Assembly (NCBI GenBank): GCA_040220235.1
Contig: JAVJTO010000055.1
Reading direction: 5' to 3' (one strand)
Origin: Coleofasciculus sp. B1-GNL1-01
GTDB lineage: Bacteria; Cyanobacteriota; Cyanobacteriia; Cyanobacteriales; Coleofasciculaceae
Length of the DNA: 64,000 bases
Shown here: positions 1-64,000 of the stretch, in pieces
How positions within the stretch are numbered: the stretch's first letter is position 1
Layout of the letters: every line of letters begins with the position of its first letter
The notes under the pieces: generated by a model
The model's input: the letters and a program-made list of their open reading frames with translations, nothing else
The model's database searches: none
Told to the model about the DNA's origin: nothing
Made by a program: the position numbers and the translations under genes

Positions 1-8
1 AAATTGAG

Positions 9-1655
9 ATGGGCGAAATGAATACAGCCGACATGCTAGTCAGATGCCTAGAAAATGAAGGCGTCGAATATGTGTTTGGATTGCCGGGAGAAGAGAACTT
101 GCATGTGTTAGAAGCACTCAAGCACTCCTCCATTCAATTCATCACCACCCGCCATGAACAAGGGGCAGCCTTTATGGCGGATTTGTATGGGCGTTTAACT
201 GGAAAGGCGGGCGTCTGCCTTTCGACATTAGGACCAGGGGCAACCAACTTAATGACGGGGGTAGCTGATGCTAACCTCGATGGTGCCCCGGTGGTAGCGA
301 TTACGGGACAAGTGGGAACCGATCGCATGCATATCGAATCCCACCAATACTTGGACTTGGTGGCAATGTTTGCCCCGGTTACCAAGTGGAACACGCAAAT
401 TGTCCGTCCCAGCAATACCTCGGAAATTGTCCGTAAAGCCTTTAAGCTGGCGCAAAGTGAGAAACCGGGCGCAGTTCACATTGATCTGCCGGAAAATATT
501 GCCGCCATGCCCGTTTCGGGGGAACCCCTGAATAAAGATGAACGGGAGAAAACCTATGCCTCATTCCGGAGTATTGGCAAAGCCGCCGTTGCCATCTCCA
601 AGGCAAAAAATCCTTTAATCTTAGTCGGGAATGGGGCAATCCGCGCCCATGCAGCCGAAGCCCTGACAGAGTTTGCCACCCGGATGAATATCCCGGTGAT
701 CAACAGTTTTATGGGCAAAGGCGTGATTCCCTATACCCATCCCCTTGCCCTATGGACTATGGGATTACAACAGCGTGATCACGTTAGCTGTGCCTTTGAT
801 CAAACGGACTTAGTGATTGCGGTGGGTTACGATTTAATCGAATATTCGCCGAAGAAATGGAATCCAGAGGGCAAGATTCCGATTATTCACATTGGCGCTG
901 CCCATGCGGAAATTGACAGTAGCTTTATTCCGTTGGTGGAAGTGGTTGGCGATATTTCCGATTCGCTGAATGAAATTATGAAACAAGCGGATCGGGAAGG
1001 CAAGGCGACACCCCATGCGGTGGAATTACGGTCTGATATTCGGGCAGATTATGAACAATATGCCAATGATGAGGCGTTTCCAGTTAAGCCGCAAAAACTC
1101 ATCTATGACTTACGTCAGGTGATGGGACCTGAAGATATTGTTATCTCCGATGTCGGTGCCCATAAAATGTGGATGGCACGCCATTACCACTGCGATCGCC
1201 CTAACACTTGTATTATCTCCAATGGTTTTGCCGCCATGGGGATTGCCATGCCGGGCGCGATCGCGGCAAAATTAGTTCATCCGGATCGGAATGTCGTCGC
1301 GGTGACGGGTGATGGCGGTTTTATGATGAATTGCCAGGAACTAGAAACCGCCCTGCGAGTTGGTACCAATTTTGTCACCTTGATTTTCAATGATGGTGGC
1401 TATGGCTTGATTGAGTGGAAACAACACAATCAATTTGGTGACTCAGCATTTATTAAATTTGGCAATCCTGATTTTGTCAAGTTTGCCGAAAGTATGGGGT
1501 TAAAAGGCTATCGGGTGAATTCAGTGGCGGAGTTTATTCCCACGCTGCAAGAAGCCTTAAAGCAAGATGTACCGACGGTCATTGATTGCCCTGTAGACTA
1601 TGGCGAAAATCTCCGCTTTAGTCAAAAAGCTGGGGATTTGAGTTGTAAGATGTAG
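9..1655 (+). CDS. TPP-dependent acetolactate-synthase-like protein, most likely the cyanobacterial 2-oxoglutarate decarboxylase
   Basis: N-term FGLPGEEN/RHEQGAAFMAD, GPGATN and C-term GDGG...N TPP motif; N-terminus closely resembles my recollection of the cyanobacterial 2-OG decarboxylase (sll1981/A2770 type). Confidence 0.85.
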   Translation: MGEMNTADMLVRCLENEGVEYVFGLPGEENLHVLEALKHSSIQFITTRHEQGAAFMADLYGRLTGKAGVCLSTLGPGATNLMTGVADANLDGAPVVAITGQVGTDRMHIESHQYLDLVAMFAPVTKWNTQIVRPSNTSEIVRKAFKLAQSEKPGAVHIDLPENIAAMPVSGEPLNKDEREKTYASFRSIGKAAVAISKAKNPLILVGNGAIRAHAAEALTEFATRMNIPVINSFMGKGVIPYTHPLALWTMGLQQRDHVSCAFDQTDLVIAVGYDLIEYSPKKWNPEGKIPIIHIGAAHAEIDSSFIPLVEVVGDISDSLNEIMKQADREGKATPHAVELRSDIRADYEQYANDEAFPVKPQKLIYDLRQVMGPEDIVISDVGAHKMWMARHYHCDRPNTCIISNGFAAMGIAMPGAIAAKLVHPDRNVVAVTGDGGFMMNCQELETALRVGTNFVTLIFNDGGYGLIEWKQHNQFGDSAFIKFGNPDFVKFAESMGLKGYRVNSVAEFIPTLQEALKQDVPTVIDCPVDYGENLRFSQKAGDLSCKM

Positions 1656-1683
1656 GTCTTAGAACTGGCGTTTTCTGAGTGGA

Positions 1684-1711
1684 GTAGGGGCGATTCATGT
1701 ATTGCCCCTAC
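1684..1711. repeat. GTAG-type REP-like hairpin downstream of the TPP enzyme gene
   Basis: gtaggggcgat-tcatgt-attgcccctac imperfect palindrome. Confidence 0.6.
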
Positions 1712-1740
1712 CCGATGGGTTTCAGTCAGACCTGAAACCT

Positions 1741-1808
1741 CTAAGCTGAAGTTCCCCCAAGCAAAAAATCAAAACTGCCTCACCTGGAAGGGGGGAAATC
1801 CAGTTTAA
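1741..1808. mobile_element. 68-bp miniature element with terminal inverted repeats matching the putative IS1634 end at 63360
   Basis: ctaagctgaagttccccc ... gggggaaatccagtttaa; left arm 17/18 identical to ctaaactgaagttccccc at 63360. Confidence 0.6.
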
Positions 1809-2104
1809 GTGTTGACAATCAAGGCTTTAATCTGCTCTTTATGGTAGGAATTCATTAAAAGCTGAGTTACAAGTTCAGGAATAAAAGCTGTATTGTGTAA
1901 TTTGCAAAGTTGAACAAGTCGATTTATCAATACTGCATCTATCTTTTTTGACATTACACGCTCGGATTCAGGGAAATTGGCTATGAAAATATATTCGTCA
2001 TTCTGCTTCTGCGATTGTTGTATTACATAACCAGCTTTGTAAAGCAGGTAGATCGCCGAACGTAGTTCCCCACGAGTCCGATTGTGTCCGAATACTTCAA
2101 TCAA
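1805..2104 (-). pseudogene. Probable detached C-terminal part of the NYN protein (or a small hypothetical protein)
   Basis: TTG start overlaps the NYN stop in another frame; its stop codon is supplied by the mini-element IR. Confidence 0.35.
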
Positions 2105-2783
2105 ATGTTTGTTTAACTTGATATAGTTTGACTATCTCAGGTGCGCTTTGGAGGAATTTCATGAATCCTCCAAACCCCAAGTTATGCTCATCAAATGCCG
2201 AGTCAATCTCAAGCATTTCGTTTTTCAGTGTAGAGAGGCTTACGCCGTCTGGAAATTTACCAAGTACACGTTCCAGCAAATCTAGTGCGTCTTCACGCAG
2301 TTGAGTTGTTTTCAGCGAGGCAGATACACCATTAGTAGTTGATTCTTCATCAATGTAAATAAATCGATTACAAGATTTCTTGACAGCCTCGCTAAGAGCA
2401 GAACGCGGTCCAACACCGACTACAGATTTACCCAACTCTCTTAAACGCCTAAACAAAGGTGAAAAATCTGAATCTCCAGTGGCAAGCACAATCCATTCCA
2501 AATCAGGAATACGAGCCAAGTACTCCATCACATCGACAACAATTTGAATGTCAGCGGAGTTTTTACCTTTTACTGGATGATAAACGTGGACAAACTCAAA
2601 ACCGAGCAAATTCAGCTCTGGCTGACGTACACTGACTGATGCAATACTGAAATCCCCATACGCTCGACGAACCACTACACGCCCTAACTCATTAGCGCGT
2701 TCTAATAACGCTTCTCCTCCATCAGCTTTCAACCAGCCTGATAGGTTTTCGACATCCAAAAAGATTGCGACTTTTTCTGCCAT
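2097..2783 (-). CDS. NYN-domain (PIN-like) ribonuclease with C-terminal OST-HTH/LOTUS domain
   Basis: AIFLDVENL, KNSADIQIVVD, LATGDSDFSPL, GKSVVGVG; C-term LSTLK...FDEHNLGFGGFMKFL. Confidence 0.85.
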   Translation of the reverse strand: MAEKVAIFLDVENLSGWLKADGGEALLERANELGRVVVRRAYGDFSIASVSVRQPELNLLGFEFVHVYHPVKGKNSADIQIVVDVMEYLARIPDLEWIVLATGDSDFSPLFRRLRELGKSVVGVGPRSALSEAVKKSCNRFIYIDEESTTNGVSASLKTTQLREDALDLLERVLGKFPDGVSLSTLKNEMLEIDSAFDEHNLGFGGFMKFLQSAPEIVKLYQVKQTFD

Positions 2784-3032
2784 TTAGGATTCTGCTGAAT
2801 TATTGCTGAGTTAATTTTTCTCACAGGACACCCTAATTCGCTTATTATCCGATACCCAGCGTCAGTCTATCAACAACTTCCTGAAACGGGCAATGCCACG
2901 GTTGCTATATTAAGGTTGTTAATCTTCAAGGAAATGTGAGACTATCCGTCAAGACCATGGCTATAGAATCGGGAAAAATGTACCAGTGCTTGCCTTGCTT
3001 CCCCTGCTCTCTAACCCCACCCCAACACTGAT

Positions 3033-4187
3033 TCAGCAGCCCCTATCTACAACCCAATCTACCTGATGGGCTTCAGTTAGATCTGGAACCTCTACGCGAT
3101 CGCGCATCCGTTGCATCACTGTTTCCGGCACTTTGGCAGCGCGAGAACGATTGCGCCGCAGCAATTCTTCCCAAGCGGCTTCCAGGTAAACAATGCGAAT
3201 TCGTGCATGGTAGGCAGAAAATAGATTAATTAAGGACGAACGCAGTTGGCGAGAGAGATTGGTCGCATTCCAAACAAAGGATTTTTCGGCTCTCATGTAG
3301 TCTTTCGCGATCGCTCTTGCTCGCTCCGCTACAGCAGTTTGGTCATCTTTGGGAGAAATCTTCATCGCTTGTCGCAGTTCATCCAGGGAGATTACTGTCC
3401 AATCGGGAAGGTTCTCCTGAATCCAAGAGTCTTTGCCAGCACCCGGTAATCCTGACATCAGGACAACCTCGAAGCGAGTGTCATCAAAAGCAGCATAGTT
3501 GGGATCGCGATCGTCTTTTTGGAAATAGACAAATCGACTATGATCTGAGGGGAATGGTTTTGGATAAAATAAGCAATTATTCTCTTGACAATATTCTCGA
3601 AAGAACTGAACACGCTCCAGCAGTTCTAGCGGATCGTCACACACGCGACCCCGAATATCCGCTTCTGCCAAAAGTGCCAGCAGGTCGCAGCGAATCACTT
3701 GACTGGCTTTAATTACGGCACGTTGCGGGTTGGGTTTGTCCCAAAACCAGAGAGGAAGACTACCATGCTGCACCAGGGAGACAATCGCCTCCCGTTGATG
3801 AAAGGGTACGTTGAGTGACCAGAGGATTTGCCGCGCCATTTTTGCCCCTTGGCGGACATGACCCTTGGAGGTGATCCTGCCATCGGCTTCAATTTCAGTA
3901 GCCGCAGGTTTTGCCACATCATGGAGTAAGGCAGCCGCAAATAGAAGCGATCGCTCAATAGGTGGTAACTCCTGCCAAGCGGGTAATGCAATTAATGCCT
4001 CACAAACCAAGCGGGTATGGGTGAGAACATCCCCTTCTGCATGGTAACGGGGGTCTTGGGGACAATCCTGAAGGGATTGAAGCCAGTCAAACTCAGCCTG
4101 AAGCGATGCCCAATCTAGCGTCCAGTCTGGAGGCGTGGGACACCAGGGAAATGACCAGCATAAGGATTGAGAAATAGAAGAAGTCAT
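3033..4187 (-). CDS. HD-domain phosphoesterase fused to P-loop polynucleotide kinase (HD-Pnk, end-healing enzyme)
   Basis: HAEGDVLTHT, ALLHDVAK, GH, HG and EAD HD motifs; GLPGAGKD Walker A, SLDELR, WNATNL, LLRRNRSR. Confidence 0.88.
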   Translation of the reverse strand: MTSSISQSLCWSFPWCPTPPDWTLDWASLQAEFDWLQSLQDCPQDPRYHAEGDVLTHTRLVCEALIALPAWQELPPIERSLLFAAALLHDVAKPAATEIEADGRITSKGHVRQGAKMARQILWSLNVPFHQREAIVSLVQHGSLPLWFWDKPNPQRAVIKASQVIRCDLLALLAEADIRGRVCDDPLELLERVQFFREYCQENNCLFYPKPFPSDHSRFVYFQKDDRDPNYAAFDDTRFEVVLMSGLPGAGKDSWIQENLPDWTVISLDELRQAMKISPKDDQTAVAERARAIAKDYMRAEKSFVWNATNLSRQLRSSLINLFSAYHARIRIVYLEAAWEELLRRNRSRAAKVPETVMQRMRDRVEVPDLTEAHQVDWVVDRGC

Positions 4188-4230
4188 ATAACACTACATC
4201 GTAAGGTGAATGTCGCTGACTTAAGCTGGG

Positions 4231-4281
4231 TTTGTAGTAGGCACTTTAGTGCCAGAAGCGCTCGCATCGCTTACTACAAAC
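4231..4281. repeat. REP-doublet-like repeat, also at about 23768-23819
   Basis: tttgtagtaggcac..gtgccagaagcgct..gc.tactac shared between both sites. Confidence 0.55.
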
Positions 4282-4411
4282 TTTAAATCAGTGGCATCTT
4301 TAGCTGGAAACCCAATCACAGCTTACTGTTTAAGTAGAGGGCAACCTCTTTCATGGCAGTGATTAGCTCAAGAATCTCCCGTCATAGTCGTAGACTTGAC
4401 GGCGAGAGTTG

Positions 4412-5194
4412 TCAAAACTGAAACAAATCGACGCCGGGACGTAGGAGATTGGGGACGATAGGGCGGTTGAGCCAATGGCTATCCGATTGCAGGATGGTGG
4501 TTGAAAAGCTAGGACGGACGTATTTGTAACGAGCCGTTACAGCCGCTCCCTCTTCAACTTTGATATATAACCCTTCCATCAGGGGACTGGGGTCAGTTTG
4601 TTTGAGACTTCGCTCCACATCCAATCCCCGTTCCTCACAGGCTTGACGGAAGCGTTCTAAATGTCCTGACTCAATGAAATTCGAGTGACCCAGCAATCCC
4701 ATTAGCTGCTTGTAGGATGTTAATACACCGGAAAACAGGACGGGTACGGAAACCAGGGGTAATCCGGCGAGTAACTCCTGGCGACGTTGGGTACTGAGAA
4801 ACTGCTGCTGTTCAACATCTAGCACATCAAATTCTAAGAAATAATGGGGTAAGGCGTCGTAAAAGACGGTGTGTTTGGCATAGAGCCATTCGCCATAGAG
4901 GATGTAGCGATCGCCCAGAACCTGCCAAAACGTTCCAGTATGACTGTACGCCCATTGTTTGAACAAGTTAAAGTGTTTTTCTCGCTCTCCTCCAGTTAAA
5001 TAATGTCCCCGGCTTTGCAACAGCATTTGCCCATCAGGAGTAAAACTGATGGCAGCATTGGCTCCATCTACTTTTTCTTCGACTACCACATATTGAGAGG
5101 CGATCGCGCTGAAAGGCACGTTATCCAAGTCTTCATCCCCCGGTTGGAGCCGTGAACCTTGGATATGAGGGGTGCGAGGGAATTTGTACATCAA
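4412..5194 (-). CDS. ATP-dependent RNA ligase (Rnl2-like nucleotidyltransferase)
   Basis: KFPRTPH, motif I EEKVDGAN, III LYGEWL, IIIa FLEFDV, IV MEGLYIK, V RYKYVR. Confidence 0.88.
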   Translation of the reverse strand: MMYKFPRTPHIQGSRLQPGDEDLDNVPFSAIASQYVVVEEKVDGANAAISFTPDGQMLLQSRGHYLTGGEREKHFNLFKQWAYSHTGTFWQVLGDRYILYGEWLYAKHTVFYDALPHYFLEFDVLDVEQQQFLSTQRRQELLAGLPLVSVPVLFSGVLTSYKQLMGLLGHSNFIESGHLERFRQACEERGLDVERSLKQTDPSPLMEGLYIKVEEGAAVTARYKYVRPSFSTTILQSDSHWLNRPIVPNLLRPGVDLFQF

Positions 5195-5296
5195 ATAACA
5201 GAAGCGTGAACTACTTCAGGTTTAGCGTAGCGGAACCGAGAGCTTCTGGCTTCACGAGGGAATGTTTCAAGACGGACTTATACCCAACTTTTGATA

Positions 5297-5923
5297 TTAC
5301 CTACCAGCCTTCAACACCTGTTCAGCCGTTAGTTTTAAATCTGGGAAGGTTGGAGAGACAATAGTCTGATTGCCCCGAAACTGCTGAATTTCATACTCCC
5401 CATCCACTAACCTACAGACAGAGAGAGTGGGTTGTTTAGGTTTTCCAATATGTCGAGTACCACCTAATCCTGCATAGTCTGCTATCCAATATTCGCAAAT
5501 GCCCAAAACTGCGTAGTCTTCGACCTTACGGGCATAATCATTTTGCCAGTTGCTACTAACTACTTCTGCCACAAATTTAATCGAACTGCCTAGCGTTAGG
5601 ATTGATTGCTCAGACCAAAGCGGTTCTTTGACGAGTTCATCTCGATCAACAACTGCAACGTCAGGTCGAAATGCTGTCATACCAACGTTAGAAGGGCGCA
5701 ATAGTCCCCGCTGAAAGACAAACCAAGGTAAGCCTATTGCGTCAATCTGGACACAGATATTTGCGCTAATGAAGGCTACAATTTCTTCATGTAAACCTGT
5801 TGGTTCCAAATCGAACACCTCTCCGTCGATCAGTTCGTAGCGGTTATCGCTACCATGACGAGCGAGAAACTCGTCAAAGCTAAGTGGCTTCTGTTGAATT
5901 GCCGGATCGACTGCAATGGTCAT
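5297..5923 (-). CDS. Uma2-family (DUF820) putative endonuclease
   Basis: RYELIDG, RPDVAVV, AEVVSSNWQNDYARKVEDYAVLGICEYWIAD. Confidence 0.9.
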   Translation of the reverse strand: MTIAVDPAIQQKPLSFDEFLARHGSDNRYELIDGEVFDLEPTGLHEEIVAFISANICVQIDAIGLPWFVFQRGLLRPSNVGMTAFRPDVAVVDRDELVKEPLWSEQSILTLGSSIKFVAEVVSSNWQNDYARKVEDYAVLGICEYWIADYAGLGGTRHIGKPKQPTLSVCRLVDGEYEIQQFRGNQTIVSPTFPDLKLTAEQVLKAGR

Positions 5924-5974
5924 AGGTCAACTGAGTCCAATTAATGCCTTAAGTCTACCAAATCGAGTATGTGA

Positions 5975-6079
5975 TATAGCAACCGCCATGGCGGTTAGGA
6001 CACATCATTTATGTAGAGACGTTGCATTTTAGTCTCTACAATGGTGCCGAAAGTCCTAATCGATGTGTCTACTGCTATA
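5975..6079. mobile_element. MITE/REPIN-like element with tatagca...tgctata ends and internal gtagagac hairpin
   Basis: terminal inverted 7-mers plus tgtagagac...gtctctaca internal palindrome. Confidence 0.5.
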
Positions 6080-6325
6080 CATAGGACGAATCAAACCTCT
6101 GATTGCTTTGCCCCAGAATATTGACAAACTTTCGACTAGAAACCAACCAAAAATTCAGTCATCTAAGGTTCCGGTTGAGCGGAGACTAACCAACTTGAAC
6201 GATAGACGAAGAGACTTTTTCTAAGAAATAATCGGGAAAGGAGTCGTACAAGACGGCGTGTTTGCTGTATGGTATGGCGGTAGTTAGATAGTTGTTTGCC
6301 CTGAGATCGCAGTTCTATGAGTTGA

Positions 6326-6360
6326 GCGATGGTCGCTACGCGAACCGCCTTCGGCATCGC
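6326..6360. repeat. HIP1 site split by a 27-nt structured insertion
   Basis: gcgat[ggtcgctacgcgaaccgccttcggcat]cgc. Confidence 0.5.
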
Positions 6361-6407
6361 CAACGCTATCCTCGTATTATCTCCTATGAATCTATAAGCC
6401 TGGAAAA

Positions 6408-6761
6408 ATGCAATTAGAAGATTATTTTGATTTCCTCAGTCCTGATGACATTCGGATAAAAGGCACAAGAATAGGGATTGAAACTGTTTTATATGATTTC
6501 ATCCATCGGTGTCGCACCCCAGAGGAAATTGCCCAGAGTTATCGAACCCTAGATTTAGAACAAGTCTACGCTACGATTCTATACTATCTGCACAACAAAG
6601 AAGCAGTCAGTACCTACCTTGCTAATTGGATTGAGCATGGTCGCAGGATGCGAGAGGAACAAAAATACAATCCTCCACCTGTTTCTGAAAAACTGCGGAA
6701 ACTGAGAGCAGAAAGAGAAGCAATGAGGAAAGCAAGTGGCACTGAAGTATCTTTTAGATGA
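6408..6761 (+). CDS. DUF433-family antitoxin
   Basis: IRIKGTRIGIETVL...TPEEIAQSYRTLDLEQVYATILYY. Confidence 0.9.
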   Translation: MQLEDYFDFLSPDDIRIKGTRIGIETVLYDFIHRCRTPEEIAQSYRTLDLEQVYATILYYLHNKEAVSTYLANWIEHGRRMREEQKYNPPPVSEKLRKLRAEREAMRKASGTEVSFR

Positions 6762-7199
6762 GAACGTCGATCGAGTTTATCAAACTCAACTTTTGCGGCA
6801 ATATCCTGAATTAATTGTTCTTATGGTAGGAGAGCCTGGTAAGCTGTCATGCATTTAAATTGGGTATTAGTAGCGAGCAAGATGCTCGCACTACAAGGAT
6901 TTCATGATTATTGATATTAAGGTTTAAATGCCGAACAGCTTAATCCTCCCAAAAGCACGCCAGATCCTGAAATTTTATGCTGGTGTGAAGCCAATGGGTT
7001 TGTTTTGGTGACTAATAATCGTGCTTCTATGCCTGTACATTTAGCCGATCATCTTGCTCAAAATCGCCACATACCTGGTATTTTTATTCTCAATCCCGAT
7101 CTAGGCATTGGTGGAAATCTCGAAGAATTAATTTTAGCTGCTCTTGCTTCCGAAGACCATGAGTATCAGGATCGGATTATTTATTTACCTCTGCCATAG
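6736..7199 (+). pseudogene. DUF5615 PIN-like toxin disrupted by a 99-bp MITE
   Basis: GTG start gives LKYLLDENVDRVYQTQLL...VGEPG; removing 6842-6940 plus one TA restores the frame NPPKSTPDPEILCWCEANGFVLVTNNRASMPVHL. Confidence 0.85.
6842..6940. mobile_element. 99-bp MITE (agctgt...acagct ends, TA target duplication)
   Basis: TA on both sides; related copies at 39232-39330 and about 21635-21877. Confidence 0.85.
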
Positions 7200-7303
7200 A
7201 GGATGTAGCGATCGCCCAGCACCTGCCGAAACGTTCCAGTATGACTGTACGCCCATTGTTTGAACAAGTTAAAGTCTTTTTCTCGCTCTCCTCCAGTTAA
7301 ATA
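7193..7303 (-). repeat. 111-bp internal fragment of the RNA ligase gene (direct copy of 4892-5002)
   Basis: 108/111 identity by manual alignment; contains a HIP1 site. Confidence 0.9.
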
Positions 7304-7518
7304 TGTCCGTTGCGAATTCGTTCCTTAGCTGCTTCCCATGAACTACCTGAGCCAGGATTCTGCAAATAGGAAGCCTTTCTCTTTGCCAGCTCTTCTTTTT
7401 GCCAATCAAGCACAGGAATTTGCTCTGGAATTTGGGCAATGCTGTCCCATAAATCTTCCAGCAGTTGTAGTTTTTCCGAGAGGGTTAACTCAAACATTTG
7501 AGTGAACTCTGTGTTCAT
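7297..7518 (-). CDS. Addiction-module antitoxin-like protein (TIGR02574 type), no toxin partner
   Basis: LTLSEKLQLLEDLWDSI...WQKEELAKRK..Y...PGSGSSWEAAKERI; ATG at 7518. Confidence 0.8.
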   Translation of the reverse strand: MNTEFTQMFELTLSEKLQLLEDLWDSIAQIPEQIPVLDWQKEELAKRKASYLQNPGSGSSWEAAKERIRNGHI

Positions 7519-7717
7519 GCTGACCTCACCATCGCAATCGGTGTCTTGCTTCAAGTTTATCACCGATAACGATATTGCTTCCTCCTCAACGGCGGATGTG
7601 CTTGAGGCGGCAAAATGTGCAGGTCAAGAACTGGCTCGATGGTTAGAGCAATCTAGAAAAGTTGGGTTGAGTCTGTCAAGTCCTTGCTTGTGAATCAGTC
7701 GGTAACGTGAAATCCAA

Positions 7718-7817
7718 CATGGCTCGATTAAGCGATCGCACTCTTGTTTGAGGTGGAGAAGCAGTGATGAGTGTCAGGTTTCATCCCGCAACCCAACCGA
7801 CAAGATCGGGCGATCGC
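7718..7817. repeat. Inter-cassette repeat R1 (two HIP1 sites plus REP-like core)
   Basis: 94/100 identical to 11216-11315. Confidence 0.9.
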
Positions 7818-7843
7818 TCACCCAGGATCTTTTCTGAGGCAAT

Positions 7844-8482
7844 TCATGAATTGTCCCTACACCCAGATGTTATTGCCTCTAATTCCAGTTCGCATTGCCT
7901 AAACACATAATTTAGTGCTGCAAAAAGTTGTTCGAGATTATATATCGTATAAGCTGCAAAATTCTTGGTAAAACGATTGTTTTGGAGTTTGCCAAACTGC
8001 CAAAGCTGACCATTCGATACGATTCCGTATATCGTCTGCTGTTCAGATTGGTCATTCATCTTCTGAATCGCCACCATTTCAGCTAAACATTGACCCCATC
8101 CTTTAGTAAAATCATCCCGTTTAGCTTCAACAGCGACAAAAAACGGCTGCTCAAATATTTCTTTTCCTAGAGGCGATCGCTTGGCTATGATATAGTCAGG
8201 TACACCGGATAATTTTTCATTATAAATTAGTGACTTGTGGCTCCACAAAGTAAACTTATCTCGATAAAGCCGATAAAGCTCTTTGAGGACTGGAAAAATA
8301 ATCGTTTCACAAATCGCATATTCTGACTCCTCAAAGGTTAATTCTTTCAGGCAAAATTCTAAATCTTCTCTAAATGATTCTCGAATATCAATTTTGCTTT
8401 CGATAATATAGTTTGTTTCTGAGGAAGTAATCTCATACTCTTTGAGGACTTCCCCAAGATTTTTGTAGGATTCAAAAGACAC
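7844..8482 (-). CDS. Cyanobacterial PD-(D/E)XK restriction-endonuclease-like protein
   Basis: LSGVPDYII, VAVEAKRDDFTKGWGQCLAEM, IYGIVSNGQLWQFGKL. Confidence 0.75.
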   Translation of the reverse strand: MSFESYKNLGEVLKEYEITSSETNYIIESKIDIRESFREDLEFCLKELTFEESEYAICETIIFPVLKELYRLYRDKFTLWSHKSLIYNEKLSGVPDYIIAKRSPLGKEIFEQPFFVAVEAKRDDFTKGWGQCLAEMVAIQKMNDQSEQQTIYGIVSNGQLWQFGKLQNNRFTKNFAAYTIYNLEQLFAALNYVFRQCELELEAITSGCRDNS

Positions 8483-8546
8483 AATAACAGATTACCTTTT
8501 TGACTTTAATTTGGTATTAAGTAGATGGACAAAATTCAAGTATCCT

Positions 8547-8618
8547 TGTCGGGTTTCATCCTTCAACCCAACCGAAAAAATCGGGCGATCGCATATTGAG
8601 TGCATGGGCATTGTTCAA
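8547..8618. repeat. Inter-cassette repeat R2
   Basis: 66/72 identical to 11270-11341; includes HIP1 and the XisI stop codon. Confidence 0.9.
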
Positions 8619-8950
8619 GCAGCACCATAGTCTGTGTACTGCCGTTTGTAAGGAGGCTGTAAACCCAACACAATATCTTCTCTCTTGACACCCATTCCAA
8701 CCAAATCCTCAGCAGGATTCTGGTCTGTCAGATTCTGCTGAAGCCAAATTTTTCCGTCTTTGATATCAAAATGGACAATACAACGATAAACTCGGTTAAG
8801 CTGTTGCCATCCCACATTCATCCATTGGTAATGATCCCGCTCCGTGTCCAAGATAAGTTGCACTTCGACCTCATCATCCGAAACATCATCCTTGGCGTAC
8901 TGGCTCAGTAATGTCTGAATGTACTCCCGATATTGAGCTACCTTGTCCAT
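8615..8950 (-). CDS. xisI: XisI-family protein
   Basis: DTERDHYQWMNVGW...HFDIKDGKIWLQQNLTD...DIVLG..PPYKRQYTDY. Confidence 0.9.
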   Translation of the reverse strand: MDKVAQYREYIQTLLSQYAKDDVSDDEVEVQLILDTERDHYQWMNVGWQQLNRVYRCIVHFDIKDGKIWLQQNLTDQNPAEDLVGMGVKREDIVLGLQPPYKRQYTDYGAA

Positions 8951-9075
8951 TGCACTATCACCTCATTAACTGGATCATACACAATTATCAAGACCTGATA
9001 CCGTTGCAGGTGCAGTTTGAGTAAATTCGTATTGAAAAACGTTTGGTAAACATCAACTGGAACTGCCAAGTATAG
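8938..9075 (-). pseudogene. xisH: XisH 3' remnant
   Basis: manual translation LYLAVPVDVYQTFF...IIVYDPVNEVIVQWTR* overlapping the xisI start; N-terminal two-thirds missing. Confidence 0.8.
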
Positions 9076-9105
9076 GCTGATTCATAACCATTTAAAGAGT
9101 TGTTT

Positions 9106-9735
9106 TCAAGATTGAAGCCAACTTCGCAAGATATTAATTACCACTGGAGTAAAAGGTTCCATCTGACTCTGTTGGGGTTGTGATAGCTCATCGATTAACA
9201 TCTCTAAAAGTTCTTCATCCTCTAAGCCTTCATCGGGGTCTATACCATTTGTCCATAATAAAGCATTAGACAATTGCTTGCGTTTTTCGATCAAGGCACG
9301 GTTATGTTTTTCGTGATCTCCCAAGTTTAAGACTCGGATCGTATCGGTTGCCCGCTCGCTTAACCCTTCTACCCGACCACTAATTTTAAAGCGAAGTTCT
9401 GTTTCACATTCTATCATCAGAGGAGTTAGGGGTAGGGGTTGAGATTTATGAGCATCACCGCATTGATTAGAGGTATTACAACTGGCGACAATATTTGAAA
9501 AGTCAACTGTGCGTCTAGGATTCAATTTTTGAGCTTCTATATGCTCATTGTGGCAAGCATCAATATCTTGGATGCGCTGGCAACAATAGGCACAAAGGTA
9601 GAATTGTTCTGATAGAGCATATTGCCGAATAGTTCGGCGAATCTCTTCGGTTAACTGGTTGTAGCGTCCGTGAGGGTTTGCTCGTTTCCAAACTGTTAAG
9701 CTGGAGGGTTCAGTCCCTTTACTAATGGTTCGCAT
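9106..9735 (-). CDS. HNH endonuclease, PtuB/TIGR02646-like
   Basis: EQFYLCAYCC, HNEHIEAQ, FSNIVASC...CGDAHK, TIRVLNL; overlaps the ATPase stop by 14 bp. Confidence 0.85.
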   Translation of the reverse strand: MRTISKGTEPSSLTVWKRANPHGRYNQLTEEIRRTIRQYALSEQFYLCAYCCQRIQDIDACHNEHIEAQKLNPRRTVDFSNIVASCNTSNQCGDAHKSQPLPLTPLMIECETELRFKISGRVEGLSERATDTIRVLNLGDHEKHNRALIEKRKQLSNALLWTNGIDPDEGLEDEELLEMLIDELSQPQQSQMEPFTPVVINILRSWLQS

Positions 9736-11092
9736 GACGCAATTCTTGTTTACGGATCAGCAATTTTGCTTTGACCAATTCCAGATGATTTGCGGGTAGT
9801 TCCTCAGTTAATTTGGCGAGTCGTTGTTGAGCCTCGGTTAGCTTTGAATCTTGTATGGCATCCAGCAGATCGTTCAGTTCAGCATCAATTTTCTGATTAC
9901 GGATGCTGGTATCCATAACATCTAATAAGACCGTATTAGCATCTTGCCCATACTGAGAGGGCAATTGTCGCAATTCACCATTGGTTAAGGTGTAAACCAA
10001 AACATTTTTACAGTCACTGATCACCAGAGGTGAATGGGTAGTCAGCACAAACTGACAATTTGGGAACGTTGCGATTAGGCGATCGCACAGGCTGCGTTGC
10101 CAAGAGGGATGCAGGTGCAAATCGACTTCATCAATCAAGACGATACCATCTCCTGCTAGAGGATTCTCCAAAGCAGGGTTCAGCATGGCTAAACGGCGAG
10201 CAATATCACCAACCAGAGCCATGAGAGATTTTTCGCCTTGTGAAAGTTGGGCGACATTCAGGGTTTCACCGTTTTTATCAATCGCCATGTAGAGACGGGG
10301 TTTACGACGGACTCTCAGGTTGTCCATCTGGGGCATAAATCGGCGAATGGCGGTGCGAACTGCGGTTAATTGCCGATCTTTGGCTGAGGCATTGAGTTCG
10401 TTTAACCGTTGCCATGCGTCTGGATTGGTTTCCAATAGTGGTTTCAGTTGGTTGAGAACATCTTCAGGCATTGCTGATTCATTTTCGGTATCTTCCCGTT
10501 CCCGAAACCACTCAAAAAAGCGGCGAAAGTCAACCCCCTGACTTAAAGAGTTATCGTAACCATCGAGTTGCAAGAAGGTATGCTTTGTCCTAATTTTTAG
10601 GGGAATATCAAGTACAACGCGCTCGACAGGGTAAAACGCAATGATGGGCAGGCTAGTTTTGTGATCACGGGTAAGGGCATCACGGTAACGATTGGCTAAG
10701 CGAGTGCAGTCGTTGAGATGGCTAGTGTACCGGGCTTTACGTCCTGTTCTATTTTTGGCTAAAGTCCACTTGAAGTGATGCTGGATCTCGTTTTGATTCG
10801 GATTGTCTGATGTTCCAGAAGCATCACAAATTTCTATTTCAATACTGGCGGCGTTGGCGGTGTTAAGTATGGCATCTTCCGGGATAGGGTTACCACTACC
10901 CTTTTCTGTACGTAAACGAGCAGTAAACCAACTCAGGGAAATAGCTAAGGCTTTCAATACAGAGGTTTTACCCGCGCCGTTATTACCCACAAAGACAGTG
11001 ATGTTGCTGGGATTTTGCTCGGTGGGTGCTAAAGGAATTTCCAGGTTTTCAAATAGCCCAATGTTATTTAAGATAACCCGTTGGATTTCCAT
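9722..11092 (-). CDS. ABC/AAA ATPase, PtuA-like (Septu / retron-Ec78 effector type)
   Basis: GNNGAGKT, FFEWFRERED, QLSQGEKSLMALVGDIARRL, LIDEVDLHLHPSWQ, LTTHSP. Confidence 0.85.
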   Translation of the reverse strand: MEIQRVILNNIGLFENLEIPLAPTEQNPSNITVFVGNNGAGKTSVLKALAISLSWFTARLRTEKGSGNPIPEDAILNTANAASIEIEICDASGTSDNPNQNEIQHHFKWTLAKNRTGRKARYTSHLNDCTRLANRYRDALTRDHKTSLPIIAFYPVERVVLDIPLKIRTKHTFLQLDGYDNSLSQGVDFRRFFEWFREREDTENESAMPEDVLNQLKPLLETNPDAWQRLNELNASAKDRQLTAVRTAIRRFMPQMDNLRVRRKPRLYMAIDKNGETLNVAQLSQGEKSLMALVGDIARRLAMLNPALENPLAGDGIVLIDEVDLHLHPSWQRSLCDRLIATFPNCQFVLTTHSPLVISDCKNVLVYTLTNGELRQLPSQYGQDANTVLLDVMDTSIRNQKIDAELNDLLDAIQDSKLTEAQQRLAKLTEELPANHLELVKAKLLIRKQELRHANH

Positions 11093-11215
11093 AGCGGTAA
11101 CGTTCAAACCTCTGAGGTTTTCGACATTGACAACAGTACCTCAAACGGTACTTGAAGGCACTTACCCCTATTATGGTCTCAAAACAGTTGCACGTAGCCA
11201 GTTTCATCCCAGTCT

Positions 11216-11341
11216 CATGACTCGATTGAGTGATCGCACTCTTGTTTGAGGTGGAGAAGCAGTGATGAGTGTCAGGTTTCATCCTTCAACCCAACCGACA
11301 AGATCGCGCGATCGCATATTGGGTGCATGGGTATTGTTCAA
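11216..11341. repeat. Inter-cassette repeat R3 (contains both the R1 and R2 segments)
   Basis: manual alignment to 7718-7817 and 8547-8618. Confidence 0.9.
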
Positions 11342-11550
11342 CGGCGACGTGCCTTAAACCTGAGTGGGTCATCAGTACACTGCTCTTTTTGAAGCGCTCG
11401 TTTGGTTTTTATGCAAAAATACCGCTAGTTGTTGCAAAACTTTACAGGCTGGTGAGTGTGTAGCACGGACGTGAAACTCACTCGTGGCAAACAGTAAAAA
11501 GTTTGCCTTATCTAAGGGCGCTGTCAACGTAAGTAGTGTGTACAGGAGCA

Positions 11551-12408
11551 ATGGAATCAAACGTTTTAACCGCAATTTTTCTTCCCTTAGCCCTATTTAT
11601 CATTATGCTGGGTATGGGATTAGGGTTGACAGTTGATGATTTCAAGCGGGTACTGGTTGAACCATTAGCCGCAATTCTTGGACTCATTGCTCAGCTTATC
11701 ATGCTGCCCGCCGTAGGCTTTTTACTGGCTAGCCTTTTCCCGCTTTCTCCAGAATTGGCGGTTGGCGTAATGGTTTTAGCGGCTTGCCCTGGCGGACCCA
11801 CATCCAACCTGGTAACCTACTTAGTACAGGGTAACGTTGCCCTATCGATTACGCTGACGGCAATTAGCAGCGTGATTACAGTATTTACGATTCCTTTGGT
11901 CGTTAACCTAGCGATGCAGCGTTTTCTGGGGGAGGCTACTATCCTAGAGCTACCCTTCTTGACGACGGTCATTCAAATTGCTGTCATTACCCTGATTCCA
12001 GTGATATTAGGCATGGTAATTCACCACTACGCTCCTCGTTTTGCGGCTTATGTGGAAAAGTGGGTCAAGTGGCTCTCTCTATTCTTTTTAGCCCTAATTA
12101 TCGTGGGTTTGTTGGCAGCAGAACGCGCTAATGTTGCCAGCTTCTTCTTGAAAGTGGGCTGGGTTACCCTCGCTTTAAACATGAGTACAATGCTACTGGG
12201 GTTTGCACTCGCCACCTTGGCTAAGCTAGATATCCGCAGCGCCAAAGCCATTACGGTAGAAGTCGGTATTCAAAACGGTACTTTAGCCATTACCATTGCC
12301 AGCGCACCAACTCTTTTGAACACGCCAAGCATGGCTATTCCAGCCGCCATCTATAGCTTAATCATGTTCGCAACAAGTGCCGTCTTTGCTGGGTTAGCGC
12401 GACGTTGA
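11551..12408 (+). CDS. Bile acid:sodium symporter (BASS) family transporter
   Basis: IMLGMGLGL, ACPGGPTSN, GNVALSITLT, EVGIQNGTLA; hydrophobic helices. Confidence 0.9.
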   Translation: MESNVLTAIFLPLALFIIMLGMGLGLTVDDFKRVLVEPLAAILGLIAQLIMLPAVGFLLASLFPLSPELAVGVMVLAACPGGPTSNLVTYLVQGNVALSITLTAISSVITVFTIPLVVNLAMQRFLGEATILELPFLTTVIQIAVITLIPVILGMVIHHYAPRFAAYVEKWVKWLSLFFLALIIVGLLAAERANVASFFLKVGWVTLALNMSTMLLGFALATLAKLDIRSAKAITVEVGIQNGTLAITIASAPTLLNTPSMAIPAAIYSLIMFATSAVFAGLARR

Positions 12409-12410
12409 CA

Positions 12411-12468
12411 AGCAAGAGGAGGCGATTGAAATCGCTGCTACACAAACAAAGTCCGCCTGCGCGGACTG
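12411..12468. repeat. Dispersed REP-doublet-like repeat (also 42804-42862; related at about 19878 and 47203)
   Basis: agcaagaggaggcgattgaaatcgctgctacacaaac..gtccgcctgcgcggactg. Confidence 0.75.
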
Positions 12469-12560
12469 GGTAATAACGGGGGTAGCGTTCCCCGGATTTG
12501 GTATAAAGCGGCAACAAAGGAAGCCTACAACCGTACCCATAGGATCGGTGTAGGAGGACG

Positions 12561-13040
12561 TCACAGCTTCTTGAAGTATCTGGCAACTGGTAATAGCTCG
12601 AAACCTACCTTTTCATAGGTGTGACGGGCTGGGGCATGACCAGGATCGCCTCCAGTTTCAACCATAGCAATAGACATCCCAGCATCTTTCATCCAAGCCA
12701 GAGCAAATTCTATCAAAGCACTACCAATGCCGTGACCTTGAAAGTCTGGATCGACAGCAACCATGTAGATTTCACCCATGCTGTCCTCTGAGTGTAGTTT
12801 CACAGCTACAAAGCCCACAGTAGAATCGGCATCGATAGCAACCCATACATTCGTATCTTCCGCAGCACAGACATCCTCGACAGCTTTTTGCTGACTCACA
12901 CGCCAATGATTGGGATAGAATGCCTGGTACACATCAGCGTTCATCACGTTCTGAATCGAATCAAAGACCGGAGTCCATGCCCGAAGCGAAAGACGAATAA
13001 TAGCATCCAGGTGGCGAGGGTCGTATGGTTCAATTTGCAT
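12561..13040 (-). CDS. GNAT N-acetyltransferase
   Basis: MVAVDPDFQGHGIGSALI acetyl-CoA motif; ARHTYEKVGF. Confidence 0.9.
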   Translation of the reverse strand: MQIEPYDPRHLDAIIRLSLRAWTPVFDSIQNVMNADVYQAFYPNHWRVSQQKAVEDVCAAEDTNVWVAIDADSTVGFVAVKLHSEDSMGEIYMVAVDPDFQGHGIGSALIEFALAWMKDAGMSIAMVETGGDPGHAPARHTYEKVGFELLPVARYFKKL

Positions 13041-13289
13041 TCCCAGATGAACTCCAGTTAACTCTGCAAGCTTTATCGGTTATACTACAATATGCTACAA
13101 AATCGGATAGCTTGGCTTTGAATGTTTACCTAGCAGAAGCAACGGCTATTTCTTCCAAGGAAACTTGGTGCCCATCTCAGTTAGCGCCGAAAAGACGAGA
13201 TAAAGGATGAGTACACCAACGCTTAGGTTTAGGGGAAGCAATCAACTACAACCCATTACGTTAGGTATAACAAGAGGGAATATCAAACC

Positions 13290-13982
13290 GTGTCTATCTG
13301 GATTATTCGTCATGCTGAAAGTTGCTCTAATGCTGGGTCGCCAACCATCGGACCGCATGATAATGGCTTGAGTGAATTGGGCTACCGACAATCAAAATGT
13401 ATTCCAACCACCGTGAAACAGTCTCCAGACTTAATTGTGACTTCACCTTATCTGAGAACGCAACTCACGGCTCAGCCATTGATTGAACAATTTCCACATA
13501 CACCCATTGAGGTTTGGCAAATTCAGGAATTTACCTATCTAAGCCTACCGCTCGACCAACCAACCACACCTTTGATTCGCAAACCTCTGAGCAAAGCTTA
13601 TTGGGATCGCTGCGACCCTGAATATGTGGATGGAGCCAACGCTGAATCGTTGGTTCAACTGATGGAACGAGTCCGAAATGCTCTGAACCAGTTGCAACAA
13701 CAATCCGGTTTTGTGGTTGTCTTTTCACATGGATTCTTTATCAAAGCGATGCTGTGGCAGATTTTGGCTAACCCAACGGTAATTGATGCCGTTGCCATGC
13801 GTCGGCTTTTAGGATTTTCCCGAGGATTTCGAGTACCGAATGCATCAATTTTGCAGATGGAATTTGACTCAAGTGGGATACCTCACTGGAGTTCCTTCAT
13901 CACCAATCATCTGCCACCGGAGCTAGAATCGGCAACACCCGATGCAACAGTGGCGAGTGATGCAGGCGATCAACCTTCATGA
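13290..13982 (+). CDS. Histidine phosphatase family protein
   Basis: IIRHAES, LSELGYRQ, TSPYLRTQLT, QEF, FSHG. Confidence 0.85.
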   Translation: MSIWIIRHAESCSNAGSPTIGPHDNGLSELGYRQSKCIPTTVKQSPDLIVTSPYLRTQLTAQPLIEQFPHTPIEVWQIQEFTYLSLPLDQPTTPLIRKPLSKAYWDRCDPEYVDGANAESLVQLMERVRNALNQLQQQSGFVVVFSHGFFIKAMLWQILANPTVIDAVAMRRLLGFSRGFRVPNASILQMEFDSSGIPHWSSFITNHLPPELESATPDATVASDAGDQPS

Positions 13983-14055
13983 CCTATCTTTTAGGGGGGA
14001 AAGTAACCAAAGTGTTACCAAATGCCAAATAGATAACTTTGTCTAGAACAGTAGC

Positions 14056-14305
14056 TTGTAGTATATTGGTAGTACGACTCAACCCCTCATTGTTTCGTGA
14101 GCGATCGCTCAGACTTTGCCTCAGGCAAATCGTAGCACCGTTGCTTCCAGAGGGACAAGGCCGCATACATTACACCCCTTGGCGAAGGTATGTCAGAGCA
14201 AAGAGTCCAGAAGAAAAAAATGGCGACGATTCGTGAAGTCTACGATCGCATTCTCTGGGATGCACGTCTAGACCGCAGCGCCTTTGCGATCGGCTATATC
14301 GAGCG
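14056..14305 (+). pseudogene. 250-bp diverged duplicate of the upstream region and first ~39 codons of the MJ1316-PAP gene (copy of 15762-16011)
   Basis: about 233/250 identity; truncated ORF from ATG 14190, MSEQRVQKKKMATIREVYDRILWDARLDRSAFAIGYIER. Confidence 0.9.
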
Positions 14306-14310
14306 TATGT

Positions 14311-15690
14311 CTATTGAGCAAACTTATCCGTGGGTGTAATAACTATAGTTACTGATGACATTACTTCATAAGGTCTAGTGATTTCCTGGTAATTATCTTC
14401 ATGAAGTCTTATGTGTGTAATATCTGGAAATAATGCTGGTTCTATAGGATATAAAGCGTTTGGATTATGAAACATTACTATACTCTCTGACCATGTTTCT
14501 CGATATGATGGATGATCGATATCAATTGAGAAAGGAATTGGTTCAAATGCTTCTGGATCTGGATCGAAGAGCTTGCCAACTCTAATCATTTTGATAGCTT
14601 GACTACCAAGACCAGCAAGCTTTCCCATTCTATTGAACTTTGTAATAGTTGCACTATTGGTAAATAAAACTGCGCTGATGTTCTCGGTCTCTGGAAGTTT
14701 GAAAAAACCTGATGGGATTCTTTTTCCCTCATACTCATGAAAATCAATATCTTCTTTAACTATGCTGCTATTGCCGTTACTATCCTTTGTCAGTCTGATG
14801 CGTTTAGCATAGAGGTAGTCCGACAAAGCAGTTCTTGACCAAACCATTGATCCGGTCTGGTGATAATCATGTATCGCAATTACCAATGGCTTACCACGGA
14901 CATGTTCCTTTTCCCAATATTTCTTATTTAGCTTTGAGTAAAGAGGACTTCCAAACTTGATAGGCATATAATGCCTAAGCCGTTCGTCTAAATCTTCTTG
15001 ACTCGTTGGTTCTGGCAAGTCTTGTTTGTGTCTACTAGGATTGACGGTAACAGCCTCAATACAGATTATCTGATTAAATCGCTCTACAACATAATCAGGA
15101 GCGTTGAAAGAACGATCTATTTTAAAGCCCGACTCATGAAGATAAACATATAGAAAAATTTCCCAGAGTCTTGAATCAAAACCACTTGTTTGAAAGTCCC
15201 GAATAAAATTACCATCGGGATCAGTGAATGTATAAATAATCTCTTCAATTAGATTTCGAGCCGCCTCAAATCTAGGTTCTTCAACCAAGTAGCGGAAATA
15301 AGGATGTAGTTTTTCTGGTGCAACGATTTGTTTATAGATGTATTGAGGCGGACTATCCTCATCTCCTTGAGGATATTGTTCGTGCTCTTCCTGACTAAAC
15401 TCAGTTAACTTTTTTTCAAGCTCCTTGCGTGCATCTTCAATAGAATTAAAGCTAACTCCAGTGTAGATGCAACGGTAATTTTTGCGTGTGTCTCGACCAA
15501 AAATTACAAAATTCCAATCGTTATCAAACTTATCGATGAATATATTTGCAATAAGAATTTTTCGTTCGTCAGTGTACCACTCGACTTCCTTATTAATAGT
15601 AAAAGCCTCTGTTTCCGGCTTAATTCCTCTGACAAGCGGATCGCGAACATAGCACAGAGCATTAAAGTACTCTTGAGAGATAGGGTGCAT
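14311..15690 (-). CDS. AT-rich hypothetical protein with PD-(D/E)XK-like motif (family often auto-annotated 'glycosaminoglycan attachment protein')
   Basis: FQTSGFDSRLWEIFL, APDYVV...CIEAVTVN, KPLVIAIHD; 459-aa ORF. Confidence 0.6.
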   Translation of the reverse strand: MHPISQEYFNALCYVRDPLVRGIKPETEAFTINKEVEWYTDERKILIANIFIDKFDNDWNFVIFGRDTRKNYRCIYTGVSFNSIEDARKELEKKLTEFSQEEHEQYPQGDEDSPPQYIYKQIVAPEKLHPYFRYLVEEPRFEAARNLIEEIIYTFTDPDGNFIRDFQTSGFDSRLWEIFLYVYLHESGFKIDRSFNAPDYVVERFNQIICIEAVTVNPSRHKQDLPEPTSQEDLDERLRHYMPIKFGSPLYSKLNKKYWEKEHVRGKPLVIAIHDYHQTGSMVWSRTALSDYLYAKRIRLTKDSNGNSSIVKEDIDFHEYEGKRIPSGFFKLPETENISAVLFTNSATITKFNRMGKLAGLGSQAIKMIRVGKLFDPDPEAFEPIPFSIDIDHPSYRETWSESIVMFHNPNALYPIEPALFPDITHIRLHEDNYQEITRPYEVMSSVTIVITPTDKFAQ

Positions 15691-15895
15691 TGCAGAAACT
15701 CTAGAACCTTAAATTGCAATAAATTGGCTGACACTTAGCTTTTCGTGGCAACCAAATACTATTGTAGTATATTAGTAACACACCTGAACCCCTCATTGTT
15801 TCGTTAGCGATCGCTCAGACTTTGCCTCAGGCAAATCGTAGCACCGTTGCTTCCAGAGGGACAAGGCAGCATACATCACACCCCTTGGCGTAGCC

Positions 15896-18800
15896 ATGTC
15901 AGAGCAAAAAGTCCAGAAGAAAAAAATGGCGACGATTCGCGAGATCTACGATCGCATTCTCTGGGATGCACGTCTAGACCGCAGCGCCTTTGCCATCGGC
16001 TATATCGAGCGCAGGTCTGAAGAAGGTATCCGCGAAAAACCATTTACCTCTTGGTCAACCGATGGAGACATCCCATTGCATCGCATCCGCTATATACGCT
16101 GCGGGGAGGAAATCGTTTGGGATCGCGACCAGCACTTGGATCTGTTCTCGGCAGGACAACTGCCTGATGCTGCCTTTCTAGCGCATCCCCAAGAGGAGAC
16201 ACATTGGGCTACAGTCACACCTCCTGCACAAAGCCAACACCTACTATTCAAGCCACGATCGGCCTACCAGTACAGTTCACAAGGTTGGCAACCAACTGAC
16301 CAACCGTCAACAGAGACAACAATAGGTACGCTGACCATTGCCAGTTTTAACGTGCTGTGCGACAGCTACGAGCAGGAACGCATCCAGACAGCACAACGCC
16401 TGCCTGTGATTGTAGAACATCTGCGCCGATGCGATGCGGATATTATCGCGCTACAAGAAGCGACGCCACCCCTGCTAGACGTGTTGTTAAAACAGGATTG
16501 GGTACACTCTTACACCATTTCTGAATCACCCGAAGGACAAACTCTAAAGCCCTATGGTGTTTTGCTTCTATCGCGACTGCCGTTTACGCTGGTCGAGCAT
16601 CAGTATTCGGCGCACAAGCGGGTGCTGGTGGGAACCTGGCAGATTAACGGGCGATCGCTACATTTAGCCGTCGTGCATCTGACCAGCAATCGCGCCCGCA
16701 ATGCTCTTGAAGTCCGGGCAAATCAACGTTCTGTATTACTGGAGTATCTCAAGACGCTGCCAGGAGAGAGTTTCATTGTTGGAGATTTCAACAGCCGAGG
16801 GGATGAGCCAGAGGAGGAGTTGAGCCAAAGCGGTTTTGTCGATGTTTGGACGCTGCTGCATCCTGATGATCCAGGCTACACCTTTGACCCAGAACGTAAC
16901 CCGCTAGCCACATTGATGAGTTTGAACGGTGAGGCGGCGCGGTTTGATCGCATCTTACAGCGCAGTGAAGATGGGTGCTGGATGCCTCGTTCGATGGAGT
17001 TGTTTGCCTGCGAACCTGTAGCGGATACCCAAGGAACCCTTTACCCCTCCGATCATTTCGGCATCCGTGCCGTTTTGGATTACTCAACGCCCACAATAGC
17101 AGCGTTGCAGACAGTGCCGCCAGTCTATCGGAGTGCAGTTGTGGTGATTCCCTCGGCTGATGTGTTACCTGCGATTCAAGCAATTCGCCACCGATATGAT
17201 CGCAGGTTCCACCGTTGGATGCCGCACATCAATTTGCTGTATGGCTTTGTGCCAGAGGAGTATTTTGAAGAAGCAGCGCAAGCGATCGCACTTGCACTTG
17301 CCCAATGGCAACCCTTTGAGATAACGCTCACCAGCTTTGAGGCATTCAAGCACCGCTCTAGCTGTACGGCATGGTTGCGCCCCGTTGCCCAACCCCCAGA
17401 TGCACTCCATCAGTTGCAAGCCGTTCTCCAGCAGTTGTTCCTGCAGTGCGACGAGCAAAGCCAGAAGTCAGCAGCAGGGTTTACACCGCATCTGAGCGTC
17501 GGTCAGTTTCCCACTGCACAGGAAGCCAAAACCCAGCTTCCTTCCTGGCATCCAGTGAGTTTTCTCGTGAACTCCGTAGCCCTGATTAGCCGTCGCGGTG
17601 ATGAGCCGTTTGAGGTGCGATACAGGGTGCATTTAGGGCAAGAGAGCAAGGATTGTAGAGACGCGCCATGGCGCGTCTGGGAAGCTGGGGAAGAGACAAC
17701 TAACCTAATGCAGCGACTGAACCACCTCGAACCCGAGCTGAGTCAGGAGCAACGCCAGCATCGCGAAACCATTTTGGCATTAGTCGAGCAAGCTTGTGCC
17801 GAGTGTTTGGGTTTCCCGGTATCCCTGCATCGAGTAGGTTCGGCACGTTTGGGCGTGCAGAGTCCGCAAAGCGATTTAGATGTTCTTTGCCTGATTCCCG
17901 CGTATCTGTCTGGGGAGGCGTTTTTGGAAAGCGTGGGACAACGCTTGGAGGGATTATGCGATCGCGCCCAAGTCGTCTCATCTGCCAAGATACCTCTGTT
18001 AAGGATGGGATTTGAAGGCGTGTCTGTTGATCTCCTGTATGCCCGCTATCCTTCTGATCTAGGCACAGTTGAGCCGTTCACAGAGGCAGCACGACCCTTT
18101 TTTGATCCAGTGAGTTGGAAAGCACTGGTGGGTTGTTTGGAAGCTGATATCCTTACAGCTATAGTACGCCAGTCTGTACCGCTAGCGTCTTTCCGGCAGC
18201 TTTTGAGGGCAGTGCGGGCGTGGGCGAAGGCACGCCAGATTCACGGCAATGCTTGGGGGTTTCTGGGTAGCTTTTCCTGGGCATTGCTGGCGGCTTGGAG
18301 TTGCACTCGTTTTCCCGAAGCGGGTGCGGATACAGGGCTTGAGGCATTACTTGCTCATTTTTTCCAGGTACTCAACCAACAGGATTGGAGTCAGCCTGTA
18401 GCCTTGACCCCAGCAGGTAAACAATACCAGAAATTGCCCTATGACTGGCTACCTGTCATCACCTCCATTGAACCCTGTCAAAACAGCGCTCGTAATGTCA
18501 CGCGATCAACTGCCCAGATTTTGCGCCGCGAATTCGAGCGAGGGGCCGCTATTTCAGAGCAAGTGTTGGCTGGCAAAATAGGTTGGGACGCTCTTTTCGA
18601 GATAGCTGATTTACCGACGCAATCCGATTCGTTCTTGGTGCTGACGGCAACCTGTGACAACAACGATCGCTTGTCAGCTTGCTGCGGGTGGCTGGAAGGT
18701 CATGCGATCGGATTGGTCATCGCTCTGGAACAGCAACTCGATCTGTATGTTAGACCTTGGACTGGGATTCTGAAAGGGCAAAACAGGATTTGCGCGGTGT

Positions 18801-18961
18801 TAGGATTAAACTCTTCCCAAGACTTTGATGATGTTGCAATTGAGCAGGTTGGTCGAGATTTTGTTCTTCAGTTCAATGCTGATTCTAATGGCAGTATGTT
18901 GGAGTGTGTGGCGTGCGATCGCGTTACACTTGTCCAATATGTAAACCTGCCTGCCAAATAA
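15896..18961 (+). CDS. Multidomain RNA-repair protein: MJ1316 + EEP phosphodiesterase + 2H phosphoesterase + eukaryote-type poly(A) polymerase
   Basis: IYDRILWD...IPLHRIRY...VWDR (MJ1316); SFNVL, ALQE, VGDFN, RFDRI, PSDHFG (EEP); PHINL/PHLSV (2H); GSARLG...SDLDVLC, VDLLYA, VRAWAKARQIHGNAWGFLGSFSW, PVIT..PCQNSARNV (PAP). Confidence 0.85.
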   Translation: MSEQKVQKKKMATIREIYDRILWDARLDRSAFAIGYIERRSEEGIREKPFTSWSTDGDIPLHRIRYIRCGEEIVWDRDQHLDLFSAGQLPDAAFLAHPQEETHWATVTPPAQSQHLLFKPRSAYQYSSQGWQPTDQPSTETTIGTLTIASFNVLCDSYEQERIQTAQRLPVIVEHLRRCDADIIALQEATPPLLDVLLKQDWVHSYTISESPEGQTLKPYGVLLLSRLPFTLVEHQYSAHKRVLVGTWQINGRSLHLAVVHLTSNRARNALEVRANQRSVLLEYLKTLPGESFIVGDFNSRGDEPEEELSQSGFVDVWTLLHPDDPGYTFDPERNPLATLMSLNGEAARFDRILQRSEDGCWMPRSMELFACEPVADTQGTLYPSDHFGIRAVLDYSTPTIAALQTVPPVYRSAVVVIPSADVLPAIQAIRHRYDRRFHRWMPHINLLYGFVPEEYFEEAAQAIALALAQWQPFEITLTSFEAFKHRSSCTAWLRPVAQPPDALHQLQAVLQQLFLQCDEQSQKSAAGFTPHLSVGQFPTAQEAKTQLPSWHPVSFLVNSVALISRRGDEPFEVRYRVHLGQESKDCRDAPWRVWEAGEETTNLMQRLNHLEPELSQEQRQHRETILALVEQACAECLGFPVSLHRVGSARLGVQSPQSDLDVLCLIPAYLSGEAFLESVGQRLEGLCDRAQVVSSAKIPLLRMGFEGVSVDLLYARYPSDLGTVEPFTEAARPFFDPVSWKALVGCLEADILTAIVRQSVPLASFRQLLRAVRAWAKARQIHGNAWGFLGSFSWALLAAWSCTRFPEAGADTGLEALLAHFFQVLNQQDWSQPVALTPAGKQYQKLPYDWLPVITSIEPCQNSARNVTRSTAQILRREFERGAAISEQVLAGKIGWDALFEIADLPTQSDSFLVLTATCDNNDRLSACCGWLEGHAIGLVIALEQQLDLYVRPWTGILKGQNRICAVLGLNSSQDFDDVAIEQVGRDFVLQFNADSNGSMLECVACDRVTLVQYVNLPAK

Positions 18962-19125
18962 CTAGAGCGCCAGTCCAGTAATCAAAATCGATACTAGAAT
19001 CTACGACAATCTGTAAATGTTTGTGGAAATTTGTCAAGTTAGCCGGGAATATATTAACAGTAGAATCCTTGTTTAATAAGGCTTTCAGGTAGTTTAAGAT
19101 AGAGGCGGATAAAAGAGGGTACTAT

Positions 19126-19635
19126 CTAGAGGGGACTACCTGTCGGGAATAGCAGTGCTAATCGCTTTTCCCGGAGTTTAGCCTCTTCAGTACAAATCTC
19201 TTCAATCTGCTTTACAATTTCTGCATCAACACCAACTTTAGCTGCCATTTTGGTAACAGTTTCCCGCTCTCCGCTACTATATTCACCATCCGCTGAGCAA
19301 GCCCTGATCGCGTCATAGACAAGATAGCGTCGAGACGCATTTGCTGCGGCATCTCTAGAAATAACTGAATCAATGTCTTCATCCGCCTCATCCGCCGGGT
19401 AAGTTTTGAGTTTTTCAACCACTTGATCAGGGGCGCCAAGGGCTGATGCGTACCCAACAATCCAATCTCGTTCCGCCTGAGTTAACTCATTATCGCCATT
19501 GGCACAAATCAATAACGATTTCATATAACTATCGTAGGAAGAAGATCCTGGAATATCGTTCAAACCGCATCTCTCAGCGAAAATCCAATAAACACCTTCT
19601 TTTCGGGTAGACATAATCCGATTACTCCTGATCAA
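19126..19635 (-). CDS. TerB-like domain protein
   Basis: two repeats ANGDNELTQAERDWI / SADGEYSSGERETV typical of the TerB fold. Confidence 0.6.
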   Translation of the reverse strand: MIRSNRIMSTRKEGVYWIFAERCGLNDIPGSSSYDSYMKSLLICANGDNELTQAERDWIVGYASALGAPDQVVEKLKTYPADEADEDIDSVISRDAAANASRRYLVYDAIRACSADGEYSSGERETVTKMAAKVGVDAEIVKQIEEICTEEAKLREKRLALLFPTGSPL

Positions 19636-19950
19636 TATTTGACGGGCTGGTAGGGAGCTTTATGCCTTACCATCCCAACTAAAAAGAATAACAAAATATC
19701 GGCTTACTGTAAAGCTAAAATCAATTAATTTTTTATCTGAATTAACCTCTTAATAAATGGACAAGGCGGCACTTGTTTCTGTCTCGTGATAAGTCTCTAC
19801 AAAAGTACCGTTCACCCAGTCAACACAGCGCTTTGCATCTAATACCAAATCCGGGTTAGCCACCCCCCTTATAAGCTAGTCCGCGCAGGCTGACTTTGTT
19901 TGTGTAGCTGCGACTTCTAGTCGCTAGGGCAAAAAAGGGGTTCCTTATGC

Positions 19951-21294
19951 TTATGCCTGAATTTCAAAATTATTCAGATAAGCAATCGGATCACTCGGAT
20001 CAAATTGGCGTTGATCGATAAAAACGGTAGCAGGTTCTACTTTCATCGGATCACTGGGTAGCTCAATCTTTAATGCCTCCGCCACTTCTGTATAAACGTC
20101 TAACGGATAAATTTCCTCCAGGATTTCATCAGCATCCTTGGGATAATCTTGTTGCTCAATTTGACCCCAACGAATCATCTGAGTCAGCAACCACATCCCA
20201 TGAGAACGCCAGGGATAGTTAACTGGATTCGGCTTTTCTGGATCATCGCTATTTTGACCATAAAACCGATAGAAATTAGGAATCGTTTCCAACCGTTCCT
20301 GGTTATCAAAACCACCATAACTATAGTTACCCAATAAAGTCGGTTCTATAAATTCCTGATCCGTATCCAGATACCTGCTTTGGGCAAGAATTTGGGCAAC
20401 TTCGCGGCGATTTTGGGCTTGCTCACAAAACTGACAGGCTTCGAGAATCGCCGCAACTAAAGCTCTCGCGGTTGCGGGATGTTCCTCCACCCAAGCTTGC
20501 ATTGTGGCTAGCACATTTCCCGGATGTCCCGTCCAAATATTCTGAGAGATATTGCCGATAAATCCATTTCCCTGCAAAACTGTCTGTTGGTTCCAGGGTT
20601 CACTGCTGCTATAGGCATCCATCACCCCGGCTTGAATTTTATAGATCATTTGGGAGGGGGCAATCTCCATAAATTCAACCTCGCTTTCCGGATTAATTCC
20701 CATCGCCGCTAACCAATAGCGGCTAATGTAATAATCCATCGAAGCATTCGACTCTGTGGCAAAGATAGGCGGTTCCTGGAATTTGCGAACATATTGTCTA
20801 TAGGAATCGGCAAACTCCTGAAAGGTGAAATATTCAATCGCTGGTCGAATTCCCGCGTCCCAGGCTTTGGGAGATAAGGTAATGCTACTGCCATGGAGAT
20901 TGAGTACCATCAGGGCAATCATGGGGGCGGATTCTGAGCCTAATTGTGCCATCATTGGCATTCCATACAAGGCTTGAGCCGCATCTAACTGGTAGTCGAG
21001 TAAGCCATCCTGAATTTGATTCCAATTCTCTTGCTTACTCAGGCTAACATTCAGTCCATAGCGAGCAAAAAAGCCTAATTCTTGGGCGATAACGAGGGGC
21101 GCACTTTCGATAATGGGAATAATGCCGAGGTTGAGGTACGTTTTTTCGAGTTTGCCAAAGTCAACATCTGAGACGGAGGAGGATTCAGATGAGTTATTCT
21201 TTCCGGAAGTGGACAAATTCACCGAGTTGCAAGCTGCAAAGGCTAATCCTGTACTTGCCAGACTGGTGTATTTGAGAAAATGGCGGCGCTTCAT
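19951..21294 (-). CDS. CmpA/NrtA-family ABC transporter substrate-binding lipoprotein
   Basis: RRHFLK Tat signal, FAAC lipobox, LNLGIIPIIESAPLVIAQELGFF, RYWLAAMGINP, EPWNQ, YPWRSHGMWLLTQMIRWG. Confidence 0.85.
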   Translation of the reverse strand: MKRRHFLKYTSLASTGLAFAACNSVNLSTSGKNNSSESSSVSDVDFGKLEKTYLNLGIIPIIESAPLVIAQELGFFARYGLNVSLSKQENWNQIQDGLLDYQLDAAQALYGMPMMAQLGSESAPMIALMVLNLHGSSITLSPKAWDAGIRPAIEYFTFQEFADSYRQYVRKFQEPPIFATESNASMDYYISRYWLAAMGINPESEVEFMEIAPSQMIYKIQAGVMDAYSSSEPWNQQTVLQGNGFIGNISQNIWTGHPGNVLATMQAWVEEHPATARALVAAILEACQFCEQAQNRREVAQILAQSRYLDTDQEFIEPTLLGNYSYGGFDNQERLETIPNFYRFYGQNSDDPEKPNPVNYPWRSHGMWLLTQMIRWGQIEQQDYPKDADEILEEIYPLDVYTEVAEALKIELPSDPMKVEPATVFIDQRQFDPSDPIAYLNNFEIQA

Positions 21295-21349
21295 GTTCTT
21301 GTATTCTCACCCAATAAATTATAGATGCTGACTTGAATCTACCGCGTTT

Positions 21350-21617
21350 GGGGAAGATGGGGGAGATGGGGGAGATGGGGGAGATGGGGAAGATGGGGGA
21401 GATGGGGGAGATGGGGGAGATGGGGGAGATGGGGGAGATGGGGAAGATGGGGGAGATGGGGAAGATGGGGGAGATGAGGGAGATGGGGAAGATGGGGGAG
21501 ATGGGGGAGATGGGGGAGATGGGGGAGATGGGGGAGATGGGGGAGATGGGGGAGATGGGGGAGATGAGGGAGATGGGGGAGATGAGGGAGATGGGGAAGA
21601 TGGGGGAGATGGGGGAG
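21350..21617 (+). repeat. Tandem 9-mer (GGGGAGATG)n, about 30 copies
   Basis: direct reading; variants GGGAAGATG and AGGGAGATG. Confidence 0.95.
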
Positions 21618-21634
21618 AAAAATTCAATCTTGAA

Positions 21635-21877
21635 CGTCAATAATAGCAAAATCCTTGTAGTGCGAGCATCTTGCTCGCTACATTGAACATCTTGCTCGCT
21701 ACATTGAACATCTTGCTCGCTACATTGAACATCTTGCTCGCTACATTGAACATCTTGCTCGCTACATTGAACATCTTGCTCGCTACATTGAACATCTTGC
21801 TCGCTACATTGAGCATCTTGCTCGCTACCTTGAACATCTTGCTCGCTACTAATACCCAATTTAGATGCATGACAGCT
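21635..21877. mobile_element. Copy of the 99-bp MITE, one end lost, with internal 21-bp unit amplified 9x
   Basis: aaatccttgtagtgcgag(catcttgctcgctacattgaa)x9...atgcatgacagct-TA. Confidence 0.8.
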
Positions 21878-21888
21878 TATCCGATCAG

Positions 21889-22485
21889 TCAGGTATCGAC
21901 TACCGTTTTACTAATCGGTTGACCTGTCCAAACGATAACCGATAAAAGTTGGCTACGCGGTTCCGCCTTAAATCCCCCAACCACGGGTTTAATTTCCAGG
22001 AAAAATATTTCCCAACACGCTGGTTCCATGACCCACTGTATCGGTGTGTTCGGCAACTGGATGCCGCATCGTTGGACTGATGATCCATAAATCGGGCGAA
22101 TCGTTGAAGGACAAAACAGTAAGTCAATAACGTTCGGTTTAAACCCATATTTAGCCGCAAAATAGGTGACATCTTCCCATTGATAAATTAACTTGTCGTT
22201 CGTCCCTAAATAGTCATCATTTTCTGAACAATTGGCTCCAAGTAACCACACTAATCTAGAGCATATCACTTCCACGCGCAGGCGATCGCTCCTAAGTAGG
22301 TTTACCTCTTCAGGCAGCAAGATAGCGTCAGATTTGGGCGACCAAATCTGGACGGAGGTATTGCCATCAATGGACACCTCTCTCAAGATGAGATGGGGCG
22401 GATATCCGGCAGGATACGCAGGCGCGATCGCCAGTTCCTCCGGAATGAATCGATTAATCATATTACCTACTGCAATGTCTGCCAC
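21889..22485 (-). CDS. Hypothetical protein
   Basis: 198-aa ORF, no motif recognised. Confidence 0.5.
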   Translation of the reverse strand: MADIAVGNMINRFIPEELAIAPAYPAGYPPHLILREVSIDGNTSVQIWSPKSDAILLPEEVNLLRSDRLRVEVICSRLVWLLGANCSENDDYLGTNDKLIYQWEDVTYFAAKYGFKPNVIDLLFCPSTIRPIYGSSVQRCGIQLPNTPIQWVMEPACWEIFFLEIKPVVGGFKAEPRSQLLSVIVWTGQPISKTVVDT

Positions 22486-22636
22486 TCAATCGAAGAGTGC
22501 TATACCTTGCAGTTTCGTATATTTAGGCATGAAATTAGGATAATTTATGCATTTAACGAATCAAAATTATTTTATTTTTGCATAAATTATCCTAAAATTG
22601 GCAATTATCCCAAAAAACGTCACGGTTTAGGTAAGT

Positions 22637-23410
22637 TCATCCACATCCCCAGCCTGTTGTTTGCAAATGAAAACTATTCGAGTTTAATGCGTCTTGATCA
22701 AAGCTTGCGGCTTGAATCAATGCTTGGAAAATGGAAAAATGTCTGGAATCTGGGAGGGATAGTTCTGGATGCCATTGCAGCGCGATCGCAAAAGGATGCT
22801 GTTTATGTTCTAATGCTTCAATTAAGCCATCTTCGGCTTTAGCGACAATCTGCCAACTACAAGGTATTGTACGCACGGTTTGATGATGCCAAGAGACAAC
22901 AGTAAGTTCCTCCTCTCCCATAATTCCAGACAGTTGGCTATCGGCATAAATCCGCACCGTATGCTGACTCGGTTTAAGCATTTCCTCGCGATGCAAGATA
23001 TCTTCCCCAAATTCATCTGGCAGATGGGGAACTAAATCACCCCCACTCGCTACCATCAGCACTTCTAAGCCGCGACAAATCCCCAAAACAGGCTTGTGTT
23101 TCGCCAATGCTAGTTTCGCGAGTGCCAATTCAGCCTGATCTCGTTCCGGATCAGTGCCATAAATCGTCGGATGAGAGGAACCGTTGTAGAAATCGGGATC
23201 AATATCACCCCCACCTGTAAAAATTAATCCATCCACCTGGTTCAGCAAAACCGCAGGATCAGATTGAACAGGCGGAAGCAAAATGGGTATCCCTCCAGCA
23301 GACTGGACTGCCTGAGTATAACCCGCTGGGGAATAAAAATTTCCCGTTGGCTTGTCGTTATAGGTAGTAATTCCAATGATTGGCTGTGTCATCGGCTTTG
23401 GATTCATCAA
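22637..23410 (-). CDS. Peptidase C26 / gamma-glutamyl-gamma-aminobutyrate hydrolase (PuuD-like)
   Basis: GGGDIDP, LGICRG, SWHHQ, LQWHPE class I glutamine-amidotransferase triad. Confidence 0.9.
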   Translation of the reverse strand: MMNPKPMTQPIIGITTYNDKPTGNFYSPAGYTQAVQSAGGIPILLPPVQSDPAVLLNQVDGLIFTGGGDIDPDFYNGSSHPTIYGTDPERDQAELALAKLALAKHKPVLGICRGLEVLMVASGGDLVPHLPDEFGEDILHREEMLKPSQHTVRIYADSQLSGIMGEEELTVVSWHHQTVRTIPCSWQIVAKAEDGLIEALEHKQHPFAIALQWHPELSLPDSRHFSIFQALIQAASFDQDALNSNSFHLQTTGWGCG

Positions 23411-24052
23411 GGAAAGTGTCGATAAGGGTTTTCTGATTTAGCCTATACAATTTTTACGGAATAAATTGATAGAATCACTGCATTCTCAGCGATGAATTCC
23501 AGCTACAGGGAAGAAAATGAGCAAGGGAACGCATCAACCCCAAACGGCTACGCTGTTAATCTCCGCCATCAGGTTTTAGTTGACGGGAATCGAACTGTGG
23601 TTTTTGCTTAAGCAAAATCTGTAGAGGGTATGGCTATGCCTATTTCCCTAGAACGAGAACGTCTCATTTTTTCTGGCTAAATAAAACTTATTGAGTCATG
23701 GCTAGTCACTGCACTGATAGATTAGGATTGTACTCTCTAATTTTAGAACTTTTTTGGGTTAGAAAAGTTTGTAGTAGGCACGAAGCGTGCCAGAAGCGCT
23801 AAAGCGCTGACTACGAACTCGTATTCTAGGGGTTAAAAAGGGCTTGTTTGGCTTGTTCTAGCAAAAACTGTTCATAGACACAGCAAATCGATCGCAGGTA
23901 GCGGGTAAAATCGATAGAGTAGTCTTGAACCATGGCAATGCTGTAATCTAGGCAATGCGATCGCTCTTCAACAGACAGAGGCGATCAGATTACTAATTCT
24001 GTGGTGGTGGTTTGGATCAGAACTTTTGAGGTGACAAACCCGTAACCCAGAA

Positions 24053-24086
24053 CAAATGACAAATGACGAAGGACGAATGACGAAGG
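24053..24086 (+). repeat. STRR-type heptamer repeats (aaatgac-like); also about 35387-35432, 42284-42345, 48222-48292
   Basis: direct reading. Confidence 0.8.
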
Positions 24087-24092
24087 ATAATC

Positions 24093-25028
24093 ATGCGAAT
24101 TTTAATCATGGGTGGCACTCGCTTCATTGGAGTCTACTTAACCAAAATCTTAGTTGAACAAGGACATGAGGTGGTACTGTTCAACCGAGGGAATAAACCT
24201 GCCCCTGTTGAAGGGGTACAACAGATTCATGGCGATCGCAAAGACGCTACCCAACTCAAGGAAAAGCTGTCTGGAGAAACGTTTGATGCCATCTTTGATA
24301 ATAACGGGCGGGAACTCAGTGACACTCAACCCCTAGTTGAGATATTTAAAGACAAAGTACAGCATTTTGTCTATATGAGTTCGGCAGGTGTCTATTTACA
24401 ATCTGACCAAATGCCCCATGTAGAAGGCGATTCTGTTGATCCGAAAAGTCGTCACAAAGGGAAACATGAGACGGAAGCGTATCTAGACGCCCAGGGAATT
24501 CCCTTTACGGCGATTCGTCCAACCTATATTTATGGACCTCAAAACTATAATGACTTAGAAGCCTGGTTCTTTGACCGCATTGTTCGCGATCGCCCGATCC
24601 TAATTCCCAGTAGTGGTCTATATATCACACAACTGGGACATTGTAAAGATTTAGCCCGTGCCATGTCTATGGTACTAGGAAACCAGCAAGCCATTGGACA
24701 AATTTACAATGTATCTGGCGATCGTTATGTCACCTTTGACGGCTTGGCAAACGCCTGTATTGTCGCGGCGGGCAAATCCCCCAAGGATTTCGATCTGTTA
24801 CATTACAATCCCAAAAAATTTGATTTTGGCAAGCGCAAAGCGTTCCCCCTGCGAACCCAACACTTTTTTGCTGATGTCCAGAAAGCCAAGACTCAACTCA
24901 AATGGGAACCGGAATATGACTTGATATCGGGACTTAAGGACTCATTCCAAAATGATTACCTAGCATCTGGACGTCATGAAGCGGAGGTGGATTTCTCCTT
25001 AGATGACCAAATATTAGCCGCGAGTTGA
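24093..25028 (+). CDS. NAD-dependent epimerase/dehydratase family protein (CSP41b-like RNA-binding protein)
   Basis: MGGTRFIG, FNRG, FDNNGRE, YMSSAGVY, RPTYIYGPQNYN, GKRKAFPLR. Confidence 0.85.
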   Translation: MRILIMGGTRFIGVYLTKILVEQGHEVVLFNRGNKPAPVEGVQQIHGDRKDATQLKEKLSGETFDAIFDNNGRELSDTQPLVEIFKDKVQHFVYMSSAGVYLQSDQMPHVEGDSVDPKSRHKGKHETEAYLDAQGIPFTAIRPTYIYGPQNYNDLEAWFFDRIVRDRPILIPSSGLYITQLGHCKDLARAMSMVLGNQQAIGQIYNVSGDRYVTFDGLANACIVAAGKSPKDFDLLHYNPKKFDFGKRKAFPLRTQHFFADVQKAKTQLKWEPEYDLISGLKDSFQNDYLASGRHEAEVDFSLDDQILAAS

Positions 25029-25531
25029 GGTAAAAGGTAAATTCCGCCAGAAATTAGGGTGAGGACAACCGATAACCAAAATAGGACAAGGGATGGCATC
25101 TCCCACACCTGCGGAAGTGGTGCAATTAATAGGGCAACTGCTGTAATTTGAGTTACGGTTTTGAGTTTGCCCCAAATATTTGCGCCACTAATTTCCTGGG
25201 TCAAATTGGGGTTCACTCGCCAACCCGCGATCGCTAATTCCCGCGCTAAAATCAGAAACACCCCCCAAGCGGGAACCTGACCCAATTCGATTAAGGCTAA
25301 AAGGGGGGCTAAGACTAATAATTTATCCACTAACGGATCAAGAAATTTTCCTAAATCCGTAACTTGATCCAGTTTTCGCGCCAGATAACCATCTAACCAA
25401 TCCGTACCTGCGGCGATGAGAAAGATTGCCAGACAAATCCAGCGCGTCTGATCTGTGGGATCATGCAGTCCGTATAGAATAAAGGGCAATCCGAGTAATC
25501 GAGAAAATGTAATCCATGTGGGTAGTGTCAT
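24974..25531 (-). CDS. pgsA: CDP-diacylglycerol--glycerol-3-phosphate 3-phosphatidyltransferase
   Basis: TDWLDGYLARKLDQVTDLGKFLDPLVDK; ARE...GWR; GKLKT. Confidence 0.9.
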   Translation of the reverse strand: MTLPTWITFSRLLGLPFILYGLHDPTDQTRWICLAIFLIAAGTDWLDGYLARKLDQVTDLGKFLDPLVDKLLVLAPLLALIELGQVPAWGVFLILARELAIAGWRVNPNLTQEISGANIWGKLKTVTQITAVALLIAPLPQVWEMPSLVLFWLSVVLTLISGGIYLLPQLAANIWSSKEKSTSAS

Positions 25532-25545
25532 CAGATTTATGAATC

Positions 25546-25745
25546 AGGGCGGGTTTTGTTGTTCTGTTATCGGTGGGGAGGGCGGGTTTTGCTGTTCTGT
25601 TATCGGTGGGGAGGGCGGGTTTTGTTGTTCCGTTATCGGTGGGGAGGGCGGGTTTTGCTGTTCTGTTATCGGTGACTAGCTGAATTGAGTCCCTAAACCC
25701 GCCCCTACAATTGTCCCTAAACCCGCCCCTACAATTGTCCCTGAA
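25546..25745. repeat. REPIN-like element with 33-bp (x4) and 24-bp (x2-3) tandem units
   Basis: gggcgggttttg.tgttc.gttatcggtggggag and gtccctaaacccgcccctacaatt; family also at about 39166-39410, 42202-42265, 58206-58267. Confidence 0.85.
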
Positions 25746-25876
25746 CATTATTTTTTTAGTTTAATCGAGTTAGGATTAGAAAATCTTAATTGCTGGATGT
25801 TGTTTAAATATTAAGGATTGAAAAATTACAAAGAATTTTTTCGGCAATAGCAACTTAAACCGAGATACACGTCGGT

Positions 25877-26563
25877 TCAATGCGCTCCTTGCTTCTTCAG
25901 AACTACAGCAATCGTTTTCAGAATGAGCTGGAAGTCATAGAGAAGAGACCACTTGCGCTGATAAGCTAGATCCATCGACACAATATCTTCAAAATCAATC
26001 ACACTAGAGCGACCATGGACTTGCCATTCTCCAGTCATTCCTGGCTTAGTTCTCAATCGTTGCCAATGATGCGACTTATAGTGCTGTACTTCATTCAGGG
26101 TGGGCGGACGAGTCCCGACTAAGCTCATCTCACCGTTAAGCACATTCCAAAATTGAGGCAATTCATCCAAGCTGGTGCGCCGCAAAAACCGACCTACACG
26201 AGTGATGCGAGGGTCGTTGGTATTTTTAAAGATATGACCTTTTGCCTGATTTTGCACCAAATGTTGCCTGCGATCAGCATCTACAACCATTGAACGAAAT
26301 TTCAAGATGCGAAAGGATTTACCTCGTAAACCACAACGAAGTTGACGATAGAAGATTGGACCAGGATCGTCAATCTGGATGGCGATCACAATTGGTATGG
26401 CGAGAATTGCCGTCAGAAACAAGCCAACCACAGCTCCCAGAATATCAATGAGACGTTTAATTTTGCAGGTTGCCGATCGGTGCTGCACAATTAATCGAGA
26501 GGAACTTTGGAGCTGGGGGGGATCACCCGGTAAGGGTGTGGAACCGTTTGATGTAGTAAACAC
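25877..26563 (-). CDS. Bacterial sugar transferase (priming glycosyltransferase)
   Basis: KRLIDILG, KFRSM, DPRITRVGRFLRRTSLDELPQ, MSLVGTRP, KPGMTG. Confidence 0.9.
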   Translation of the reverse strand: MFTTSNGSTPLPGDPPQLQSSSRLIVQHRSATCKIKRLIDILGAVVGLFLTAILAIPIVIAIQIDDPGPIFYRQLRCGLRGKSFRILKFRSMVVDADRRQHLVQNQAKGHIFKNTNDPRITRVGRFLRRTSLDELPQFWNVLNGEMSLVGTRPPTLNEVQHYKSHHWQRLRTKPGMTGEWQVHGRSSVIDFEDIVSMDLAYQRKWSLLYDFQLILKTIAVVLKKQGAH

Positions 26564-27118
26564 AGTGCAAACTCAGTTGTATTACAAGTTGTAAGTTATT
26601 TAGCCGATTATCATGTTCTATATTATTGAGAGGTTTGCCAAAAAAAAATAGTCCGTTGGATACACTTCACGAATTCTTTACAATTCTATAGCGACTGAAT
26701 GCAGTTTTTATGAAGATATGATGAAGATTATGGATTGAGATTAACGAGGATTACGCCATCTAACAATTTCTAATCAAAGCTGAAAGCGCGATCTAGGGTC
26801 TAAGTAATGACTTTACCTTTGGCATCTATCTTAAGATGTAGATTATATAGTCATAGCCCGTTTAAATGAGGCGTGAACATAAATGGCGCTAAAACCCTTA
26901 TCCAGTAAGGGTTATCATTTCACAACTGATTTAGAGGTTACTGAATAAGTAGGGGCTGCTAAATAAGTCTTGTGGTAGGGAGAGGCAATAGGGAATAGGG
27001 AATGGGAAACAGAGAACAGTTGTAGTGTGAGCGTCTCGTTCGCTATTTTGTCAGGGTTTTTATCTATGTTTCATAAGAAGACGCTATATGCAACGTCTCT
27101 AAAGTATGTTGATAGCTT

Positions 27119-28849
27119 TTATTTATAGCAATGATTAAAATTAATGATTAAAGGCTCATCAAACGTTTGAGATAGACTGGATGCAATCAGTTTAAGGTAT
27201 TGACGTAGACGCTCGTGTTGTTGGAAATTGGGACGATAAAGCCGATCGCCTACGGGTGAAAATAGGTTGACATCAGCCAGATCAGCATCAGGAAAATCTG
27301 GGAGAGAAGCTGGAGAGAACCCCCGTAGGCGATCGCCATCCGGGATTAACCCTGACGGTAACTCACCATCCAAAAACCCCAGCAACCGTTCATTACAGGC
27401 GACTGTGTTGAGACCTTGACGTTCTAAGCGTTGCCGAATCTCTGCCAGAGTGTAATCTCGAATTCCTGATTCCTTCTCTGTTGAGGGAAACGCCTTTAGC
27501 AGTTCTGACAGCAGAAAGTAGTCACTATACTGTTGCTGGAAGCGATTAAAGACATGAGGATACAGGGGTAACCTCGCTAGTCCGGTAGCGACCCAAGTTT
27601 GGGGAAATTCACTGTCTTGAATCAGTGTAGCGTTAGGCAATTTGTCCTGAAGCCACTGCTTCACCCTGTTTGACTTAGCACTTCCTCCCGTACAGATAGC
27701 TTGACTGATCGCCTGTTGGGATTGTCCGGCTTGAATCAGCAATCGGTTGACCTGTTGGTTGAGTTGTTCAATAAACGGTGTGATAACGGCACTGTTAAAG
27801 TCTTTTTGCTGCACCGTCCATCGATACGCACCCAATTCCAGGGTAAATTCAGTTTTGTGTGGCAAAATCAGCTTCAAATATTCAGCCGCTTTCAGTAGCG
27901 CCTGTCCTAACACCGAATGCTGTAACTCGAATAAAGCGCGATCGCGTCGTTTGGGGTCAGGTTGACCGGGTAAGGGGGGTTCTAAATCCTGGCTAAGATT
28001 CAGTTGTGCTAATTGCGCCTCAGACATCTGCGGGTAGAGTAACTGCCAAACGATATCTTGATCAATAGCCTGACCTGCGTAAGACCAACTTTGAAGTTTA
28101 AAATCGGCGTAGGTTAATTGGCGGGGATTGTAAGGCAAATCCACTAATGCCAATTCCGTGGTGGTTGCGCCACTATCGATCACCAACGTCCAGCCACGCC
28201 CAAGTGTAGTAGATTGAGACCTCAAGGGGGAAGAGGCGGGTTCAGCCGTGGGAAAAGCGGCCAAGAGGGAGGCGATCGCATCTTCTAAAAAGACAATTTG
28301 TTGCGATTCCTTGACTAACTTGGCAGCTAATACGGCTTCTCGGACATTAATCTGGTAGGTATCGCCCCAATCGGCTGGATAACTGACAATAACACCTGCC
28401 AGTTGTGCCAAAGCGTCTGCTAGTAATTCGGATTCTAGACCCATCGCCCCTACCTGCAATGACACCTTGGTGCGAACCGTCTCTGGGGTTAAAGTGGCTA
28501 ACATTGCCTGTAAGGATCGCCGTACCCAATAGAGAGGAACCCGTCCATCGGGTAACGCTAACATTGGTTCCCACTGACGATGTTCTGGGCAATAGTAAGG
28601 AATTGCCAACGGTAAATAGGGTTTAACCGTGGACACCCTTATTCCTGCTGCTTTTACCACGGTAGGACTCGCGGAGGTTTGTGTCGGTAAGCGAAATACG
28701 CGATCGCCTGAATCATGATTGGTGGTTGACGATTCCTGTTGCCAATATAAAGGGTAGTGCTGACCTGTGTTTTTGTTCAACACCACAGCCGACAGCCCCG
28801 TGGTGCCGAAATCAATTCCTAAGTACCAGAGAGGATTATTGGTATCCAC
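27119..28849 (-). CDS. Hsp70/actin-like ATPase-domain protein
   Basis: YLGIDFGTTG, LVIDSGATTTE, CTGGSA. Confidence 0.7.
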   Translation of the reverse strand: MDTNNPLWYLGIDFGTTGLSAVVLNKNTGQHYPLYWQQESSTTNHDSGDRVFRLPTQTSASPTVVKAAGIRVSTVKPYLPLAIPYYCPEHRQWEPMLALPDGRVPLYWVRRSLQAMLATLTPETVRTKVSLQVGAMGLESELLADALAQLAGVIVSYPADWGDTYQINVREAVLAAKLVKESQQIVFLEDAIASLLAAFPTAEPASSPLRSQSTTLGRGWTLVIDSGATTTELALVDLPYNPRQLTYADFKLQSWSYAGQAIDQDIVWQLLYPQMSEAQLAQLNLSQDLEPPLPGQPDPKRRDRALFELQHSVLGQALLKAAEYLKLILPHKTEFTLELGAYRWTVQQKDFNSAVITPFIEQLNQQVNRLLIQAGQSQQAISQAICTGGSAKSNRVKQWLQDKLPNATLIQDSEFPQTWVATGLARLPLYPHVFNRFQQQYSDYFLLSELLKAFPSTEKESGIRDYTLAEIRQRLERQGLNTVACNERLLGFLDGELPSGLIPDGDRLRGFSPASLPDFPDADLADVNLFSPVGDRLYRPNFQQHERLRQYLKLIASSLSQTFDEPLIINFNHCYK

Positions 28850-28885
28850 TAGCCAATTTGATGATCAAGTCACATTACCTACCTA

Positions 28886-29217
28886 TAGGGGTACGGCAGT
28901 GTCCACCCGTGTCAACTACAGGCGAGAAAACCAATGCTGGCAAGATTTTAAGCTGTGTCTATCTACTTCTCGACATTTCCCCCTCATCCCCTAACCCCTT
29001 CTCCCGACCCCCCTCGTTCCCCCCTACAAGAGGGGGGATGACAGAGGATACTTCGTTTTTGTTGCACGGGAGAAGGGGAACCGGATCTCTTGCTCCCCTC
29101 TTGCTCCCCTCTCCCAAGCTTGGGAGAGGGGCTGGGGGTGAGGGCTGGCGTGGGAGAGGGGCTGGGGACGAGGGGTTGAGCTTAAGTTGACACCAATGGA
29201 CACTGCCGTGTCCCTAC
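28886..29217. mobile_element. Composite nested repeat/MITE with 32-bp imperfect terminal inverted repeats
   Basis: 28886-28917 vs 29185-29216, 27/32 inverted identity; internal C/G-rich hairpin repeats. Confidence 0.6.
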
Positions 29218-29218
29218 T

Positions 29219-31570
29219 CTAATCCCTATTGTGTTCGCCATCCTCTAAAGACGTTTCTTGAGGTTGGCTCACGGAATGTTGATCAGGAGTCACGGAGTCT
29301 TCCAAGACATATTCTTCTACCACATTGTCTTGCTCTAAGTCAATCGATTCCTCAGACAAATCATCATAAACATCGTCCAACTCTGGGGATGGTGGTGGCG
29401 TCGTTTTCTCCGAGTCACTCACCAAGGGATCAGGTTCGCGAGAGTCTCGGTCAGTTGGGGTTGTCTGTTGCCAATCTGGGAAGATAACATCCTCTTGGGA
29501 TAGGTCATGGAGGGCAAACTCTTCCCAATCTTCTGCCAACAACTCCTCTGACATGGGCAATGACTGGATTGAGTCCAAATCGAAGTTTGGCGGTGAAACG
29601 GTGCGATCGCGAGACGGGGACGGCTGAGGGACAATATTCAGATGGTCTTCAGCTTCAAAGCTGTGTAGGTCTTCACTAAGCTGCTGGAGGGTACTTTGGT
29701 CTAGCCTAATCTCTTGACCGGAAAACTGTTGCGATTCATCGCTAACCAGCAAATCTTCATCGGGTGAGGCGGGAATATAGTGATCCTCAACTGAGGTAAC
29801 GGAGGAATCGGTTTCTCCGGGGTGTTCCGAAAACCATTCTTCCTCACGAGTCGTTGCGATGGATGGAGTATCGGCTAGGGGGGAGGAATAACTGATCCCC
29901 ATTTCATCGAGTAAATCGGTTAGGGCGGTAATTGTTTTAACATCTTGAGACTTGCTGAACCTTTCCTGGTAAAAATAAGTGGCGGGTTCTGGCGTGGCGA
30001 CTACCTCTGACTCAATCGGGGCGTCAGGTGTTGGCGTTTCAAATAATAAGGTTTCCCAGGATAGTTGATCATGATTGATGCCTTCAATCCAGGGTTCGGC
30101 TGAACTCGGTTCATCGGCGGGATCAGTGAATCCGTCAAATAGATAATCAGCAATCTCCACCGATACAGTCTCACCGAAAGCCTGATCCGAGGATCGCTCA
30201 TCTTGCCCTTCCGTTGTGGTGATTGATGTTGCTGAGGTATTTGCATCCGTCACTTCGACGGTATTGGCTGAAGCAGGGGTATTGGAGTCTAGGACTGCGT
30301 CTGTGCCAAATAAGGTGTTATACAACTCATCAATTTCATGGTGGCGATTCTCGACTTCAGTTTGATCGGCAACCTCTGGTTCTACAGGTTGCGTGTCATC
30401 CGCCTGAGAGATTGGGGCTGAGGGGGATGATGGTGTTGTGGACTCCGGCGTACTATCGATGCCTAAGAGGAAATCTAGGTCTTGAAAGTTTGAATCATTT
30501 TCTGAGATAGAGGTATCCATATCCCAGCCAATCAAGGCGTCTAGGGGATTGTCTGCTAAATTTTCTGTTTCGAGTTCTTTAGTCCATTGCTGATCAGCAA
30601 TTTTAGACGGTAGTTGAGCCTGAGTTGGTGGGGATGGGGTTAAAGCGTTGGCAGATAGGGTCACATTGAATTCAGGCTGAGACACCGGATCAATGCCCAC
30701 AAAAATGCCCTCTTGTTTTGATGTCGATGACGTTGAATCGGGCATTGACTGGGATAATTCTGTCACCTCTGACCAAGGTTGAGACGATTGCACCAAGGTT
30801 GAGGTTTCTCGTCCCAATAGCTGGGCGAGGCGATTGACCAGGGCTGTAAATAATAGCTCTCCTTGATTGCTCAAGCGATGCATTTTGTCAAGTCCTTGAG
30901 ACAAAGATTGCTGATACCCATGCAGATCCCGATCAAGTGCATCAAAGAGTGACCGTTGGTTGGCATCGAGATTGAGCAACATGCGATCGCTCTCTCGTTG
31001 CAGTTGCCGCAGTTGCTCCAAGCGTTCTTGTGGCAACATTATTCCAGAGGCAGGTTGCCCGGGTGAGTCCGATGTTGATGAAGCGTTGAGCAGTTGAGCT
31101 TCTAAATTCAGTAAGATTTGAGCCAGTTGCTGGGTCAGGCGTTCGGTTGACTGGTGAATTAAATCCTGAGCAAATTCTGGGAGAGGTTGCTCTTGTCCGC
31201 CCCCTTTCGCGGTAACAGTATTTTGCAATTGCTGTTTTTTCTGCTCAAGGTGCTGAATGTCTTGAGTTAAGGACTCTCGCTGTTGACGTAATGCTGACAA
31301 TTCAGTCTGCAAGGGTTCTGTAACCTGTTGGCGGATACTCTCCATTTCTTGAGCAACCGCCTGCACAATTGGTGTAACGGCTGATTCGGGGGATGGCGAC
31401 ATTGCCATTTCGTCTGACTGCATCGACAGCAGATAGCTACGCACCCGTTTTAGGATTTCGCGATCGCGGGCTAAATCGTTGGGTTTAGACCAAGGGAAAC
31501 GGGAGCCAAACTTGGCAAGGAGACTGTCAATATCAGCAATCAGCGATTGGATTTTCTTCTGTTTAGTCAC
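29219..31570 (-). CDS. Hypothetical coiled-coil protein with long acidic low-complexity C-terminus
   Basis: 783-aa ORF; Q/E-rich heptads in the N-terminal half, D/E/S/P-rich C-terminus. Confidence 0.7.
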   Translation of the reverse strand: MTKQKKIQSLIADIDSLLAKFGSRFPWSKPNDLARDREILKRVRSYLLSMQSDEMAMSPSPESAVTPIVQAVAQEMESIRQQVTEPLQTELSALRQQRESLTQDIQHLEQKKQQLQNTVTAKGGGQEQPLPEFAQDLIHQSTERLTQQLAQILLNLEAQLLNASSTSDSPGQPASGIMLPQERLEQLRQLQRESDRMLLNLDANQRSLFDALDRDLHGYQQSLSQGLDKMHRLSNQGELLFTALVNRLAQLLGRETSTLVQSSQPWSEVTELSQSMPDSTSSTSKQEGIFVGIDPVSQPEFNVTLSANALTPSPPTQAQLPSKIADQQWTKELETENLADNPLDALIGWDMDTSISENDSNFQDLDFLLGIDSTPESTTPSSPSAPISQADDTQPVEPEVADQTEVENRHHEIDELYNTLFGTDAVLDSNTPASANTVEVTDANTSATSITTTEGQDERSSDQAFGETVSVEIADYLFDGFTDPADEPSSAEPWIEGINHDQLSWETLLFETPTPDAPIESEVVATPEPATYFYQERFSKSQDVKTITALTDLLDEMGISYSSPLADTPSIATTREEEWFSEHPGETDSSVTSVEDHYIPASPDEDLLVSDESQQFSGQEIRLDQSTLQQLSEDLHSFEAEDHLNIVPQPSPSRDRTVSPPNFDLDSIQSLPMSEELLAEDWEEFALHDLSQEDVIFPDWQQTTPTDRDSREPDPLVSDSEKTTPPPSPELDDVYDDLSEESIDLEQDNVVEEYVLEDSVTPDQHSVSQPQETSLEDGEHNRD

Positions 31571-32026
31571 GGTGGAACGCCTGACAACTTATGTTCACGC
31601 TTCGCAGGAGTTATTGCGATCGCCTGCTTTTATTATGTAGGAACATGAACCCTTGCCGTTAGCCTAGTCTGAAAACGTATTCTGGCTAACCGATGTCCTC
31701 TCAAGTCCTGATTACAGGCATCTAAGTTGTTAAATCTCCCTCAATATGCAGCATAATAGCTGTGTACCAATCTCCGGCTGATTAGCTTGAATTTCCAATA
31801 GGATTAGAATTAAAGGCACTTCGAGGGAGTATAGCGCCGTTCATCGATCAGGACATAAGTCCCTTGTATCTGCCATTATGGCTGGTCTGGATGGGGTGAT
31901 GAGGGGCGCTTGTACCACAAAGACTCAATTTTGTGTCTGTTGTGAAACAGCAAGGAACCTGCTTAAGTTTTTGAGGATAACAAATCGCCGTACTTGTCCA
32001 CGGCGTATACAATGTGGTTTGGCTTC

Positions 32027-32734
32027 ATGGATGATCGATACAGCTCACACGAAATGAACTCTAATGTTAATGAGTTGATTCGCACTGCTCCTTTATTTTC
32101 TGGCTTACCAGAAGCCAGTGTGAATCAAGCGACTTCTCATGTTGTTACTCGCAGCCACCCCAAGGATCGAGTTATTTTGCTGGAGAATGACTGGGGTGGC
32201 TCAGTTTACTTCATTTTGGAGGGCTGGGCAAAAATTCGTACCTATAACCTGGAAGGGAAAGAGGTGACCCTCAACATTTTAGGGAAGGGGGAAATTTTTG
32301 GCGAAATGGCGGCGCTGGATGAGGTACCTCGTTCTACCGATGTGATTACCCTAACGCCCACGACGATTGGCAGTATACCTGCCCAGGATTTTATCCAGCT
32401 TATTCATGATGAACCTTTAGCCGGGGTTCGTTTGTCTCAGCTTATGGCAAAGCGCTTGCGCCAAGTTAATCGCCGTCTCCGCCTGAGAGAGTCGGATAGT
32501 ACCTCGCGAGTGGCAGACACGCTCCTGTTTTTGGCAGAGGGTCAGGGTAAACTTAAACAGCAAGGCACTGAGATTCCCAACTTACCCCATCGCGAGTTAA
32601 GCAGTTTGAGTGGATTGGCACGGGAGACAGTGACGCGAGTTTTGACGAAGCTGGAAAAAAAAGGCTTGATTAAGCGAGAACACGATATTATGTTTATCCC
32701 GGATCTGGCGGCATTAGAACGCATTATTGCTTAG
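32027..32734 (+). CDS. Crp/Fnr-family regulator (cyanobacterial CRP-like)
   Basis: FGEMAALDEVPRS cNMP motif; LPHRELSSLSGLARETVTRVL HTH. Confidence 0.9.
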   Translation: MDDRYSSHEMNSNVNELIRTAPLFSGLPEASVNQATSHVVTRSHPKDRVILLENDWGGSVYFILEGWAKIRTYNLEGKEVTLNILGKGEIFGEMAALDEVPRSTDVITLTPTTIGSIPAQDFIQLIHDEPLAGVRLSQLMAKRLRQVNRRLRLRESDSTSRVADTLLFLAEGQGKLKQQGTEIPNLPHRELSSLSGLARETVTRVLTKLEKKGLIKREHDIMFIPDLAALERIIA

Positions 32735-32868
32735 AAGTGTTATTTGTCTTATGTTCTTCATCATTGGTAAGGTTTGAGGCAGATTTACCTACGCAAGGGG
32801 ATCAGGCGATCATGTCGAGGTGAAAGGGGCGTTAAAGTGGAGGTTGATCAAGCGTTGATAAAAGCTGC

Positions 32869-33702
32869 ATGAGCGATTCTTTTGAGGATGCCCAAGCGCC
32901 TCGCCCTAATCCCGATCAGAATACTGAATCCTCCTCAAAGGACTCAGAAAATGTCAATGACGAATGGGATTTAGTGGAGGAACTAGCGCCAGAGACGGAA
33001 CCATCAACCAATGCTAGACCTGAAAGGCTAATCCCTAATCAGGACAAAAATTCAGCGAGTCAACAATCTCAGGCACAACAGCGACAATTCAATACCACTG
33101 TCGTCATGGTGGAAACGGCGTTCCTCGCCAGTACAGCGAGTTTGATTTGGCTCATTAATTATTATTTTCCCCTCGGTCCAGTCCTGAAGATGTTTTTCCC
33201 GGTGCCAATCGCCTTGGTGTACATGCGTCGCGGAAATCGAGCCTCTTGGATGGCGGCACTGGTTTCAGGGTTATTGCTGTCGGTGCTACAAGGACCAACC
33301 CGCAGTATCCTGTTTTTGATTCCCTACGGTTTGATGGGCGTTCAGTTGGGCGCCTTGTGGAAACGTCAAGCCAATTGGTTATTTTCCATTGGGATTGGTA
33401 CGCTACTGGGAACTTTGGGATTCTTTTTTCGCTTTTGGTTGCTCTCAATTCTTTTGAGTGAGGATCTGTGGGTTTATGTGATGACTCAAATTACCGAATT
33501 AGTGGAATGGGGGTTTGTCAAGCTGGGGTTACTCGCTCAACCCAGTTTAATGTTAATTCAGGTGGTGGCAATTGTGGCAATTGTGATCAATAACGCCATT
33601 TATTTATTTGTGGTTCATCTGGTGGCGTTACTCATCTTTGATCGCCTGAAAAATCCTATTCCTCGTCCGCCTCAGTGGGTACAAGTTTTGCTGGATTATT
33701 AA
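32869..33702 (+). CDS. DUF2232 membrane protein
   Basis: MVETAFLASTASLIWLINYY, GPTRS, IPRPPQWV. Confidence 0.8.
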   Translation: MSDSFEDAQAPRPNPDQNTESSSKDSENVNDEWDLVEELAPETEPSTNARPERLIPNQDKNSASQQSQAQQRQFNTTVVMVETAFLASTASLIWLINYYFPLGPVLKMFFPVPIALVYMRRGNRASWMAALVSGLLLSVLQGPTRSILFLIPYGLMGVQLGALWKRQANWLFSIGIGTLLGTLGFFFRFWLLSILLSEDLWVYVMTQITELVEWGFVKLGLLAQPSLMLIQVVAIVAIVINNAIYLFVVHLVALLIFDRLKNPIPRPPQWVQVLLDY

Positions 33703-33915
33703 TTTTTGTAAACACGCCTCAAACCCTTACATAAGAAGAATGACGTAGCTTTCTTCTCAAGGGAGCGAGTATGACGAATGACGCTCCCTACCATCAACTT
33801 TAATGAAAGTCCGACTACTTATCTGTCAATATTGCTACAACAGAGTTGGCTCACCTGTTGATACGTTGGTAATTCGCTAAGATAACAGATTACAGTAGGT
33901 TACAGGTCACTTGAT

Positions 33916-34359
33916 ATGTCTTTATTGTTTATCATTCCCTTGGGGATTTTCCTCGTCACTGCGTATCTTTTTAAACAATTGGCTAATGAAATGGCTTATC
34001 TTGCCGCTGCCATTGCTTTAGTTAGCTTAGTTGTAACGTTATGTTTAGCCCCCTGGCAAATTCAATTATTGCTGCTGGCATTAGTCATTTTTAGCAATCA
34101 TAGACGCAGTTCTTCATCGTCTCAGCCCGTCACCGAGTCGTCATTGCCAGATGAGCATAACGTTAAGCTGGTGTATCGAGGCGTTAACTATGACCTAACC
34201 CCTGCCCAGGTTGAGGTAACGGAAGATGAGGTGATCGGAAAATATCGGGGTCAGGCTTTGAGAGTTCACCATTTGGTGAAACCTCCGGCTACGTCAACTC
34301 TCTTACCCTTGAAATATCGAGGGGTTAACGTTAGCGATCACAAAACAGTAACAGGATAA
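33916..34359 (+). CDS. DUF4278-domain protein with N-terminal TM segments
   Basis: LVYRGVNY, GKYRGQ and LKYRGV repeats. Confidence 0.75.
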   Translation: MSLLFIIPLGIFLVTAYLFKQLANEMAYLAAAIALVSLVVTLCLAPWQIQLLLLALVIFSNHRRSSSSSQPVTESSLPDEHNVKLVYRGVNYDLTPAQVEVTEDEVIGKYRGQALRVHHLVKPPATSTLLPLKYRGVNVSDHKTVTG

Positions 34360-34424
34360 GATAGATTAACTGTGAGGCTCCTGCGGGATTAGCTGAAGTG
34401 ACGAGTCGTTGATAAGGAGAAACT

Positions 34425-35387
34425 ATGCGGATTGCTCATAATATCACAGAATTAATTGGTCACACTCCCCTAATTCAGCTCAACCGGATTCCTCAAGCCG
34501 AGGGATGTGTAGGACAAATTGTGGTGAAACTGGAGGGAATGAACCCTGCCGCTTCTGTGAAAGATCGCATCGGGATGAGTATGATTCAGGCAGCCGAAGA
34601 AGCGGGTCAGATTCATCCGGGAAAAACGGTGTTAGTGGAACCAACATCGGGGAATACAGGTATTGCCCTAGCGATGGTAGCCGCCGCTAAAGGATATCAG
34701 CTAATCTTGACGATGCCCGATACGATGAGCATGGAACGGCGATCTATGCTGAAAGCGTATGGAGCCAAACTAGAGCTGACACCCGGAAGCGAGGGAATGA
34801 AAGGAGCAATTCGCCGAGCCAACGAAATTACCGAAAGCACTCCTGAAGCTTTTATGCTGCAACAGTTTCAGAATCCAGCTAATCCCAAAATTCATCGAGA
34901 GACAACGGCTGAAGAAATTTGGGCAGATACTGAGGGTCAGGTCGATATTCTTATTTCTGGTGTTGGCACTGGTGGTACGATTACGGGTATTGCCGAAGTG
35001 CTTAAGCAACGTAAACCCGATTTTACCGCGATCGCCGTTGAACCGACCAGTAGTCCAGTTCTCTCTGGCGGGCAAGCTGGACCCCATAAGATTCAAGGGA
35101 TTGGTGCTGGCTTCGTTCCTCAAGTTTTGCGTACAGACCTGATTGATGAAGTGGTTCAAGTCAGTGATGAAGATGCTATCGCTTTTGGTCGCCGTTTGGC
35201 ACGAGAGGAAGGGTTATTATCGGGAATCTCCTCCGGTGCCGCTTTATGTGCCGCGATTCAGGTGGCGAAACGTCCAGAAAATGCGGGTAAGTTAATTGTT
35301 ATGGTACAGCCCAGTTTTGGCGAACGCTATTTGAGTACACCTTTATTTCGAGAACTGGATCAACCCGAAACACCTGTCCTCGTTTAA
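34425..35387 (+). CDS. cysK: Cysteine synthase A
   Basis: [43 protein letters not shown]. Confidence 0.95.
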
Positions 35388-35435
35388 TGGTTATTGGTCA
35401 TTTGTCATTTGTCATTTGTCAAGAGTCATTTGTAA

Positions 35436-36671
35436 TTGATCCGCATCCATACCCAATTCATTCAAGGAAATCAATGGTTGCAGCAGTATAGGGGGCAACC
35501 TCCCCTACTCGCTTGTATTTTAGGATTTACGGCAACAGGGTTGATCCCCGGCATTTCTGCGGCTGGGGCAACTCCAGAGGATCGGAAGTATACTGCGATC
35601 GCGGATGCTGAATTCTTAGTTAATGGTTTTACTGCCAATCCTCAGTATCCTCTACCTCCCTTGGATGCTGGGGCATCCCCTGTCCTGATTTCTCGTGCTG
35701 TTGTTGAGGCTTGTCAGCTTCCGGTTTATCTATTCAATGCGGGTTTACCTCAACCGCCTGCTGTTCCCGCCATAAACTTAGGGGGGTTACCCGCTAACTG
35801 TTTAACCACCGGAAAAGCCTTGCCCATCAATACTGTAAAACAGCTATTTGAGCAAGGCTTAATTTGGGGTCAAAAGCTGGCAACTCTGACCCCAAGCGGA
35901 TATGTAATGATTGCTGAATGCGTCGTTGGCGGAACCACAACGGCTTTGAGTGTGTTGACAGGTTTGGGTATTGCCGCCATGGGTAAAGTCAATAGCAGCC
36001 ATCCTCACTGTAATCATCTGCAAAAAGCAGAAATTGTTCGGATGGGACTACAACAGGCTGGTTGGGAAACAAAACAGGCAGAATTCATTGATCCCTTCGA
36101 GTTAGTTGCCGCCGTAGGTGATCCCATGCAAATTACAGCCGCCGGAATGGTGATAGGGGCAAGTCAAAGCGTCGGTGTTTTGTTAGCTGGAGGGACGCAA
36201 ATGCTAGCAGTTTACGCACTAGCACGGGTGTTGGCGCTTCTTCAAGAAGCAAGGGAAGCTGGGGAAGCTGGGGGAGCTGGGGGAGCTGGGGAAGTTGGGG
36301 AAGCTGGGGGAGCTGGGGGAGCTGGGGAAGCTAGGGGAGCTGAGGGAGCCAAAATTAGAGCTTATCGTCGTAGTCTTAATTCTTTGTCATGGCACCCTCA
36401 GCAGATAGTTATCGGTACAACTCGCTGGGTAGCAGATGATCCCACGGGTGATACGGTAGGATTAGCACGAGCGATCGGTGGTGTTCCCCTTTTGGCAACC
36501 GACTTAAGTTTTGCCAAGTCACGTTATCCGCAGCTACGGGCTTACGAACAAGGATATGTCAAGGAAGGTGTCGGTGCGGGAGGATGTGCGATCACATCTC
36601 ATCTTTACCAAGGATGGAACACGAGTCAATTACTGCAAGCCATTGAAGCACTTCTGGCTCAACACCATTAA
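35436..36671 (+). CDS. cobT: Nicotinate-nucleotide--dimethylbenzimidazole phosphoribosyltransferase (TIGR00303 type) with in-frame 9-mer repeat insertion
   Basis: PGISAAG, ECVVGGTTTA, GDPMQ, LAGGTQM, GTTRWV, YEQGYVKEGVGAGG; (GGGGAAGCT)n at about 36246-36350. Confidence 0.85.
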   Translation: MIRIHTQFIQGNQWLQQYRGQPPLLACILGFTATGLIPGISAAGATPEDRKYTAIADAEFLVNGFTANPQYPLPPLDAGASPVLISRAVVEACQLPVYLFNAGLPQPPAVPAINLGGLPANCLTTGKALPINTVKQLFEQGLIWGQKLATLTPSGYVMIAECVVGGTTTALSVLTGLGIAAMGKVNSSHPHCNHLQKAEIVRMGLQQAGWETKQAEFIDPFELVAAVGDPMQITAAGMVIGASQSVGVLLAGGTQMLAVYALARVLALLQEAREAGEAGGAGGAGEVGEAGGAGGAGEARGAEGAKIRAYRRSLNSLSWHPQQIVIGTTRWVADDPTGDTVGLARAIGGVPLLATDLSFAKSRYPQLRAYEQGYVKEGVGAGGCAITSHLYQGWNTSQLLQAIEALLAQHH

Positions 36672-36868
36672 TTTAGAGCATTTAATTTAGTTTAGAGCAT
36701 TGGTGTCAACTCAAGCTCAAGCATCTGGGAGTATGTTAGGGACAGCAATGCTCCACTCGGATAAGCTAAAATTAAAGGCTTTCTCCCCTCTCTCCCCCTG
36801 CTCCCTCTGCTCCCTCTGCTCCCTCTGCTCCCCCTGCTTCCCAGCTCCTTAACCAAACCGAACCTGGT

Positions 36869-37288
36869 TTACGAGTGAATGCGGCGGGCGAGAAGCTGTT
36901 CTTCTAAAGCCGCAATGCGATTGTAAGCAGCAGTCAATTGGGCGGTGAGGCGTTGCACTTGCACATCAGCAGACAAGGGATTCTCTGGATTAGGATTTCT
37001 GTTGTGATTTGTATGAAATTGAGCAACTTCACCAGTATCCTCAATCAGGATATCTTTGTATTCCGTTACGGAGTCAAGCAGTTGGGGATTCGCATAGACG
37101 GGGATGTCATTAACCTTGGCGGTTGATGCCTGTAGCTCAGACTCTACAGTTGGCATCGGCTGGACTTCAGGTAAACCCTGGGAAACTTTGTGGTTGAGTT
37201 GCTCAATACTTTGATATATGGCATCAACTTTATGATTTAGGGCGCTGATTTGTTGTTGAACTGTATCCATCTGATTACCAATTTCCAT
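36869..37288 (-). CDS. Hypothetical coiled-coil protein
   Basis: C-term QVQRLTAQLTAAYNRIAALEEQLL, as recalled from conserved cyanobacterial proteins. Confidence 0.7.
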   Translation of the reverse strand: MEIGNQMDTVQQQISALNHKVDAIYQSIEQLNHKVSQGLPEVQPMPTVESELQASTAKVNDIPVYANPQLLDSVTEYKDILIEDTGEVAQFHTNHNRNPNPENPLSADVQVQRLTAQLTAAYNRIAALEEQLLARRIHS

Positions 37289-37717
37289 AACGAGTTCTAT
37301 TTCATGCTAGTCAATTTACACTCAAAGGCTACCTTCCTGCGGATTCATTTAACGATTTGAGACAATTCATACCCCGATATCCTGCTAATTGTTCATAGCG
37401 CACAAGTTTCAACCATTAAGTCAACCCCCAAAATGATTTATCTGGGGCTTTTATCGCCTTTTTTTCCAGATGTTCGCTTTGTCTTCCTGTAATGTCGCCA
37501 ATCTAACTATTTAAGGTTTTATTTACAATTGCGCCTTTAACTCAGTCCGAACTCTGGATAAGTTCCCAGATTTACTCAACGAGTTACGGAACACTGGTCA
37601 CTTGTATAGCAAATAGATTCTTTGGCTGTCAGTCTCACAGAACACCAAAATTGTGTTAGTTTGTTGGGAGCAAGCGTATACAATGTAGTATTTTTACTCA
37701 ATTCAGCAGATTTTGGG

Positions 37718-38911
37718 ATGAAACGACGCTCCTTTCTTATGGGCGCTAGCGCCCTAGCACTGGGGCAATTGGCGTCTGGGTGTGGCACTAGACAGTCAAC
37801 GGCTTTAAATGTAGGACTGTTGCAAAATTCAATTCCGGTTCAGTTATTGGCTGAATTTCGCCAAACCCTAGAGTCACCCGTGAGGCTCAAGTTTGACCCA
37901 CAAGCCCAGCTTAAGGATATATACCAGAACCTTCGGGTGTGGAAACGACAATCAGAAAACCCAGAATCCTCGCCTAGGTTTTCCCTGCCTCTGATTAGTC
38001 GCAAACCTCCCGCGATCGCCAATTTGGTCACACTAGGAGATTATTGGTTAGAATCTGCTATCAGTGAGCAACTGATTCAACCCCTAAAGCTGTCAACGTT
38101 ACCAGGATGGCAACAGTTACCCCCGCGTTGGCAAGAGATTGTCAGACGCAATCGCCAAGGACAACTTGACGAATCGGGATTAATCTGGGGCGCACCCTAT
38201 CGCTGGGGGACAGTAGTAATTGCCTATCGCCGGGATAAGTTTGAGGAATTAGGGTGGACACCTACAGATTGGAGTGACTTATGGCGTCCAGAATTACGCG
38301 ATCGCATTTCGTTACTTGATAGTCTGCGAGAGGTGATTGGGTTGACCTTAAAAAAATTAGGATTTTCCTATAATACCGCAAACTTGAGTCAAGTCCCCAA
38401 TCTGAAAACTGAACTCTTAGACCTGCATAAACAGGTTAAACTCTACAGTTCAAATCACTATCTAGAACCTTTAGTGTTAGGCGATACCTGGTTAGCGGTG
38501 GGTTGGTCTACCGATATCCTATCCCTGCGCGGACGCGATCGCCAAATTCAAGCTGTCATTCCTCGTTCAGGAACCTCTCTTTGGGCAGATGTGTGGGTAC
38601 AACCTGCTGTGCAAAAGACGGCTGCTAAATCGCCAGAACCAGAAACGTCCCAATCATTAACTCAGCAATGGATTGATTTTTGCTGGCGACAACAATCCGC
38701 GATCGACATTTCTTTATTAAGTCATGCGGCTTCACCAATACTGGTTACCCTGAATCCGGCTACGCTACCCGACTCACTGCGAAAGAGTTCGGTACTCTTG
38801 CCCGAACCCTCTATACTCGAAGCCAGTGAATTTCTATATCCCTTACCCTCAAAAGCTATGGCACAGTATCAGGAACTGTGGCAAGAAATTCGCACAATGC
38901 AATTTGTTTAG
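37718..38911 (+). CDS. Polyamine-type (PotD-like) ABC substrate-binding protein
   Basis: RRSFL Tat signal, PYRWG, DWSDLW, LAVGWSTD, GTSLWAD. Confidence 0.85.
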   Translation: MKRRSFLMGASALALGQLASGCGTRQSTALNVGLLQNSIPVQLLAEFRQTLESPVRLKFDPQAQLKDIYQNLRVWKRQSENPESSPRFSLPLISRKPPAIANLVTLGDYWLESAISEQLIQPLKLSTLPGWQQLPPRWQEIVRRNRQGQLDESGLIWGAPYRWGTVVIAYRRDKFEELGWTPTDWSDLWRPELRDRISLLDSLREVIGLTLKKLGFSYNTANLSQVPNLKTELLDLHKQVKLYSSNHYLEPLVLGDTWLAVGWSTDILSLRGRDRQIQAVIPRSGTSLWADVWVQPAVQKTAAKSPEPETSQSLTQQWIDFCWRQQSAIDISLLSHAASPILVTLNPATLPDSLRKSSVLLPEPSILEASEFLYPLPSKAMAQYQELWQEIRTMQFV

Positions 38912-38916
38912 ACTTA

Positions 38917-38968
38917 AGCCCTCAACTAAAGTTGGGGCTAAAAGCTGAAACCCGTTGAAACGGGTTCA
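38917..38968 (+). terminator. Double-hairpin repeat directly after a stop codon (copy at 60164-60215)
   Basis: ccctcaactaaagttgggg and aacccgttgaaacgggtt; 50/52 identity between copies; terminator role is inferred. Confidence 0.5.
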
Positions 38969-39231
38969 AAGAAAAGGTATCCCTAGTAAGCTCGATTCTT
39001 CCTTTAGCTTTGACACGGTAAGTAGGTAGGGACAATAAAAGTTAACGGCGGAGTTTGTCATTGAAAACAATACCAAATCCGGGTTAGTTACCCCCATCGC
39101 GGTTGAAAATAAGGTGGGTTGGGTTGTCCAGTTGGGGATTAATCGATTGCCGTTCAGTGGGGGATGGGCGGGTTTTGTTGTTCATTGATTGGTGGGGAGG
39201 GCGGGTTTTGTTGTTCCGTTAGTGGTGACTA

Positions 39232-39330
39232 AGCTGTTCGGCATTTAAACCTTAATGTCAATAATGGCGAAATCCTTGTAGTGCGAGCATCTTGCTCGCT
39301 ACCCATTGCCATTTTAAATGCATGACAGCT
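39232..39330. mobile_element. 99-bp MITE inserted at a TA inside a REPIN-like repeat
   Basis: TA-agctgt...acagct-TA; empty site ggtgactagctga seen in the paralogous repeat at about 25671. Confidence 0.85.
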
Positions 39331-39486
39331 TAGCTGACTTTAGTCCCTAAACCCGCCCCTACAATTGTCCCTAAACCCGCCCCTACAATTGTCCCTAAAC
39401 CCGCCCCTACATCTAATTTTTCTGCCCTAAATGCCTTGGCAAATAAATTACGCAAATTTATTGTTTTTGTCCAAAGTCCAATCAAT

Positions 39487-40272
39487 TTAGAATCCCAGTT
39501 TTTGGTAGTGACGCTTGAGCAGACGCTGAGCTGCATCTGAGGAAATATTCACGGGTTCAAAGGCTTTAGCATCGAATCGGCTTGTGCTAATCGTCATCAA
39601 TTGCCAATTGCCTTGCTCATGCTGGAGAATGGCATCTCCACCAAGCTCTTCCATCGCCCACGTTACAATCGCATAAGGTTCATCAATAGTGATTTCTAGA
39701 AACCGAACATTGTCGTGCCATTTATCCCAGTCATCCAGCAGCTTTTTTTCTGACTTATCTTTGCTTTCGTTAATAGTTATTTGCTGATGATTGGTAAAAA
39801 ACGGGGCTTTAACTAACAAGACCGTTAGCAAATTTAAGTGAATATTTAAATGATAGATCATCGCCCCCAAACGACGAATCGCATAAACTAAATTTTCATC
39901 AACATTCTTTAGATCACTCTGATCATTGCTGTGTTGCAGTTTCTGGCGACGTTCCAGGAAATGATTATAATCTTCAACTAGACCGAATATGCTCGTTGTC
40001 TTGCTGTCAAGCATGTAGAGAACATACTCATCCACCAATAAATGTTGAGGCGGAATTTTATAAATAATTTTTTTTAATTGTTCTACATTAATTGGCTCAA
40101 CCTGACTCTTCTCAAATGCTTGAATGTTGGGATGATCGAGTAAGCTCAGTTCATGGCGAATGACTTGATCCGCTTTACGAAGCTTCAAAAAAATCGTATC
40201 GACTTCAACCGCTAGGGAAGATAGTAATACTTTCTCTTCCTCTCTTTTAAGTTCTTTGTTGTTCAAACACAT
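39487..40272 (-). CDS. Hypothetical protein
   Basis: 261-aa ORF, no motif recognised. Confidence 0.55.
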   Translation of the reverse strand: MCLNNKELKREEEKVLLSSLAVEVDTIFLKLRKADQVIRHELSLLDHPNIQAFEKSQVEPINVEQLKKIIYKIPPQHLLVDEYVLYMLDSKTTSIFGLVEDYNHFLERRQKLQHSNDQSDLKNVDENLVYAIRRLGAMIYHLNIHLNLLTVLLVKAPFFTNHQQITINESKDKSEKKLLDDWDKWHDNVRFLEITIDEPYAIVTWAMEELGGDAILQHEQGNWQLMTISTSRFDAKAFEPVNISSDAAQRLLKRHYQKLGF

Positions 40273-40702
40273 TTGAGTTGCATTAAGAATGATTGAGCAA
40301 AAACAGTGACATTAAAACTGCTATTGCCTGTCGGCTTGGTTAGGTTTAGGCTCACGTCTAAGACCCTAAGTCGGTAAAAGGACTGTGACTGGTGTTTTAC
40401 CTTTGATTAGCAACCCTGATGTTCTGATTGAGTAATCTTGCCTGCTTTCTCTTTGGCGAGATATTCACGTTACCCAATTTTTGTAGACTGGTAAGTCTGT
40501 AATACGCAATGTATAACGTGTAAGACACTGTGTACATTCTAATTCCTATTGGCTGACATCAGCAAGTCGGTTTAGCCAACTTTATCAAGATTTCATCCCC
40601 GCAAACAAAACTGGGATCAACGGCGATCGCAAGCCGATAGGCTGCATTTGGAACCCAAATTCTATTACAATCTGTAAAGAAAACTGAAAAGGAAGGGCTA
40701 CG

Positions 40703-42172
40703 ATGCGCGTTGCGATCGTTGGGGCAGGACTTGCCGGAATGGCGACGGCTGTAGAATTAGTCGATGCCGGACATGAGGTCGAAATCTTTGAATCCCGTCC
40801 ATTCGTGGGCGGCAAAGTTGGCAGTTGGGTAGACGCCGAGGGCAATCACATTGAGATGGGGTTGCACGTCTTTTTTGGCTGCTACTACAACTTGTTTGAC
40901 TTGATGCAGAAGGTAGGGGCATTGGAGAACCTACGTCTCAAGGAACATACCCATACCTTTATTAATCGGGGTGGGCGCACGGGGGAGCTAGACTTTCGCT
41001 TTATCACCGGAGCGCCGTTTAATGGACTCAAAGCCTTTTTCACCACCTCTCAGCTATCACCCCAGGATAAGCTACAAAACGCGATCGCACTCGGAACCAG
41101 TCCCCTAGTACGCGGCTTGATCGACTTTAACGGGGCAATGCAAACGATTCGCGACTTGGATAAAATTAGCTTTGCCGACTGGTTCCGCAAGCATGGGGGG
41201 TCTAACGGCAGCTTAAAGCGGATGTGGAATCCGATTGCCTACGCCCTCGGTTTTATCGATACCGAGAATATCTCTGCCCGCTGCATGTTGACAATCTTCC
41301 AGTTCTTTGCTGCAAAAACAGAAGCTTCCGTTCTCAGGATGCTGGAAGGTTCGCCGAATGAATACTTACATCAACCGATTATCAATTACCTGGAAGCGCG
41401 AGGGGCAAAAATTTATACCAGGCGACGAGTGAGAGACATCCTCTACACCGAGACAGGAGACTCAGCTAACGTGACAGGTTTAGTCATCGCCCAAGGTGAA
41501 AGCGAAGAAACCATTACCGCTGATGCTTACGTTTGCGCCGCCGATGTGCCAGGAGTACAGCGTCTGTTGCCAGAATCATGGCGCAAATGGTCAGAGTTTG
41601 ACAATATCTACAAGCTAGATACCGTACCTGTCGCCACCGTACAACTGCGGTTTGATGGCTGGGTGACAGAACTCCATGATGCTCAAAAACGCAAGCAACT
41701 GGCACAAGCGACGGGGATGGATAATCTCCTCTATACTCCCGATGCAGACTTCTCCTGCTTCGCTGACTTAGCCTTAACCAGTCCCGGTGACTATTACAAA
41801 GAAGGGCAAGGGTCACTGTTGCAATTAGTCCTAACGCCCGGTGATCCATTTATCCGGCAAAATAACGAATCCATCGCCCACCATGTCCTCCAGCAAGTCC
41901 ACGAACTTTTCCCCTCTTCGCGGGAATTGAACATGACCTGGTACAGTGTGGTTAAATTAGCTCAATCGCTTTACCGAGAAGCTCCGGGCATGGACCCCTA
42001 TCGCCCTAACCAAAAAACTCCAGTGAGTAACTTCTTTTTGGCGGGTAGCTACACCCAACAAGATTACATCGATAGTATGGAAGGCGCGACTCTATCCGGG
42101 CGGCGTGCGGCTAAAGCGATTCTAGAACATGCACAAACACCTGTAGAACCAACCTTAGTTAGTACCATTTAA
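40703..42172 (+). CDS. zds: 9,9'-di-cis-zeta-carotene desaturase
   Basis: [51 protein letters not shown]. Confidence 0.95.
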
Positions 42173-42338
42173 AAGATATCTGAGAACTGGGGAATCCGGG
42201 ATGTAGGGGCGGGTTTTACTACTATCGTTTCTTCCCTCACCCAGATGCAACTAAACCCGCCCCAACCAAGTACAAGAATTATGTGACGAATGACGAATGA
42301 CGAATGACAAATGACAAATGACGAATAACAAATGACAA

Positions 42339-42788
42339 ATGACAAATAACTCTGACTGGCTAGAACACAGTGTACAGGTTGAAGTTGAGGTGCCAATGGA
42401 AACCGTTTGGAGCCTCTGGTCTGATTTAGAACAAATGCCTCGCTGGATGAAGTGGATTGACTCGGTAAAAGTCCTGGAAGATAATCCAGATTTGTCCCGT
42501 TGGAAACTCGCCAGCGGTGGCTTTGAATTTAGCTGGATCTCTCGCATTCTGAAATTAGTTCCCCATCAGATTATTCAGTGGGAATCGGTTGATGGTTTAC
42601 CGAATCGGGGTGCAGTACGCTTTTATGATCGCCACGGAAGTAGTGTTGTTAAACTTACGGTGGCTTACGACATTCCCGGCATTTTGGGTAAGTTGATGGA
42701 TGGTTTATTTTTAGGTCGAATTGTCGAGTCTACGATTCAAGCCGATTTGGAGCGGTTTCGGGACTATGCACTTAAAATCCAAACTTAA
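42339..42788 (+). CDS. SRPBCC / polyketide-cyclase family protein
   Basis: WSLWSDLEQMPRWMKWI, WESVDGLPNRG, DLERF; downstream of zds. Confidence 0.85.
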   Translation: MTNNSDWLEHSVQVEVEVPMETVWSLWSDLEQMPRWMKWIDSVKVLEDNPDLSRWKLASGGFEFSWISRILKLVPHQIIQWESVDGLPNRGAVRFYDRHGSSVVKLTVAYDIPGILGKLMDGLFLGRIVESTIQADLERFRDYALKIQT

Positions 42789-43093
42789 GAACGTTGATTG
42801 TTGAGCAAGAGGAGGCGATTGAAATCGCTGCTACACAAACTTGCGTCCGCCTGCGCGGACTGACTTATAACCTTACTTTTGGTCGGAATCTGGAAAACCT
42901 CTCTCCAAACCTCTCTCCTGCAAGGAGAGAGGCTTTGAATTCTCCCCCTTCCGTGCAAAAAAAAGCGAAGCATCCTCGTTCCTCTTTAACCATTTGTTAG
43001 ATCTGTTAAAATCTGACCCAAATCCAAAAATGATTGATATTCGGTACAATTAAACATTCCCATAGATATGCACCCTGAGTTGAGGATTGGCTG

Positions 43094-44116
43094 ATGGCTA
43101 ATATCTCTAGAGAAACCCAAACTCCATTAGCGACAAAACAGCGGGTGCAATGGGTTGATTATGCCAAGGGTATCGGAATATTTTTAGTCGTTTTTGGTCA
43201 TACGCTCCGAGGTTTAGTTAATAGCTCAATCCTTGAGACTTCAATAATAGTTGTCTCGATTGATCAGTGGATTTATTCCTTTCACATGCCACTATTCTTT
43301 TACCTCTCAGGATTATTTATTGAGCGTTCAGCTTCCAAACCGCTAAGAGAGTTTGTCGTTAGTAAGCTTAAGGTTATCGCCTACCCCTACTTTGTCTGGT
43401 CAGTGCTTCAGACTGTCCTTCAGGCTATAGCATCGAGTTATACCAATAGTTCAGTTTCCTGGAGTAACTTGTGGCGAATTATCTACCAACCTGTGATGCA
43501 ATATTGGTTTCTCTACACTTTGTTTGTCATCATGGTGGTCTATGCAATTGTCCACAAACTCAATGTTTCTTCCAGAGTATTTTTAATTTTGGCGTTTTTG
43601 TTTTACTTGACGCAAATTGCTGATGTTGGCTTGGGTTCGTGGAGGGTTTTATATTCAGTCCGCCGCTATGCTATCTACCTCGCCTTAGGTGCGGTAGTAG
43701 GCAGTAGTCGATTTATGTCACAGTTGAGTCAATGGAAAACTCAAACTTTGCTCATGGTTACAATTGGTGGATTTTCTACTGTGGGATTAGCGGTTGGGTT
43801 CAATTTGATAGCGGTCAAATTACTGACATCTATAGTGGCTATCTTTGGCATCGCCGCCTCAGTTGCTTTAGCGATTTTCCTGGATCGGTTTAATAGAATT
43901 GACGTTGTGAAACAATGGGGAAGTTTGTCGCTAGAAATATTTGTGGCTCATACAATCGCTTCGGCATCACTACGAATTTTTCTCCAATATGTCTTCGGGT
44001 TTACCAATCCGATCGCGCACCTTATCCTTGGCACAGCCATAGGTATTTATGCGCCGATCGCACTGTATCGGATTTGCCAACGAAGTCGGCTTCGATATAT
44101 GTTTCGCCTCGTTTAA
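43094..44116 (+). CDS. Acyltransferase family 3 membrane protein
   Basis: WVDYAKGIGIFLVVFGH, FHMPLFFYLSG, YWFLYTL, SLEIFVAH. Confidence 0.88.
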   Translation: MANISRETQTPLATKQRVQWVDYAKGIGIFLVVFGHTLRGLVNSSILETSIIVVSIDQWIYSFHMPLFFYLSGLFIERSASKPLREFVVSKLKVIAYPYFVWSVLQTVLQAIASSYTNSSVSWSNLWRIIYQPVMQYWFLYTLFVIMVVYAIVHKLNVSSRVFLILAFLFYLTQIADVGLGSWRVLYSVRRYAIYLALGAVVGSSRFMSQLSQWKTQTLLMVTIGGFSTVGLAVGFNLIAVKLLTSIVAIFGIAASVALAIFLDRFNRIDVVKQWGSLSLEIFVAHTIASASLRIFLQYVFGFTNPIAHLILGTAIGIYAPIALYRICQRSRLRYMFRLV

Positions 44117-44276
44117 TACCTGTTGTGCCGTTCGCCCAGTATCTGAGTCAAGACTATTTTCTCAAAACCCAATCACGATCGAAACTGATGAATTTTCCTC
44201 CTATTTGCAGATTCGATTAACTTGAATCTTAGGATAGGTTGCAGTTATAGGTATTCGCAGGATTCACAAAAACATT

Positions 44277-44513
44277 ATGGCTGATATGACTCCTAAAGCA
44301 AACAATGAAATCAATCAAAAAGAAGCCGGAAATCTTTCTGATGTACCCATCGAAGATACTGACTTGGTTTCAGATACACCTGTAGACGATGAAGATACTG
44401 AGGAAGCCGTTATTTCCAACCTCCCCCAGGAAGCGACTGAATCTTATGGAACTGGTGCTCCTCTCGATCCAGGGCTGAATCTCGGTGGACGAACGACACA
44501 CGACAAGGCTTGA
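44277..44513 (+). CDS. Small acidic protein, possibly a truncated DUF6335-like protein
   Basis: LPQEATESYGTG...NLGGRT resembles the N-terminal part of that family; stop falls just before a tgttccc repeat. Confidence 0.4.
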   Translation: MADMTPKANNEINQKEAGNLSDVPIEDTDLVSDTPVDDEDTEEAVISNLPQEATESYGTGAPLDPGLNLGGRTTHDKA

Positions 44514-44589
44514 TGAATCCAATCACTTACTGTTCCCTGTTCCCTGTTCCCTGTTCCCTTGTCCTCCTGGTGAATTTCACTAGTGCTGG

Positions 44590-45519
44590 TCACTCGCCTG
44601 CGTGGTAGGAACTGCGAACCAAGGGACCCGAACGGACATGAGTGAAACCCATGTCTTTGGCGATCGCACCCAGTCGCTCAAATTCCTCTGGTGTCCAATA
44701 GCGCTGCACTCTCAGGTGTTCCAGAGAGGGACGCATATATTGCCCTAGGGTGAGGCGATCGCATTCAGCACGGCGCAAATCCTCCATGGCTTCGATTACC
44801 TCGGCTTCTGTCTCGCCATGTCCCAACATTAATCCTGACTTGGTGGGAATTGTCGGGTCAAGGGCTTTGACGATGCGGAGAACATCCAGCGATCGCTCAT
44901 ATTGGGCGCCCCGGCGCACTTGTCCCTGTAGTCGTTTGACGGTTTCAATATTGTGGTTATAACAAGCTGGACGCGCCTGCACCACCGTTTTCACCCGTTG
45001 GCGCTGCAACTCGGTTGGCGTTTGATTCTCCTGACCTCTCCCGCCCCAAAAGTCTGCCGTTAGTACCTCAATTTGGGTCTCTGGATTCAATCGCCGGATC
45101 GCATCCATTGTGGCAACAAACCAACCCGCCCCCTGATCCGGTAAATCATCTCGCGCTACGGATGTCAGTACCACATACCGCAATCCCAATAACTGAACCG
45201 ATTCAGCAATTTTTTGGGGTTCTTCCGGATCAAGAGGCATGGGAGCATGACCCTTATCCACTTGACAAAATGCACAAGCACGGGTACAAGTTGGACCCAT
45301 CAGCAAAAAAGTCGCCGTTTTGTTAGCATAACATTCCCCCCGATTGGGACAGCGCCCCTCTTCACAGATCGTGTGAATTTGCCGTTGTTTAACGATGCGC
45401 TGCACCGTGGAGATATCACTGGCATTACCAATGGGGCGTCGCAACCAACTGGGTAGGGCAGTAATTTCCTCTCGCCAAAGGTTTTTAGCAGACAGATTGG
45501 GTTGAGTCGGCAAATCCAT
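44590..45519 (-). CDS. lipA: Lipoyl synthase
   Basis: [43 protein letters not shown]. Confidence 0.95.
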
Positions 45520-45821
45520 AATAATTGTGGTGAGCTATCAGCAACAGTGTTACTCTGTACGATAAAAATGGTAAAGCATTTTACTCTGACTCTGATTTGA
45601 TCCGAGTTTTGCTCTCAACCAACCAAGCAGATTACTCTAGAATCATGGACAACGAGTGCTTTTGGGTTCAATCTCAAAACAGCAAAAGAGTTACAGGTGT
45701 CGGTCGGTCATCCGTTGTTTTCCCGCAAACAGACTCTATAAGGTCTGTCTGAGTGGAGTTATGGGGTCTGGTCTACCTGGGCTGAAGACGTTTTTCTTTT
45801 ACCTTTCCAAAGGAGTCAGTC

Positions 45822-46376
45822 GTGGCAAGCCATAAAATATTAGTTATTGATGACAGTAGAGTTATCCGGATGCGTGTTAAAGAAATGTTGCCGCCCGGTA
45901 ACTTTGAAGTGTTAGAAGCCAAAGATGGTATTGAAGGTCTTAATCAGATCCGTCAGGAGCATCCCAACCTAATTATGTTAGATTTTCTTCTTCCTAAAAT
46001 GAGTGGTTGGGATGTTTTTCAACAAATTCAAAGTGACGGGACTCTCCAGAGTATTCCTTTAGTATTAATGTCAGGTCGTAAGGAAGAAGTAACGGAGAAG
46101 ATACCGGAGCCGTTTGAGTATTTTGCTTTCGTTGAAAAGCCCTTTGAAAAGAAACAACTGGTTGATGCAATTAAGGAAGCAATGGCGAAGGCGAAAAAAC
46201 GCCCCGTTATGGCTCCGCCCCCCAAAGAAGAAGCACCTGCGGGTGAAGCTCCTAGCGTTTCATCAGACGAAGTTCAAGCCTTAAATACAAAAATTGAACA
46301 TTTACAGTCAGAAGTTGATGGATTGAAAAAACAAATGGGACAACTCGTGTCATTTATTAAGCAAAAACTCAAGTGA
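45822..46376 (+). CDS. Response regulator (receiver domain plus coiled-coil tail)
   Basis: ILVIDDS, IMLDFLLPKMSG, EKPF. Confidence 0.9.
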   Translation: MASHKILVIDDSRVIRMRVKEMLPPGNFEVLEAKDGIEGLNQIRQEHPNLIMLDFLLPKMSGWDVFQQIQSDGTLQSIPLVLMSGRKEEVTEKIPEPFEYFAFVEKPFEKKQLVDAIKEAMAKAKKRPVMAPPPKEEAPAGEAPSVSSDEVQALNTKIEHLQSEVDGLKKQMGQLVSFIKQKLK

Positions 46377-46412
46377 CCTTCAGCATAACCGAGATTTCAA
46401 CTCGGTGAGACT

Positions 46413-47204
46413 ATGAAACGGCTCAATTCCTATTTAAACTCAGATCGCCTCCGGCAAGTTCTCACATTGAGTGCTATTCTTGCCGCTTTTGGCATTAATG
46501 TCTGGGCAAATATCGCGCCGATTGGTGGACTAACAATCGGCGACATCTCCAATACTCTCTTTGGAGAAATTAAGATTATCCCAGCCAGCTATGCTTTTGC
46601 TATATGGGGGATCATTTATCTGAGTTTGATTAGTCTGGGGATTTATCAGGTATTGCCCAACCAGCGGCACAATACTTATCTGCGTCAGATGGGCTATGGT
46701 TTAGTGCTGGCGAGTGTTGCCCAGATTGTTTGGGTGTTTCTGTTCCAGTATCGCCAGTTTGCGCTGTCGCTGGTGGCGATGCTGGGGATTTTAGTGCCAC
46801 TGATTCGAGTGTATTGGCGGCTGGGTATTGGTTCTATCAGGGTGTCTCGGAAAGAGAAATGGTACATTCACATTCCCGTGAGTATCTATTTGGCGTGGAT
46901 CAGCGTAGCCACAATTCTGAATGTGGCAATTGTACTCTATGACCTTGGCTGGAATGGCTGGGGGATTGACTCCTCGCTGTGGACGGCAATTGTCCTACTT
47001 GTCGGGGCGGCGATTACAGCAACGGTGATTATTCAGCGATCGGATATTGCTTTTCCCCTCGTGATTGCTTGGGCTTATGGTGCGATCGCGGTGCGTCATA
47101 CGGATACCCTGCTGATTTCCGGAGTCGCTGGGGGATTCGCGATCGCACTTGTGTTATTCGCTGGGTTGAAACGTTACCGCAAGCAGAGATCAAGACTAAC
47201 ATAA
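46413..47204 (+). CDS. TspO/MBR-related integral membrane protein
   Basis: PASYAFAIWGIIY, SIYLAWISVATILN; multiple TM helices. Confidence 0.7.
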   Translation: MKRLNSYLNSDRLRQVLTLSAILAAFGINVWANIAPIGGLTIGDISNTLFGEIKIIPASYAFAIWGIIYLSLISLGIYQVLPNQRHNTYLRQMGYGLVLASVAQIVWVFLFQYRQFALSLVAMLGILVPLIRVYWRLGIGSIRVSRKEKWYIHIPVSIYLAWISVATILNVAIVLYDLGWNGWGIDSSLWTAIVLLVGAAITATVIIQRSDIAFPLVIAWAYGAIAVRHTDTLLISGVAGGFAIALVLFAGLKRYRKQRSRLT

Positions 47205-47288
47205 AGTCCGCGCAGGCGGACTTTGTTTATGTAGGCGTAAATTTCGTTCGCCATCTATTTTTTATAGATTGAACGGGGAATTTATTGA

Positions 47289-48176
47289 TCAAATTTCAGC
47301 CGCAGCTCGTTCAATTAAACGGCGGGCGACGGTTTGAGTGCCAGTATGTTCGTAATAATTCGTTGATGTGTCTAAAAATGCAGCCAGATAATCCAACTTA
47401 TCATCCGCAATTTCCACAAATCCTTGCAGGTGATTAACCACCTTTTGGGGGGTCAATCCTTTTGCTGCAACCACACCCCCCATCCAACCTTTCACCGCAT
47501 CGAAGCTTTCCCCAATAAAGTTCAGCTTCCCTTCAGAACTCTCTCCCGGAATCAAGCTGCTGATTTGTTGGAAAGTGGAATTTTGCTCTAAGCGCGAGGG
47601 ACTTAATCCAGAAAGTGTGGATTGTGCGGCTTGAATGAAATCAGGACCTAGAGGAATCAAACCATCAATACAAATAAGTCCCGCCATCCGGATCATCGAC
47701 TCACCGCTATAATCGGCTAAAGCATTGACAAAATCCCCGATACTGTCTCCAGGAATGCCGTTAATTTGACAAAACGCCACCAATTCTGCCACAACTTTTA
47801 AACACAGATCGATGGTTTGTGCCGTATCAGCTTTGGGCGTAAGTCGATTTAAAAATCCCAGAAACGAAACTCGTTCACCGATTTTATTAGCTAAAGCTGC
47901 CGCACCGAGAGCAAAATCTGCACTATCAACAGACTGGAACAGCCAAATTGCCCGTTGATAGCCTTGGGACTTGTCGTTATAGAGCCAAAGAGCGCGTTCA
48001 CTAATATCCTGAATTAATGCCGGATCATCTTCCCCTGTAACCTCACGCACGGTATTTTCAAAGCCAACCACATTTTGCCAATCACCGGGAGCAACAAAGT
48101 CCAAGGCTTTCAAGACGGAAACGGTTAGTCCACCTTCAGGTAAGTTATCAACTAATTCAATAATAGATTTACTCAT
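47289..48176 (-). CDS. Conserved cyanobacterial hypothetical protein
   Basis: ATG MSKSIIELVD at 48176; the longer ORF-track start runs through STRR repeats. Confidence 0.75.
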   Translation of the reverse strand: MSKSIIELVDNLPEGGLTVSVLKALDFVAPGDWQNVVGFENTVREVTGEDDPALIQDISERALWLYNDKSQGYQRAIWLFQSVDSADFALGAAALANKIGERVSFLGFLNRLTPKADTAQTIDLCLKVVAELVAFCQINGIPGDSIGDFVNALADYSGESMIRMAGLICIDGLIPLGPDFIQAAQSTLSGLSPSRLEQNSTFQQISSLIPGESSEGKLNFIGESFDAVKGWMGGVVAAKGLTPQKVVNHLQGFVEIADDKLDYLAAFLDTSTNYYEHTGTQTVARRLIERAAAEI

Positions 48177-48394
48177 GTAAACTCTCCTATAAATCGTTTC
48201 AATGATATCTTTAATTTGTTCCCAATGACCAATGACAAATGACAAATGACAAATGACCAATGACAAATGACCAATGACCAATGATCAATGATAGAGAACT
48301 AACTCTCTGTGTAATCAGTGTAACTAAGCTTTCATCCCCTACCCGAATCTGGACAATAAATCTGTGAAATCAGTGTTTTGACGAATGACCAATT

Positions 48395-48934
48395 TTATTT
48401 GAGTTGGGATAATCCTTGCAGGTCAAACTTTTCCAACCAAGCCTCGCGATCGCTAGGGGTAAAGGAGTCGTCACGGGATTGGACTTTGACTTGGAAGCGA
48501 TCGCCAACTAGAATCGCGGTTTGTGTCTTCCCCCGTTCTACACCGGGATAGCCTGCAATTGTTTTAGTGCTATCCTGGAATTTCTTAGCCGCACTGGGGT
48601 TATTAGCTAAATCATTAATCGATAGCACCGCCACATCCTTGCCATCCTGTTTCAACTTGGCTTCGGCAAATCCAGTTTTCTCTTGGGCAAATATGCGTTT
48701 ATAATCACCGCTAGCGTCGGGGAAGAATTTATTAAATTGCCCCCCAGCCAAAGGTTCGCCTGTGGGAACCTGAGTGGGTTGCTGAGTGCTAGTTTGAGGC
48801 GCTTCGGTTGAGGGTGGGGGTGCGGTGGATGGTGCGGCACAAGCCGTTACGAGTAGAAATAGCGAGAGTGATAAAGCGGTGAGTATTTTACCGATTCTGA
48901 ACATTAGGGTTAGCGTCCTCATCGTGTGTGCCAA
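48395..48934 (-). CDS. Putative lipoprotein
   Basis: hydrophobic signal with LVTAC lipobox; FNKFFP, QEKTGFAEAKL. Confidence 0.7.
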   Translation of the reverse strand: MAHTMRTLTLMFRIGKILTALSLSLFLLVTACAAPSTAPPPSTEAPQTSTQQPTQVPTGEPLAGGQFNKFFPDASGDYKRIFAQEKTGFAEAKLKQDGKDVAVLSINDLANNPSAAKKFQDSTKTIAGYPGVERGKTQTAILVGDRFQVKVQSRDDSFTPSDREAWLEKFDLQGLSQLK

Positions 48935-49162
48935 GATTTTCTCATTGTGACATAGCGATCGCGCAAATCAGTTTGCCGTTGTTGCCAGATGGCTTCGAGT
49001 CGAGAAAAGCCTTCTTTTGTCTATCGTTTGACTAGAACTTTTAGGGGGACTCGATTAGGTTCTGATGGTGGATTGGCAGGGAGAGGGGTGTGCGGGTTGG
49101 GGGTTGGGTTGGGAAGAAACTCTTGTGTCATAAGGATTTAACTGCTTTTCAAGTTGACGGTG

Positions 49163-49218
49163 ATGTTTACAATCGCAAACATTCTTAGCTTATCTCAAAT
49201 GTCCGCAATTGTAAACAT
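49163..49218. promoter_or_regulatory. Pair of inverted 20-bp operator-like boxes upstream of the XRE-HTH array
   Basis: atgtttacaatcgcaaacat (49163-49182) vs atgtccgcaattgtaaacat (49199-49218): 17/20 inverted match. Confidence 0.55.
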
Positions 49219-49253
49219 TTACTGAGTCATGTACATCTGACACCATAGAAACC

Positions 49254-49499
49254 ATGCGAAAAGCAGGAAAAGCGCTAAGACAGGTGTTGGAAGCCTACGG
49301 CATTAGCCAAAATAAGTTGGCGGTGGCAATGGGTATTGGGCGATCAACAATTCACCACTGGGTCAATGAGAGTCGAGATCCAGGAGGTGATGCCATTCTC
49401 GAAATTAGGAAAGGGCTGAATAAGCTTAATCCAACGGCAGCCGAGGAGTTCATTAGGTTGTATCTGGATGAGTCAGATGAGGGTGAGGAATCGTTGTAG
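49254..49499 (+). CDS. XRE-family HTH protein, copy 1
   Basis: GISQNKLAVAMGIGRSTIHHWVNESRDP. Confidence 0.9.
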   Translation: MRKAGKALRQVLEAYGISQNKLAVAMGIGRSTIHHWVNESRDPGGDAILEIRKGLNKLNPTAAEEFIRLYLDESDEGEESL

Positions 49500-49555
49500 G
49501 GAACGGGCTTTGTCCACCATTTACCCGGTTGTCAGCCTTTGACACAATCTCAGGC

Positions 49556-49801
49556 ATGGGAAAAGCAGGCAAAGCACTCAAACAAGTCTTGGAACGTTAT
49601 GGCATTACCCAAAATCGGTTAGCCGTGGTAATGCAAGTGGGGCGTTCTAATGTTCACCGCTGGGTTTATGAGGTGGCAGATCCCGTCGGCGATGCCATCC
49701 TAGAAATTAGGAAGGGACTGAATACGATTAATCCAGCAGCAGCAGAAGAGTTTATTCGTTTGTATCTGGATGAGTCAGAGGAGGATGAGGAACACTCTTA
49801 G
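49556..49801 (+). CDS. XRE-family HTH protein, copy 2
   Basis: GITQNRLAVVMQVGRSNVHRWVYEVADP; ATG at 49556. Confidence 0.9.
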   Translation: MGKAGKALKQVLERYGITQNRLAVVMQVGRSNVHRWVYEVADPVGDAILEIRKGLNTINPAAAEEFIRLYLDESEEDEEHS

Positions 49802-49854
49802 AGAAGGTGTTTTGTTAGCATTTCGCCTTCATGAGCCTTTGACAAAATTTAGGC

Positions 49855-50352
49855 ATGGGAAAAGCAGGGACAGTACTAAAGCAAGTGTTAGAAGCCTATG
49901 GCATTAGCCAAAATAAGTTGGCGGTGGCGATGGGTATTGGGCGTTCCAGTATCAACCGTTGGGTTAATGAAAATCGAGATCCAGGAGGTGATGCCATCTT
50001 AGAAATTAGAAAAGGGCTGAATACGATTAATCCGGTAGCAGCCGAGGAGTTTATTGGCTTGTATTTAGATGAGTCATTTGCCTCTGGCACTATAGAAACC
50101 ATGCGAAAGGCAGGAAAATCTTTAAGACAGGTGTTGGAAGCCTACAACATTAGCCAAAATAAGTTGGCGATAGCAATGGGTATTGGGCGATCAACAATTC
50201 ACCATTGGGTCAATGAAAGTCGAGATCCAGGAGGTGATGCCATTCTCGAAATTAGGAAGGGGCTGAATAAAATTAATCCAGCAGCAGCCGAGGAGTTTAT
50301 TCGGGTGTATCTGGATGAGTCAGATGAGGGTGAATTAGTTGACCAAGAGTAG
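49855..50352 (+). CDS. Tandem double XRE-HTH protein (copies 3 and 4 fused; internal ATG at 50101)
   Basis: two domains, GRSSINRW and GRSTIHHW; the linker is the upstream sequence of copy 1. Confidence 0.85.
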   Translation: MGKAGTVLKQVLEAYGISQNKLAVAMGIGRSSINRWVNENRDPGGDAILEIRKGLNTINPVAAEEFIGLYLDESFASGTIETMRKAGKSLRQVLEAYNISQNKLAIAMGIGRSTIHHWVNESRDPGGDAILEIRKGLNKINPAAAEEFIRVYLDESDEGELVDQE

Positions 50353-50405
50353 TAGTATGACTAGCCAAGCCAAACAGGATTAGGCATTAAAGATTAGAAG
50401 TGAAT

Positions 50406-50966
50406 CTAAATTGCACTTTTCATCTTTTTGTAGCCTTTTGCCCAATTCAAGGGTCGCTTATTACCATGTTTTTTTTGCAAATCCTTTAGATCTTTATAAG
50501 GGCGTTTACTAATAATTTGCTTTGCATAATTATCCCCAATACCATAAATTTGAGTAAGATCCGATTTCTGATCATTGAGGAAATTGATGAAGTTCGTCAT
50601 ATCTTGAGAATCAAGAATGATTTGATTGAGTTTTGACTGTAACAGAGCTTGTTCAATGGCTTTTTCAGTGTCCCTCTGATCTGCCGAAATCAAAAATACC
50701 CAAATTCGCTGCATTCCTGAATTTACAGCCGCTTGATAGATAGGTAAACCCGTCAAGAGACGATAGCTATTGTCCTGATCCGTTAAGCAAGCAATTGGAA
50801 GAGAGAAATTAGTACTCCATGTTTGTAATGCCTGTGAAATATTTTCAAGTTCTGCTTTTGAAACTTCAGGTTTTCCCGGAGGAACTTCTAATTGGTTCAC
50901 GGCCACTAAATAAGGTTTTGTTTCAATCTGTTTAAAATCTTCAATCATTTTTATTGTCCTTTTCAA
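50406..50966 (-). CDS. ParB/Srx-like N-terminal domain plus helix-hairpin-helix protein
   Basis: YRLLTG..IYQAA...IWVFLI (ParB-like); LTQIYGIGDNYAKQIISKRPY (HhH); overlaps the parA-like stop. Confidence 0.6.
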   Translation of the reverse strand: MKRTIKMIEDFKQIETKPYLVAVNQLEVPPGKPEVSKAELENISQALQTWSTNFSLPIACLTDQDNSYRLLTGLPIYQAAVNSGMQRIWVFLISADQRDTEKAIEQALLQSKLNQIILDSQDMTNFINFLNDQKSDLTQIYGIGDNYAKQIISKRPYKDLKDLQKKHGNKRPLNWAKGYKKMKSAI

Positions 50967-51855
50967 TAACCTCTATTCTTTCTAAAACTTTCTGAGTCAA
51001 TTCTATAAATTCTTCGGCGATATTTTCAGCTTTCGATTGCTGTTGAGCAAATAGAGAAATCGGCTTACGTGCCCTCGACGCTTGGCTGATATAGTCAGAG
51101 CGATGGATTTCTGGTAATATCGGTATGTTATCCTCCTTCTCAAGTCGTTTTTCCAGTAACTTTCTCACCATACTATTAAGTCGTGATCTTTTTTGCGTCA
51201 TCATGGGGACTATTCCCAGAACCATACCTCGTTTATTCGCAAATTGTTGTCGAACAAGCCGCATGAAATCTAGTGGTGTATTGATACCATATACTGATAG
51301 ATACTCTAGCTGAGTTGGAATAAGTAGGTACTGAGCTGCAATTAAGCCCCCCTTAGCAATATCAGTTGAACTTGGAGGTGTATCAATGATTACATAATCA
51401 TAATTACTAGCGATGCCTGGTGTTTGAAGTGCTGTATCCAATCGTGTTTGCGGCATTAGCAAGTTACTAATTGCCTTATCTGTAGTTCGATAACTACCCG
51501 GTAATACGTCGATTATACCACTACAGGTAGATATATCCTCTAGATCTGCATTTAGAGCAGATGGTCTTATATATTCTTGGTAATCAAAGCTGGGTAACTC
51601 GTAGTCACATAAAAAATCTATGAGCTCTTTTCTATGCTTGAAAGTCTCTAAAATTATTTTAAATTCTTCAAAGCTAGAAGCTTTATCTAGTTTATCAGCT
51701 TCGTTAACACCTAAAGAAAGACTAGCATTAGCTTGATCATCCAAGTCAACCACTAAAACCCTATAGTTAAGTTTGGCTAGTTCATAAGCAAGGTTAATCA
51801 CTAAAGTAGTTTTGCCAACGCCTCCCTTTGACGTATGGATTGCAATTGTACGCAT
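50941..51855 (-). CDS. ParA/Soj-family ATPase
   Basis: KGGVGKTT, VDLDDQANAS, YDYVIIDTPPS. Confidence 0.9.
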   Translation of the reverse strand: MRTIAIHTSKGGVGKTTLVINLAYELAKLNYRVLVVDLDDQANASLSLGVNEADKLDKASSFEEFKIILETFKHRKELIDFLCDYELPSFDYQEYIRPSALNADLEDISTCSGIIDVLPGSYRTTDKAISNLLMPQTRLDTALQTPGIASNYDYVIIDTPPSSTDIAKGGLIAAQYLLIPTQLEYLSVYGINTPLDFMRLVRQQFANKRGMVLGIVPMMTQKRSRLNSMVRKLLEKRLEKEDNIPILPEIHRSDYISQASRARKPISLFAQQQSKAENIAEEFIELTQKVLERIEVIEKDNKND

Positions 51856-52205
51856 TTAAAAAAACAGATATGATATATAGTACTTTCAAAAGTCGGCAAC
51901 TGTGTAATACAACTGGTGTAATCCAAAATGGAGGTTGTGAGTCACAGATTTTCCCTTTACTATAGCTTATACTTCTGGAGACAGCAAGGTTAAAATTTCG
52001 CTTAAGATCAGGAGATTGAGGAGTGTTAGGTTAAGACTTTAGGGGAGCGGAGGATCAGGAGGACAAGGTAGAATCCCCCCTTTTTTGTATTCTATGATAC
52101 ATTTTTCGGTTTGACTCCTCTTGGTTGTCAAAGTTTGTAGAGGGTGACAACCCCTAGAAAAAGTAGCTACCCTATGAGAACGGGTTATCGATAATATAAA
52201 TAGCC

Positions 52206-55200
52206 ATGGCAAGCAAGCTCTGGAAAAACATTTTGAAGGTTTTGAATACTGACGTTGATCAGTTGCTTTCAGTCGATCAAGTAACGAGTGGTTCAGAAAC
52301 ACTAAAGAGTGGAACCGAGGCGGCAAAAGCCGTTTTGGATTTGGCGAAGACACTCAAAGAAGAAGGGAGCAACGTCCGGCAATTAGCCCCATGGATGGGG
52401 AAATTTTCCTCACTATTAGAGGTATTAAACTCACCTCCAGCTCAAATTATGGGAGCAAGCTTACCGTTCATCCCCTTGGCAACCGGACTACTAGCATTTT
52501 ACCTGAAACAAACTAAGCGAGAACTCTCTCTAGAAGAGTGTGTGGCATTTGTGAGCCAAGCGGCATATTTAGAAAGTTTACAAAAAACTTATGAGTTTTT
52601 ACCTGAACACACTTTGTCAGAGTTAAACCGAATTGGTAAAACTCGAACTTCAGCAGAAATCGTCAAGCAGATTAGACGTTTAGGTCAGAGGCTTGAGTTG
52701 GATGAGTCAGAAGCCAAAAAAGCACTTTTGTGCTTTCATGAATCCAAGTTAGCGCACGATTTCAACAAGGTGTTAACCGCTCGGTTATGTCAGGCAGGAC
52801 TAAATAAAACTCAAGCCCAGCTTTTATCAAGGCGGGTTGCTCACGGTACTCACCGATATATGATACAAGCCTTAGTTGAGGCAGGAGATTCAGTCAAACG
52901 CCTAGCCGACTTTTATCGTGATGGCTGGCGGCGAGACTTGGCAAAATATCAGAGTATTGACAACTATCTGGATAAGCAAATCAAGCAGAAGCCAATTGAG
53001 CGAGTATTTGATGAAGAATTTACGTTCCAAGATATCTATGTATCGCTGAAGGTACAACCTGTAAAGCAAAGTGGTGAACTGGATGAAAGGTCAAAACCAA
53101 TTGATATAGAGAAATGGACGCAGAAGATACTTGAAGATTCTGGTAAACAGAACCAGGTCATGTTCATTGAAGGTGGACCTGGACGGGGGAAGAGTGTATT
53201 TTGTCGCATGTTTGCCGATTGGGTCAGACAGCACTTGTATCCCATCTGGATACCGATTTTAATCCGGTTACGCGATATCACAACCTTTGACAAGGATTTA
53301 GAAAAAACCCTACAAACAGCTATCGGCTGGGATTTTGCTACGAGTGATAGTGGTTGGTTAACAGATGGCAATACTCGATTTTTGTTTTTGCTGGATGGCT
53401 TCGATGAATTGCTATTGCAAGGGAGAAGTGATAGAGGCTTAAAACAATTCATCACCCAAGTGGCAAAATTTCAACAACGTTGCCACGAGAATAGTGAAAA
53501 GGGACACAGAGTTTTGATTACTGGCAGATCCTTGTCCTTACAAAGTCCAAGCATTGAGCTGTCGATGCCAAATAATCTGGAGCGTGTGACAATCATACCC
53601 ATGGATGACAAAAGCCAGAAGAAATGGCTTGATAAGTGGCAAATTCAGGTAGGAACTGAAAAAACTACGGAATTTCGCCAGTTTTTACAAGATGAACGTT
53701 TGCCAGACCGAGTACGAGAATTGGCTAGAGAGCCGTTACTACTATATCTCTTGGCAGCCATGCATCGGGATAATCAGTTAAATAATGCCATGTTTGAGCA
53801 AGGTAGTAGTGTTGAAACCAAGATTTTGATTTATGAACAGTCTCTTGATTGGGTTCTCACTAAACAACGCTCTGACCAAGGGTACAATTTAAATACCGCA
53901 CTAACAGAATTAGATGTACAAAATTTGCGAATAATTCTGGCTGAAGCTGGACTCTGTGTCGTCCAGTCTGGTGGAGAATATGCATCAATCGCTATGATTG
54001 AACAACGGTTACGTCGCCAAGGTGAAGAGTATACTCAAGTTTTAGAAAGATCACAGACTCAGGACAAGGAAAATCCTCTGAGAAATATTCTTGCCACTTT
54101 TTACTTACAACCGACCAGTGGACGAGATGGTTCAGTTGAGTTTGTACACAAAAGCTTTAGTGATTTTTTGTTTGCTGAACGGCTGCGAGAAAGTTTAGAA
54201 GCATGGACAATACAAGGGGGCAAGCATCAAACCTCGTATGAGGTGTCGAGAGATGATATGAATTGGGAAATTTATGACCTACTTGGCTATGGAGGGCTGA
54301 CGCCGGATATTGTAGACTATCTGAGCGCCTGGTTAAATACTAGTGAGACAATAAATACAGGTATCCTATTTGAACGCCTAGAGTATTTCTATTTTCGTTG
54401 GTGTGATGGAGAGTTTATTGATGTTGATACAATCGATAAAAACTTTCCTTTAACCAAAAAGCAGCAATGGCAAGACCCTAAATTTTTAGTGGAAAAGCGA
54501 TGGATAAATATTCACACCGTAGATATTTATACAGGTCTAAATATTTTGATTTTGCTTTTAGAGTTACATCGCCTTGCTCAAGACCAAGAAAATCTGAAAA
54601 AAACAGTTGATTTTTATCCCTGTGGTCAGCCCGATCATGATGATTTTGACGGCTCTCGACTACGGCGGATTATTGGCTACAGCTACTGTATTGGAGTTGA
54701 TGCATTTGTACAGACTGTAGGGAAATTTTTGAGCCATGCAGAACTAAGTAGTGTGGATTTACATAGCGCTGACCTTCAGGGGGTCAATCTATGTAGCGCC
54801 AATCTTAGTAATGCTAACTTAAGTAGTGCTGACTTGCGGGGAGTCAACTTGAGTAACGCTAATCTCAGTAACACTAATCTAAATGGTGCTGATCTCCGCA
54901 GCGCTAATCTCAGTGGTGCCAAACTCAGCCATGCTAATCTTAGTCATGCTAACTTGAGGGGATCTAACTTCCGAGACGCTAATCTCAGCAATGCTGAACT
55001 ACGAGGTGCTAATTTGGATCGTGCTGACTTCAGTAGTACCCAATTGAATCAGGCATTTCTAAATCATGCATCCTGCCGTTATACTAATCTAAGTGGTGCT
55101 AATTTAAGTGGTGCTGAACTCCTTAGTGCTGATCTAGTGGGAGCTAACCTGAAATACGGATCTCTTAGTCGTGCATCTCTGCGAGGTGCTGACCTCCAAA

Positions 55201-55349
55201 ATGCCGACCTGAGTAGTGCTAACATTAGTCGTGCCTTCCTAGGAGGAATAATCTGGAATATAGAAACAATATGGGATGATGTCAGTGGAATGGACACAGC
55301 ATATGAACTGCCAGCCAATCTCAGGCAAGTGTTTGGATTAGGATCTTAG
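52206..55349 (+). CDS. NACHT NTPase with N-terminal helical domain and C-terminal pentapeptide repeats
   Basis: GGPGRGKS Walker A, FLLDGFDEL Walker B, LITGR, EPLLL, EFVHKSF; A(D/N)Lxx repeats. Confidence 0.9.
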   Translation: MASKLWKNILKVLNTDVDQLLSVDQVTSGSETLKSGTEAAKAVLDLAKTLKEEGSNVRQLAPWMGKFSSLLEVLNSPPAQIMGASLPFIPLATGLLAFYLKQTKRELSLEECVAFVSQAAYLESLQKTYEFLPEHTLSELNRIGKTRTSAEIVKQIRRLGQRLELDESEAKKALLCFHESKLAHDFNKVLTARLCQAGLNKTQAQLLSRRVAHGTHRYMIQALVEAGDSVKRLADFYRDGWRRDLAKYQSIDNYLDKQIKQKPIERVFDEEFTFQDIYVSLKVQPVKQSGELDERSKPIDIEKWTQKILEDSGKQNQVMFIEGGPGRGKSVFCRMFADWVRQHLYPIWIPILIRLRDITTFDKDLEKTLQTAIGWDFATSDSGWLTDGNTRFLFLLDGFDELLLQGRSDRGLKQFITQVAKFQQRCHENSEKGHRVLITGRSLSLQSPSIELSMPNNLERVTIIPMDDKSQKKWLDKWQIQVGTEKTTEFRQFLQDERLPDRVRELAREPLLLYLLAAMHRDNQLNNAMFEQGSSVETKILIYEQSLDWVLTKQRSDQGYNLNTALTELDVQNLRIILAEAGLCVVQSGGEYASIAMIEQRLRRQGEEYTQVLERSQTQDKENPLRNILATFYLQPTSGRDGSVEFVHKSFSDFLFAERLRESLEAWTIQGGKHQTSYEVSRDDMNWEIYDLLGYGGLTPDIVDYLSAWLNTSETINTGILFERLEYFYFRWCDGEFIDVDTIDKNFPLTKKQQWQDPKFLVEKRWINIHTVDIYTGLNILILLLELHRLAQDQENLKKTVDFYPCGQPDHDDFDGSRLRRIIGYSYCIGVDAFVQTVGKFLSHAELSSVDLHSADLQGVNLCSANLSNANLSSADLRGVNLSNANLSNTNLNGADLRSANLSGAKLSHANLSHANLRGSNFRDANLSNAELRGANLDRADFSSTQLNQAFLNHASCRYTNLSGANLSGAELLSADLVGANLKYGSLSRASLRGADLQNADLSSANISRAFLGGIIWNIETIWDDVSGMDTAYELPANLRQVFGLGS

Positions 55350-55457
55350 AAGCACTAATTGGATGTTTAGAGTACGATGGGAGTCATTAGATAGAGAGAA
55401 CATAACTCATTCAAGCTGGTTATCGACTCAAAGTTTTTCATACACGAAAAAGCAACA

Positions 55458-55844
55458 ATGGCTGAACTCACCATTCAAGTACCAGACGAACTGGCTCAAC
55501 GCCTAGAACCACTCCGCGATCGTCTTCCGGAATTACTACAGCGTCTCGTAGAAACCGTTCCTCCCAGAATTCCCTTACCTAACCAAATCTCATCTGTTAC
55601 TAACCCAAAAGATGCTCCAATTGCATACACTGAAGTTCTAGACTTTCTGATCACCCGCCCTACTCCTCAAGAAATCACTACCTTTAAAGTATCAGCAGAA
55701 GCTCAAGAACGTCTCCGCACACTGCTAGACAAAAACCGAGAAGGAACTCTCACAGAAGCTGAAGCAACAGAACTTGATTTATATGAGCAGTTAGAGCATC
55801 TGATGATTCTGCTTAAAGCCAAAGCTTATGACTTAATCGGATAA
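55458..55844 (+). CDS. Putative antitoxin of the type found upstream of HNH genes
   Basis: LTIQVPDELAQRL...EVLDFL...PTPQEI...QERLRTLLDKNREGTLT..E..ELD. Confidence 0.7.
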   Translation: MAELTIQVPDELAQRLEPLRDRLPELLQRLVETVPPRIPLPNQISSVTNPKDAPIAYTEVLDFLITRPTPQEITTFKVSAEAQERLRTLLDKNREGTLTEAEATELDLYEQLEHLMILLKAKAYDLIG

Positions 55845-55919
55845 ATGACTGCTTCCTCGATTTCTCTTTCCCTACGTCAGCTCAATCAACCTATTCAGAT
55901 TATCATAAAGAAAACATAG
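55845..55919 (+). pseudogene. Internally deleted HNH-toxin remnant
   Basis: ATG directly after the antitoxin stop; MTASSISLSLRQL|NQPIQ looks like an HNH N-terminus joined to a C-terminal QLN. Confidence 0.45.
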
Positions 55920-55981
55920 CTAATCCACTCTGGCTGTTGTCGAGTTAAACTTACCGTGCAGAAAGTCGAGAGAAATAACCC

Positions 55982-56998
55982 ATGCTAAACAGCCTTCAAC
56001 TCAAAAATTTTGGTCCGATAGACCAGCTTAAGTGCGAACACTTAGGCAATGTTAACTTAATTATTGGTGAAAATAGCACAGGTAAAACAATATTACTCAA
56101 GGCTCTTTACAGTGCTATGCGAACCTTGGAAACCTATAAACGGGGCAATGAACCGCGCAGCGCTGAAGAAATACTGGCAGACAAACTTTACTGGACATTC
56201 GAGACGGTAAAAATCGGCGAACTCGTAAGAAAAGAAGCGGATGAACCTTTATCATTGCAGATTAACGTTGATAATCAAAAATTTGTTTATACTTTCGGCA
56301 GAGATACAACCAAGACTATTCAGAACTTAGACAATCATGTTACACCCCGCGAGAGTAACTCAATTTTTTTACCTGCAAAAGAAGTTCTTTCTCTGCACTC
56401 AATTATTTTAGAAACTCGTGAACTAGACCAAACCTTTGGCTTTGATGATACATACCTCGACCTAGCCCGCGCCTTGCGTCAATCTCCTAAAGGTGGCAAA
56501 AATCATAGAGAATTTGCTGAATCGCGAAAAAACCTAAAAGATATCTTAGACGGCAAAATTGAGTATGACGAAAGTTCAGGAATTTGGCACTTTAAGAAAG
56601 GCAATCAAAAGTTCTCTATTGGAGTTACAGCAGAAGGCATCAAGAAAATTTCGATTCTCGATACTTTACTCGGAAACCGCTATCTTGATCCGCAATCCGT
56701 CATTTTTATTGATGAACCAGAAGCCGCGCTGCATCCAAATGCTATTTCAAAATTATTGGACATCATCGCTATGTTAGCGAAATGTGGAATCCAGTTTTTC
56801 ATGGCAAGTCACTCTTACTTTGTGATCAAAAAATTATTTCTCATCGCTCAACAACAAAATGAAATCTCAATCAAAATAATTTCAACTAATCCTGAACAGT
56901 GGACTATTGCCGATCTAAAAGATGGTTTGCCGAGTAATCCTATTATTGATGAATCTATCCAACTTTACAAAGAAGAAGTGGGGCTGGCTTTTCAATGA
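55982..56998 (+). CDS. ABC-type (AAA_15/AAA_21-like) ATPase
   Basis: LKNFGPI, GENSTGKT, TAEGIKK, FIDEPEAALHP, ASHS. Confidence 0.85.
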   Translation: MLNSLQLKNFGPIDQLKCEHLGNVNLIIGENSTGKTILLKALYSAMRTLETYKRGNEPRSAEEILADKLYWTFETVKIGELVRKEADEPLSLQINVDNQKFVYTFGRDTTKTIQNLDNHVTPRESNSIFLPAKEVLSLHSIILETRELDQTFGFDDTYLDLARALRQSPKGGKNHREFAESRKNLKDILDGKIEYDESSGIWHFKKGNQKFSIGVTAEGIKKISILDTLLGNRYLDPQSVIFIDEPEAALHPNAISKLLDIIAMLAKCGIQFFMASHSYFVIKKLFLIAQQQNEISIKIISTNPEQWTIADLKDGLPSNPIIDESIQLYKEEVGLAFQ

Positions 56999-57510
56999 TC
57001 ACTCAACCGATTATTGAATCTGGAATGACGTTCGGACTTTATCCAGAAGGACATTGCTTCCATATTGAAAAAAGTCAAACCTACCAAGACCTCCAGGAAG
57101 GCGTTAAGATAGCAGAGCTTGTGTTGCTACATCCTCCCAATTCACTCAAGGTATGGATTATTGAAGCAAAATCTAGCTCACCTCGTCCTGAAACACAACC
57201 AGGGTTTGACGATTTTATCGAAGAAATCCGAGAGAAATTGACGAACGGGCTGAATCTCTGTATGGCAACTTGCTTAAAACGCCATGGAACATGGACAGAA
57301 TTACCTTCTTTCTTTCAGACACTCGATTTAGAAAAAATTGATTTTCGCTTACTATTAGTGATCAATGGACATAAAGAAGAATGGCTCCCACCATTACATG
57401 ACGCCCTAAAAAAAGCACTAAACTCGACTGTAAAAACTTGGCATTTATCGGCAAATTCTGTGGTCGTGCTAAATCACACATTAGCTCAACAACAAGGATT
57501 AATTCGCTAA
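56995..57510 (+). CDS. Hypothetical PD-(D/E)XK-like protein translationally coupled to the ATPase
   Basis: ATGA overlap; IAELVL...WIIEAKSS motif. Confidence 0.55.
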   Translation: MITQPIIESGMTFGLYPEGHCFHIEKSQTYQDLQEGVKIAELVLLHPPNSLKVWIIEAKSSSPRPETQPGFDDFIEEIREKLTNGLNLCMATCLKRHGTWTELPSFFQTLDLEKIDFRLLLVINGHKEEWLPPLHDALKKALNSTVKTWHLSANSVVVLNHTLAQQQGLIR

Positions 57511-57596
57511 TGGTTAAATGTCAATTCATGCTTTGAATAGTAATAACTGAAATCATAAAGATTTATTCAATGACAAGATGTGATATCTCGCGACCA

Positions 57597-58140
57597 TTAT
57601 GCTGATTTATAGGCGATAAACGCTACACGAGATTTGGGTAGAGGGTATTCACCATAACTCCGCATTGTTTGCACCTCAAAACCGACTTGACGCAGTTGTT
57701 CGGCGATATCTGTCCCTTGGTATAATTGTTGGCGGTGTACTTCCTCATCCCGTCGGTAGTATTCCCCCACCTTCCGAAACGTAATAATTCGACGAGTTAA
57801 TAGTTCCTGTTCACGATCCTCCAGCTTTTCCACCAGTACCACCCAATCCTCTCCCTCTGTAAATCCCTGGCTGGGGATTCCTGGTGCAACTTGTCCGGGT
57901 TCCACAATGTCGAAAATGAAAACTCCTCCAGGTTTTAAGGCGTTATAAATACGATAAAATAGCTGGATTAGTGAAGCGCGATCGCACTTGGGATCAAACA
58001 GGTAGTTCAGGCATTCACCAATGGAGGTGACAGCATTACAGGGCGGAATCTCTACATTGAACAATTGAACAGTGACTCAACCAGAAACTCCGCTTCGGGG
58101 ACTCGGGTTCGTGCTATGGCGATCATTGACTCAGAACTAT
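57597..58140 (-). pseudogene. Class I SAM methyltransferase pseudogene
   Basis: SESMIAIARTRVPEAEFLVESLFN, then an 8-bp duplication (attgaaca x2, 58056-58071) shifts the frame; ALKPGGVFIFD follows; motif I/N-terminus missing. Confidence 0.75.
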
Positions 58141-58455
58141 CCCTTTTCCATATTCGCTAACTCCGCCCCGACAAAACGATACCCAACCCTCTTTTGTATG
58201 ACCAAGGGCGGGTTTTGTTGAAAGGTTATCGGTAAATATCCTAATTAAACCCTAAACCCGCCCCTACAGATGTCTTTCGGGTTGCACGAACTGACGCCTT
58301 CGATTAGGGTAGGAATTTCATTGCCGATTCAATCAGAACCGCTAAATCGATCCATTAATTTTTGTTACGATAAACACGGATGGAGAGTCAGCGGCGCACC
58401 TAAAACGTCTGATCGCTCAATCTCCCTGCTGTAATCTGCTTGAGACAATACACCC

Positions 58456-60156
58456 ATGCTGAGACTAGAACACATTAGTAAAATTTATCCCACTGGCGAA
58501 GTTCTCAAGGATGTCAACTGGGAAGTCAAACCGGGCGATCGCATCGGCTTGGTTGGCGTTAATGGTGCGGGTAAATCCACCCAACTCAAGATTATTGCTG
58601 GGGAGATAGAACCCACGGCTGGAGAAGTGATCCGCCCTACCAGTCTACACATCGCTTACCTCACCCAAGAATTTGAAGTCGATCCTAGTCGCACGGTACG
58701 CGAAGAGTTTTGGACGGTATTTACGGAAGCCAACCAAGTACAGCATAATCTGGCGCAGGTGCAACGGGAGATGGAAACCGCTGATCCCGATCAACTCGAT
58801 CGCCTAATCCACAAGTTGGATAAATTGCAGCGTCAGTTTGAAGCCCTGGATGGGTACAGCCTGGAAGCCCAAATCGAGAAGATCTTACCGGAAATGGGAT
58901 TTGCCCCTGAAGATGGCGATCGCTTAGTTAGCGCGTTCAGTGGCGGTTGGCAAATGCGGATGAGTTTGGGCAAAATCCTGCTGCAAAGTCCTGACATATT
59001 ACTGTTAGATGAACCAACCAACCACATCGATTTAGAAACCATCGAATGGTTAGAAAATTACCTGAAAGGCTTAAAAACCCCAATGGTAATTGTATCCCAT
59101 GACCGAGAATTTCTGGATCGCCTCTGTACCCAGATTGTGGAAACTGAACGTGGCGTCTCTACCACCTACCTGGGTAATTATTCAGCTTACTTACAGCAAA
59201 AAGCTGAGATGCAAGAATCCCAACTCAGCTCCTATGAGCGTCAACAAAAAGAACTGGAAAAGCAGCAAGCTTTTATTGAACGGTTCCGCGCTAGTGCAAC
59301 CCGCAGCACCCAGGCAAAAAGCCGCGAGAAACAATTAGAAAAAGTTGAGCGCATTGAAGCACCAACAGGTAGCCTAAAAAGCTTACATTTCCGCTTTCCT
59401 CCAGCCCCTAGAAGTGGTCGTGAGGTGGTCAATATTAAGGACTTGGTGCATACTTACGATGACAAAATTCTTTTCCTCGGTGCAGACTTGCTAGTTGAAC
59501 GGGGCGATCGCATCGCTTTCTTGGGACCCAACGGATCAGGGAAATCCACGCTATTACACCTGATGATGGGGATGGAAAACGCCACAGAAGGGATTGTGGA
59601 ACTGGGTCAGCATAATGTGATACCCGGCTACTTTGAGCAAAATCAAGCTGAAGCACTAGAGTCAACCAAAACTGTCATGGAAACAATCCATGATGAAGTT
59701 CCCGATTGGAAAAATGAAGAGGTTCGCACTTTATTAGGACGATTTCTCTTCAGTGGTGAAACCGTCTTCAAAAAAGTCGAATCCCTGAGTGGAGGGGAAA
59801 AAGCGCGTCTGGCGTTAGCCAAAATGCTGCTGCGTCCGGCGAATTTACTCCTATTGGATGAGCCAACTAATCACCTAGATATTCCCGCCAAAGAAATGTT
59901 AGAGGAAGCCCTCCAGCATTATGACGGCACCGTGATTATTGTCTCTCACGACCGTTATTTTATTTCCCAAGTGGCGACAAAAATTGTGGAAATTCGTGAT
60001 GGTGAGTTCCGCACTTATCTGGGAGATTATCACTACTACCTGGATAAAATTGCCGAGGAGAAAGAACAAGCACGATTAGCCGCGATCGCTGCCGAAAAAG
60101 CTGCCAAGAAAGCTGAAAAAGCTGCCAAAAAGAAAGCAGCCGCCAAACGTCGATAA
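58456..60156 (+). CDS. ABC-F family ATP-binding protein
   Basis: two NBDs (GVNGAGKS, FSGGWQMR, LLDEPTNH; GPNGSGKS, LSGGEKAR), no TM domain. Confidence 0.93.
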   Translation: MLRLEHISKIYPTGEVLKDVNWEVKPGDRIGLVGVNGAGKSTQLKIIAGEIEPTAGEVIRPTSLHIAYLTQEFEVDPSRTVREEFWTVFTEANQVQHNLAQVQREMETADPDQLDRLIHKLDKLQRQFEALDGYSLEAQIEKILPEMGFAPEDGDRLVSAFSGGWQMRMSLGKILLQSPDILLLDEPTNHIDLETIEWLENYLKGLKTPMVIVSHDREFLDRLCTQIVETERGVSTTYLGNYSAYLQQKAEMQESQLSSYERQQKELEKQQAFIERFRASATRSTQAKSREKQLEKVERIEAPTGSLKSLHFRFPPAPRSGREVVNIKDLVHTYDDKILFLGADLLVERGDRIAFLGPNGSGKSTLLHLMMGMENATEGIVELGQHNVIPGYFEQNQAEALESTKTVMETIHDEVPDWKNEEVRTLLGRFLFSGETVFKKVESLSGGEKARLALAKMLLRPANLLLLDEPTNHLDIPAKEMLEEALQHYDGTVIIVSHDRYFISQVATKIVEIRDGEFRTYLGDYHYYLDKIAEEKEQARLAAIAAEKAAKKAEKAAKKKAAAKRR

Positions 60157-60417
60157 AAAAGTCAGCCCTCAACTAAAGTTGGGGTTAAAAGCTTAAACCC
60201 GTTGAAACGGGTTCACAGAATTCTGACTTTTCACGGTATGGGGTGTCTCTGTAGGGGCGGGTTTATGATTCCACAGAAAGAAAATAGACCTAAGCAGCCG
60301 CTAAATTTTCTGGCAAAACGCCTAAAAAGTCAAAAGAAAGGCAAAAAATAGCCATCAAATCAAGAAACTAATGATATCATGGCGGTGAAATTAGTGTAGG
60401 AATAAAGAGCGATACTT

Positions 60418-62016
60418 ATGATGCAAGCACCTGTATCTCCTGTGGTGCTAGTCATCTTGGACGGCTGGGGCTATCGTGAAGCCAGGGATGGAAATGCCAT
60501 TGCCATGGCTCGAACCCCTGTGATGGATAGCCTGTTGACGGCTTATCCCAGTACAACTATTCGCACCTCTGGTAAAGACGTTGGTCTACCAGAGGGTCAA
60601 ATGGGTAACTCGGAAGTGGGTCACCTGAATATCGGTGCTGGGCGTGTCGTCCCCCAAGAACTAGTTCGCATCTCAGATGCTGTAGAAGATGGTTCGATCA
60701 GGGAGAATGTAGCCCTGCAAAAATTGAGCCAGGAACTGAAACATCAAGGGGGGAAGTTACACCTAATCGGCTTATGTTCGGATGGTGGTGTGCATTCCCA
60801 CATCAACCATCTACTGGGATTACTTGATTTTGCTAAATCCCAAGGGTTCTCTGATGTTTGCGTTCACGCGATTATGGATGGTCGGGATACCAACCCCAAC
60901 TCCGGGATCAGCTATCTTCAGACCATTCAAGAGCATATTGACAAAATCGGCATTGGACGTATTGCCACCATTAGTGGTCGCTACTATGCCATGGATCGCG
61001 ATCATCGCTGGGATCGCACCCAAAAAGCTTACGATATGATCACCCAGGATGGAAATGGGGATGGTCGGAGTGCGGTTGAGGTGATGCAAGCGTCTTATCA
61101 GGCAGAGATTACTGACGAGTTTATTCTGCCGACTCGGATTACCTCGGGTGCATTGGAACCGGGGGATGGGATAATCTTCTTTAACTTCCGTCCCGATCGC
61201 GCCAGACAATTGACCCAAGCTTTGACTGATCCGGAATTTGACGGATTTGAACGGGAACTGATTAAACCCCTAGCGTTTGTCACGTTTACTCAGTATGATC
61301 CCAGTTTCCCGGTTTTGGTGGCGTTTGAGCCGCAGAATTTGAATAATATTCTCGGCGAAGTCGTTTCCCGGAATGGGTTGCGTCAATTCCGCACGGCTGA
61401 AACCGAGAAGTACGCCCATGTCACCTACTTTTTTAATGGCGGTTTAGAATTACCCTTTGAAGGAGAGGATCGGGAACTGGTTCCTAGTCCTATGGTGGCA
61501 ACTTACGATCGCGCCCCGGCGATGTCCGCCGTCGATGTGACGGATGTGGCGGTAAAGGCGATTAGCAAAATGATTTACTCGTTGGTGGTGATCAACTACG
61601 CCAACCCAGATATGGTGGGACATACGGGAAATACCGACGCCTGTGTACAAGCCATTGAAACCGTGGATCACTGCTTGGGACAGTTGATTGAGAGCATCAA
61701 CAAAGTGGGTGGAACCGCGATCATTATCGCCGATCACGGGAATGCGGAATACATGCGAGATGAACAAGGTAATGCTTGGACAGCCCACACGACCAATCCT
61801 GTACCCTTTATTCTGATAGAAGGGGAAAAAGTAAAAATCCCTGGACATGGCACGGAAGTTGCTCTGCGGAGCGATGGACGGCTGGCAGATATTGCACCGA
61901 CGATTCTGGACATTTTAAACCTGCCACAACCGGAAGACATGACGGGACGTTCTATGATTAAACCCGTGGAGTTTGATGTGCGGAAGAATCGAACGCCAGT
62001 ACGAGTTGCCTTGTAG
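60418..62016 (+). CDS. gpmI: 2,3-bisphosphoglycerate-independent phosphoglycerate mutase
   Basis: ILDGWG, MGNSEVGH, GRYYAMDRD, NFRPDRARQ, AETEKYAHVT, DMVGHTG, ADHGNAE. Confidence 0.95.
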   Translation: MMQAPVSPVVLVILDGWGYREARDGNAIAMARTPVMDSLLTAYPSTTIRTSGKDVGLPEGQMGNSEVGHLNIGAGRVVPQELVRISDAVEDGSIRENVALQKLSQELKHQGGKLHLIGLCSDGGVHSHINHLLGLLDFAKSQGFSDVCVHAIMDGRDTNPNSGISYLQTIQEHIDKIGIGRIATISGRYYAMDRDHRWDRTQKAYDMITQDGNGDGRSAVEVMQASYQAEITDEFILPTRITSGALEPGDGIIFFNFRPDRARQLTQALTDPEFDGFERELIKPLAFVTFTQYDPSFPVLVAFEPQNLNNILGEVVSRNGLRQFRTAETEKYAHVTYFFNGGLELPFEGEDRELVPSPMVATYDRAPAMSAVDVTDVAVKAISKMIYSLVVINYANPDMVGHTGNTDACVQAIETVDHCLGQLIESINKVGGTAIIIADHGNAEYMRDEQGNAWTAHTTNPVPFILIEGEKVKIPGHGTEVALRSDGRLADIAPTILDILNLPQPEDMTGRSMIKPVEFDVRKNRTPVRVAL

Positions 62017-62079
62017 TCTTCGGTCTGGGACGAAAAAAACAAGACCAAATGTCCATTGACACGTAAACCAGAATCACCT

Positions 62080-62310
62080 ATGTCCAGTCAAGTTCTGCAA
62101 ATTATTTGGGCAGCATCTGCTCTCGGTTTGATTGTTTTAGTGTTGCTTCATAGTCCCAAAGGGGATGGTATTGGTGGGATTGGTGGTCAAGCCCAACTGT
62201 TTACCAGCGCCAAAAGTGCCGAAACCGCCCTCAACCGGGTGACTTGGGTGCTTGCCATTATCTTTATCGGTTTAACCATTGTTCTCAGTGCAGGGTGGTT
62301 GAATCAATAA
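62080..62310 (+). CDS. secG: Preprotein translocase subunit SecG
   Basis: VLLHSPKGDGIGGIGGQAQLF...ETALNRVTW; follows gpmI. Confidence 0.92.
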   Translation: MSSQVLQIIWAASALGLIVLVLLHSPKGDGIGGIGGQAQLFTSAKSAETALNRVTWVLAIIFIGLTIVLSAGWLNQ

Positions 62311-62432
62311 TGGTTTGTCCATTGTTTGCTGTTCGTTGTCTGTTACAACTGACCCCAGACAAAAACAGCGCGTTTAACTGGGTTACATCCAGGAAATCTT
62401 TAGAAAGGAATGACCCAAGTCACCAATTTGGG

Positions 62433-63368
62433 ATGAAAAAAAGTGCAACTCGCAGGTTGAGGCGTTTCCTCTATAGCACCAGGAAACGTCTCTTAGGAAT
62501 GGTGATCTTAACCAGTGGGTTAATTCTGTTACTATCGATACCGTGGCATGTCCCTGGGATTCCGTTCTCTCTCCCGACCCCTCAACCTCATCCACTCCCC
62601 CAACCATTGGCGCAGTGGGATGATCAGACTGATGCTGGTGATTATTTCACGGAGATTAAGTTAACTCCAGTGGAGTATCTGGTTTGGTCTGAATTTCCGG
62701 TTCAGGTTTATATTGAACACCCCAAAGAATCAGCGGAATCCTCGGCTAGTGCTAAACGATTCCACGATTGGTACAATGCTGTGTTACAAGCGGTAGAGGA
62801 ATGGACTGTTTATTTGCCCTTACAGGTGGTTTCTGAGACAGAATCAGCAGATATTACAATAGTGCGATCGCGCCCTCCTTTGCAAGCCTCCTTTAACCGC
62901 GAAACCCAACGATTTGAGAATATTCGCGCCCGTACCGCAGAAACTCGCTACGAATTTTATCCGCGTCCCGGTGTTGAGGAATCACAACGTATTTTAGCCC
63001 ATAAGTTTACTATTTATCTGAGTCCCCACCAAACGGTAGATTATACCCTAGCCACGGCTCGTCATGAACTCGGACATGCGTTGGGGATTTGGGGTCATTC
63101 TCCGGTGGAAACGGATACGATGTACTATTCCCAAGTTCGCTATCCGCCAGAAATCTCCGTGCGGGATATCAACACCTTGAAACGGATTTACCAGCAGCCT
63201 ACTCGTTTGGGATGGGCGGTGACATCTACTCTCGAAGCTGGGGAAGCATGTAGAGACGTAGCATGCTACGTCTGGAAGATGGGGGAGATGGGGGAGATGG
63301 GGAAGATGGGGGAGATAAAATCTTCTATAGGGAAGGGAGTAACACCTATTAGACATACCCTAAACTGA
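62433..63368 (+). CDS. Zinc metallopeptidase (matrixin/M10-like) with repeat-derived C-terminal tail
   Basis: HELGHALGIWGHS, Met-turn TMY; the tail encodes REP and 9-mer repeats and stops inside the putative IS end. Confidence 0.85.
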   Translation: MKKSATRRLRRFLYSTRKRLLGMVILTSGLILLLSIPWHVPGIPFSLPTPQPHPLPQPLAQWDDQTDAGDYFTEIKLTPVEYLVWSEFPVQVYIEHPKESAESSASAKRFHDWYNAVLQAVEEWTVYLPLQVVSETESADITIVRSRPPLQASFNRETQRFENIRARTAETRYEFYPRPGVEESQRILAHKFTIYLSPHQTVDYTLATARHELGHALGIWGHSPVETDTMYYSQVRYPPEISVRDINTLKRIYQQPTRLGWAVTSTLEAGEACRDVACYVWKMGEMGEMGKMGEIKSSIGKGVTPIRHTLN

Positions 63369-64000
63369 AGTTCCCCCCATCCCGATTGACAATAGAAGCC
63401 TAAACCCTGACTAAGTAAGCGTTTGAACCAATTAGCCCCCTTTATTCGTACCCATGTATATTTAAGATTTTCTTAATACTCTTGGGGAAAAATCTGTGAG
63501 ACAATTGTAGTCATGTACATAGAACGTGTTCCGAACCGAAATTCCCCACCCGCCGTATTACTTCGCGAGTCCTATCGCGAAGGAAAGAAAGTGCGTAAAC
63601 GTACCCTAGCAAACTTGTCAAAATTGCCGGATGAGGCGGTAGACGGTTTAAAAATTCTTCTCAAGGGAGGCAAAGCCATTGAAGATATAGAGGAGGCGTT
63701 TAACATAGTCCGTTCTCGCCCTCACGGTCACGTTGCTGCGGTACTAGGAACGATAAAGAAAATAGGACTAGACTCAATCATCAGCGATGAAAACACACGT
63801 AACAGACGATTAGTGCTATCGATGATAGCGGCGCGAATTATTGCCCCTAAGTCGAAATTAGCCACAGCCAGAGGTTTACAAGAAGCGACTAAACTATCCA
63901 GTTTAGGAGAACGATTGGGATTGTCTGGAACAGATGAAGATGAACTCTATTTAGCTATGGATTGGCTCCTGTCTCGGCAAGAGGAGATAGAAAAGAGTTT
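63360..64000 (+). mobile_element. IS1634-family insertion sequence, left part
   Basis: putative left IR ctaaactgaagttcccccc; transposase ORF follows. Confidence 0.75.
63513..64000 (+). CDS. IS1634-family transposase (runs off the window)
   Basis: manual translation MYIERVPNRNSPPAVLLRESYREGKKVRKRTLANLSKLP...PHGHVAAVLG...PKSKLATAR...ELYLAMDWL. Confidence 0.88.
   Translation, partial: MYIERVPNRNSPPAVLLRESYREGKKVRKRTLANLSKLPDEAVDGLKILLKGGKAIEDIEEAFNIVRSRPHGHVAAVLGTIKKIGLDSIISDENTRNRRLVLSMIAARIIAPKSKLATARGLQEATKLSSLGERLGLSGTDEDELYLAMDWLLSRQEEIEKS

Follow-up and report, generated by a model that had tools for sequence, protein, structure and literature searches.

A candidate three-gene RNA end-repair module split around an integrase-free capture hotspot in Coleofasciculus

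We describe a locus in Coleofasciculus sp. B1-GNL1-01 that, on balance, we judge to be a three-gene RNA end-repair module, usually found as one operon, here split around an integrase-free capture hotspot whose cargo is independent of repair. In this cyanobacterium the two parts of the operon stand apart and are transcribed divergently, and foreign defence genes accumulate in the gap. Most likely the two arms serve a single end-repair pathway, because the genes co-occur, lie adjacent on the same strand in other genomes, and are represented in actinobacteria by a ligase-kinase fusion at that very place.

The three candidate repair genes

The window (the whole stretch analysed, 64,000 nucleotides of contig JAVJTO010000055.1, assembly GCA_040220235.1) contains every gene named for this block in an earlier note, each found in place with Pfam and PADLOC. 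The list below also includes three dead gene copies that the note had not recorded.

2097..2783, minus: cargo, truncated NYN-LOTUS gene, 228 aa (Pfam NYN and LOTUS)
3033..4187, minus: core gene 2, HD-Pnk, an HD phosphoesterase and P-loop polynucleotide kinase (Pfam HD and AAA_33)
4412..5194, minus: core gene 1, ATP-dependent ligase, DdrP (DR_B0100)-like (Pfam RNA_ligase PF09414, motifs, profile match)
5297..5923, minus: cargo, Uma2 nuclease-fold gene (Pfam)
6219..6264, minus: dead ligase fragment, copy of 4832-4877, 89% alike
6408..7199, plus: cargo, DUF433 and DUF5615 (PIN-like) pair (Pfam)
7193..7308, minus: dead ligase fragment, copy of 4892-5008, 97% alike
7297..7563, minus: cargo, orphan addiction-module antitoxin, TIGR02574 (Pfam, NCBIfam)
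7718..7817, no strand given: locus-specific repeat of ~100 bp ending in HIP1, with copies at 8547-8618 and 11216-11341 at cassette borders
7844..8482, minus: cargo, PD-(D/E)XK gene (PADLOC PD_DExK)
8615..9081, minus: cargo, XisI and XisH remnant (Pfam)
9106..11107, minus: cargo, Septu-type PtuA ATPase and PtuB HNH nuclease (PADLOC, E 6e-167 and 2e-97)
11536..13040: non-defence cargo, SBF-family (bile-acid-symporter-family) transporter (plus) and GNAT (minus) (Pfam)
13290..13982, plus: passenger, histidine phosphatase (Pfam His_Phos_1)
14056..14318, plus: dead copy of the fusion promoter region and first ~43 codons
14311..15690, minus: cargo, PD-T7-1 anti-phage gene, 459 aa (PADLOC, E 8e-175 over the whole gene)
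15896..18961, plus: core gene 3, fusion of MJ1316, EEP (TDP2-like), 2H and canonical-type poly(A) polymerase, 1021 aa (Pfam MJ1316, EEP, 2H, PAP_NTPase and PAP_central)

The earlier note had assembled a five-gene repair toolkit from the two arms, of which the ligase, HD-Pnk and the fusion stand; the NYN gene and the histidine phosphatase drop out since neither keeps company with the repair genes across genomes; in six other genomes, the orthologues of the phosphatase all lie away from them.

The ligase lies directly upstream of HD-Pnk on the same strand, with a 224-bp gap here, and the two abut or overlap in relatives. It consists of the nucleotidyltransferase domain only (259-260 aa), with motifs EEKVDG, QSRG, GEW, EGLY and RYK invariant in 26 of 26 sequences, and matches DR_B0100 (25% identity, E 8e-11; profile probability 97.6%; KxDG adenylation motif present) far better than it does the Rnl ligase DR_B0094 (E 0.001). 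HD-Pnk carries an N-terminal HD domain and a C-terminal P-loop kinase within one chain, their motifs intact (HD, second D and P-loop GxxGK kept in all 31 sequences), and is 28% identical to DR_B0098 over its full length (E 2e-22). By homology, motifs and gene order, the two are therefore predicted to form a DdrP-type end-healing and sealing cassette. The pair is widespread, counted in 51 and 56 plasmid records from several phyla, and its natural substrate is described as not known in the part of the literature drawn on here (PMC6097658). The same genome also encodes two RtcB and two RlaP proteins at other sites.

The catalytic residues of the EEP, 2H and polymerase domains of the fusion are invariant or nearly so among 61 homologues; in the polymerase motif GS..DxD..D, G648 and D662 are kept in all 61, D660 in 60 and D712 in 58, so that the three catalytic aspartates of poly(A) polymerase are retained. 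Both the catalytic and the central helical domain are present (Pfam PAP_central, fold comparison), and this part matches canonical eukaryotic poly(A) polymerase in sequence (E 9e-38) and structure (TM-score 0.77 over the target, 455 columns), sharing the fold of human PAP gamma (4lt6) and the bovine (1f5a) and yeast (2q66) enzymes. Unlike these, it is bacterial and fused to MJ1316, EEP and 2H. Furthermore, the sites aligned to bovine N202, T317 and V247, which we take to be the adenine-selecting residues, are V745, A865 and F793 here, and the bovine residues are kept in only 1, 18 and 6 of the 61 homologues, respectively. Sequence and fold thus place this bacterial protein in the nuclear poly(A)-polymerase family of eukaryotes, an assignment that does not extend to processive, ATP-specific tailing; rather than the tailing that the earlier note envisaged, the enzyme may add one or two nucleotides. 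Our literature searches turned up no experimental study of this bacterial family member. The fusion has no Pfam match to RlaP (PF10127), and the best solved relative of its EEP domain is TDP2, a DNA enzyme. The Pfam name of the MJ1316 domain is in line with an RNA-repair role, and fusions of MJ1316 to RNA-repair domains are attributed in PMC6514570, in the part used here, to Burroughs and Aravind 2016 (NAR 44:8525), who may already list the present fusion and operon there or in the supplement.

Distribution and relation to known systems

Among 401 genomes, HD-Pnk is present in 25 of 26 that carry the fusion, versus 46 of 375 that lack it, although related genomes among these are not independent. 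HD-Pnk sits directly upstream of the fusion on the same strand in 11 of the 25, representing two families, and the ligase stands in front in 9; in other linked genomes the genes are convergent within 5 kb (2) or divergent on one contig (3). In L066, a Nostocaceae MAG, HD-Pnk lies 22 bp upstream of the fusion. In metagenomes, 15 of 33 fusion loci are linked to ligase or kinase, compared with 0 of 23 controls with only 2H or a partial match. A ligase-kinase fusion lies directly upstream of the polymerase fusion in Nonomuraea and Embleya records (actinobacteria) and in four metagenome loci, while at locus L144 the fusion is flanked by two ligases and HD-Pnk. Linked copies are spread over several separate clades of the fusion tree. 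This bears out the earlier note's view of the arms as one conserved gene set, and unlinked arms in related genomes, which it had named as the contrary outcome, did not come true on checking. T4-Rnl2-like RNA ligase and RlaP also occur as neighbours.

The fusion is nevertheless an accessory rather than a required part of the module, because the two genes are unlinked in 6 of the 25 genomes with both, HD-Pnk occurs in 46 genomes that lack the fusion, and neither ligase nor kinase is near 18 of the 33 metagenome copies or the copy on a Calothrix plasmid. In genome G515 the order is ligase, HD-Pnk, RlaP, with RlaP in the fusion's place. Within the genus, only pieces of the fusion remain in G002-G004, it was not found in G001, G005 or G008, and HD-Pnk has lost ~400 bp in G006.

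The arrangement resembles the Deinococcus radiodurans operon ddrP/ligB (DR_B0100) - DR_B0099 - HD-Pnk (DR_B0098), which has the same ligase family upstream of HD-Pnk, and likewise the Runella slithyformis ligase - HD-Pnk - Tpt1 cluster, as given in the part of PMC6097658 used here. It differs in that a polymerase fusion of four domains takes the place of the poly(ADP-ribose) glycohydrolase or Tpt1/methyltransferase-HIT as third gene, and in that the set is split by cargo. RlaP, which extends damaged RNA by one or two NMP ahead of its ligation (PMC12776372), is like the fusion a Pol-beta-superfamily transferase encoded beside an RNA ligase. The two may work alike without being of one family, the fusion being folded like a canonical poly(A) polymerase and supplying the domains for end binding and end healing itself.

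Cargo and capture between the arms

The earlier note's description of the interior as mostly toxin-antitoxin, nuclease and defence genes holds for ~6.2 kb (a sum over ORF coordinates) of the 10.7 kb that separate the ligase start from the fusion start, with the qualification that some of these are broken and that a transporter and GNAT lie there too. XisH is a 47-codon remnant, and DUF5615 is split by a 104-bp element (6839-6942) with 151 near-full copies in the genome. The NYN-LOTUS gene, whole in G003 (399 aa), has a ~220-bp deletion here, its tail surviving as ORF 1805-2104. The Uma2 gene has 15 relatives in the same genome, and no toxin gene was found beside the addiction-module antitoxin among the ORFs scanned. 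PtuA precedes PtuB, as in Septu, and both score below the NCBIfam cut-offs for retron Ec78 effectors; a type I-A retron was rejected, there being no reverse transcriptase beside them among the ORFs scanned.

Cargo differs from relative to relative, in support of the gap as the landing pad that the note had suggested. In G003, a CBASS phospholipase and split cyclase occupy the PD-T7-1 slot, and in G002, G004 and G006 the PD-(D/E)XK gene lies behind the fusion instead, joined at the HIP1 site at 18915. Alignment breakpoints number 72 inside the block versus 20 in the rest of the window, a contrast inflated because relatives cover the outside less fully. Only 5 of the 72 fall at HIP1 (1.1 expected), and a joint of two HIP1 sites is present in contigs of two mat runs. 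The dead ligase fragments form a nested series of 117, 182, 198 and 372 bp: that at 7193..7308 measures 182 bp in G006 and 198 bp in G001, and that at 6219..6264 has its unbroken form (4832-5203) in G029. The 5' end of the fusion comes in two allele types, the dead copy being of the G018/G024-like one, unlike the working copy.

No integrase or transposase was found among the 22 ORFs scanned in the block (Pfam), nor any tRNA or other Rfam family in 1-24000. We rejected an integrative island or integron, as the block has no integrase, tRNA target or identical terminal repeats, its repeats being internal and 89-97% alike. A probable explanation is that, in this genus and near kin, the DNA between the two 5' ends of the split operon serves as an integrase-free capture hotspot. 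At one end, incoming DNA would recombine within the ligase or fusion gene, both conserved; at the other, it would join by a few shared bases, sometimes HIP1. Each capture would leave behind the 5' part of the anchor gene as a dead duplicate, and the dead ligase and fusion copies are the expected outcome of such recombination; cargo would be retained for its own sake. Defence hotspots between conserved genes are filled by homology-facilitated illegitimate recombination, and the locus is like them in having variable cargo between fixed flanks, no integrase and partial anchor-gene duplications. It differs in that the anchors are accessory repair genes that decay, and in that the leftovers of events can be ordered in time.

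Possible function and alternative readings

The locus directly supports the genes, motifs, fold and linkage, from which we infer every reaction and the substrate; the operon, ordered ligase, HD-Pnk, MJ1316-EEP-2H-polymerase, probably mends broken RNA. Its substrate would be RNA cut to 2',3'-cyclic-phosphate and 5'-OH ends. MJ1316 would bind the cyclic end, 2H open it, EEP or HD remove the 3' phosphate and Pnk phosphorylate the 5' end. The polymerase could then extend the healed 3'-OH by one or a few nucleotides, either as gap filling, as shown for RlaP, or as a short tail marking fragments for decay, and the ligase would seal last. Points against this reading include the Runella ligase, which sealed neither RNA nor DNA among the substrates tried (PMC6097658), the RtcB and RlaP genes at other sites in this genome, and the small share of genus genomes (one of nine) in which the triad is shown whole.

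A serious rival, if one we rate as unlikely, is a general damage-repair kit of the kind suggested for Deinococcus DdrP/HD-Pnk, which would deal chiefly with broken DNA (or with DNA and RNA alike) following desiccation, UV or oxidative stress, with EEP removing 5' or 3' blocks and the polymerase filling short gaps. The homologous Deinococcus operon is radiation-induced, radiation resistance depends on its DR_B0098, and for DR_B0100 a DNA ligase activity is seen only together with DR_B0098 and PprA (all from the part of PMC6300522 used here); the resemblance of EEP to TDP2 and the marine-sediment and hypersaline-lake metagenomes among locus holders fit as well. However, the 2'-3' cyclic ends that MJ1316 is said to recognise are those of RNA (PMC6514570), 2H enzymes and canonical poly(A) polymerase act on RNA (general knowledge, and PMC7824862 in the part used here), and the neighbours include the RNA ligase and RlaP noted above. 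It is less probable still that the fusion came to lie upstream of the ligase as just another piece of cargo, in an ordinary variable region between core genes whose arms no longer cooperate. The arms are divergent and 10.7 kb apart, the triad is whole in only one of nine genus genomes (G007 probably so), the fusion's nearest relative outside the family (in G515) is unlinked, and G008 has TerB and a solute symporter at the site expected for the fusion; yet G018, of another genus, has the same divergent pair in a different chromosomal setting, catalytic residues are kept, and a chance landing beside the usual operon partners is unlikely.

The earlier note had further proposed that repair counters the toxins lying between the arms, for which we find no support. 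That the repair genes are an antidote letting the cell carry, or recover from, such ribotoxins is the least probable reading we weighed. Septu cleaves the tRNA-Tyr variable loop, as shown for an E. coli system only (PMC13096335), the system here being known from its genes; close PtuA orthologues occur in all nine genus genomes, seven at this locus; and in G029 PtuAB, DUF433/5615, a RelE-like pair and a gene with a Schlafen domain lie between a ligase and two RlaP genes, a neighbourhood which, however, is found in G029 alone within the family. Moreover, PtuAB, XisI, PD-DExK and an unbroken DUF433/DUF5615 pair persist in G001, although all that turned up of the repair genes there is a ligase remnant of 198 bp, with neither HD-Pnk nor the fusion; among the genomes of 21 close PtuA orthologues from beyond the family, 3 contain HD-Pnk, always unlinked, and none the fusion; intact operons in two other families lack such cargo; and the other RNase candidates in the window (NYN, DUF5615) are broken. 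Mending an abortive-infection cut would presumably also undo the defence.

A bolder form of the RNA-repair reading, which we put forward tentatively and consider unlikely as a whole, makes the fusion a one-chain enzyme that reads, opens, dephosphorylates and extends broken RNA 3' ends, and the missing partner of a DdrP-family ligase that seals only ends extended by a canonical-type polymerase (or RlaP), its genes in this lineage also serving as homology anchors of an integrase-free defence-cassette array. Such a need for extended ends would make sense of the lack of any sealed product from the Runella ligase by itself (PMC6097658). If true, a nuclear poly(A)-polymerase fold would be at work as a bacterial gap-filling repair enzyme. 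The recurring third gene, with its four intact end-processing domains, suggests a concrete three-protein reconstitution for ligase and HD-Pnk, and the locus offers a stepwise record of defence-gene swapping without integrase in a cyanobacterium, as with PD-T7-1 and CBASS in the same slot.

The repair genes and their linkage among genomes

The window corresponds to G000:C55:61053-125052 in the 8.66 Mb genome of Coleofasciculus sp. B1-GNL1-01 (G000), and the block is flanked by an acetolactate-synthase-like gene on one side and a TerB/NrtA-like pair on the other (Pfam). All of the genes named in the earlier note are present according to ORF, Pfam, PADLOC and NCBIfam checks, including the core repair genes:

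3033-4187, minus strand: HD-Pnk (left arm)
4412-5194, minus strand: ligase (left arm)
15896-18961, plus strand: MJ1316-EEP-2H-poly(A)-polymerase protein, hereafter the fusion (right arm)

In Deinococcus, the homologue of the ligase is DR_B0100 and that of HD-Pnk is DR_B0098; sequence searches found no solved-structure relative of the ligase. Motifs are kept in 26/26 ligase orthologues and 30-31 of 31 HD-Pnk orthologues, while EEP (N152, E188, D297, N299, D351, H387), 2H (H444, H532) and polymerase (G648, D660, D662, D712) residues of the fusion are kept in 58-61 of 61 homologues. The predicted fusion structure (pLDDT 89.9, pTM 0.54) has low-confidence linkers at 97-115 and 586-601, and both model and sequence match canonical poly(A) polymerases in the polymerase part and TDP2 in the EEP. 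MJ1316 position 61 (about 16076) is Leu here vs Trp in 59/61 homologues, which may weaken end recognition. A short palindromic repeat found genome-wide (up to 37 matches) lies in frame in the 2H-polymerase linker (17632-17703), and several such repeat families occur at cassette borders (2912-3049, 4184-4297, 5963-6090, 12406-12565). Upstream of the fusion, a structured leader was not supported (z -0.49; no Rfam family). A promoter scan returned 26 sites vs 26.1 expected by chance, so that no promoter should be read into the -10-like boxes that end at 14067 and 15773.

Of the 401 genomes surveyed in the order, 28 gave matches to the fusion, and 26 of them were retained after dropping two with the 2H domain only (G058, G473); G003, in which only the first 105 codons remain, is counted among the 26. 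HD-Pnk occurs in 71/401 genomes, being present in 25/26 fusion genomes vs 46/375 others, although kin are not independent. It stands directly upstream of the fusion on the same strand in 11 of these 25 (3 in family f57, 8 in family f31), with the ligase in front in 9 of the 11, the exceptions being decayed (G579) or at a contig edge (G653). Elsewhere the two genes are convergent within 5 kb (2/25), divergent on one contig (3/25; G000, G006, G018), at the same locus as judged by flanks but in pieces (2/25; G002, G003) or unlinked (6/25), and G007 (1/25) is left unassigned. In G006 most of the HD domain of HD-Pnk is lost (L041:14434-15148), the ligase and fusion being whole, and a similar loss is seen in a further relative, G029.

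A Nostocaceae MAG (L066) has HD-Pnk 22 bp upstream of the fusion. In our metagenome sample (the best 80 of 559 loci), 39 fusions were near-full, 33 with at least 750 upstream bases; a ligase or kinase gene lies nearby in 15 of these 33, vs 0/23 of the 2H-only or partial-match loci. Pfam searches of part of the flanking genes of unlinked metagenome loci revealed no other ligase. Locus L144 has two ligases before the fusion and HD-Pnk after it; the order (L144:3879-10467) is DdrP-type ligase, T4-Rnl2-like ligase, fusion, small gene, HD-Pnk and a MoxR-vWA ternary conflict system. In G515, ligase, HD-Pnk and RlaP form one row and the fusion is located elsewhere. In a quick tree of 48 fusions, linked copies fall in an actinobacterial clade, L182, L144 and several cyanobacterial clades, with unlinked copies interspersed. 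A fusion scan of genome contigs matched close kin only, a phylum-wide MJ1316 search added little (2/401 matches), and a search with one pattern found no viral copy. An ADP-ribosylglycohydrolase gene (L145:5036-5956) immediately precedes a ligase-less fusion; the Deinococcus operon likewise contains an ADP-ribose hydrolase.

The co-occurrence and same-strand adjacency support the suggestion of the earlier note that the two arms belong together. They recur as a gene set in which the fusion is optional, since 46 genomes have HD-Pnk without it, and no ligase or kinase lies near 18/33 metagenome fusions (among the best 80 of 559) or near a Calothrix plasmid copy. The NYN and histidine phosphatase genes, which had been counted as members of the repair set, are better regarded as passengers, as neither occurs near any intact operon. 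Phosphatase orthologues occur in 7 other genomes of 60, at this locus in G004, on contigs other than those of the repair genes in 2, and with no close HD-Pnk or fusion in the remaining 4. NYN was found in 3 other genomes of 60, and in G003 it is placed in the interior.

Probable cargo capture between the arms

That the interior carries toxin and defence cargo holds true, but several cargo genes (NYN, DUF5615, XisH) are broken. NYN comprises 228 aa of a gene that is 399 aa long when whole, XisH is a remnant, an antitoxin gene lacks a toxin gene, and a 104-bp element, of which the genome has 151 near-full copies, interrupts DUF5615. This element (6839-6942) has short inverted ends between TAA/TTA triplets, and a copy near 21640 (21633-21880) is enlarged by 21-bp tandem repeats. 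The defence cargo still intact comprises Septu-type PtuAB and PD-T7-1 (PADLOC). Two sequencing runs (X9, X13) have bins without cover over PD-T7-1 and NYN, and in X1 the depth over PD-T7-1 is 3-5 vs about 100, which proves nothing. The RNA runs are represented by contigs only and give no evidence on transcription. Cargo families are common across the genome (Uma2 15, PD-DExK 26, XisI 18, XisH 14, DUF433 8-10); a reading of the interior as the richest cargo cluster in the genome was discarded as circular, the queries having been taken from this locus. In the window, a long array of a 9-bp unit (21349-21620), 3' of the NrtA-like gene, differs in length among relatives, and a second variable-looking stretch (49855-58064; 38-43% GC) contains a double-HTH gene, a ParA-like ATPase, a NACHT-pentapeptide protein and an AAA ATPase with a small partner.

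The description of the interior as a landing pad is supported, in that every relative bears different cargo: the PD-T7-1 slot is occupied by CBASS in G003, G002 carries sugar-modifying genes and phytochelatin synthase, and G018 carries NACHT and GFA genes. Alignment breakpoints number 72 inside the block vs 20 elsewhere in the window, where coverage by relatives is less complete. Within 3 bases of a HIP1 site lie 5/72 inside (1.1 expected) and 0/20 outside. In one exact case, the PD-(D/E)XK cassette starts at HIP1 7810 here and lies behind the fusion after HIP1 18915 in G002, G004 and G006; contigs of X9 and X13 contain that joint, with 8 shared letters. HIP1 has been linked to site-specific and illegitimate recombination (a passage in PMC4390886); as a general insertion mechanism it is ruled out here, 67/72 breakpoints lying away from it.

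Successive events have left remains of the flanking genes. These remains can be placed in order. In G029 the 5' half of a dead ligase (window 4832-5203) is followed by Uma2, and in G000 DUF433/5615 divides it into pieces at 6219-6264 and 7193-7308, the second of which measures 198 bases in G001, 182 in G006 and 117 in G000. A dead copy of the fusion 5' end is of the G018/G024 allele type, and the working copy is of the G003/G006 type. Pfam scans of ORFs, a repeat search and Rfam over 1-24000 revealed neither an integrase nor a tRNA nor a terminal repeat. The cargo was probably captured through recombination, with the anchor in a flanking gene and an illegitimate joint at the opposite end.

Probable independence of cargo and repair genes

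Septu cleaves tRNA-Tyr in E. coli (a passage in PMC13096335), and the proposal that repair counters the toxins lying between the arms was therefore reasonable; the distribution of the genes speaks against it. Although G001 (99% complete) yielded no HD-Pnk or fusion and no more than a scrap of the ligase, it keeps PtuAB, XisI, PD-DExK and an intact DUF433/5615 pair. HD-Pnk occurs in 3 of the 21 genomes outside the family that carry a close PtuA orthologue, in none of them within 100 kb, and the fusion in 0. All three repair genes are seen whole in only 1/9 genus genomes, vs PtuA in 9/9.

On the side of the proposal, G029 (L234:6120-17395, G029:C71) shares the layout of the window with RlaP in the place of the fusion: a pair of RlaP genes and an arm of ligase plus broken HD-Pnk point apart, enclosing PtuAB, a RelE-like/HTH pair, DUF433/5615 and a Schlafen AlbA_2 gene. 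That RlaP regularly stands in for the fusion arm in this family was not adopted as a reading, this being the one case seen. In G000, two RtcB and two RlaP genes lie elsewhere, with a small P-loop gene after the RlaP pair:

G000:C157:81482-82573
C128:15091-16371
C30:26804-29544

Possible roles of the module

The pairing of ligase and HD-Pnk is already known, as are MJ1316 repair fusions; we found no paper on the three-gene operon or the activity of the fusion, although the 2016 survey by Burroughs and Aravind, including its supplement, may contain the operon. Fusion copies 89-95% identical occur in Coleofasciculus records. The positions that we take to be adenine-selecting are not kept in the fusion, which, if that is their role, would lean towards a relaxed nucleotide choice of its polymerase. 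This polymerase may fill gaps or add short tails for decay, with about equal probability.

Passages in several papers bear on the individual steps. HD-Pnk acts as both a 2',3'-phosphoesterase and a 5'-kinase; the Runella ligase self-adenylates but sealed none of the substrates tried (PMC6097658). MJ1316 reportedly recognises cyclic RNA ends (PMC6514570), ATP-grasp ligases require 2H enzymes, phosphatases and kinases (PMC7824862), and RlaP puts back lost bases (PMC12776372). The fusion would prepare and then extend the 3' end, Pnk would prepare the 5' end and the ligase would seal. The Deinococcus phenotypes of the homologues (a passage in PMC6300522) and the TDP2 likeness of the EEP would also suit a module that mainly mends DNA breaks, or acts on both nucleic acids, which we consider unlikely. 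We favour, with some reserve, a three-gene end-repair module, split here around an integrase-free capture hotspot whose cargo is independent of the repair genes.

A single ligase-kinase gene lies directly upstream of the fusion in Nonomuraea and Embleya records and in four metagenome loci. The actinobacterial ligase-kinase fusions are:

L133:6013-7998
L134
L172
L174
L175
L178

Their middle part of 230 residues has no Pfam match and no HD motif by eye, and a reading of it as a decayed HD domain was not supported (hhalign E 0.09, with controls scoring at least as well). If this part has no phosphatase, healing of the 3' end would fall to the downstream EEP and 2H domains.

Follow-up and report, generated by a model that had tools for sequence, protein, structure and literature searches.

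How does an island of anti-phage genes come to lie between diverged direct repeats when it encodes neither an integrase nor a transposase? The question is raised by 64,000 nt of contig JAVJTO010000055.1 (hereafter the window) from Coleofasciculus sp. B1-GNL1-01 (G000; an 8.66-Mb draft in 172 contigs; other G numbers denote comparison genomes). An initial annotation had described the block as an integron-like array built by homology-anchored, possibly HIP1-assisted capture. We consider it probably a decayed integron-derived defence island that was restitched by DNA uptake and homology-anchored, HIP1-biased recombination.

Repeats of two origins and the cargo between them

Comparison of the window with itself recovered all three sets of direct repeats previously proposed: the ligase repeat (4892-5002/7193-7303; 97% identity), the R repeats (R1/R3, 7718-7817/11216-11315, 94%; R2/R3, 8547-8618/11270-11341, 92%; R1 vs R2, 89%) and the MJ1316 repeat (14056-14312/15762-16018; 93%). 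The left edge of R1 reaches 7661, beyond the start noted earlier, and a fourth repeat (4832-4877/6219-6264; 89%) is the second half of the ligase stub. The copies are indeed inexact (89-97% identity). Elsewhere in the 8.66-Mb genome no further full-length copy of any repeat was found, only REP-like matches of ~30-50 nt; the repeats are real and locus-specific. They are of two origins (Table 1): R1-R3 are relics of an integron module; the other two, ligase and MJ1316, are stubs of genes. The reported lack of an integrase or transposase holds for the 16 ORFs scanned in the block and its flanks. Cargo units of one or two genes had been described, but Uma2+DUF433+DUF5615 and XisI+PtuB+PtuA comprise three genes each. 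Three high-copy MITE-like repeats (5975-6079, 6840-6942, and 12411-12504) also lie inside the block.

Table 1. Features of the island, with positions in the window.
Position	Strand	Feature	Remarks
3033..4187	-	HD-domain/AAA_33 kinase, island backbone	Pfam HD + AAA_33; also in relatives
4412..5191	-	Intact RNA ligase (PF09414)	Source of ligase stub
5297..5923	-	Uma2 putative endonuclease, cargo	PADLOC PDC-S03
6162..6220	-	3' half of integron attC, upstream of Uma2	nhmmer
6219..6264	-	Ligase stub, distal half (copy of 4832-4877, 89%)	Joined to half attC
6408..7199	+	DUF433 + DUF5615 toxin-antitoxin pair	Inside ligase stub
7193..7303	-	Ligase stub, proximal half (copy of 4892-5002, 97%)	
7297..7518	-	Orphan addiction-module antitoxin	Truncated at the C-terminus
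7661..7817	-	R1, HIP1-bounded hairpin region (presumed REP)	Module E 199-355
7844..8482	-	PD-(D/E)xK nuclease, cargo	
8547..8618	-	R2	Module E 197-244 + XisI 3' flank
8615..8950	-	XisI	Meets E at HIP1 in several genera
9106..11092	-	Septu-like PtuA ATPase + PtuB HNH anti-phage pair	PADLOC: PtuA1 E 5.8e-167; PtuB1 E 1.9e-97
11216..11341	-	R3	Module E 197-297 + remnant XisI 3' flank
12561..13040	-	GNAT acetyltransferase	In other genera, immediately precedes E fragments
14056..14318	+	Promoter + 5' stub of MJ1316 gene	Foreign-like allele
14311..15690	-	PD-T7-1 anti-phage gene	PADLOC E 7.7e-175
15762..18961	+	Promoter + intact MJ1316-EEP-2H-poly(A) polymerase gene	Backbone

HIP1 octamers occur at 4907, 7208, 7732, 7810, 8585, 11308, 14101, and 15807. 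As claimed, each repeat contains one, but HIP1 marks an exact junction only for R; in the ligase stub it lies 15 nt in from the edge and in the MJ1316 repeat 46 nt, the latter octamer being missing from the alleles of three relatives.

The ligase stub is continuous and unsplit (372 bp) in G057, a member of another genus, which preserves the intermediate of such a capture. This genome also carries a partial Uma2 copy of 96% DNA identity and a pair of antitoxin and ParE-like toxin; in the window the toxin partner of the 7297..7518 antitoxin was deleted via a 5-nt microhomology and the antitoxin takes its stop codon from the ligase stub. DUF5615 is split by the MITE at 6840-6942 and unbroken in G001, G006, and G024; its native end in G024 has 7 nt in common with the ligase, beside HIP1. 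The half attC (nhmmer E 8.5e-4 within the window; E 0.12 genome-wide, where it is the sole match) has a full attC at its position in G003. The MJ1316 stub is more similar to G018 (93.9%) than to the intact copy in the window (91.3%), which in turn is 95.8% identical to that of the congener G003. At the PD-T7-1 junction, which shows neither HIP1 nor apparent microhomology, the last ~6 residues are replaced (TDKFAQ vs TDKFEDFDFS in homologues) and the stop codon is read from the antisense MJ1316 stub. Two mat metagenomes (X7 and X10) contain a different insert of 3566 nt, flanked by an MJ1316 stub and position 15762. Where stub meets cargo, 0-7 nt of microhomology are shared; one side has a homologous stub and the other short or no homology. 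Homology-anchored capture fits the ligase and MJ1316 stubs, with the intermediate kept in G057.

At the R site, the PD-(D/E)xK gene is missing in G002, G004, and G006, where it is located after the poly(A)-polymerase gene. G004 has an empty site, i.e., an R1/R2 hybrid without this gene, and in G002 the gene meets the end of the poly(A)-polymerase gene at an exact HIP1-HIP1 junction. No Rfam family was found at five R loci, so R is no group II intron or known RNA. The anticipated variation of cargo at the repeats was borne out in a comparison made across species, since cargo differs in 8 of 8 congeners. Further cargo includes CBASS in relatives, next to the Septu, PD-T7-1, and toxin-antitoxin genes of the window; the locus is a strain-variable anti-phage island.

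The four cargo stop codons noted at or near repeat edges were found where reported. Their reading as a mechanistic signal was not supported: two derive from a stub after C-terminal truncation and one is not independent. Genome-wide, only 2 of 41 stub-type repeats have a stop within 10 nt, an automatic count that misses DUF5615 because this gene is split by a MITE. The coincidence is mostly truncation rescued by a stub stop rather than a signal of capture.

The integron relic behind R1-R3

R1-R3 are eroded pieces of a non-coding module of ~700 nt (module E) that occurs in at least six cyanobacterial families and holds different cassettes in different genomes. Its order is attC, a 3' arm, four HIP1 sites with hairpins whose arms we take to be REP/REPIN sequences, a possible intI stump, and attI. 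The far end of E shares homology with the attI region of true integrons of cyanobacteria: at 2 of 30 intI loci, the sequence next to intI is matched by positions 476-692 (70-72%; E 2e-20 and 1e-17). An ATG occurs at the intI start position, with MSQPT...RLLE being read in 3 of 9 E copies, and E may keep an intI stump.

The attC-like sequences before E (19 sites) have 79.5% of cells paired, five pairs showing compensatory changes, and none of 500 shuffles scored as high on cells paired. A model of these sequences matched 6 of 15 intI-linked loci (E<1e-3), and in 6 of 11 attI-cassette-attC units the core agrees with the inverse core at 7-8 of 8 positions. The attC structure, with pairing R and L boxes and a core complementary to the inverse core, was found in relatives only; clear folding above shuffles was seen for only 3 of 12 bottom strands, single-strand folding being weak for the other nine (9/12). 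RNAalifold gave a consensus without pairs, and consequently the attC model named R1 (not repeat R1) is sequence-only; it gave no match in either the window or G000. Most attC sites escaped a simple RYYYAAC/GTTRRRY fold scan.

At the orthologous island, G002 and G006 have two attC each, and G003, G004, G007, G018, and G024 one each. With at least two attC and no intI, the islands of G002 and G006 qualify as CALIN, but the window, with one half attC, does not. attI is absent from the window and G000 and present in the full E of relatives, and the block has no intI next to the array as a complete integron would. In G000, TIGR02249 found nothing over its cut-off, although an N-terminal intI fragment occurs on contig C119; among 52 family genomes it gave one match over the cut-off, on a GC-rich, foreign-looking contig. 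The intI of G043 was rejected as a partner of E, having no similarity to E and lying on a foreign-looking contig, and a CoiA-like nuclease was rejected as the acting enzyme, as it is itself a cassette and was found in just 3/52 family genomes.

Non-coding E is 79-95% identical across families vs 74-80% for a resident gene, and the module likely spread between genera by DNA uptake and recombination. E had no match in 72,556 plasmids, its attI motif is absent from the viral collection searched, and a circle of E opened at the same HIP1 on both ends was not seen among the E copies compared. The ends of E show an 11/13 inverted match. An IS1111-attC or non-autonomous IS110 element, as far as the criteria paper sets this out, has subterminal inverted repeats and a DEDD transposase partner (PMC11187229); no DEDD transposase was found among the scanned neighbours of E and R (97 proteins; 44/113), and the reading of E as an IS1111-attC MITE was dropped after the attI homology of its end emerged. 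The term integron-like array is to be revised: the ligase and MJ1316 repeats are resident-gene stubs as proposed, but R is what remains of a genuine integron platform, which in relatives has attI and attC, and this makes part of the array integron-derived and not merely integron-like. The literature consulted, largely open-access main texts, describes no intI-less cyanobacterial attI module cut at HIP1.

HIP1 at the junctions and competing explanations

In the assembly that we favour, IntI from another lineage, or present transiently, would first have loaded cassettes into E, and pieces of E plus cassette would then have been passed between filamentous cyanobacteria through natural transformation; both comEC and dprA were found. 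RecA would have used shared stretches of E, or of backbone genes, as its anchor, so that one end paired with its homologue and the other was joined through short homology, with a preference for HIP1; repeated arrivals and deletions would have left the repeats. Since attI and full attC are gone from this genome, the array is now changeable only by recombination at repeats.

Junctions between E fragments and foreign DNA fall at HIP1 in 37 of 91 cases vs 13.7% expected, about three times chance (mean 10 and maximum 23 in a control with shifted sites); the junction clusters are not fully independent of each other. Junctions gather at each of the four HIP1 sites of E, the 5' ends being mostly octamer starts and the 3' ends octamer ends. 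Ends of low-copy local repeats coincide with HIP1 only twice as often as those of dispersed ones (17/135 vs 27/425; p 0.026). HIP1-assisted recombination, as suggested initially, is supported by the enrichment at R-element junctions, but HIP1 is not supported as a marker of breakpoints in gene content generally: along 608 kb of G003, only 1 of 82 unique colinear indel breakpoints of G000 (~3% expected) and 0 of 66 repeat insertions fall at HIP1.

That absence of a general excess is what would be expected if HIP1 were passive microhomology, joined by ordinary slippage and illegitimate events that need no machinery specific to HIP1, and the island decaying tandem and insertion debris. Octamers are also dense in E (four in 210 nt vs one per 1.2 kb in the genome), other junctions use non-HIP1 microhomology of 5 and 7 nt, and many stubs in relatives lack HIP1. 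Slippage should, however, favour E-to-E deletions, yet only 1 of 23 of these lies at HIP1, against the far larger share of foreign joins, and the use of all four sites with ends oriented to octamer boundaries speaks against passive joining. We regard this explanation as possible, though doubtful.

It seems rather unlikely that E is an ORF-less delta-attI-type cassette, consisting of a mobile attI with a promoter, that IntI acting in trans still inserts behind attC and reloads, so that integrase chemistry instead of RecA drives the diversity; that the window is a dead end of such a process is equally unlikely. Of 44 E starts after attC, which have 27 different flanks upstream, nearly all lie at the same G|TTAG crossover, complete attC-E-cassette-attC units exist in G048 and G054, and IntI occurs in 38 of 401 genomes of the order (five candidates scored per genome), to which the intI fragment of G000 may be added. 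Furthermore, IntI1 recombines delta-attI cassettes according to PMC12901181. Full intI was, on the other hand, found in none of 24 E-bearing genomes (five candidates scored per genome) and beside none of six metagenomic E-type attI loci, the window retains no attI and only half an attC, and the gene stubs and HIP1 cuts are left unexplained. As a loading step, IntI in trans is compatible with the restitched, integron-derived island that we prefer.

R might instead be a REPIN/MITE-like hairpin with which a Y1 (RAYT-like) or other trans-acting nuclease drags its neighbours, the junctions being hairpin ends and not HIP1 as such. R does carry terminal inverted repeats of ~35 nt, whose GTAG-type REP arms end in HIP1, and G000 contains 13 Y1_Tnp matches. 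Its inverted arms, however, belong to a unit confined to one island without an adjacent Y1 gene; R is not dispersed (1-5 matches per genome, grouped in islands), junctions also occur at HIP1 sites that are not outer hairpin ends, and no such enzyme recurs beside R among 97/134 neighbouring proteins scanned, which makes this quite improbable. Assembly artefacts, for which the draft state of the genome (172 contigs) and the lack of any contig bridging the PD-T7-1 junctions in seven public runs (contigs only) could be invoked, are largely refuted and extremely improbable, since the copies are inexact, the PD-T7-1 pieces occur with 0 differences in run X1, and the same junctions recur independently (ligase/DUF5615 in G001, G002, and G006; XisI/R in several genera).

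More tentatively, the restitching that we favour could extend to E itself: the HIP1-rich hairpin of this mobile, integrase-free attI module, common to filamentous cyanobacteria that lack integron integrases, might be its own recombination handle, by which cassettes loaded elsewhere by IntI cross families and are stacked in defence islands through HIP1-directed crossovers.

Relation to known systems and implications

Several known systems resemble parts of this island. CALIN and degraded integrons without intI, in which cassettes bounded by attC have no integrase gene beside them (Cury et al., 2016; PMC4889954), share with it the lack of an integrase, defence and toxin-antitoxin cargo, and possible loading in trans; here, however, one repeated module of ~700 nt, 79-95% identical across families and fragmented at HIP1, unites the attI arm with the post-array arm and a possible intI stump. 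The window itself retains only half an attC. Delta-attI cassettes (PMC12901181) likewise have an attI-derived site downstream of attC within an array, but E is gene-less and chromosomal in cyanobacteria, in genomes without IntI. The homology-facilitated illegitimate recombination (HFIR) described for Vibrio T6SS immunity and Rhs orphan arrays (PMC5361080) shares integrase-free growth from one homologous anchor, one illegitimate join, and gene stubs left between modules; it differs in that the anchors here are 5' ends of RNA-repair genes and an integron relic instead of effectors, with unrelated defence genes as cargo and HIP1-biased joins. HIP1 has been linked to recombination through smtB excision, site-specific recombination in PCC 7002, and raised transformation (PMC4390886; PMC13756078; 10.1101/2024.09.10.611283), to which the crossovers at GCGATCGC in a competent, HIP1-rich cyanobacterium are akin; the cases in these texts are laboratory or single-locus ones, whereas here many natural junctions of one module stand beside a negative genome-wide control.

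What HIP1 does has been an open question for three decades (PMC13756078; PMC4390886). Module E offers a naturally occurring substrate on which dozens of junctions can be counted against a negative control, and HIP1-directed joining thereby becomes directly testable. Our results suggest a route by which integron defence cassettes reach integrase-free lineages and are reshuffled there, and integrase-free islands can conceal an integron origin that no single genome would reveal. If true, HIP1-directed crossovers would give HIP1 a natural role in gene acquisition.

Cargo turnover at the repeats

The initial annotation had described three sets of direct repeats bracketing cargo genes. Self-comparison of the window reproduced their places and identities, and the positions of the HIP1 octamers within the repeats and of the four stop codons at their edges also held. 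No full-length repeat copies were found elsewhere in the source genome (G000), that of a HIP1-rich cyanobacterium with 7011 sites (0.81 per kb). Domain search identified the backbone genes as an HD-kinase, an RNA ligase and an MJ1316-EEP-2H-poly(A) polymerase, which we take to be a group of RNA-repair type. The cargo consists of Uma2, DUF433/DUF5615, an orphan antitoxin, a PD-(D/E)xK nuclease, XisI, a Septu-like PtuAB and PD-T7-1.

The island locus is present in 8 of 8 congeners, and in every one cargo or gene order is unlike that of the window (15 stretches from 12 genomes), so that the expected variability of cargo at the repeats was confirmed. The same slots in relatives hold two CBASS types, NACHT, SNF2-like and unknown genes. 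In G004 a single full copy of the shared element, R, is joined directly to XisI and the intervening PD-DExK gene is missing; this is the R1/R2 pair in its empty state. The PD-DExK gene instead follows the poly(A)-polymerase gene in G002, G004 and G006, and the overlap at this junction in G002 is exactly one HIP1. Two metagenome runs (X7 and X10) carry a different insert, of 3566 nt in X10, in the MJ1316 slot, and in run X1 the depth of PD-T7-1 is about 5 versus about 95 for the backbone.

The CBASS systems of G003 (L025:14971-16522) and G007 (L032:4058-5994) differ in their effectors (phospholipase; 4TM). The MITE-like repeats of the window belong to several families, each with 20-270 overlapping matches in the genome; one interrupts DUF5615, and this copy is missing from G001, G006 and G024. 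Adjoining arrays of 9-nt and 21-nt tandem repeats past the ABC substrate-binding gene differ in length between congeners.

Coordinates of repeats, stubs and integron remnants in the window
Feature	Window position	Part of E retained
R1	7661-7817	199-355
R2	8547-8618	197-244
R3	11216-11341	197-297
Half attC	6162-6220	
MJ1316 stub	14056-14318	
MITE-like dispersed repeats	5975-6079, 6840-6942, 12411-12504	
MITE-like dispersed repeats	about 2912-3052, 4184-4297, 17632-17703, 19832-19948	
Tandem repeat arrays	21295-21873	

Gene stubs and stop codons

Among the partial gene copies, or stubs, joins through microhomology were seen. In G057 an antitoxin-toxin pair is followed by a continuous 372-bp ligase 5' stub joined to a half attC and Uma2. 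This unbroken stub shows that the ligase pieces at 7193-7303 and 6219-6264 are parts of a single stub, afterwards divided by DUF433/DUF5615; it was also shortened by deletion, the toxin being lost through 5-nt microhomology. The native end of DUF5615 (seen in G024) has 7 nt in common with the ligase, and HIP1 lies within 8 nt of this overlap in both parents. The MJ1316 stub is 93.9% identical to another genus versus 91.3% to the intact window copy, which is itself 95.8% identical to a congener; PD-T7-1 is shortened by about six residues, its stop lying in the antisense stub. From the histories of the ligase stub, DUF5615 and PD-T7-1 it follows that the causes of the four stops are mixed: two are rescues following truncation, one is native, inside microhomology, and one reflects R3 as a remnant of the XisI-R junction. 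In G008 a 131-aa cargo ORF (L034:12266-12661) is joined in frame to the final ~25 codons of XisI, a further example of a stub providing the end of a cargo gene.

Integron ancestry of R

R matches (E<=1e-8) occur in 26 of 52 family genomes, two of them over the ~48-nt REP arm only, and in 14 of 401 phylum genomes, four of them of REP length only; named records include Coleofasciculus, Microcoleus, Myxacorys and Symplocastrum. R is the middle part of a ~700-nt non-coding module, E, and is of integron ancestry. Read along the flanking genes (co-orientation in 79 of 106 neighbours, not de-duplicated), E starts at a G|TTAG crossover behind an attC, and the 44 starts examined lie behind 27 different upstream flanks. 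In 19 of these flanks 79.5% of the cells of the R and L boxes are paired, and compensatory changes occur at 5 of 12 pairs. The attC model built from the flanks matches 6 of 15 intI-linked loci; single-strand folding is clearly above shuffles in 3 of 12 sites only. The other end of E matches, at 70-72%, the intI promoter/attI region in two of the 30 true integron loci from cyanobacteria. An ATG occupies the position of the intI start, MSQPT...RLLE being readable in 3 of 9 copies and most others frameshifted. Behind the attI motif, inverse core and core are complementary in 6 of 11 cassette units (two being the same cassette). From the attC flanks, the attI end and the complementary cores, E is an array 3' arm, a HIP1/REP region in place of intI, and an attI. 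Seven relatives keep near-complete attC sites in the orthologous island, and G005 has the same half site as the window. Identity of E across six families (79-95%, versus 74-80% for a resident gene; five genomes tested) indicates probable horizontal spread. By the criteria applied the window itself qualifies neither as a complete integron nor as a CALIN, i.e., an attC cluster without intI. One true integron cassette is a CoiA-like nuclease, shared by three genera at 95-98% identity (L074:2757-3596, L072, L086).

Of 401 genomes of the order, with five candidates scored in each, 38 have an IntI above the cut-off, but a full intI was found in none of the 24 genomes with the E left arm (a fragment in one). 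The family yielded one doubtful match in 52 genomes (L106, G043:C790), on a GC-rich contig with the look of a contaminant. G000 carries an N-terminal intI pseudogene fragment on another contig (C119:48212-48457; 47% to cyanobacterial IntI), which has E on neither side. Among 15 metagenomic attI-motif loci intI adjoins one; it adjoins none of the six of E type, and none was found in the available flanks of eight of a more distant type (L174, L175, L177, L179, L180, L182, L186, L187). In L175 an attC lies ~800 nt ahead of attI.

HIP1 and the proposed mode of capture

The joins of E are HIP1-biased: 40 of 124 clustered E-fragment ends (E positions 100-450) lie within 2 nt of HIP1 versus 13.7% expected, with p-values that are too strong because the clusters partly share ancestry. 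In an enlarged set this held for 37 of 91 joins with foreign DNA, where shifting the four HIP1 sites gave 10 on average and 23 at most, and for 1 of 23 E-to-E joins. However, only 1 of 82 unique G000/G003 breakpoints (608 kb of G003) had HIP1, and in G000 low-copy repeat ends carried it in 17 of 135 local and 27 of 425 dispersed cases. The bias is, therefore, a trait of module E, and perhaps of duplicated DNA, and not of all gene gain. In G002 (C47, L024; window-equivalent 17958), and also in X10 near 16365, a HIP1 within the poly(A)-polymerase gene is interrupted by a ~24-nt palindrome, which resembles the SDR5 element named in PMC4390886.

The integrase-free, homology-anchored and possibly HIP1-assisted capture initially proposed is supported in part: cargo turnover and HIP1-biased joining of E stand, but HIP1 assistance as a general rule does not. 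Cassettes would be loaded by an IntI elsewhere, transferred by transformation, anchored by RecA on E or on backbone genes, and closed illegitimately at HIP1 or at short homology; competence genes are present. Array growth would thus resemble Vibrio HFIR (homology-facilitated illegitimate recombination) array building as outlined in PMC5361080, acting on CALIN-like material in the sense outlined in PMC4889954. The mechanism is consistent with the reported increase of integration by homologous, methylated HIP1 (10.1101/2024.09.10.611283) and with the possible role reported for HIP1 in site-specific recombination (PMC4390886). A tentative reading, which we consider rather unlikely, is that a mobile attI module without an integrase has HIP1 as its recombination handle.

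Follow-up and report, generated by a model that had tools for sequence, protein, structure and literature searches.

In the textbook view, bacteria tail RNA via class II enzymes or PNPase, and the class II PcnB and CCA-adding enzymes perform template-independent nucleotidyl transfer at RNA 3' ends. Canonical eukaryotic poly(A) polymerases (PAPs), such as human PAP-gamma (4LT6), bovine PAP (1F5A) and yeast Pap1, combine three structural domains with a GS/DxD/D catalytic set. A third group, the RlaP and bacterial Pnkp/Rnl RNA-repair systems, is described as healing ends, replacing lost nucleotides and ligating (PMC7824862); RlaP proteins, which are ligase-associated Pol-beta nucleotidyltransferases, are predicted to put lost nucleotides back ahead of ligation, and 2H domains are described as opening cyclic ends (PMC7824862; PMC9503650). 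The Deinococcus radiodurans ligB operon encodes a ligase-like protein (DRB0100), DRB0099 and an HD-polynucleotide kinase (DRB0098). According to the description in PMC1997131, the operon is radiation-induced, the ligase adenylylates itself yet joined neither DNA nor RNA in vitro, and the activity of its partner kinase was demonstrated on DNA.

Here we analyzed a 64,000-nucleotide stretch of DNA from Coleofasciculus sp. B1-GNL1-01 (the window), in which a single gene, here termed the fusion, joins a PAP fold to three predicted end-processing domains. The features of the locus are as follows:

3033..4187, minus strand: HD-phosphoesterase plus P-loop polynucleotide kinase (HD-kinase), homolog of Deinococcus DRB0098 (28% identity, pairwise E 2e-22)
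4412..5194, minus strand: ATP-dependent RNA-ligase-family gene (PF09414, motif I EEKVDG), homolog of Deinococcus DRB0100/LigB (25% identity, pairwise E 3e-11)
14056..14312, plus strand: 257-nt duplicate (93%) of the leader and first ~40 codons of the fusion; an insertion scar, not a separate gene
14311..15690, minus strand: PD-T7-1-like defence gene between the duplicates, outside the repair module (37.7% GC, 0 HIP1 sites, present in 1/41 genomes)
15762..15895, plus strand: leader and putative promoter region of the fusion, 87-97% conserved in close relatives (comparison of relatives)
15896..18961, plus strand: fusion gene, 1021 aa, MJ1316-EEP-2H-class I poly(A)-polymerase fold (ORF call, Pfam profiles)
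15926..16126, plus strand: MJ1316 domain, aa 11-77, predicted 2',3'-cyclic-phosphate end reader (Pfam; H62/R63 invariant; role as described in PMC6514570)
16325..17086, plus strand: TDP2-like EEP domain, aa 144-397 (structure match to TDP2, Z 28.8, rmsd 2.1; sequence match E 3e-12)
17117..17641, plus strand: 2H phosphoesterase, aa about 408-582, with H444-x-N and H532-x-S (Pfam, alignment)
17690..18958, plus strand: canonical-PAP-like module, aa 599-1021, with catalytic, central and C-terminal RNA-binding-type domains (sequence matches, structure alignment)

A sequence-only reading had described this ORF as a four-domain protein with a class I PAP at its end, and had called for profile and structure prediction of each domain. 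The ORF at 15896-18961 contains no internal stop codon, and Pfam places all four modules within it above cut-off: MJ1316 (aa 11-77, E 6e-20), EEP (149-356, 2e-13), 2H (423-570, 3e-35), PAP_NTPase (647-718, 9e-8) and PAP_central (765-902, 1e-28). The predicted structure (mean pLDDT 86.7) spans all three PAP-gamma domains, and the identical domain order occurs in 34 of the divergent 50%-cluster representatives. Against each of three relatives, dN/dS is 0.06-0.22 for MJ1316, EEP, 2H and the catalytic and central domains of the PAP module, with higher values of 0.32-0.56 in its C-terminal domain, indicating that every domain of the fusion is under purifying selection. The gene holds four HIP1 sites, where 2000 synonymous-codon shuffles averaged 0.54 and none (0/2000) reached four, so the several sites reported before are a genuine excess. 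The long residence in the lineage read from them stands at the level of the family, with copies 82-90% identical in kin, but within the genus it is an accessory gene, frequently disrupted or lost.

The PAP module aligns with residues 36-501 of human PAP-gamma over 411 residues and all three domains (Z 38.8, rmsd 2.2, 26% identity). Its best sequence matches in the PDB are canonical eukaryotic PAPs (E 2e-38 to 1e-31), with TUTases at E 0.013 or worse, and the class II head PF01743 has no match in the protein at E <= 0.01; the genome's two PF01743 nucleotidyltransferase genes sit on other contigs. The earlier view that the central-domain motifs track canonical eukaryotic PAP rather than PcnB/CCA enzymes is thus upheld, and the outcome it had named as its refutation, a C-terminal region that does not align to PAP central/NTase folds, was not what we found. 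The motifs are G648-S649-A-R-L-G, D660-L-D662, V-D712-LLYA, R771-AVRAWAKARQIHGNAWGFLGSFSW and P853-VITSIEPCQNSARNV; all those listed before are present, except that two residues, not one, separate GS from LG. G648, S649, D660, D662 and D712 are invariant in 64/64 aligned relatives, and GS with the three aspartates is retained in 71/74 fused sequences, 25/25 sampled actinomycete copies and 83/85 stand-alone PAPs.

Beyond its three added end-processing domains, the fusion differs from canonical PAP at the base-pocket and primer positions, which we take to be N202, V206, V247 and Y327 of the bovine enzyme. By sequence alignment, equivalents of bovine K232, N239, T317 and N324 are retained. Within the adenine pocket (N202, V206, V247 and T317), by contrast, V745, E749 and F793 differ, and T856 alone is kept. 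The changes run through the family: asparagine occupies the N202 position in 83/85 stand-alone PAPs versus 4/74 fused sequences, V206 becomes E/D (73/74), V247 becomes F/Y/L, and Y327 becomes R (66/74). From these substitutions we predict that the module works as a PAP-fold transferase rather than an orthodox PAP. Because the pocket differs from that of eukaryotic PAP, ATP specificity is not assured, and we would put the odds of a preference for ATP at about even. The family bears on the evolution of NTP specificity within the PAP fold.

The three domains ahead of the PAP module are those named before: Pfam identifies MJ1316, EEP and 2H, and the fold of the EEP domain also points to TDP2. TDP2 acts on 5' adducts, not 3' phosphates. 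The EEP fold carries the N/E/H/D-x-N/D/SDH catalytic set that marks TDP2, with N152, E188, H261, D297, N299, D351, D386 and H387 invariant in 64/64 aligned relatives; TDP2 is its closest relative by sequence and fold, and the deadenylases CCR4 and nocturnin score lower. The nearest solved relative of the 2H domain is B. subtilis BSU11850 (2D4G). Both 2H histidines are conserved, in H444-INL and H532-LSV as reported, but the first is an H-x-N rather than an H-x-S/T motif; its third position is N in 35/64, T in 28/64 and a gap in 1/64 relatives. For MJ1316, recognition of 2'-3' cyclic ends and fusion to RNA-repair domains have been described (PMC6514570).

The fusion belongs to a known, database-annotated family, and nothing essential sets it apart from the other members, which share its domain order and catalytic residues. 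Among 7997 candidates scored, 914 are relatives at E <= 0.001, annotated as "poly(A) polymerase", "DUF504 domain-containing" or "RNA repair domain-containing protein". Its distribution is wide, though patchy, and takes in cyanobacteria, actinomycetes, Bacteroidota, myxobacteria and several protists; members include Nostoc sp. T09, Calothrix NIES-2098, Streptomyces viridosporus, Aureispira, Myxococcales, Capsaspora and Paratrimastix. In the cyanobacterial phylum, 1/400 sampled genomes carries it. Searches of IMG/VR contigs and GenBank phages gave no match, and no fused form over 1787 aa was found, which is weak evidence. The architecture appears to have been noted computationally already, as had been stated; Burroughs and Aravind reportedly discussed MJ1316-EEP-2H-PAP in 2016. 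The accompanying statement that no biochemistry was known agrees with our literature search, which returned no biochemical study, a weak negative because the wording searched for is likely to differ from the way the enzyme's name is printed.

Stand-alone PAPs form a separate, well-supported branch of the tree. A root test under a non-reversible model (40 sequences) was uninformative, with the 25 best positions listed lying within ~3 log-likelihood units and most not rejected; midpoint roots fall among fused forms and carry no weight as proof. The family bears on the origin of eukaryotic polyadenylation, and one doubtful scenario is that this bacterial RNA-repair family was the stock from which eukaryotic mRNA PAP was recruited. 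In that scenario its PAP fold, with an acidic residue and Arg in the pocket, would not make mRNA tails but would replace the nucleotides missing from healed RNA breaks so that a partner ligase can act.

The window's ligase and HD-kinase genes lie 11-12 kb upstream of the fusion, separated from it by inserted cassettes. They are full-length homologs of the Deinococcus proteins and share their gene order; the 8 kb region of D. radiodurans examined has no fusion gene, and a poly(ADP-ribose) glycohydrolase gene is described there instead (PMC5397189). Ligase and/or HD-kinase genes occur near the fusion in 18/33 loci that hold the gene's 5' end and at least 0.9 kb upstream (18/40 if all scanned loci are counted), and 15/33 have neither nearby. 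In 13 of the 18 linked loci, a ligase or kinase gene immediately precedes the fusion in the same orientation, no more than about 300 bp away. The linkage spans cyanobacteria, actinomycetes and one probably Bacteroidota contig with two ligases; in Embleya and Nonomuraea, the stop of a ligase-kinase fusion overlaps the start of the MJ1316-EEP-2H-PAP gene. Neither of these two ligase-kinase proteins matches HD (2/2), which fits a fusion that supplies 3' healing. These loci do not count as independent cases: L035 is nearly identical to L051, a number of contigs appear to form a single series, and the window, L119 and L120 are kin. The HMMs used to count partners were built from five of the positive loci, and Pfam names both partners independently.

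Ligase and HD-kinase are the only neighbours that recur beyond close kin among 70 chosen proteins scanned. Since the ligase is present in only 24/400 sampled cyanobacterial-phylum genomes, chance adjacency is unlikely. The ligase is also far commoner than the fusion (24 versus 1 of 400), suggesting that the ligase/kinase pair works without it; in one genome the ligase lies 5.6 Mb from the fusion.

Overall, this frequent proximity to RNA-ligase and polynucleotide-kinase genes suggests that the fusion cleans and re-extends broken RNA ends for repair. We give a probability of roughly 0.6 to its serving, within an accessory system for repairing RNA breaks, as the arm that heals and re-extends 3' ends. 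The domains and their folds, the catalytic residues, the purifying selection and the linkage to other genes are established, and from them we infer each chemical step and the nucleotide added. MJ1316 would bind the 2',3'-cyclic phosphate that a ribonuclease leaves at an RNA end; 2H would open the ring, and any phosphate still present, or a blocking adduct, would be taken off by the TDP2-like domain. With the 3'-OH free, the PAP-fold module could extend it by one or a few ribonucleotides. The 5'-OH would be phosphorylated by the linked HD-kinase, leaving the LigB-like ligase to join the two ends. The substrate is probably tRNA or rRNA cut by ribotoxins. Compared with RlaP/Pnkp/Rnl systems, the fusion has another nucleotidyltransferase family (canonical-PAP fold) and other healing domains, and no Hen1 methylase recurs among the 70 scanned neighbours. 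Among the points that weigh against a repair role are the action of TDP2 on 5' adducts, the Deinococcus ligase homolog that did not ligate in vitro, the demonstration of its partner's kinase activity on DNA, the 15 loci without partners, and the obstacle that a long A-tail would pose to faithful ligation.

The sequence-only reading had the protein heal an end and then tail it. The domain identities and nucleotide addition after healing fit the evidence, but the PAP-like A-tail it assumed does not sit well with a systematically changed pocket, and the linked ligase and HD-kinase, which it missed, move the likely purpose from tailing alone to repair by healing, extending and sealing. Selection maintains a complete eukaryote-type PAP fold in these bacteria, within a probable ribotoxin-damage repair kit. 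Together with the ligase and kinase, the fusion bears on the function of ligase-associated nucleotidyltransferases in RNA repair, and raises the question of whether it is the missing partner of, or makes the substrate for, a LigB-type ligase that did not ligate by itself in vitro.

The alternative that survives best, though we think it unlikely, is healing and tailing for decay: the fusion would unblock cyclic-phosphate fragments and add poly(A) for PNPase or RNase II/R, so that ligase and kinase repair what is repairable and the fusion clears the rest. The loci without ligase neighbours fit this model, as does retention of the full three-domain processive PAP fold with its RNA-binding-type domain. 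Bacterial poly(A) tails are described as promoting decay and the cyanobacterial tailing enzyme as PNPase (PMC1635327). Against this, linkage to ligase/kinase genes is tight and sometimes translationally coupled across distant phyla, no exoribonuclease recurs among the 70 scanned neighbours, and an enzyme that simply adds A-tails is hard to square with the altered base pocket.

Less probable again is DNA-end repair resembling that of the Deinococcus ligB operon, in which the TDP2-like domain would clear 5' adducts from damaged DNA ends, the HD-kinase would heal them, and terminal-transferase extension would precede ligation. This reading draws on the closeness of the EEP domain to TDP2, on homology of the partners to the radiation-induced DRB0100 and DRB0098, and on the Deinococcus RNA ligase described as aiding survival of ionising radiation (PMC5397189). 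MJ1316 and 2H, however, address 2',3'-cyclic phosphates, which require ribose; the polymerase fold is an RNA-tailing fold; and among the 70 scanned neighbours no Ku or other DNA-repair gene recurs.

We rate marginally lower still a tRNA 3'-end editor that adds and trims, in which the PAP fold adds C or A to ribotoxin-clipped tRNA ends and the EEP domain trims wrong additions. The acidic residue and Arg found near the pocket, where eukaryotic PAP has hydrophobic and aromatic residues, would suit such a role, as would the lower-scoring deadenylase relatives of the EEP domain. Yet the genome already has two class II nucleotidyltransferases, tRNA genes are unlinked to the fusion (1 tRNA in 18 loci), and CCA repair requires no ligase.

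A CBASS-like second-messenger synthase with attached degraders, the signalling role that the sequence-only reading had kept in play, is very improbable: weak HMM matches to CBASS cyclases (E 0.0013; E 0.008) and the defence-rich surroundings are outweighed by a CBASS cyclase score of 17.9 bits against a cut-off of 200, by PAP scores far higher in sequence and structure, by the lack of a recurring sensor or effector gene among the 70 scanned neighbours, and by the origin of the defence genes as separate insertions.

A Septu defence system also lies near the fusion. We considered Septu and PD-T7-1 as parts of the system and rejected both: duplication scars flank them, PD-T7-1 is specific to this strain, and among the loci compared neither reappears outside the genus. 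No Rfam RNA was found in positions 1-30000 of the window, and promoter and terminator scans gave nothing above chance level; the sigma70-like match in the leader is weak and likewise at chance (9 found versus 6.3 expected). Contigs of related strains, from three metatranscriptome runs and one unlabelled run, cover the fusion gene, but they cover intergenic DNA at similar depth too; PD-T7-1 had almost no cover in these same runs.

The fusion gene (window 15896-18961, + strand) is one uninterrupted frame encoding 1021 aa. The sequence-only reading had described a four-domain protein ending in a eukaryote-type poly(A) polymerase (PAP), and Pfam bears this out:

Pfam matches above cut-off in the fusion protein
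aa 11-77, MJ1316
aa 149-356, EEP
aa 423-570, 2H
aa 647-718, PAP_NTPase
aa 765-902, PAP_central

In sequence searches the C-terminal part hits canonical eukaryotic poly(A) polymerases with E 2e-38, and no TUTase does better than 0.013. In an AlphaFold model built from an alignment of 64 sequences (mean pLDDT 86.7, pTM 0.49), residues 599-1021 superpose on residues 36-501 of human PAP-gamma (411 residues, Z 38.8, rmsd 2.2), and residues 144-397 superpose on TDP2 (Z 28.8, rmsd 2.1). Domain HMMs and structure prediction, the checks that the earlier reading had proposed, thus both place the C-terminus in the PAP fold, and the TDP2-like assignment of the EEP domain holds. Because the alignment covers PAP-gamma residues 36-501, the protein has all three PAP domains, including the C-terminal RNA-binding-type one, which the earlier reading did not list. 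The nearest solved relative of the 2H domain is B. subtilis BSU11850, and the closest named relatives of the fusion are Coleofasciculus proteins (90% identity).

The eight EEP catalytic-type residues, H532 of the 2H domain and the PAP GS/D/D/D set are invariant across the alignment (64/64 relatives); H444 is present in 63/64. The two 2H motifs previously read as HxS/T-like retain their histidines, but the first is H-x-N here (third position N in 35 relatives, T in 28). Compared with three relatives, the whole gene has dN/dS 0.18-0.21 and its catalytic domains have 0.06-0.22. The several HIP1 sites noted earlier are confirmed, at 4 versus 0.54 in synonymous shuffles; the whole window has 56 versus 0.7 expected. 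RNA-library contigs span intergenic DNA as well as the fusion gene. Six family members (P0124, P0142, P0149, P0151, P0164 and P0210) lack either 2H or EEP, and these two healing domains may therefore be partly redundant.

We compared PAP domains from 85 stand-alone, 74 fused and 25 further actinomycete sequences, excluding six fragments labelled stand-alone that fell in the fused clade. The catalytic set is kept in 83/85, 71/74 and 25/25, respectively. Pocket positions follow bovine numbering taken from the PAP sequence alignment, and N202, V206, V247, Y327 and T317 are presumably base- or primer-contacting. N202 is N in 83/85 stand-alone versus 4/74 fused sequences; in fused forms V206 is E/D (73/74), V247 mostly F/Y/L and Y327 R (66/74), and T317 is kept in 57/74. 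Actinomycete copies diverge still further. In all likelihood the fusion works as a terminal transferase, but its A-specificity cannot be assumed.

Neighbour clustering at related loci identified two recurring genes, both present in the window:

Linked genes
4412-5194, - strand, PF09414 RNA ligase, homolog of Deinococcus DRB0100/LigB
3033-4187, - strand, HD + P-loop kinase, homolog of Deinococcus DRB0098

The DRB0100 start and K40 agree with the primer table in PMC1997131. We scanned 40 loci with local HMMs, to which five positive loci had contributed, and set aside seven that lacked the fusion's 5' end or upstream flank, none with partners. Ligase and/or kinase is present in 18 of the 33 retained loci, which are not independent of each other, and absent from 15; this count excludes a weak kinase match at one locus (L122). 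In 13 of the 18, a partner immediately precedes the fusion on its own strand, no more than ~300 bp away. Embleya and Nonomuraea each have a ligase-kinase fusion in which no HD domain is detectable and which overlaps the MJ1316-EEP-2H-PAP start codon, and at L048, on a probable Bacteroidota contig, two ligases lie upstream and the HD-kinase downstream. The ligase by itself is commoner than the fusion (24/400 phylum genomes; 16/60 relatives). At a further locus, L045, an ADP-ribosylglycohydrolase gene (6747-7667) directly upstream of the fusion echoes the glycohydrolase of the Deinococcus ligB operon, an order that may point to ADP-ribose adducts being taken off ends. Directly downstream of the window's HD-kinase is a predicted NYN-domain ribonuclease (2097-2783, - strand), a possible source of RNA breaks, which lies elsewhere in one relative checked.

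Passages in PMC9503650 and PMC7824862 describe metal-independent ribonucleases leaving 2',3'-cyclic phosphate ends that 2H enzymes open, kinases and phosphatases readying ends for joining by ATP-dependent ligases, and nucleotidyltransferases associated with ligases, for which replacement of lost bases is predicted; a passage of PMC6514570 that cites Burroughs and Aravind (2016) describes MJ1316 as reading cyclic ends and occurring in fusions with repair domains. We infer, with a probability of roughly 0.6, that the fusion processes and extends 3' ends: it would read the 3' end of a broken RNA, open it, dephosphorylate or de-block it and finally extend it, and the linked kinase and ligase would complete repair. 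Deinococcus results in PMC1997131 speak against a simple picture: the ligase homolog self-adenylylates yet showed no ligation in vitro, and the kinase partner was assayed on DNA. Tailing of RNA for decay is the foremost alternative and an unlikely one; DNA-end repair is doubtful. Add-and-trim of tRNA ends is marginally more doubtful still. The fusion is not a housekeeping tRNA enzyme, given that the host genome also encodes two class II nucleotidyltransferases, two RtcB and one Tpt1. Signal synthesis, which the sequence-only reading had kept in play, is very improbable.

Fusion relatives comprise 914 matching proteins among 7997 candidates scored, and a PAP-region search gave 1245 50%-clusters at E <= 1e-10, fused and stand-alone forms mixed. 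Named fused members come from cyanobacteria, Streptomyces/Nonomuraea/Kitasatospora, Aureispira, Flammeovirgaceae and Myxococcales, and from the eukaryotes Capsaspora and Paratrimastix; the Balamuthia form has no 2H match. Nine stand-alone sequences were looked up, and the six named were all eukaryotic. The fusion is rare (1/400 other genomes sampled from the phylum). Among nine genus genomes it is whole in two, reaches a contig end in one and is partial or a remnant in three, the remaining three showing only EEP paralogs or small pieces; one family copy is on a conjugative Calothrix plasmid. This patchiness is typical of an accessory gene of conditional use. The family is already in databases as poly(A) polymerase or RNA repair protein. 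A 2016 review by Burroughs and Aravind reportedly covers such MJ1316 fusions, and its supplements may cover the operon too. Our literature search, weak for the polymerase term, found no biochemical study of the MJ1316-EEP-2H-PAP fusion, which is a real, intact member of a known, apparently biochemically uncharacterised kind.

In a tree of 73 sequences (51 fused and 22 drawn randomly from the 85 stand-alone), one branch (SH-aLRT 99, length 0.62) sets the stand-alone PAPs apart, and protist fused forms sit among bacterial ones. The midpoint lies within fused forms, and a non-reversible root test was uninformative; the history may be a sister-group, bacteria-to-eukaryote or eukaryote-to-bacteria one.

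Inserted cassettes separate ligase and kinase from the fusion, and window 2-20 kb looks assembled by cassette accretion. A 257-nt duplicate of the fusion leader and first codons (14056-14312 / 15762-16018) flanks a PD-T7-1-like gene that is AT-rich, lacks HIP1 and occurs in 1/41 genomes. A 100-nt HIP1-bearing repeat (7718-7817 / 11216-11315) flanks a restriction-endonuclease-like ORF (labelled by eye, no Pfam match), XisI and a Septu pair:

9106-11107, - strand, Septu-type PtuA/PtuB (PADLOC E 6e-167 and 2e-97), common to the genus

A 111-nt ligase-gene piece is duplicated 2.3 kb away (4892-5002 / 7193-7303). We considered the defence genes as part of the repair system and rejected this: given the bracketing repeats and the composition and rarity of the PD-T7-1-like gene, the PD-T7-1-like and Septu genes are passengers. 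At L032, a locus in another strain, the fusion leader is likewise duplicated around cargo (4042-4217 / 7784-7952), there a 404-aa ORF with PIN and TPR genes in place of PD-T7-1. Leader duplicates around different cargo in two strains suggest that the leader is a reusable integration hotspot, via single crossover into short homology.

Contig depth is very high, with numerous loose ends, at window ~4240, 6000-6080, 6840-6942, 12428-12510 and 17654, marking multi-copy short repeat elements; one of these overlaps the fusion's 2H-PAP linker near aa 584-601, which has low pLDDT and variable length in relatives. Low-complexity short tandem repeats with repetitive pseudo-ORFs, typical of cyanobacteria, occupy 21194-21922 and 25455-25748.
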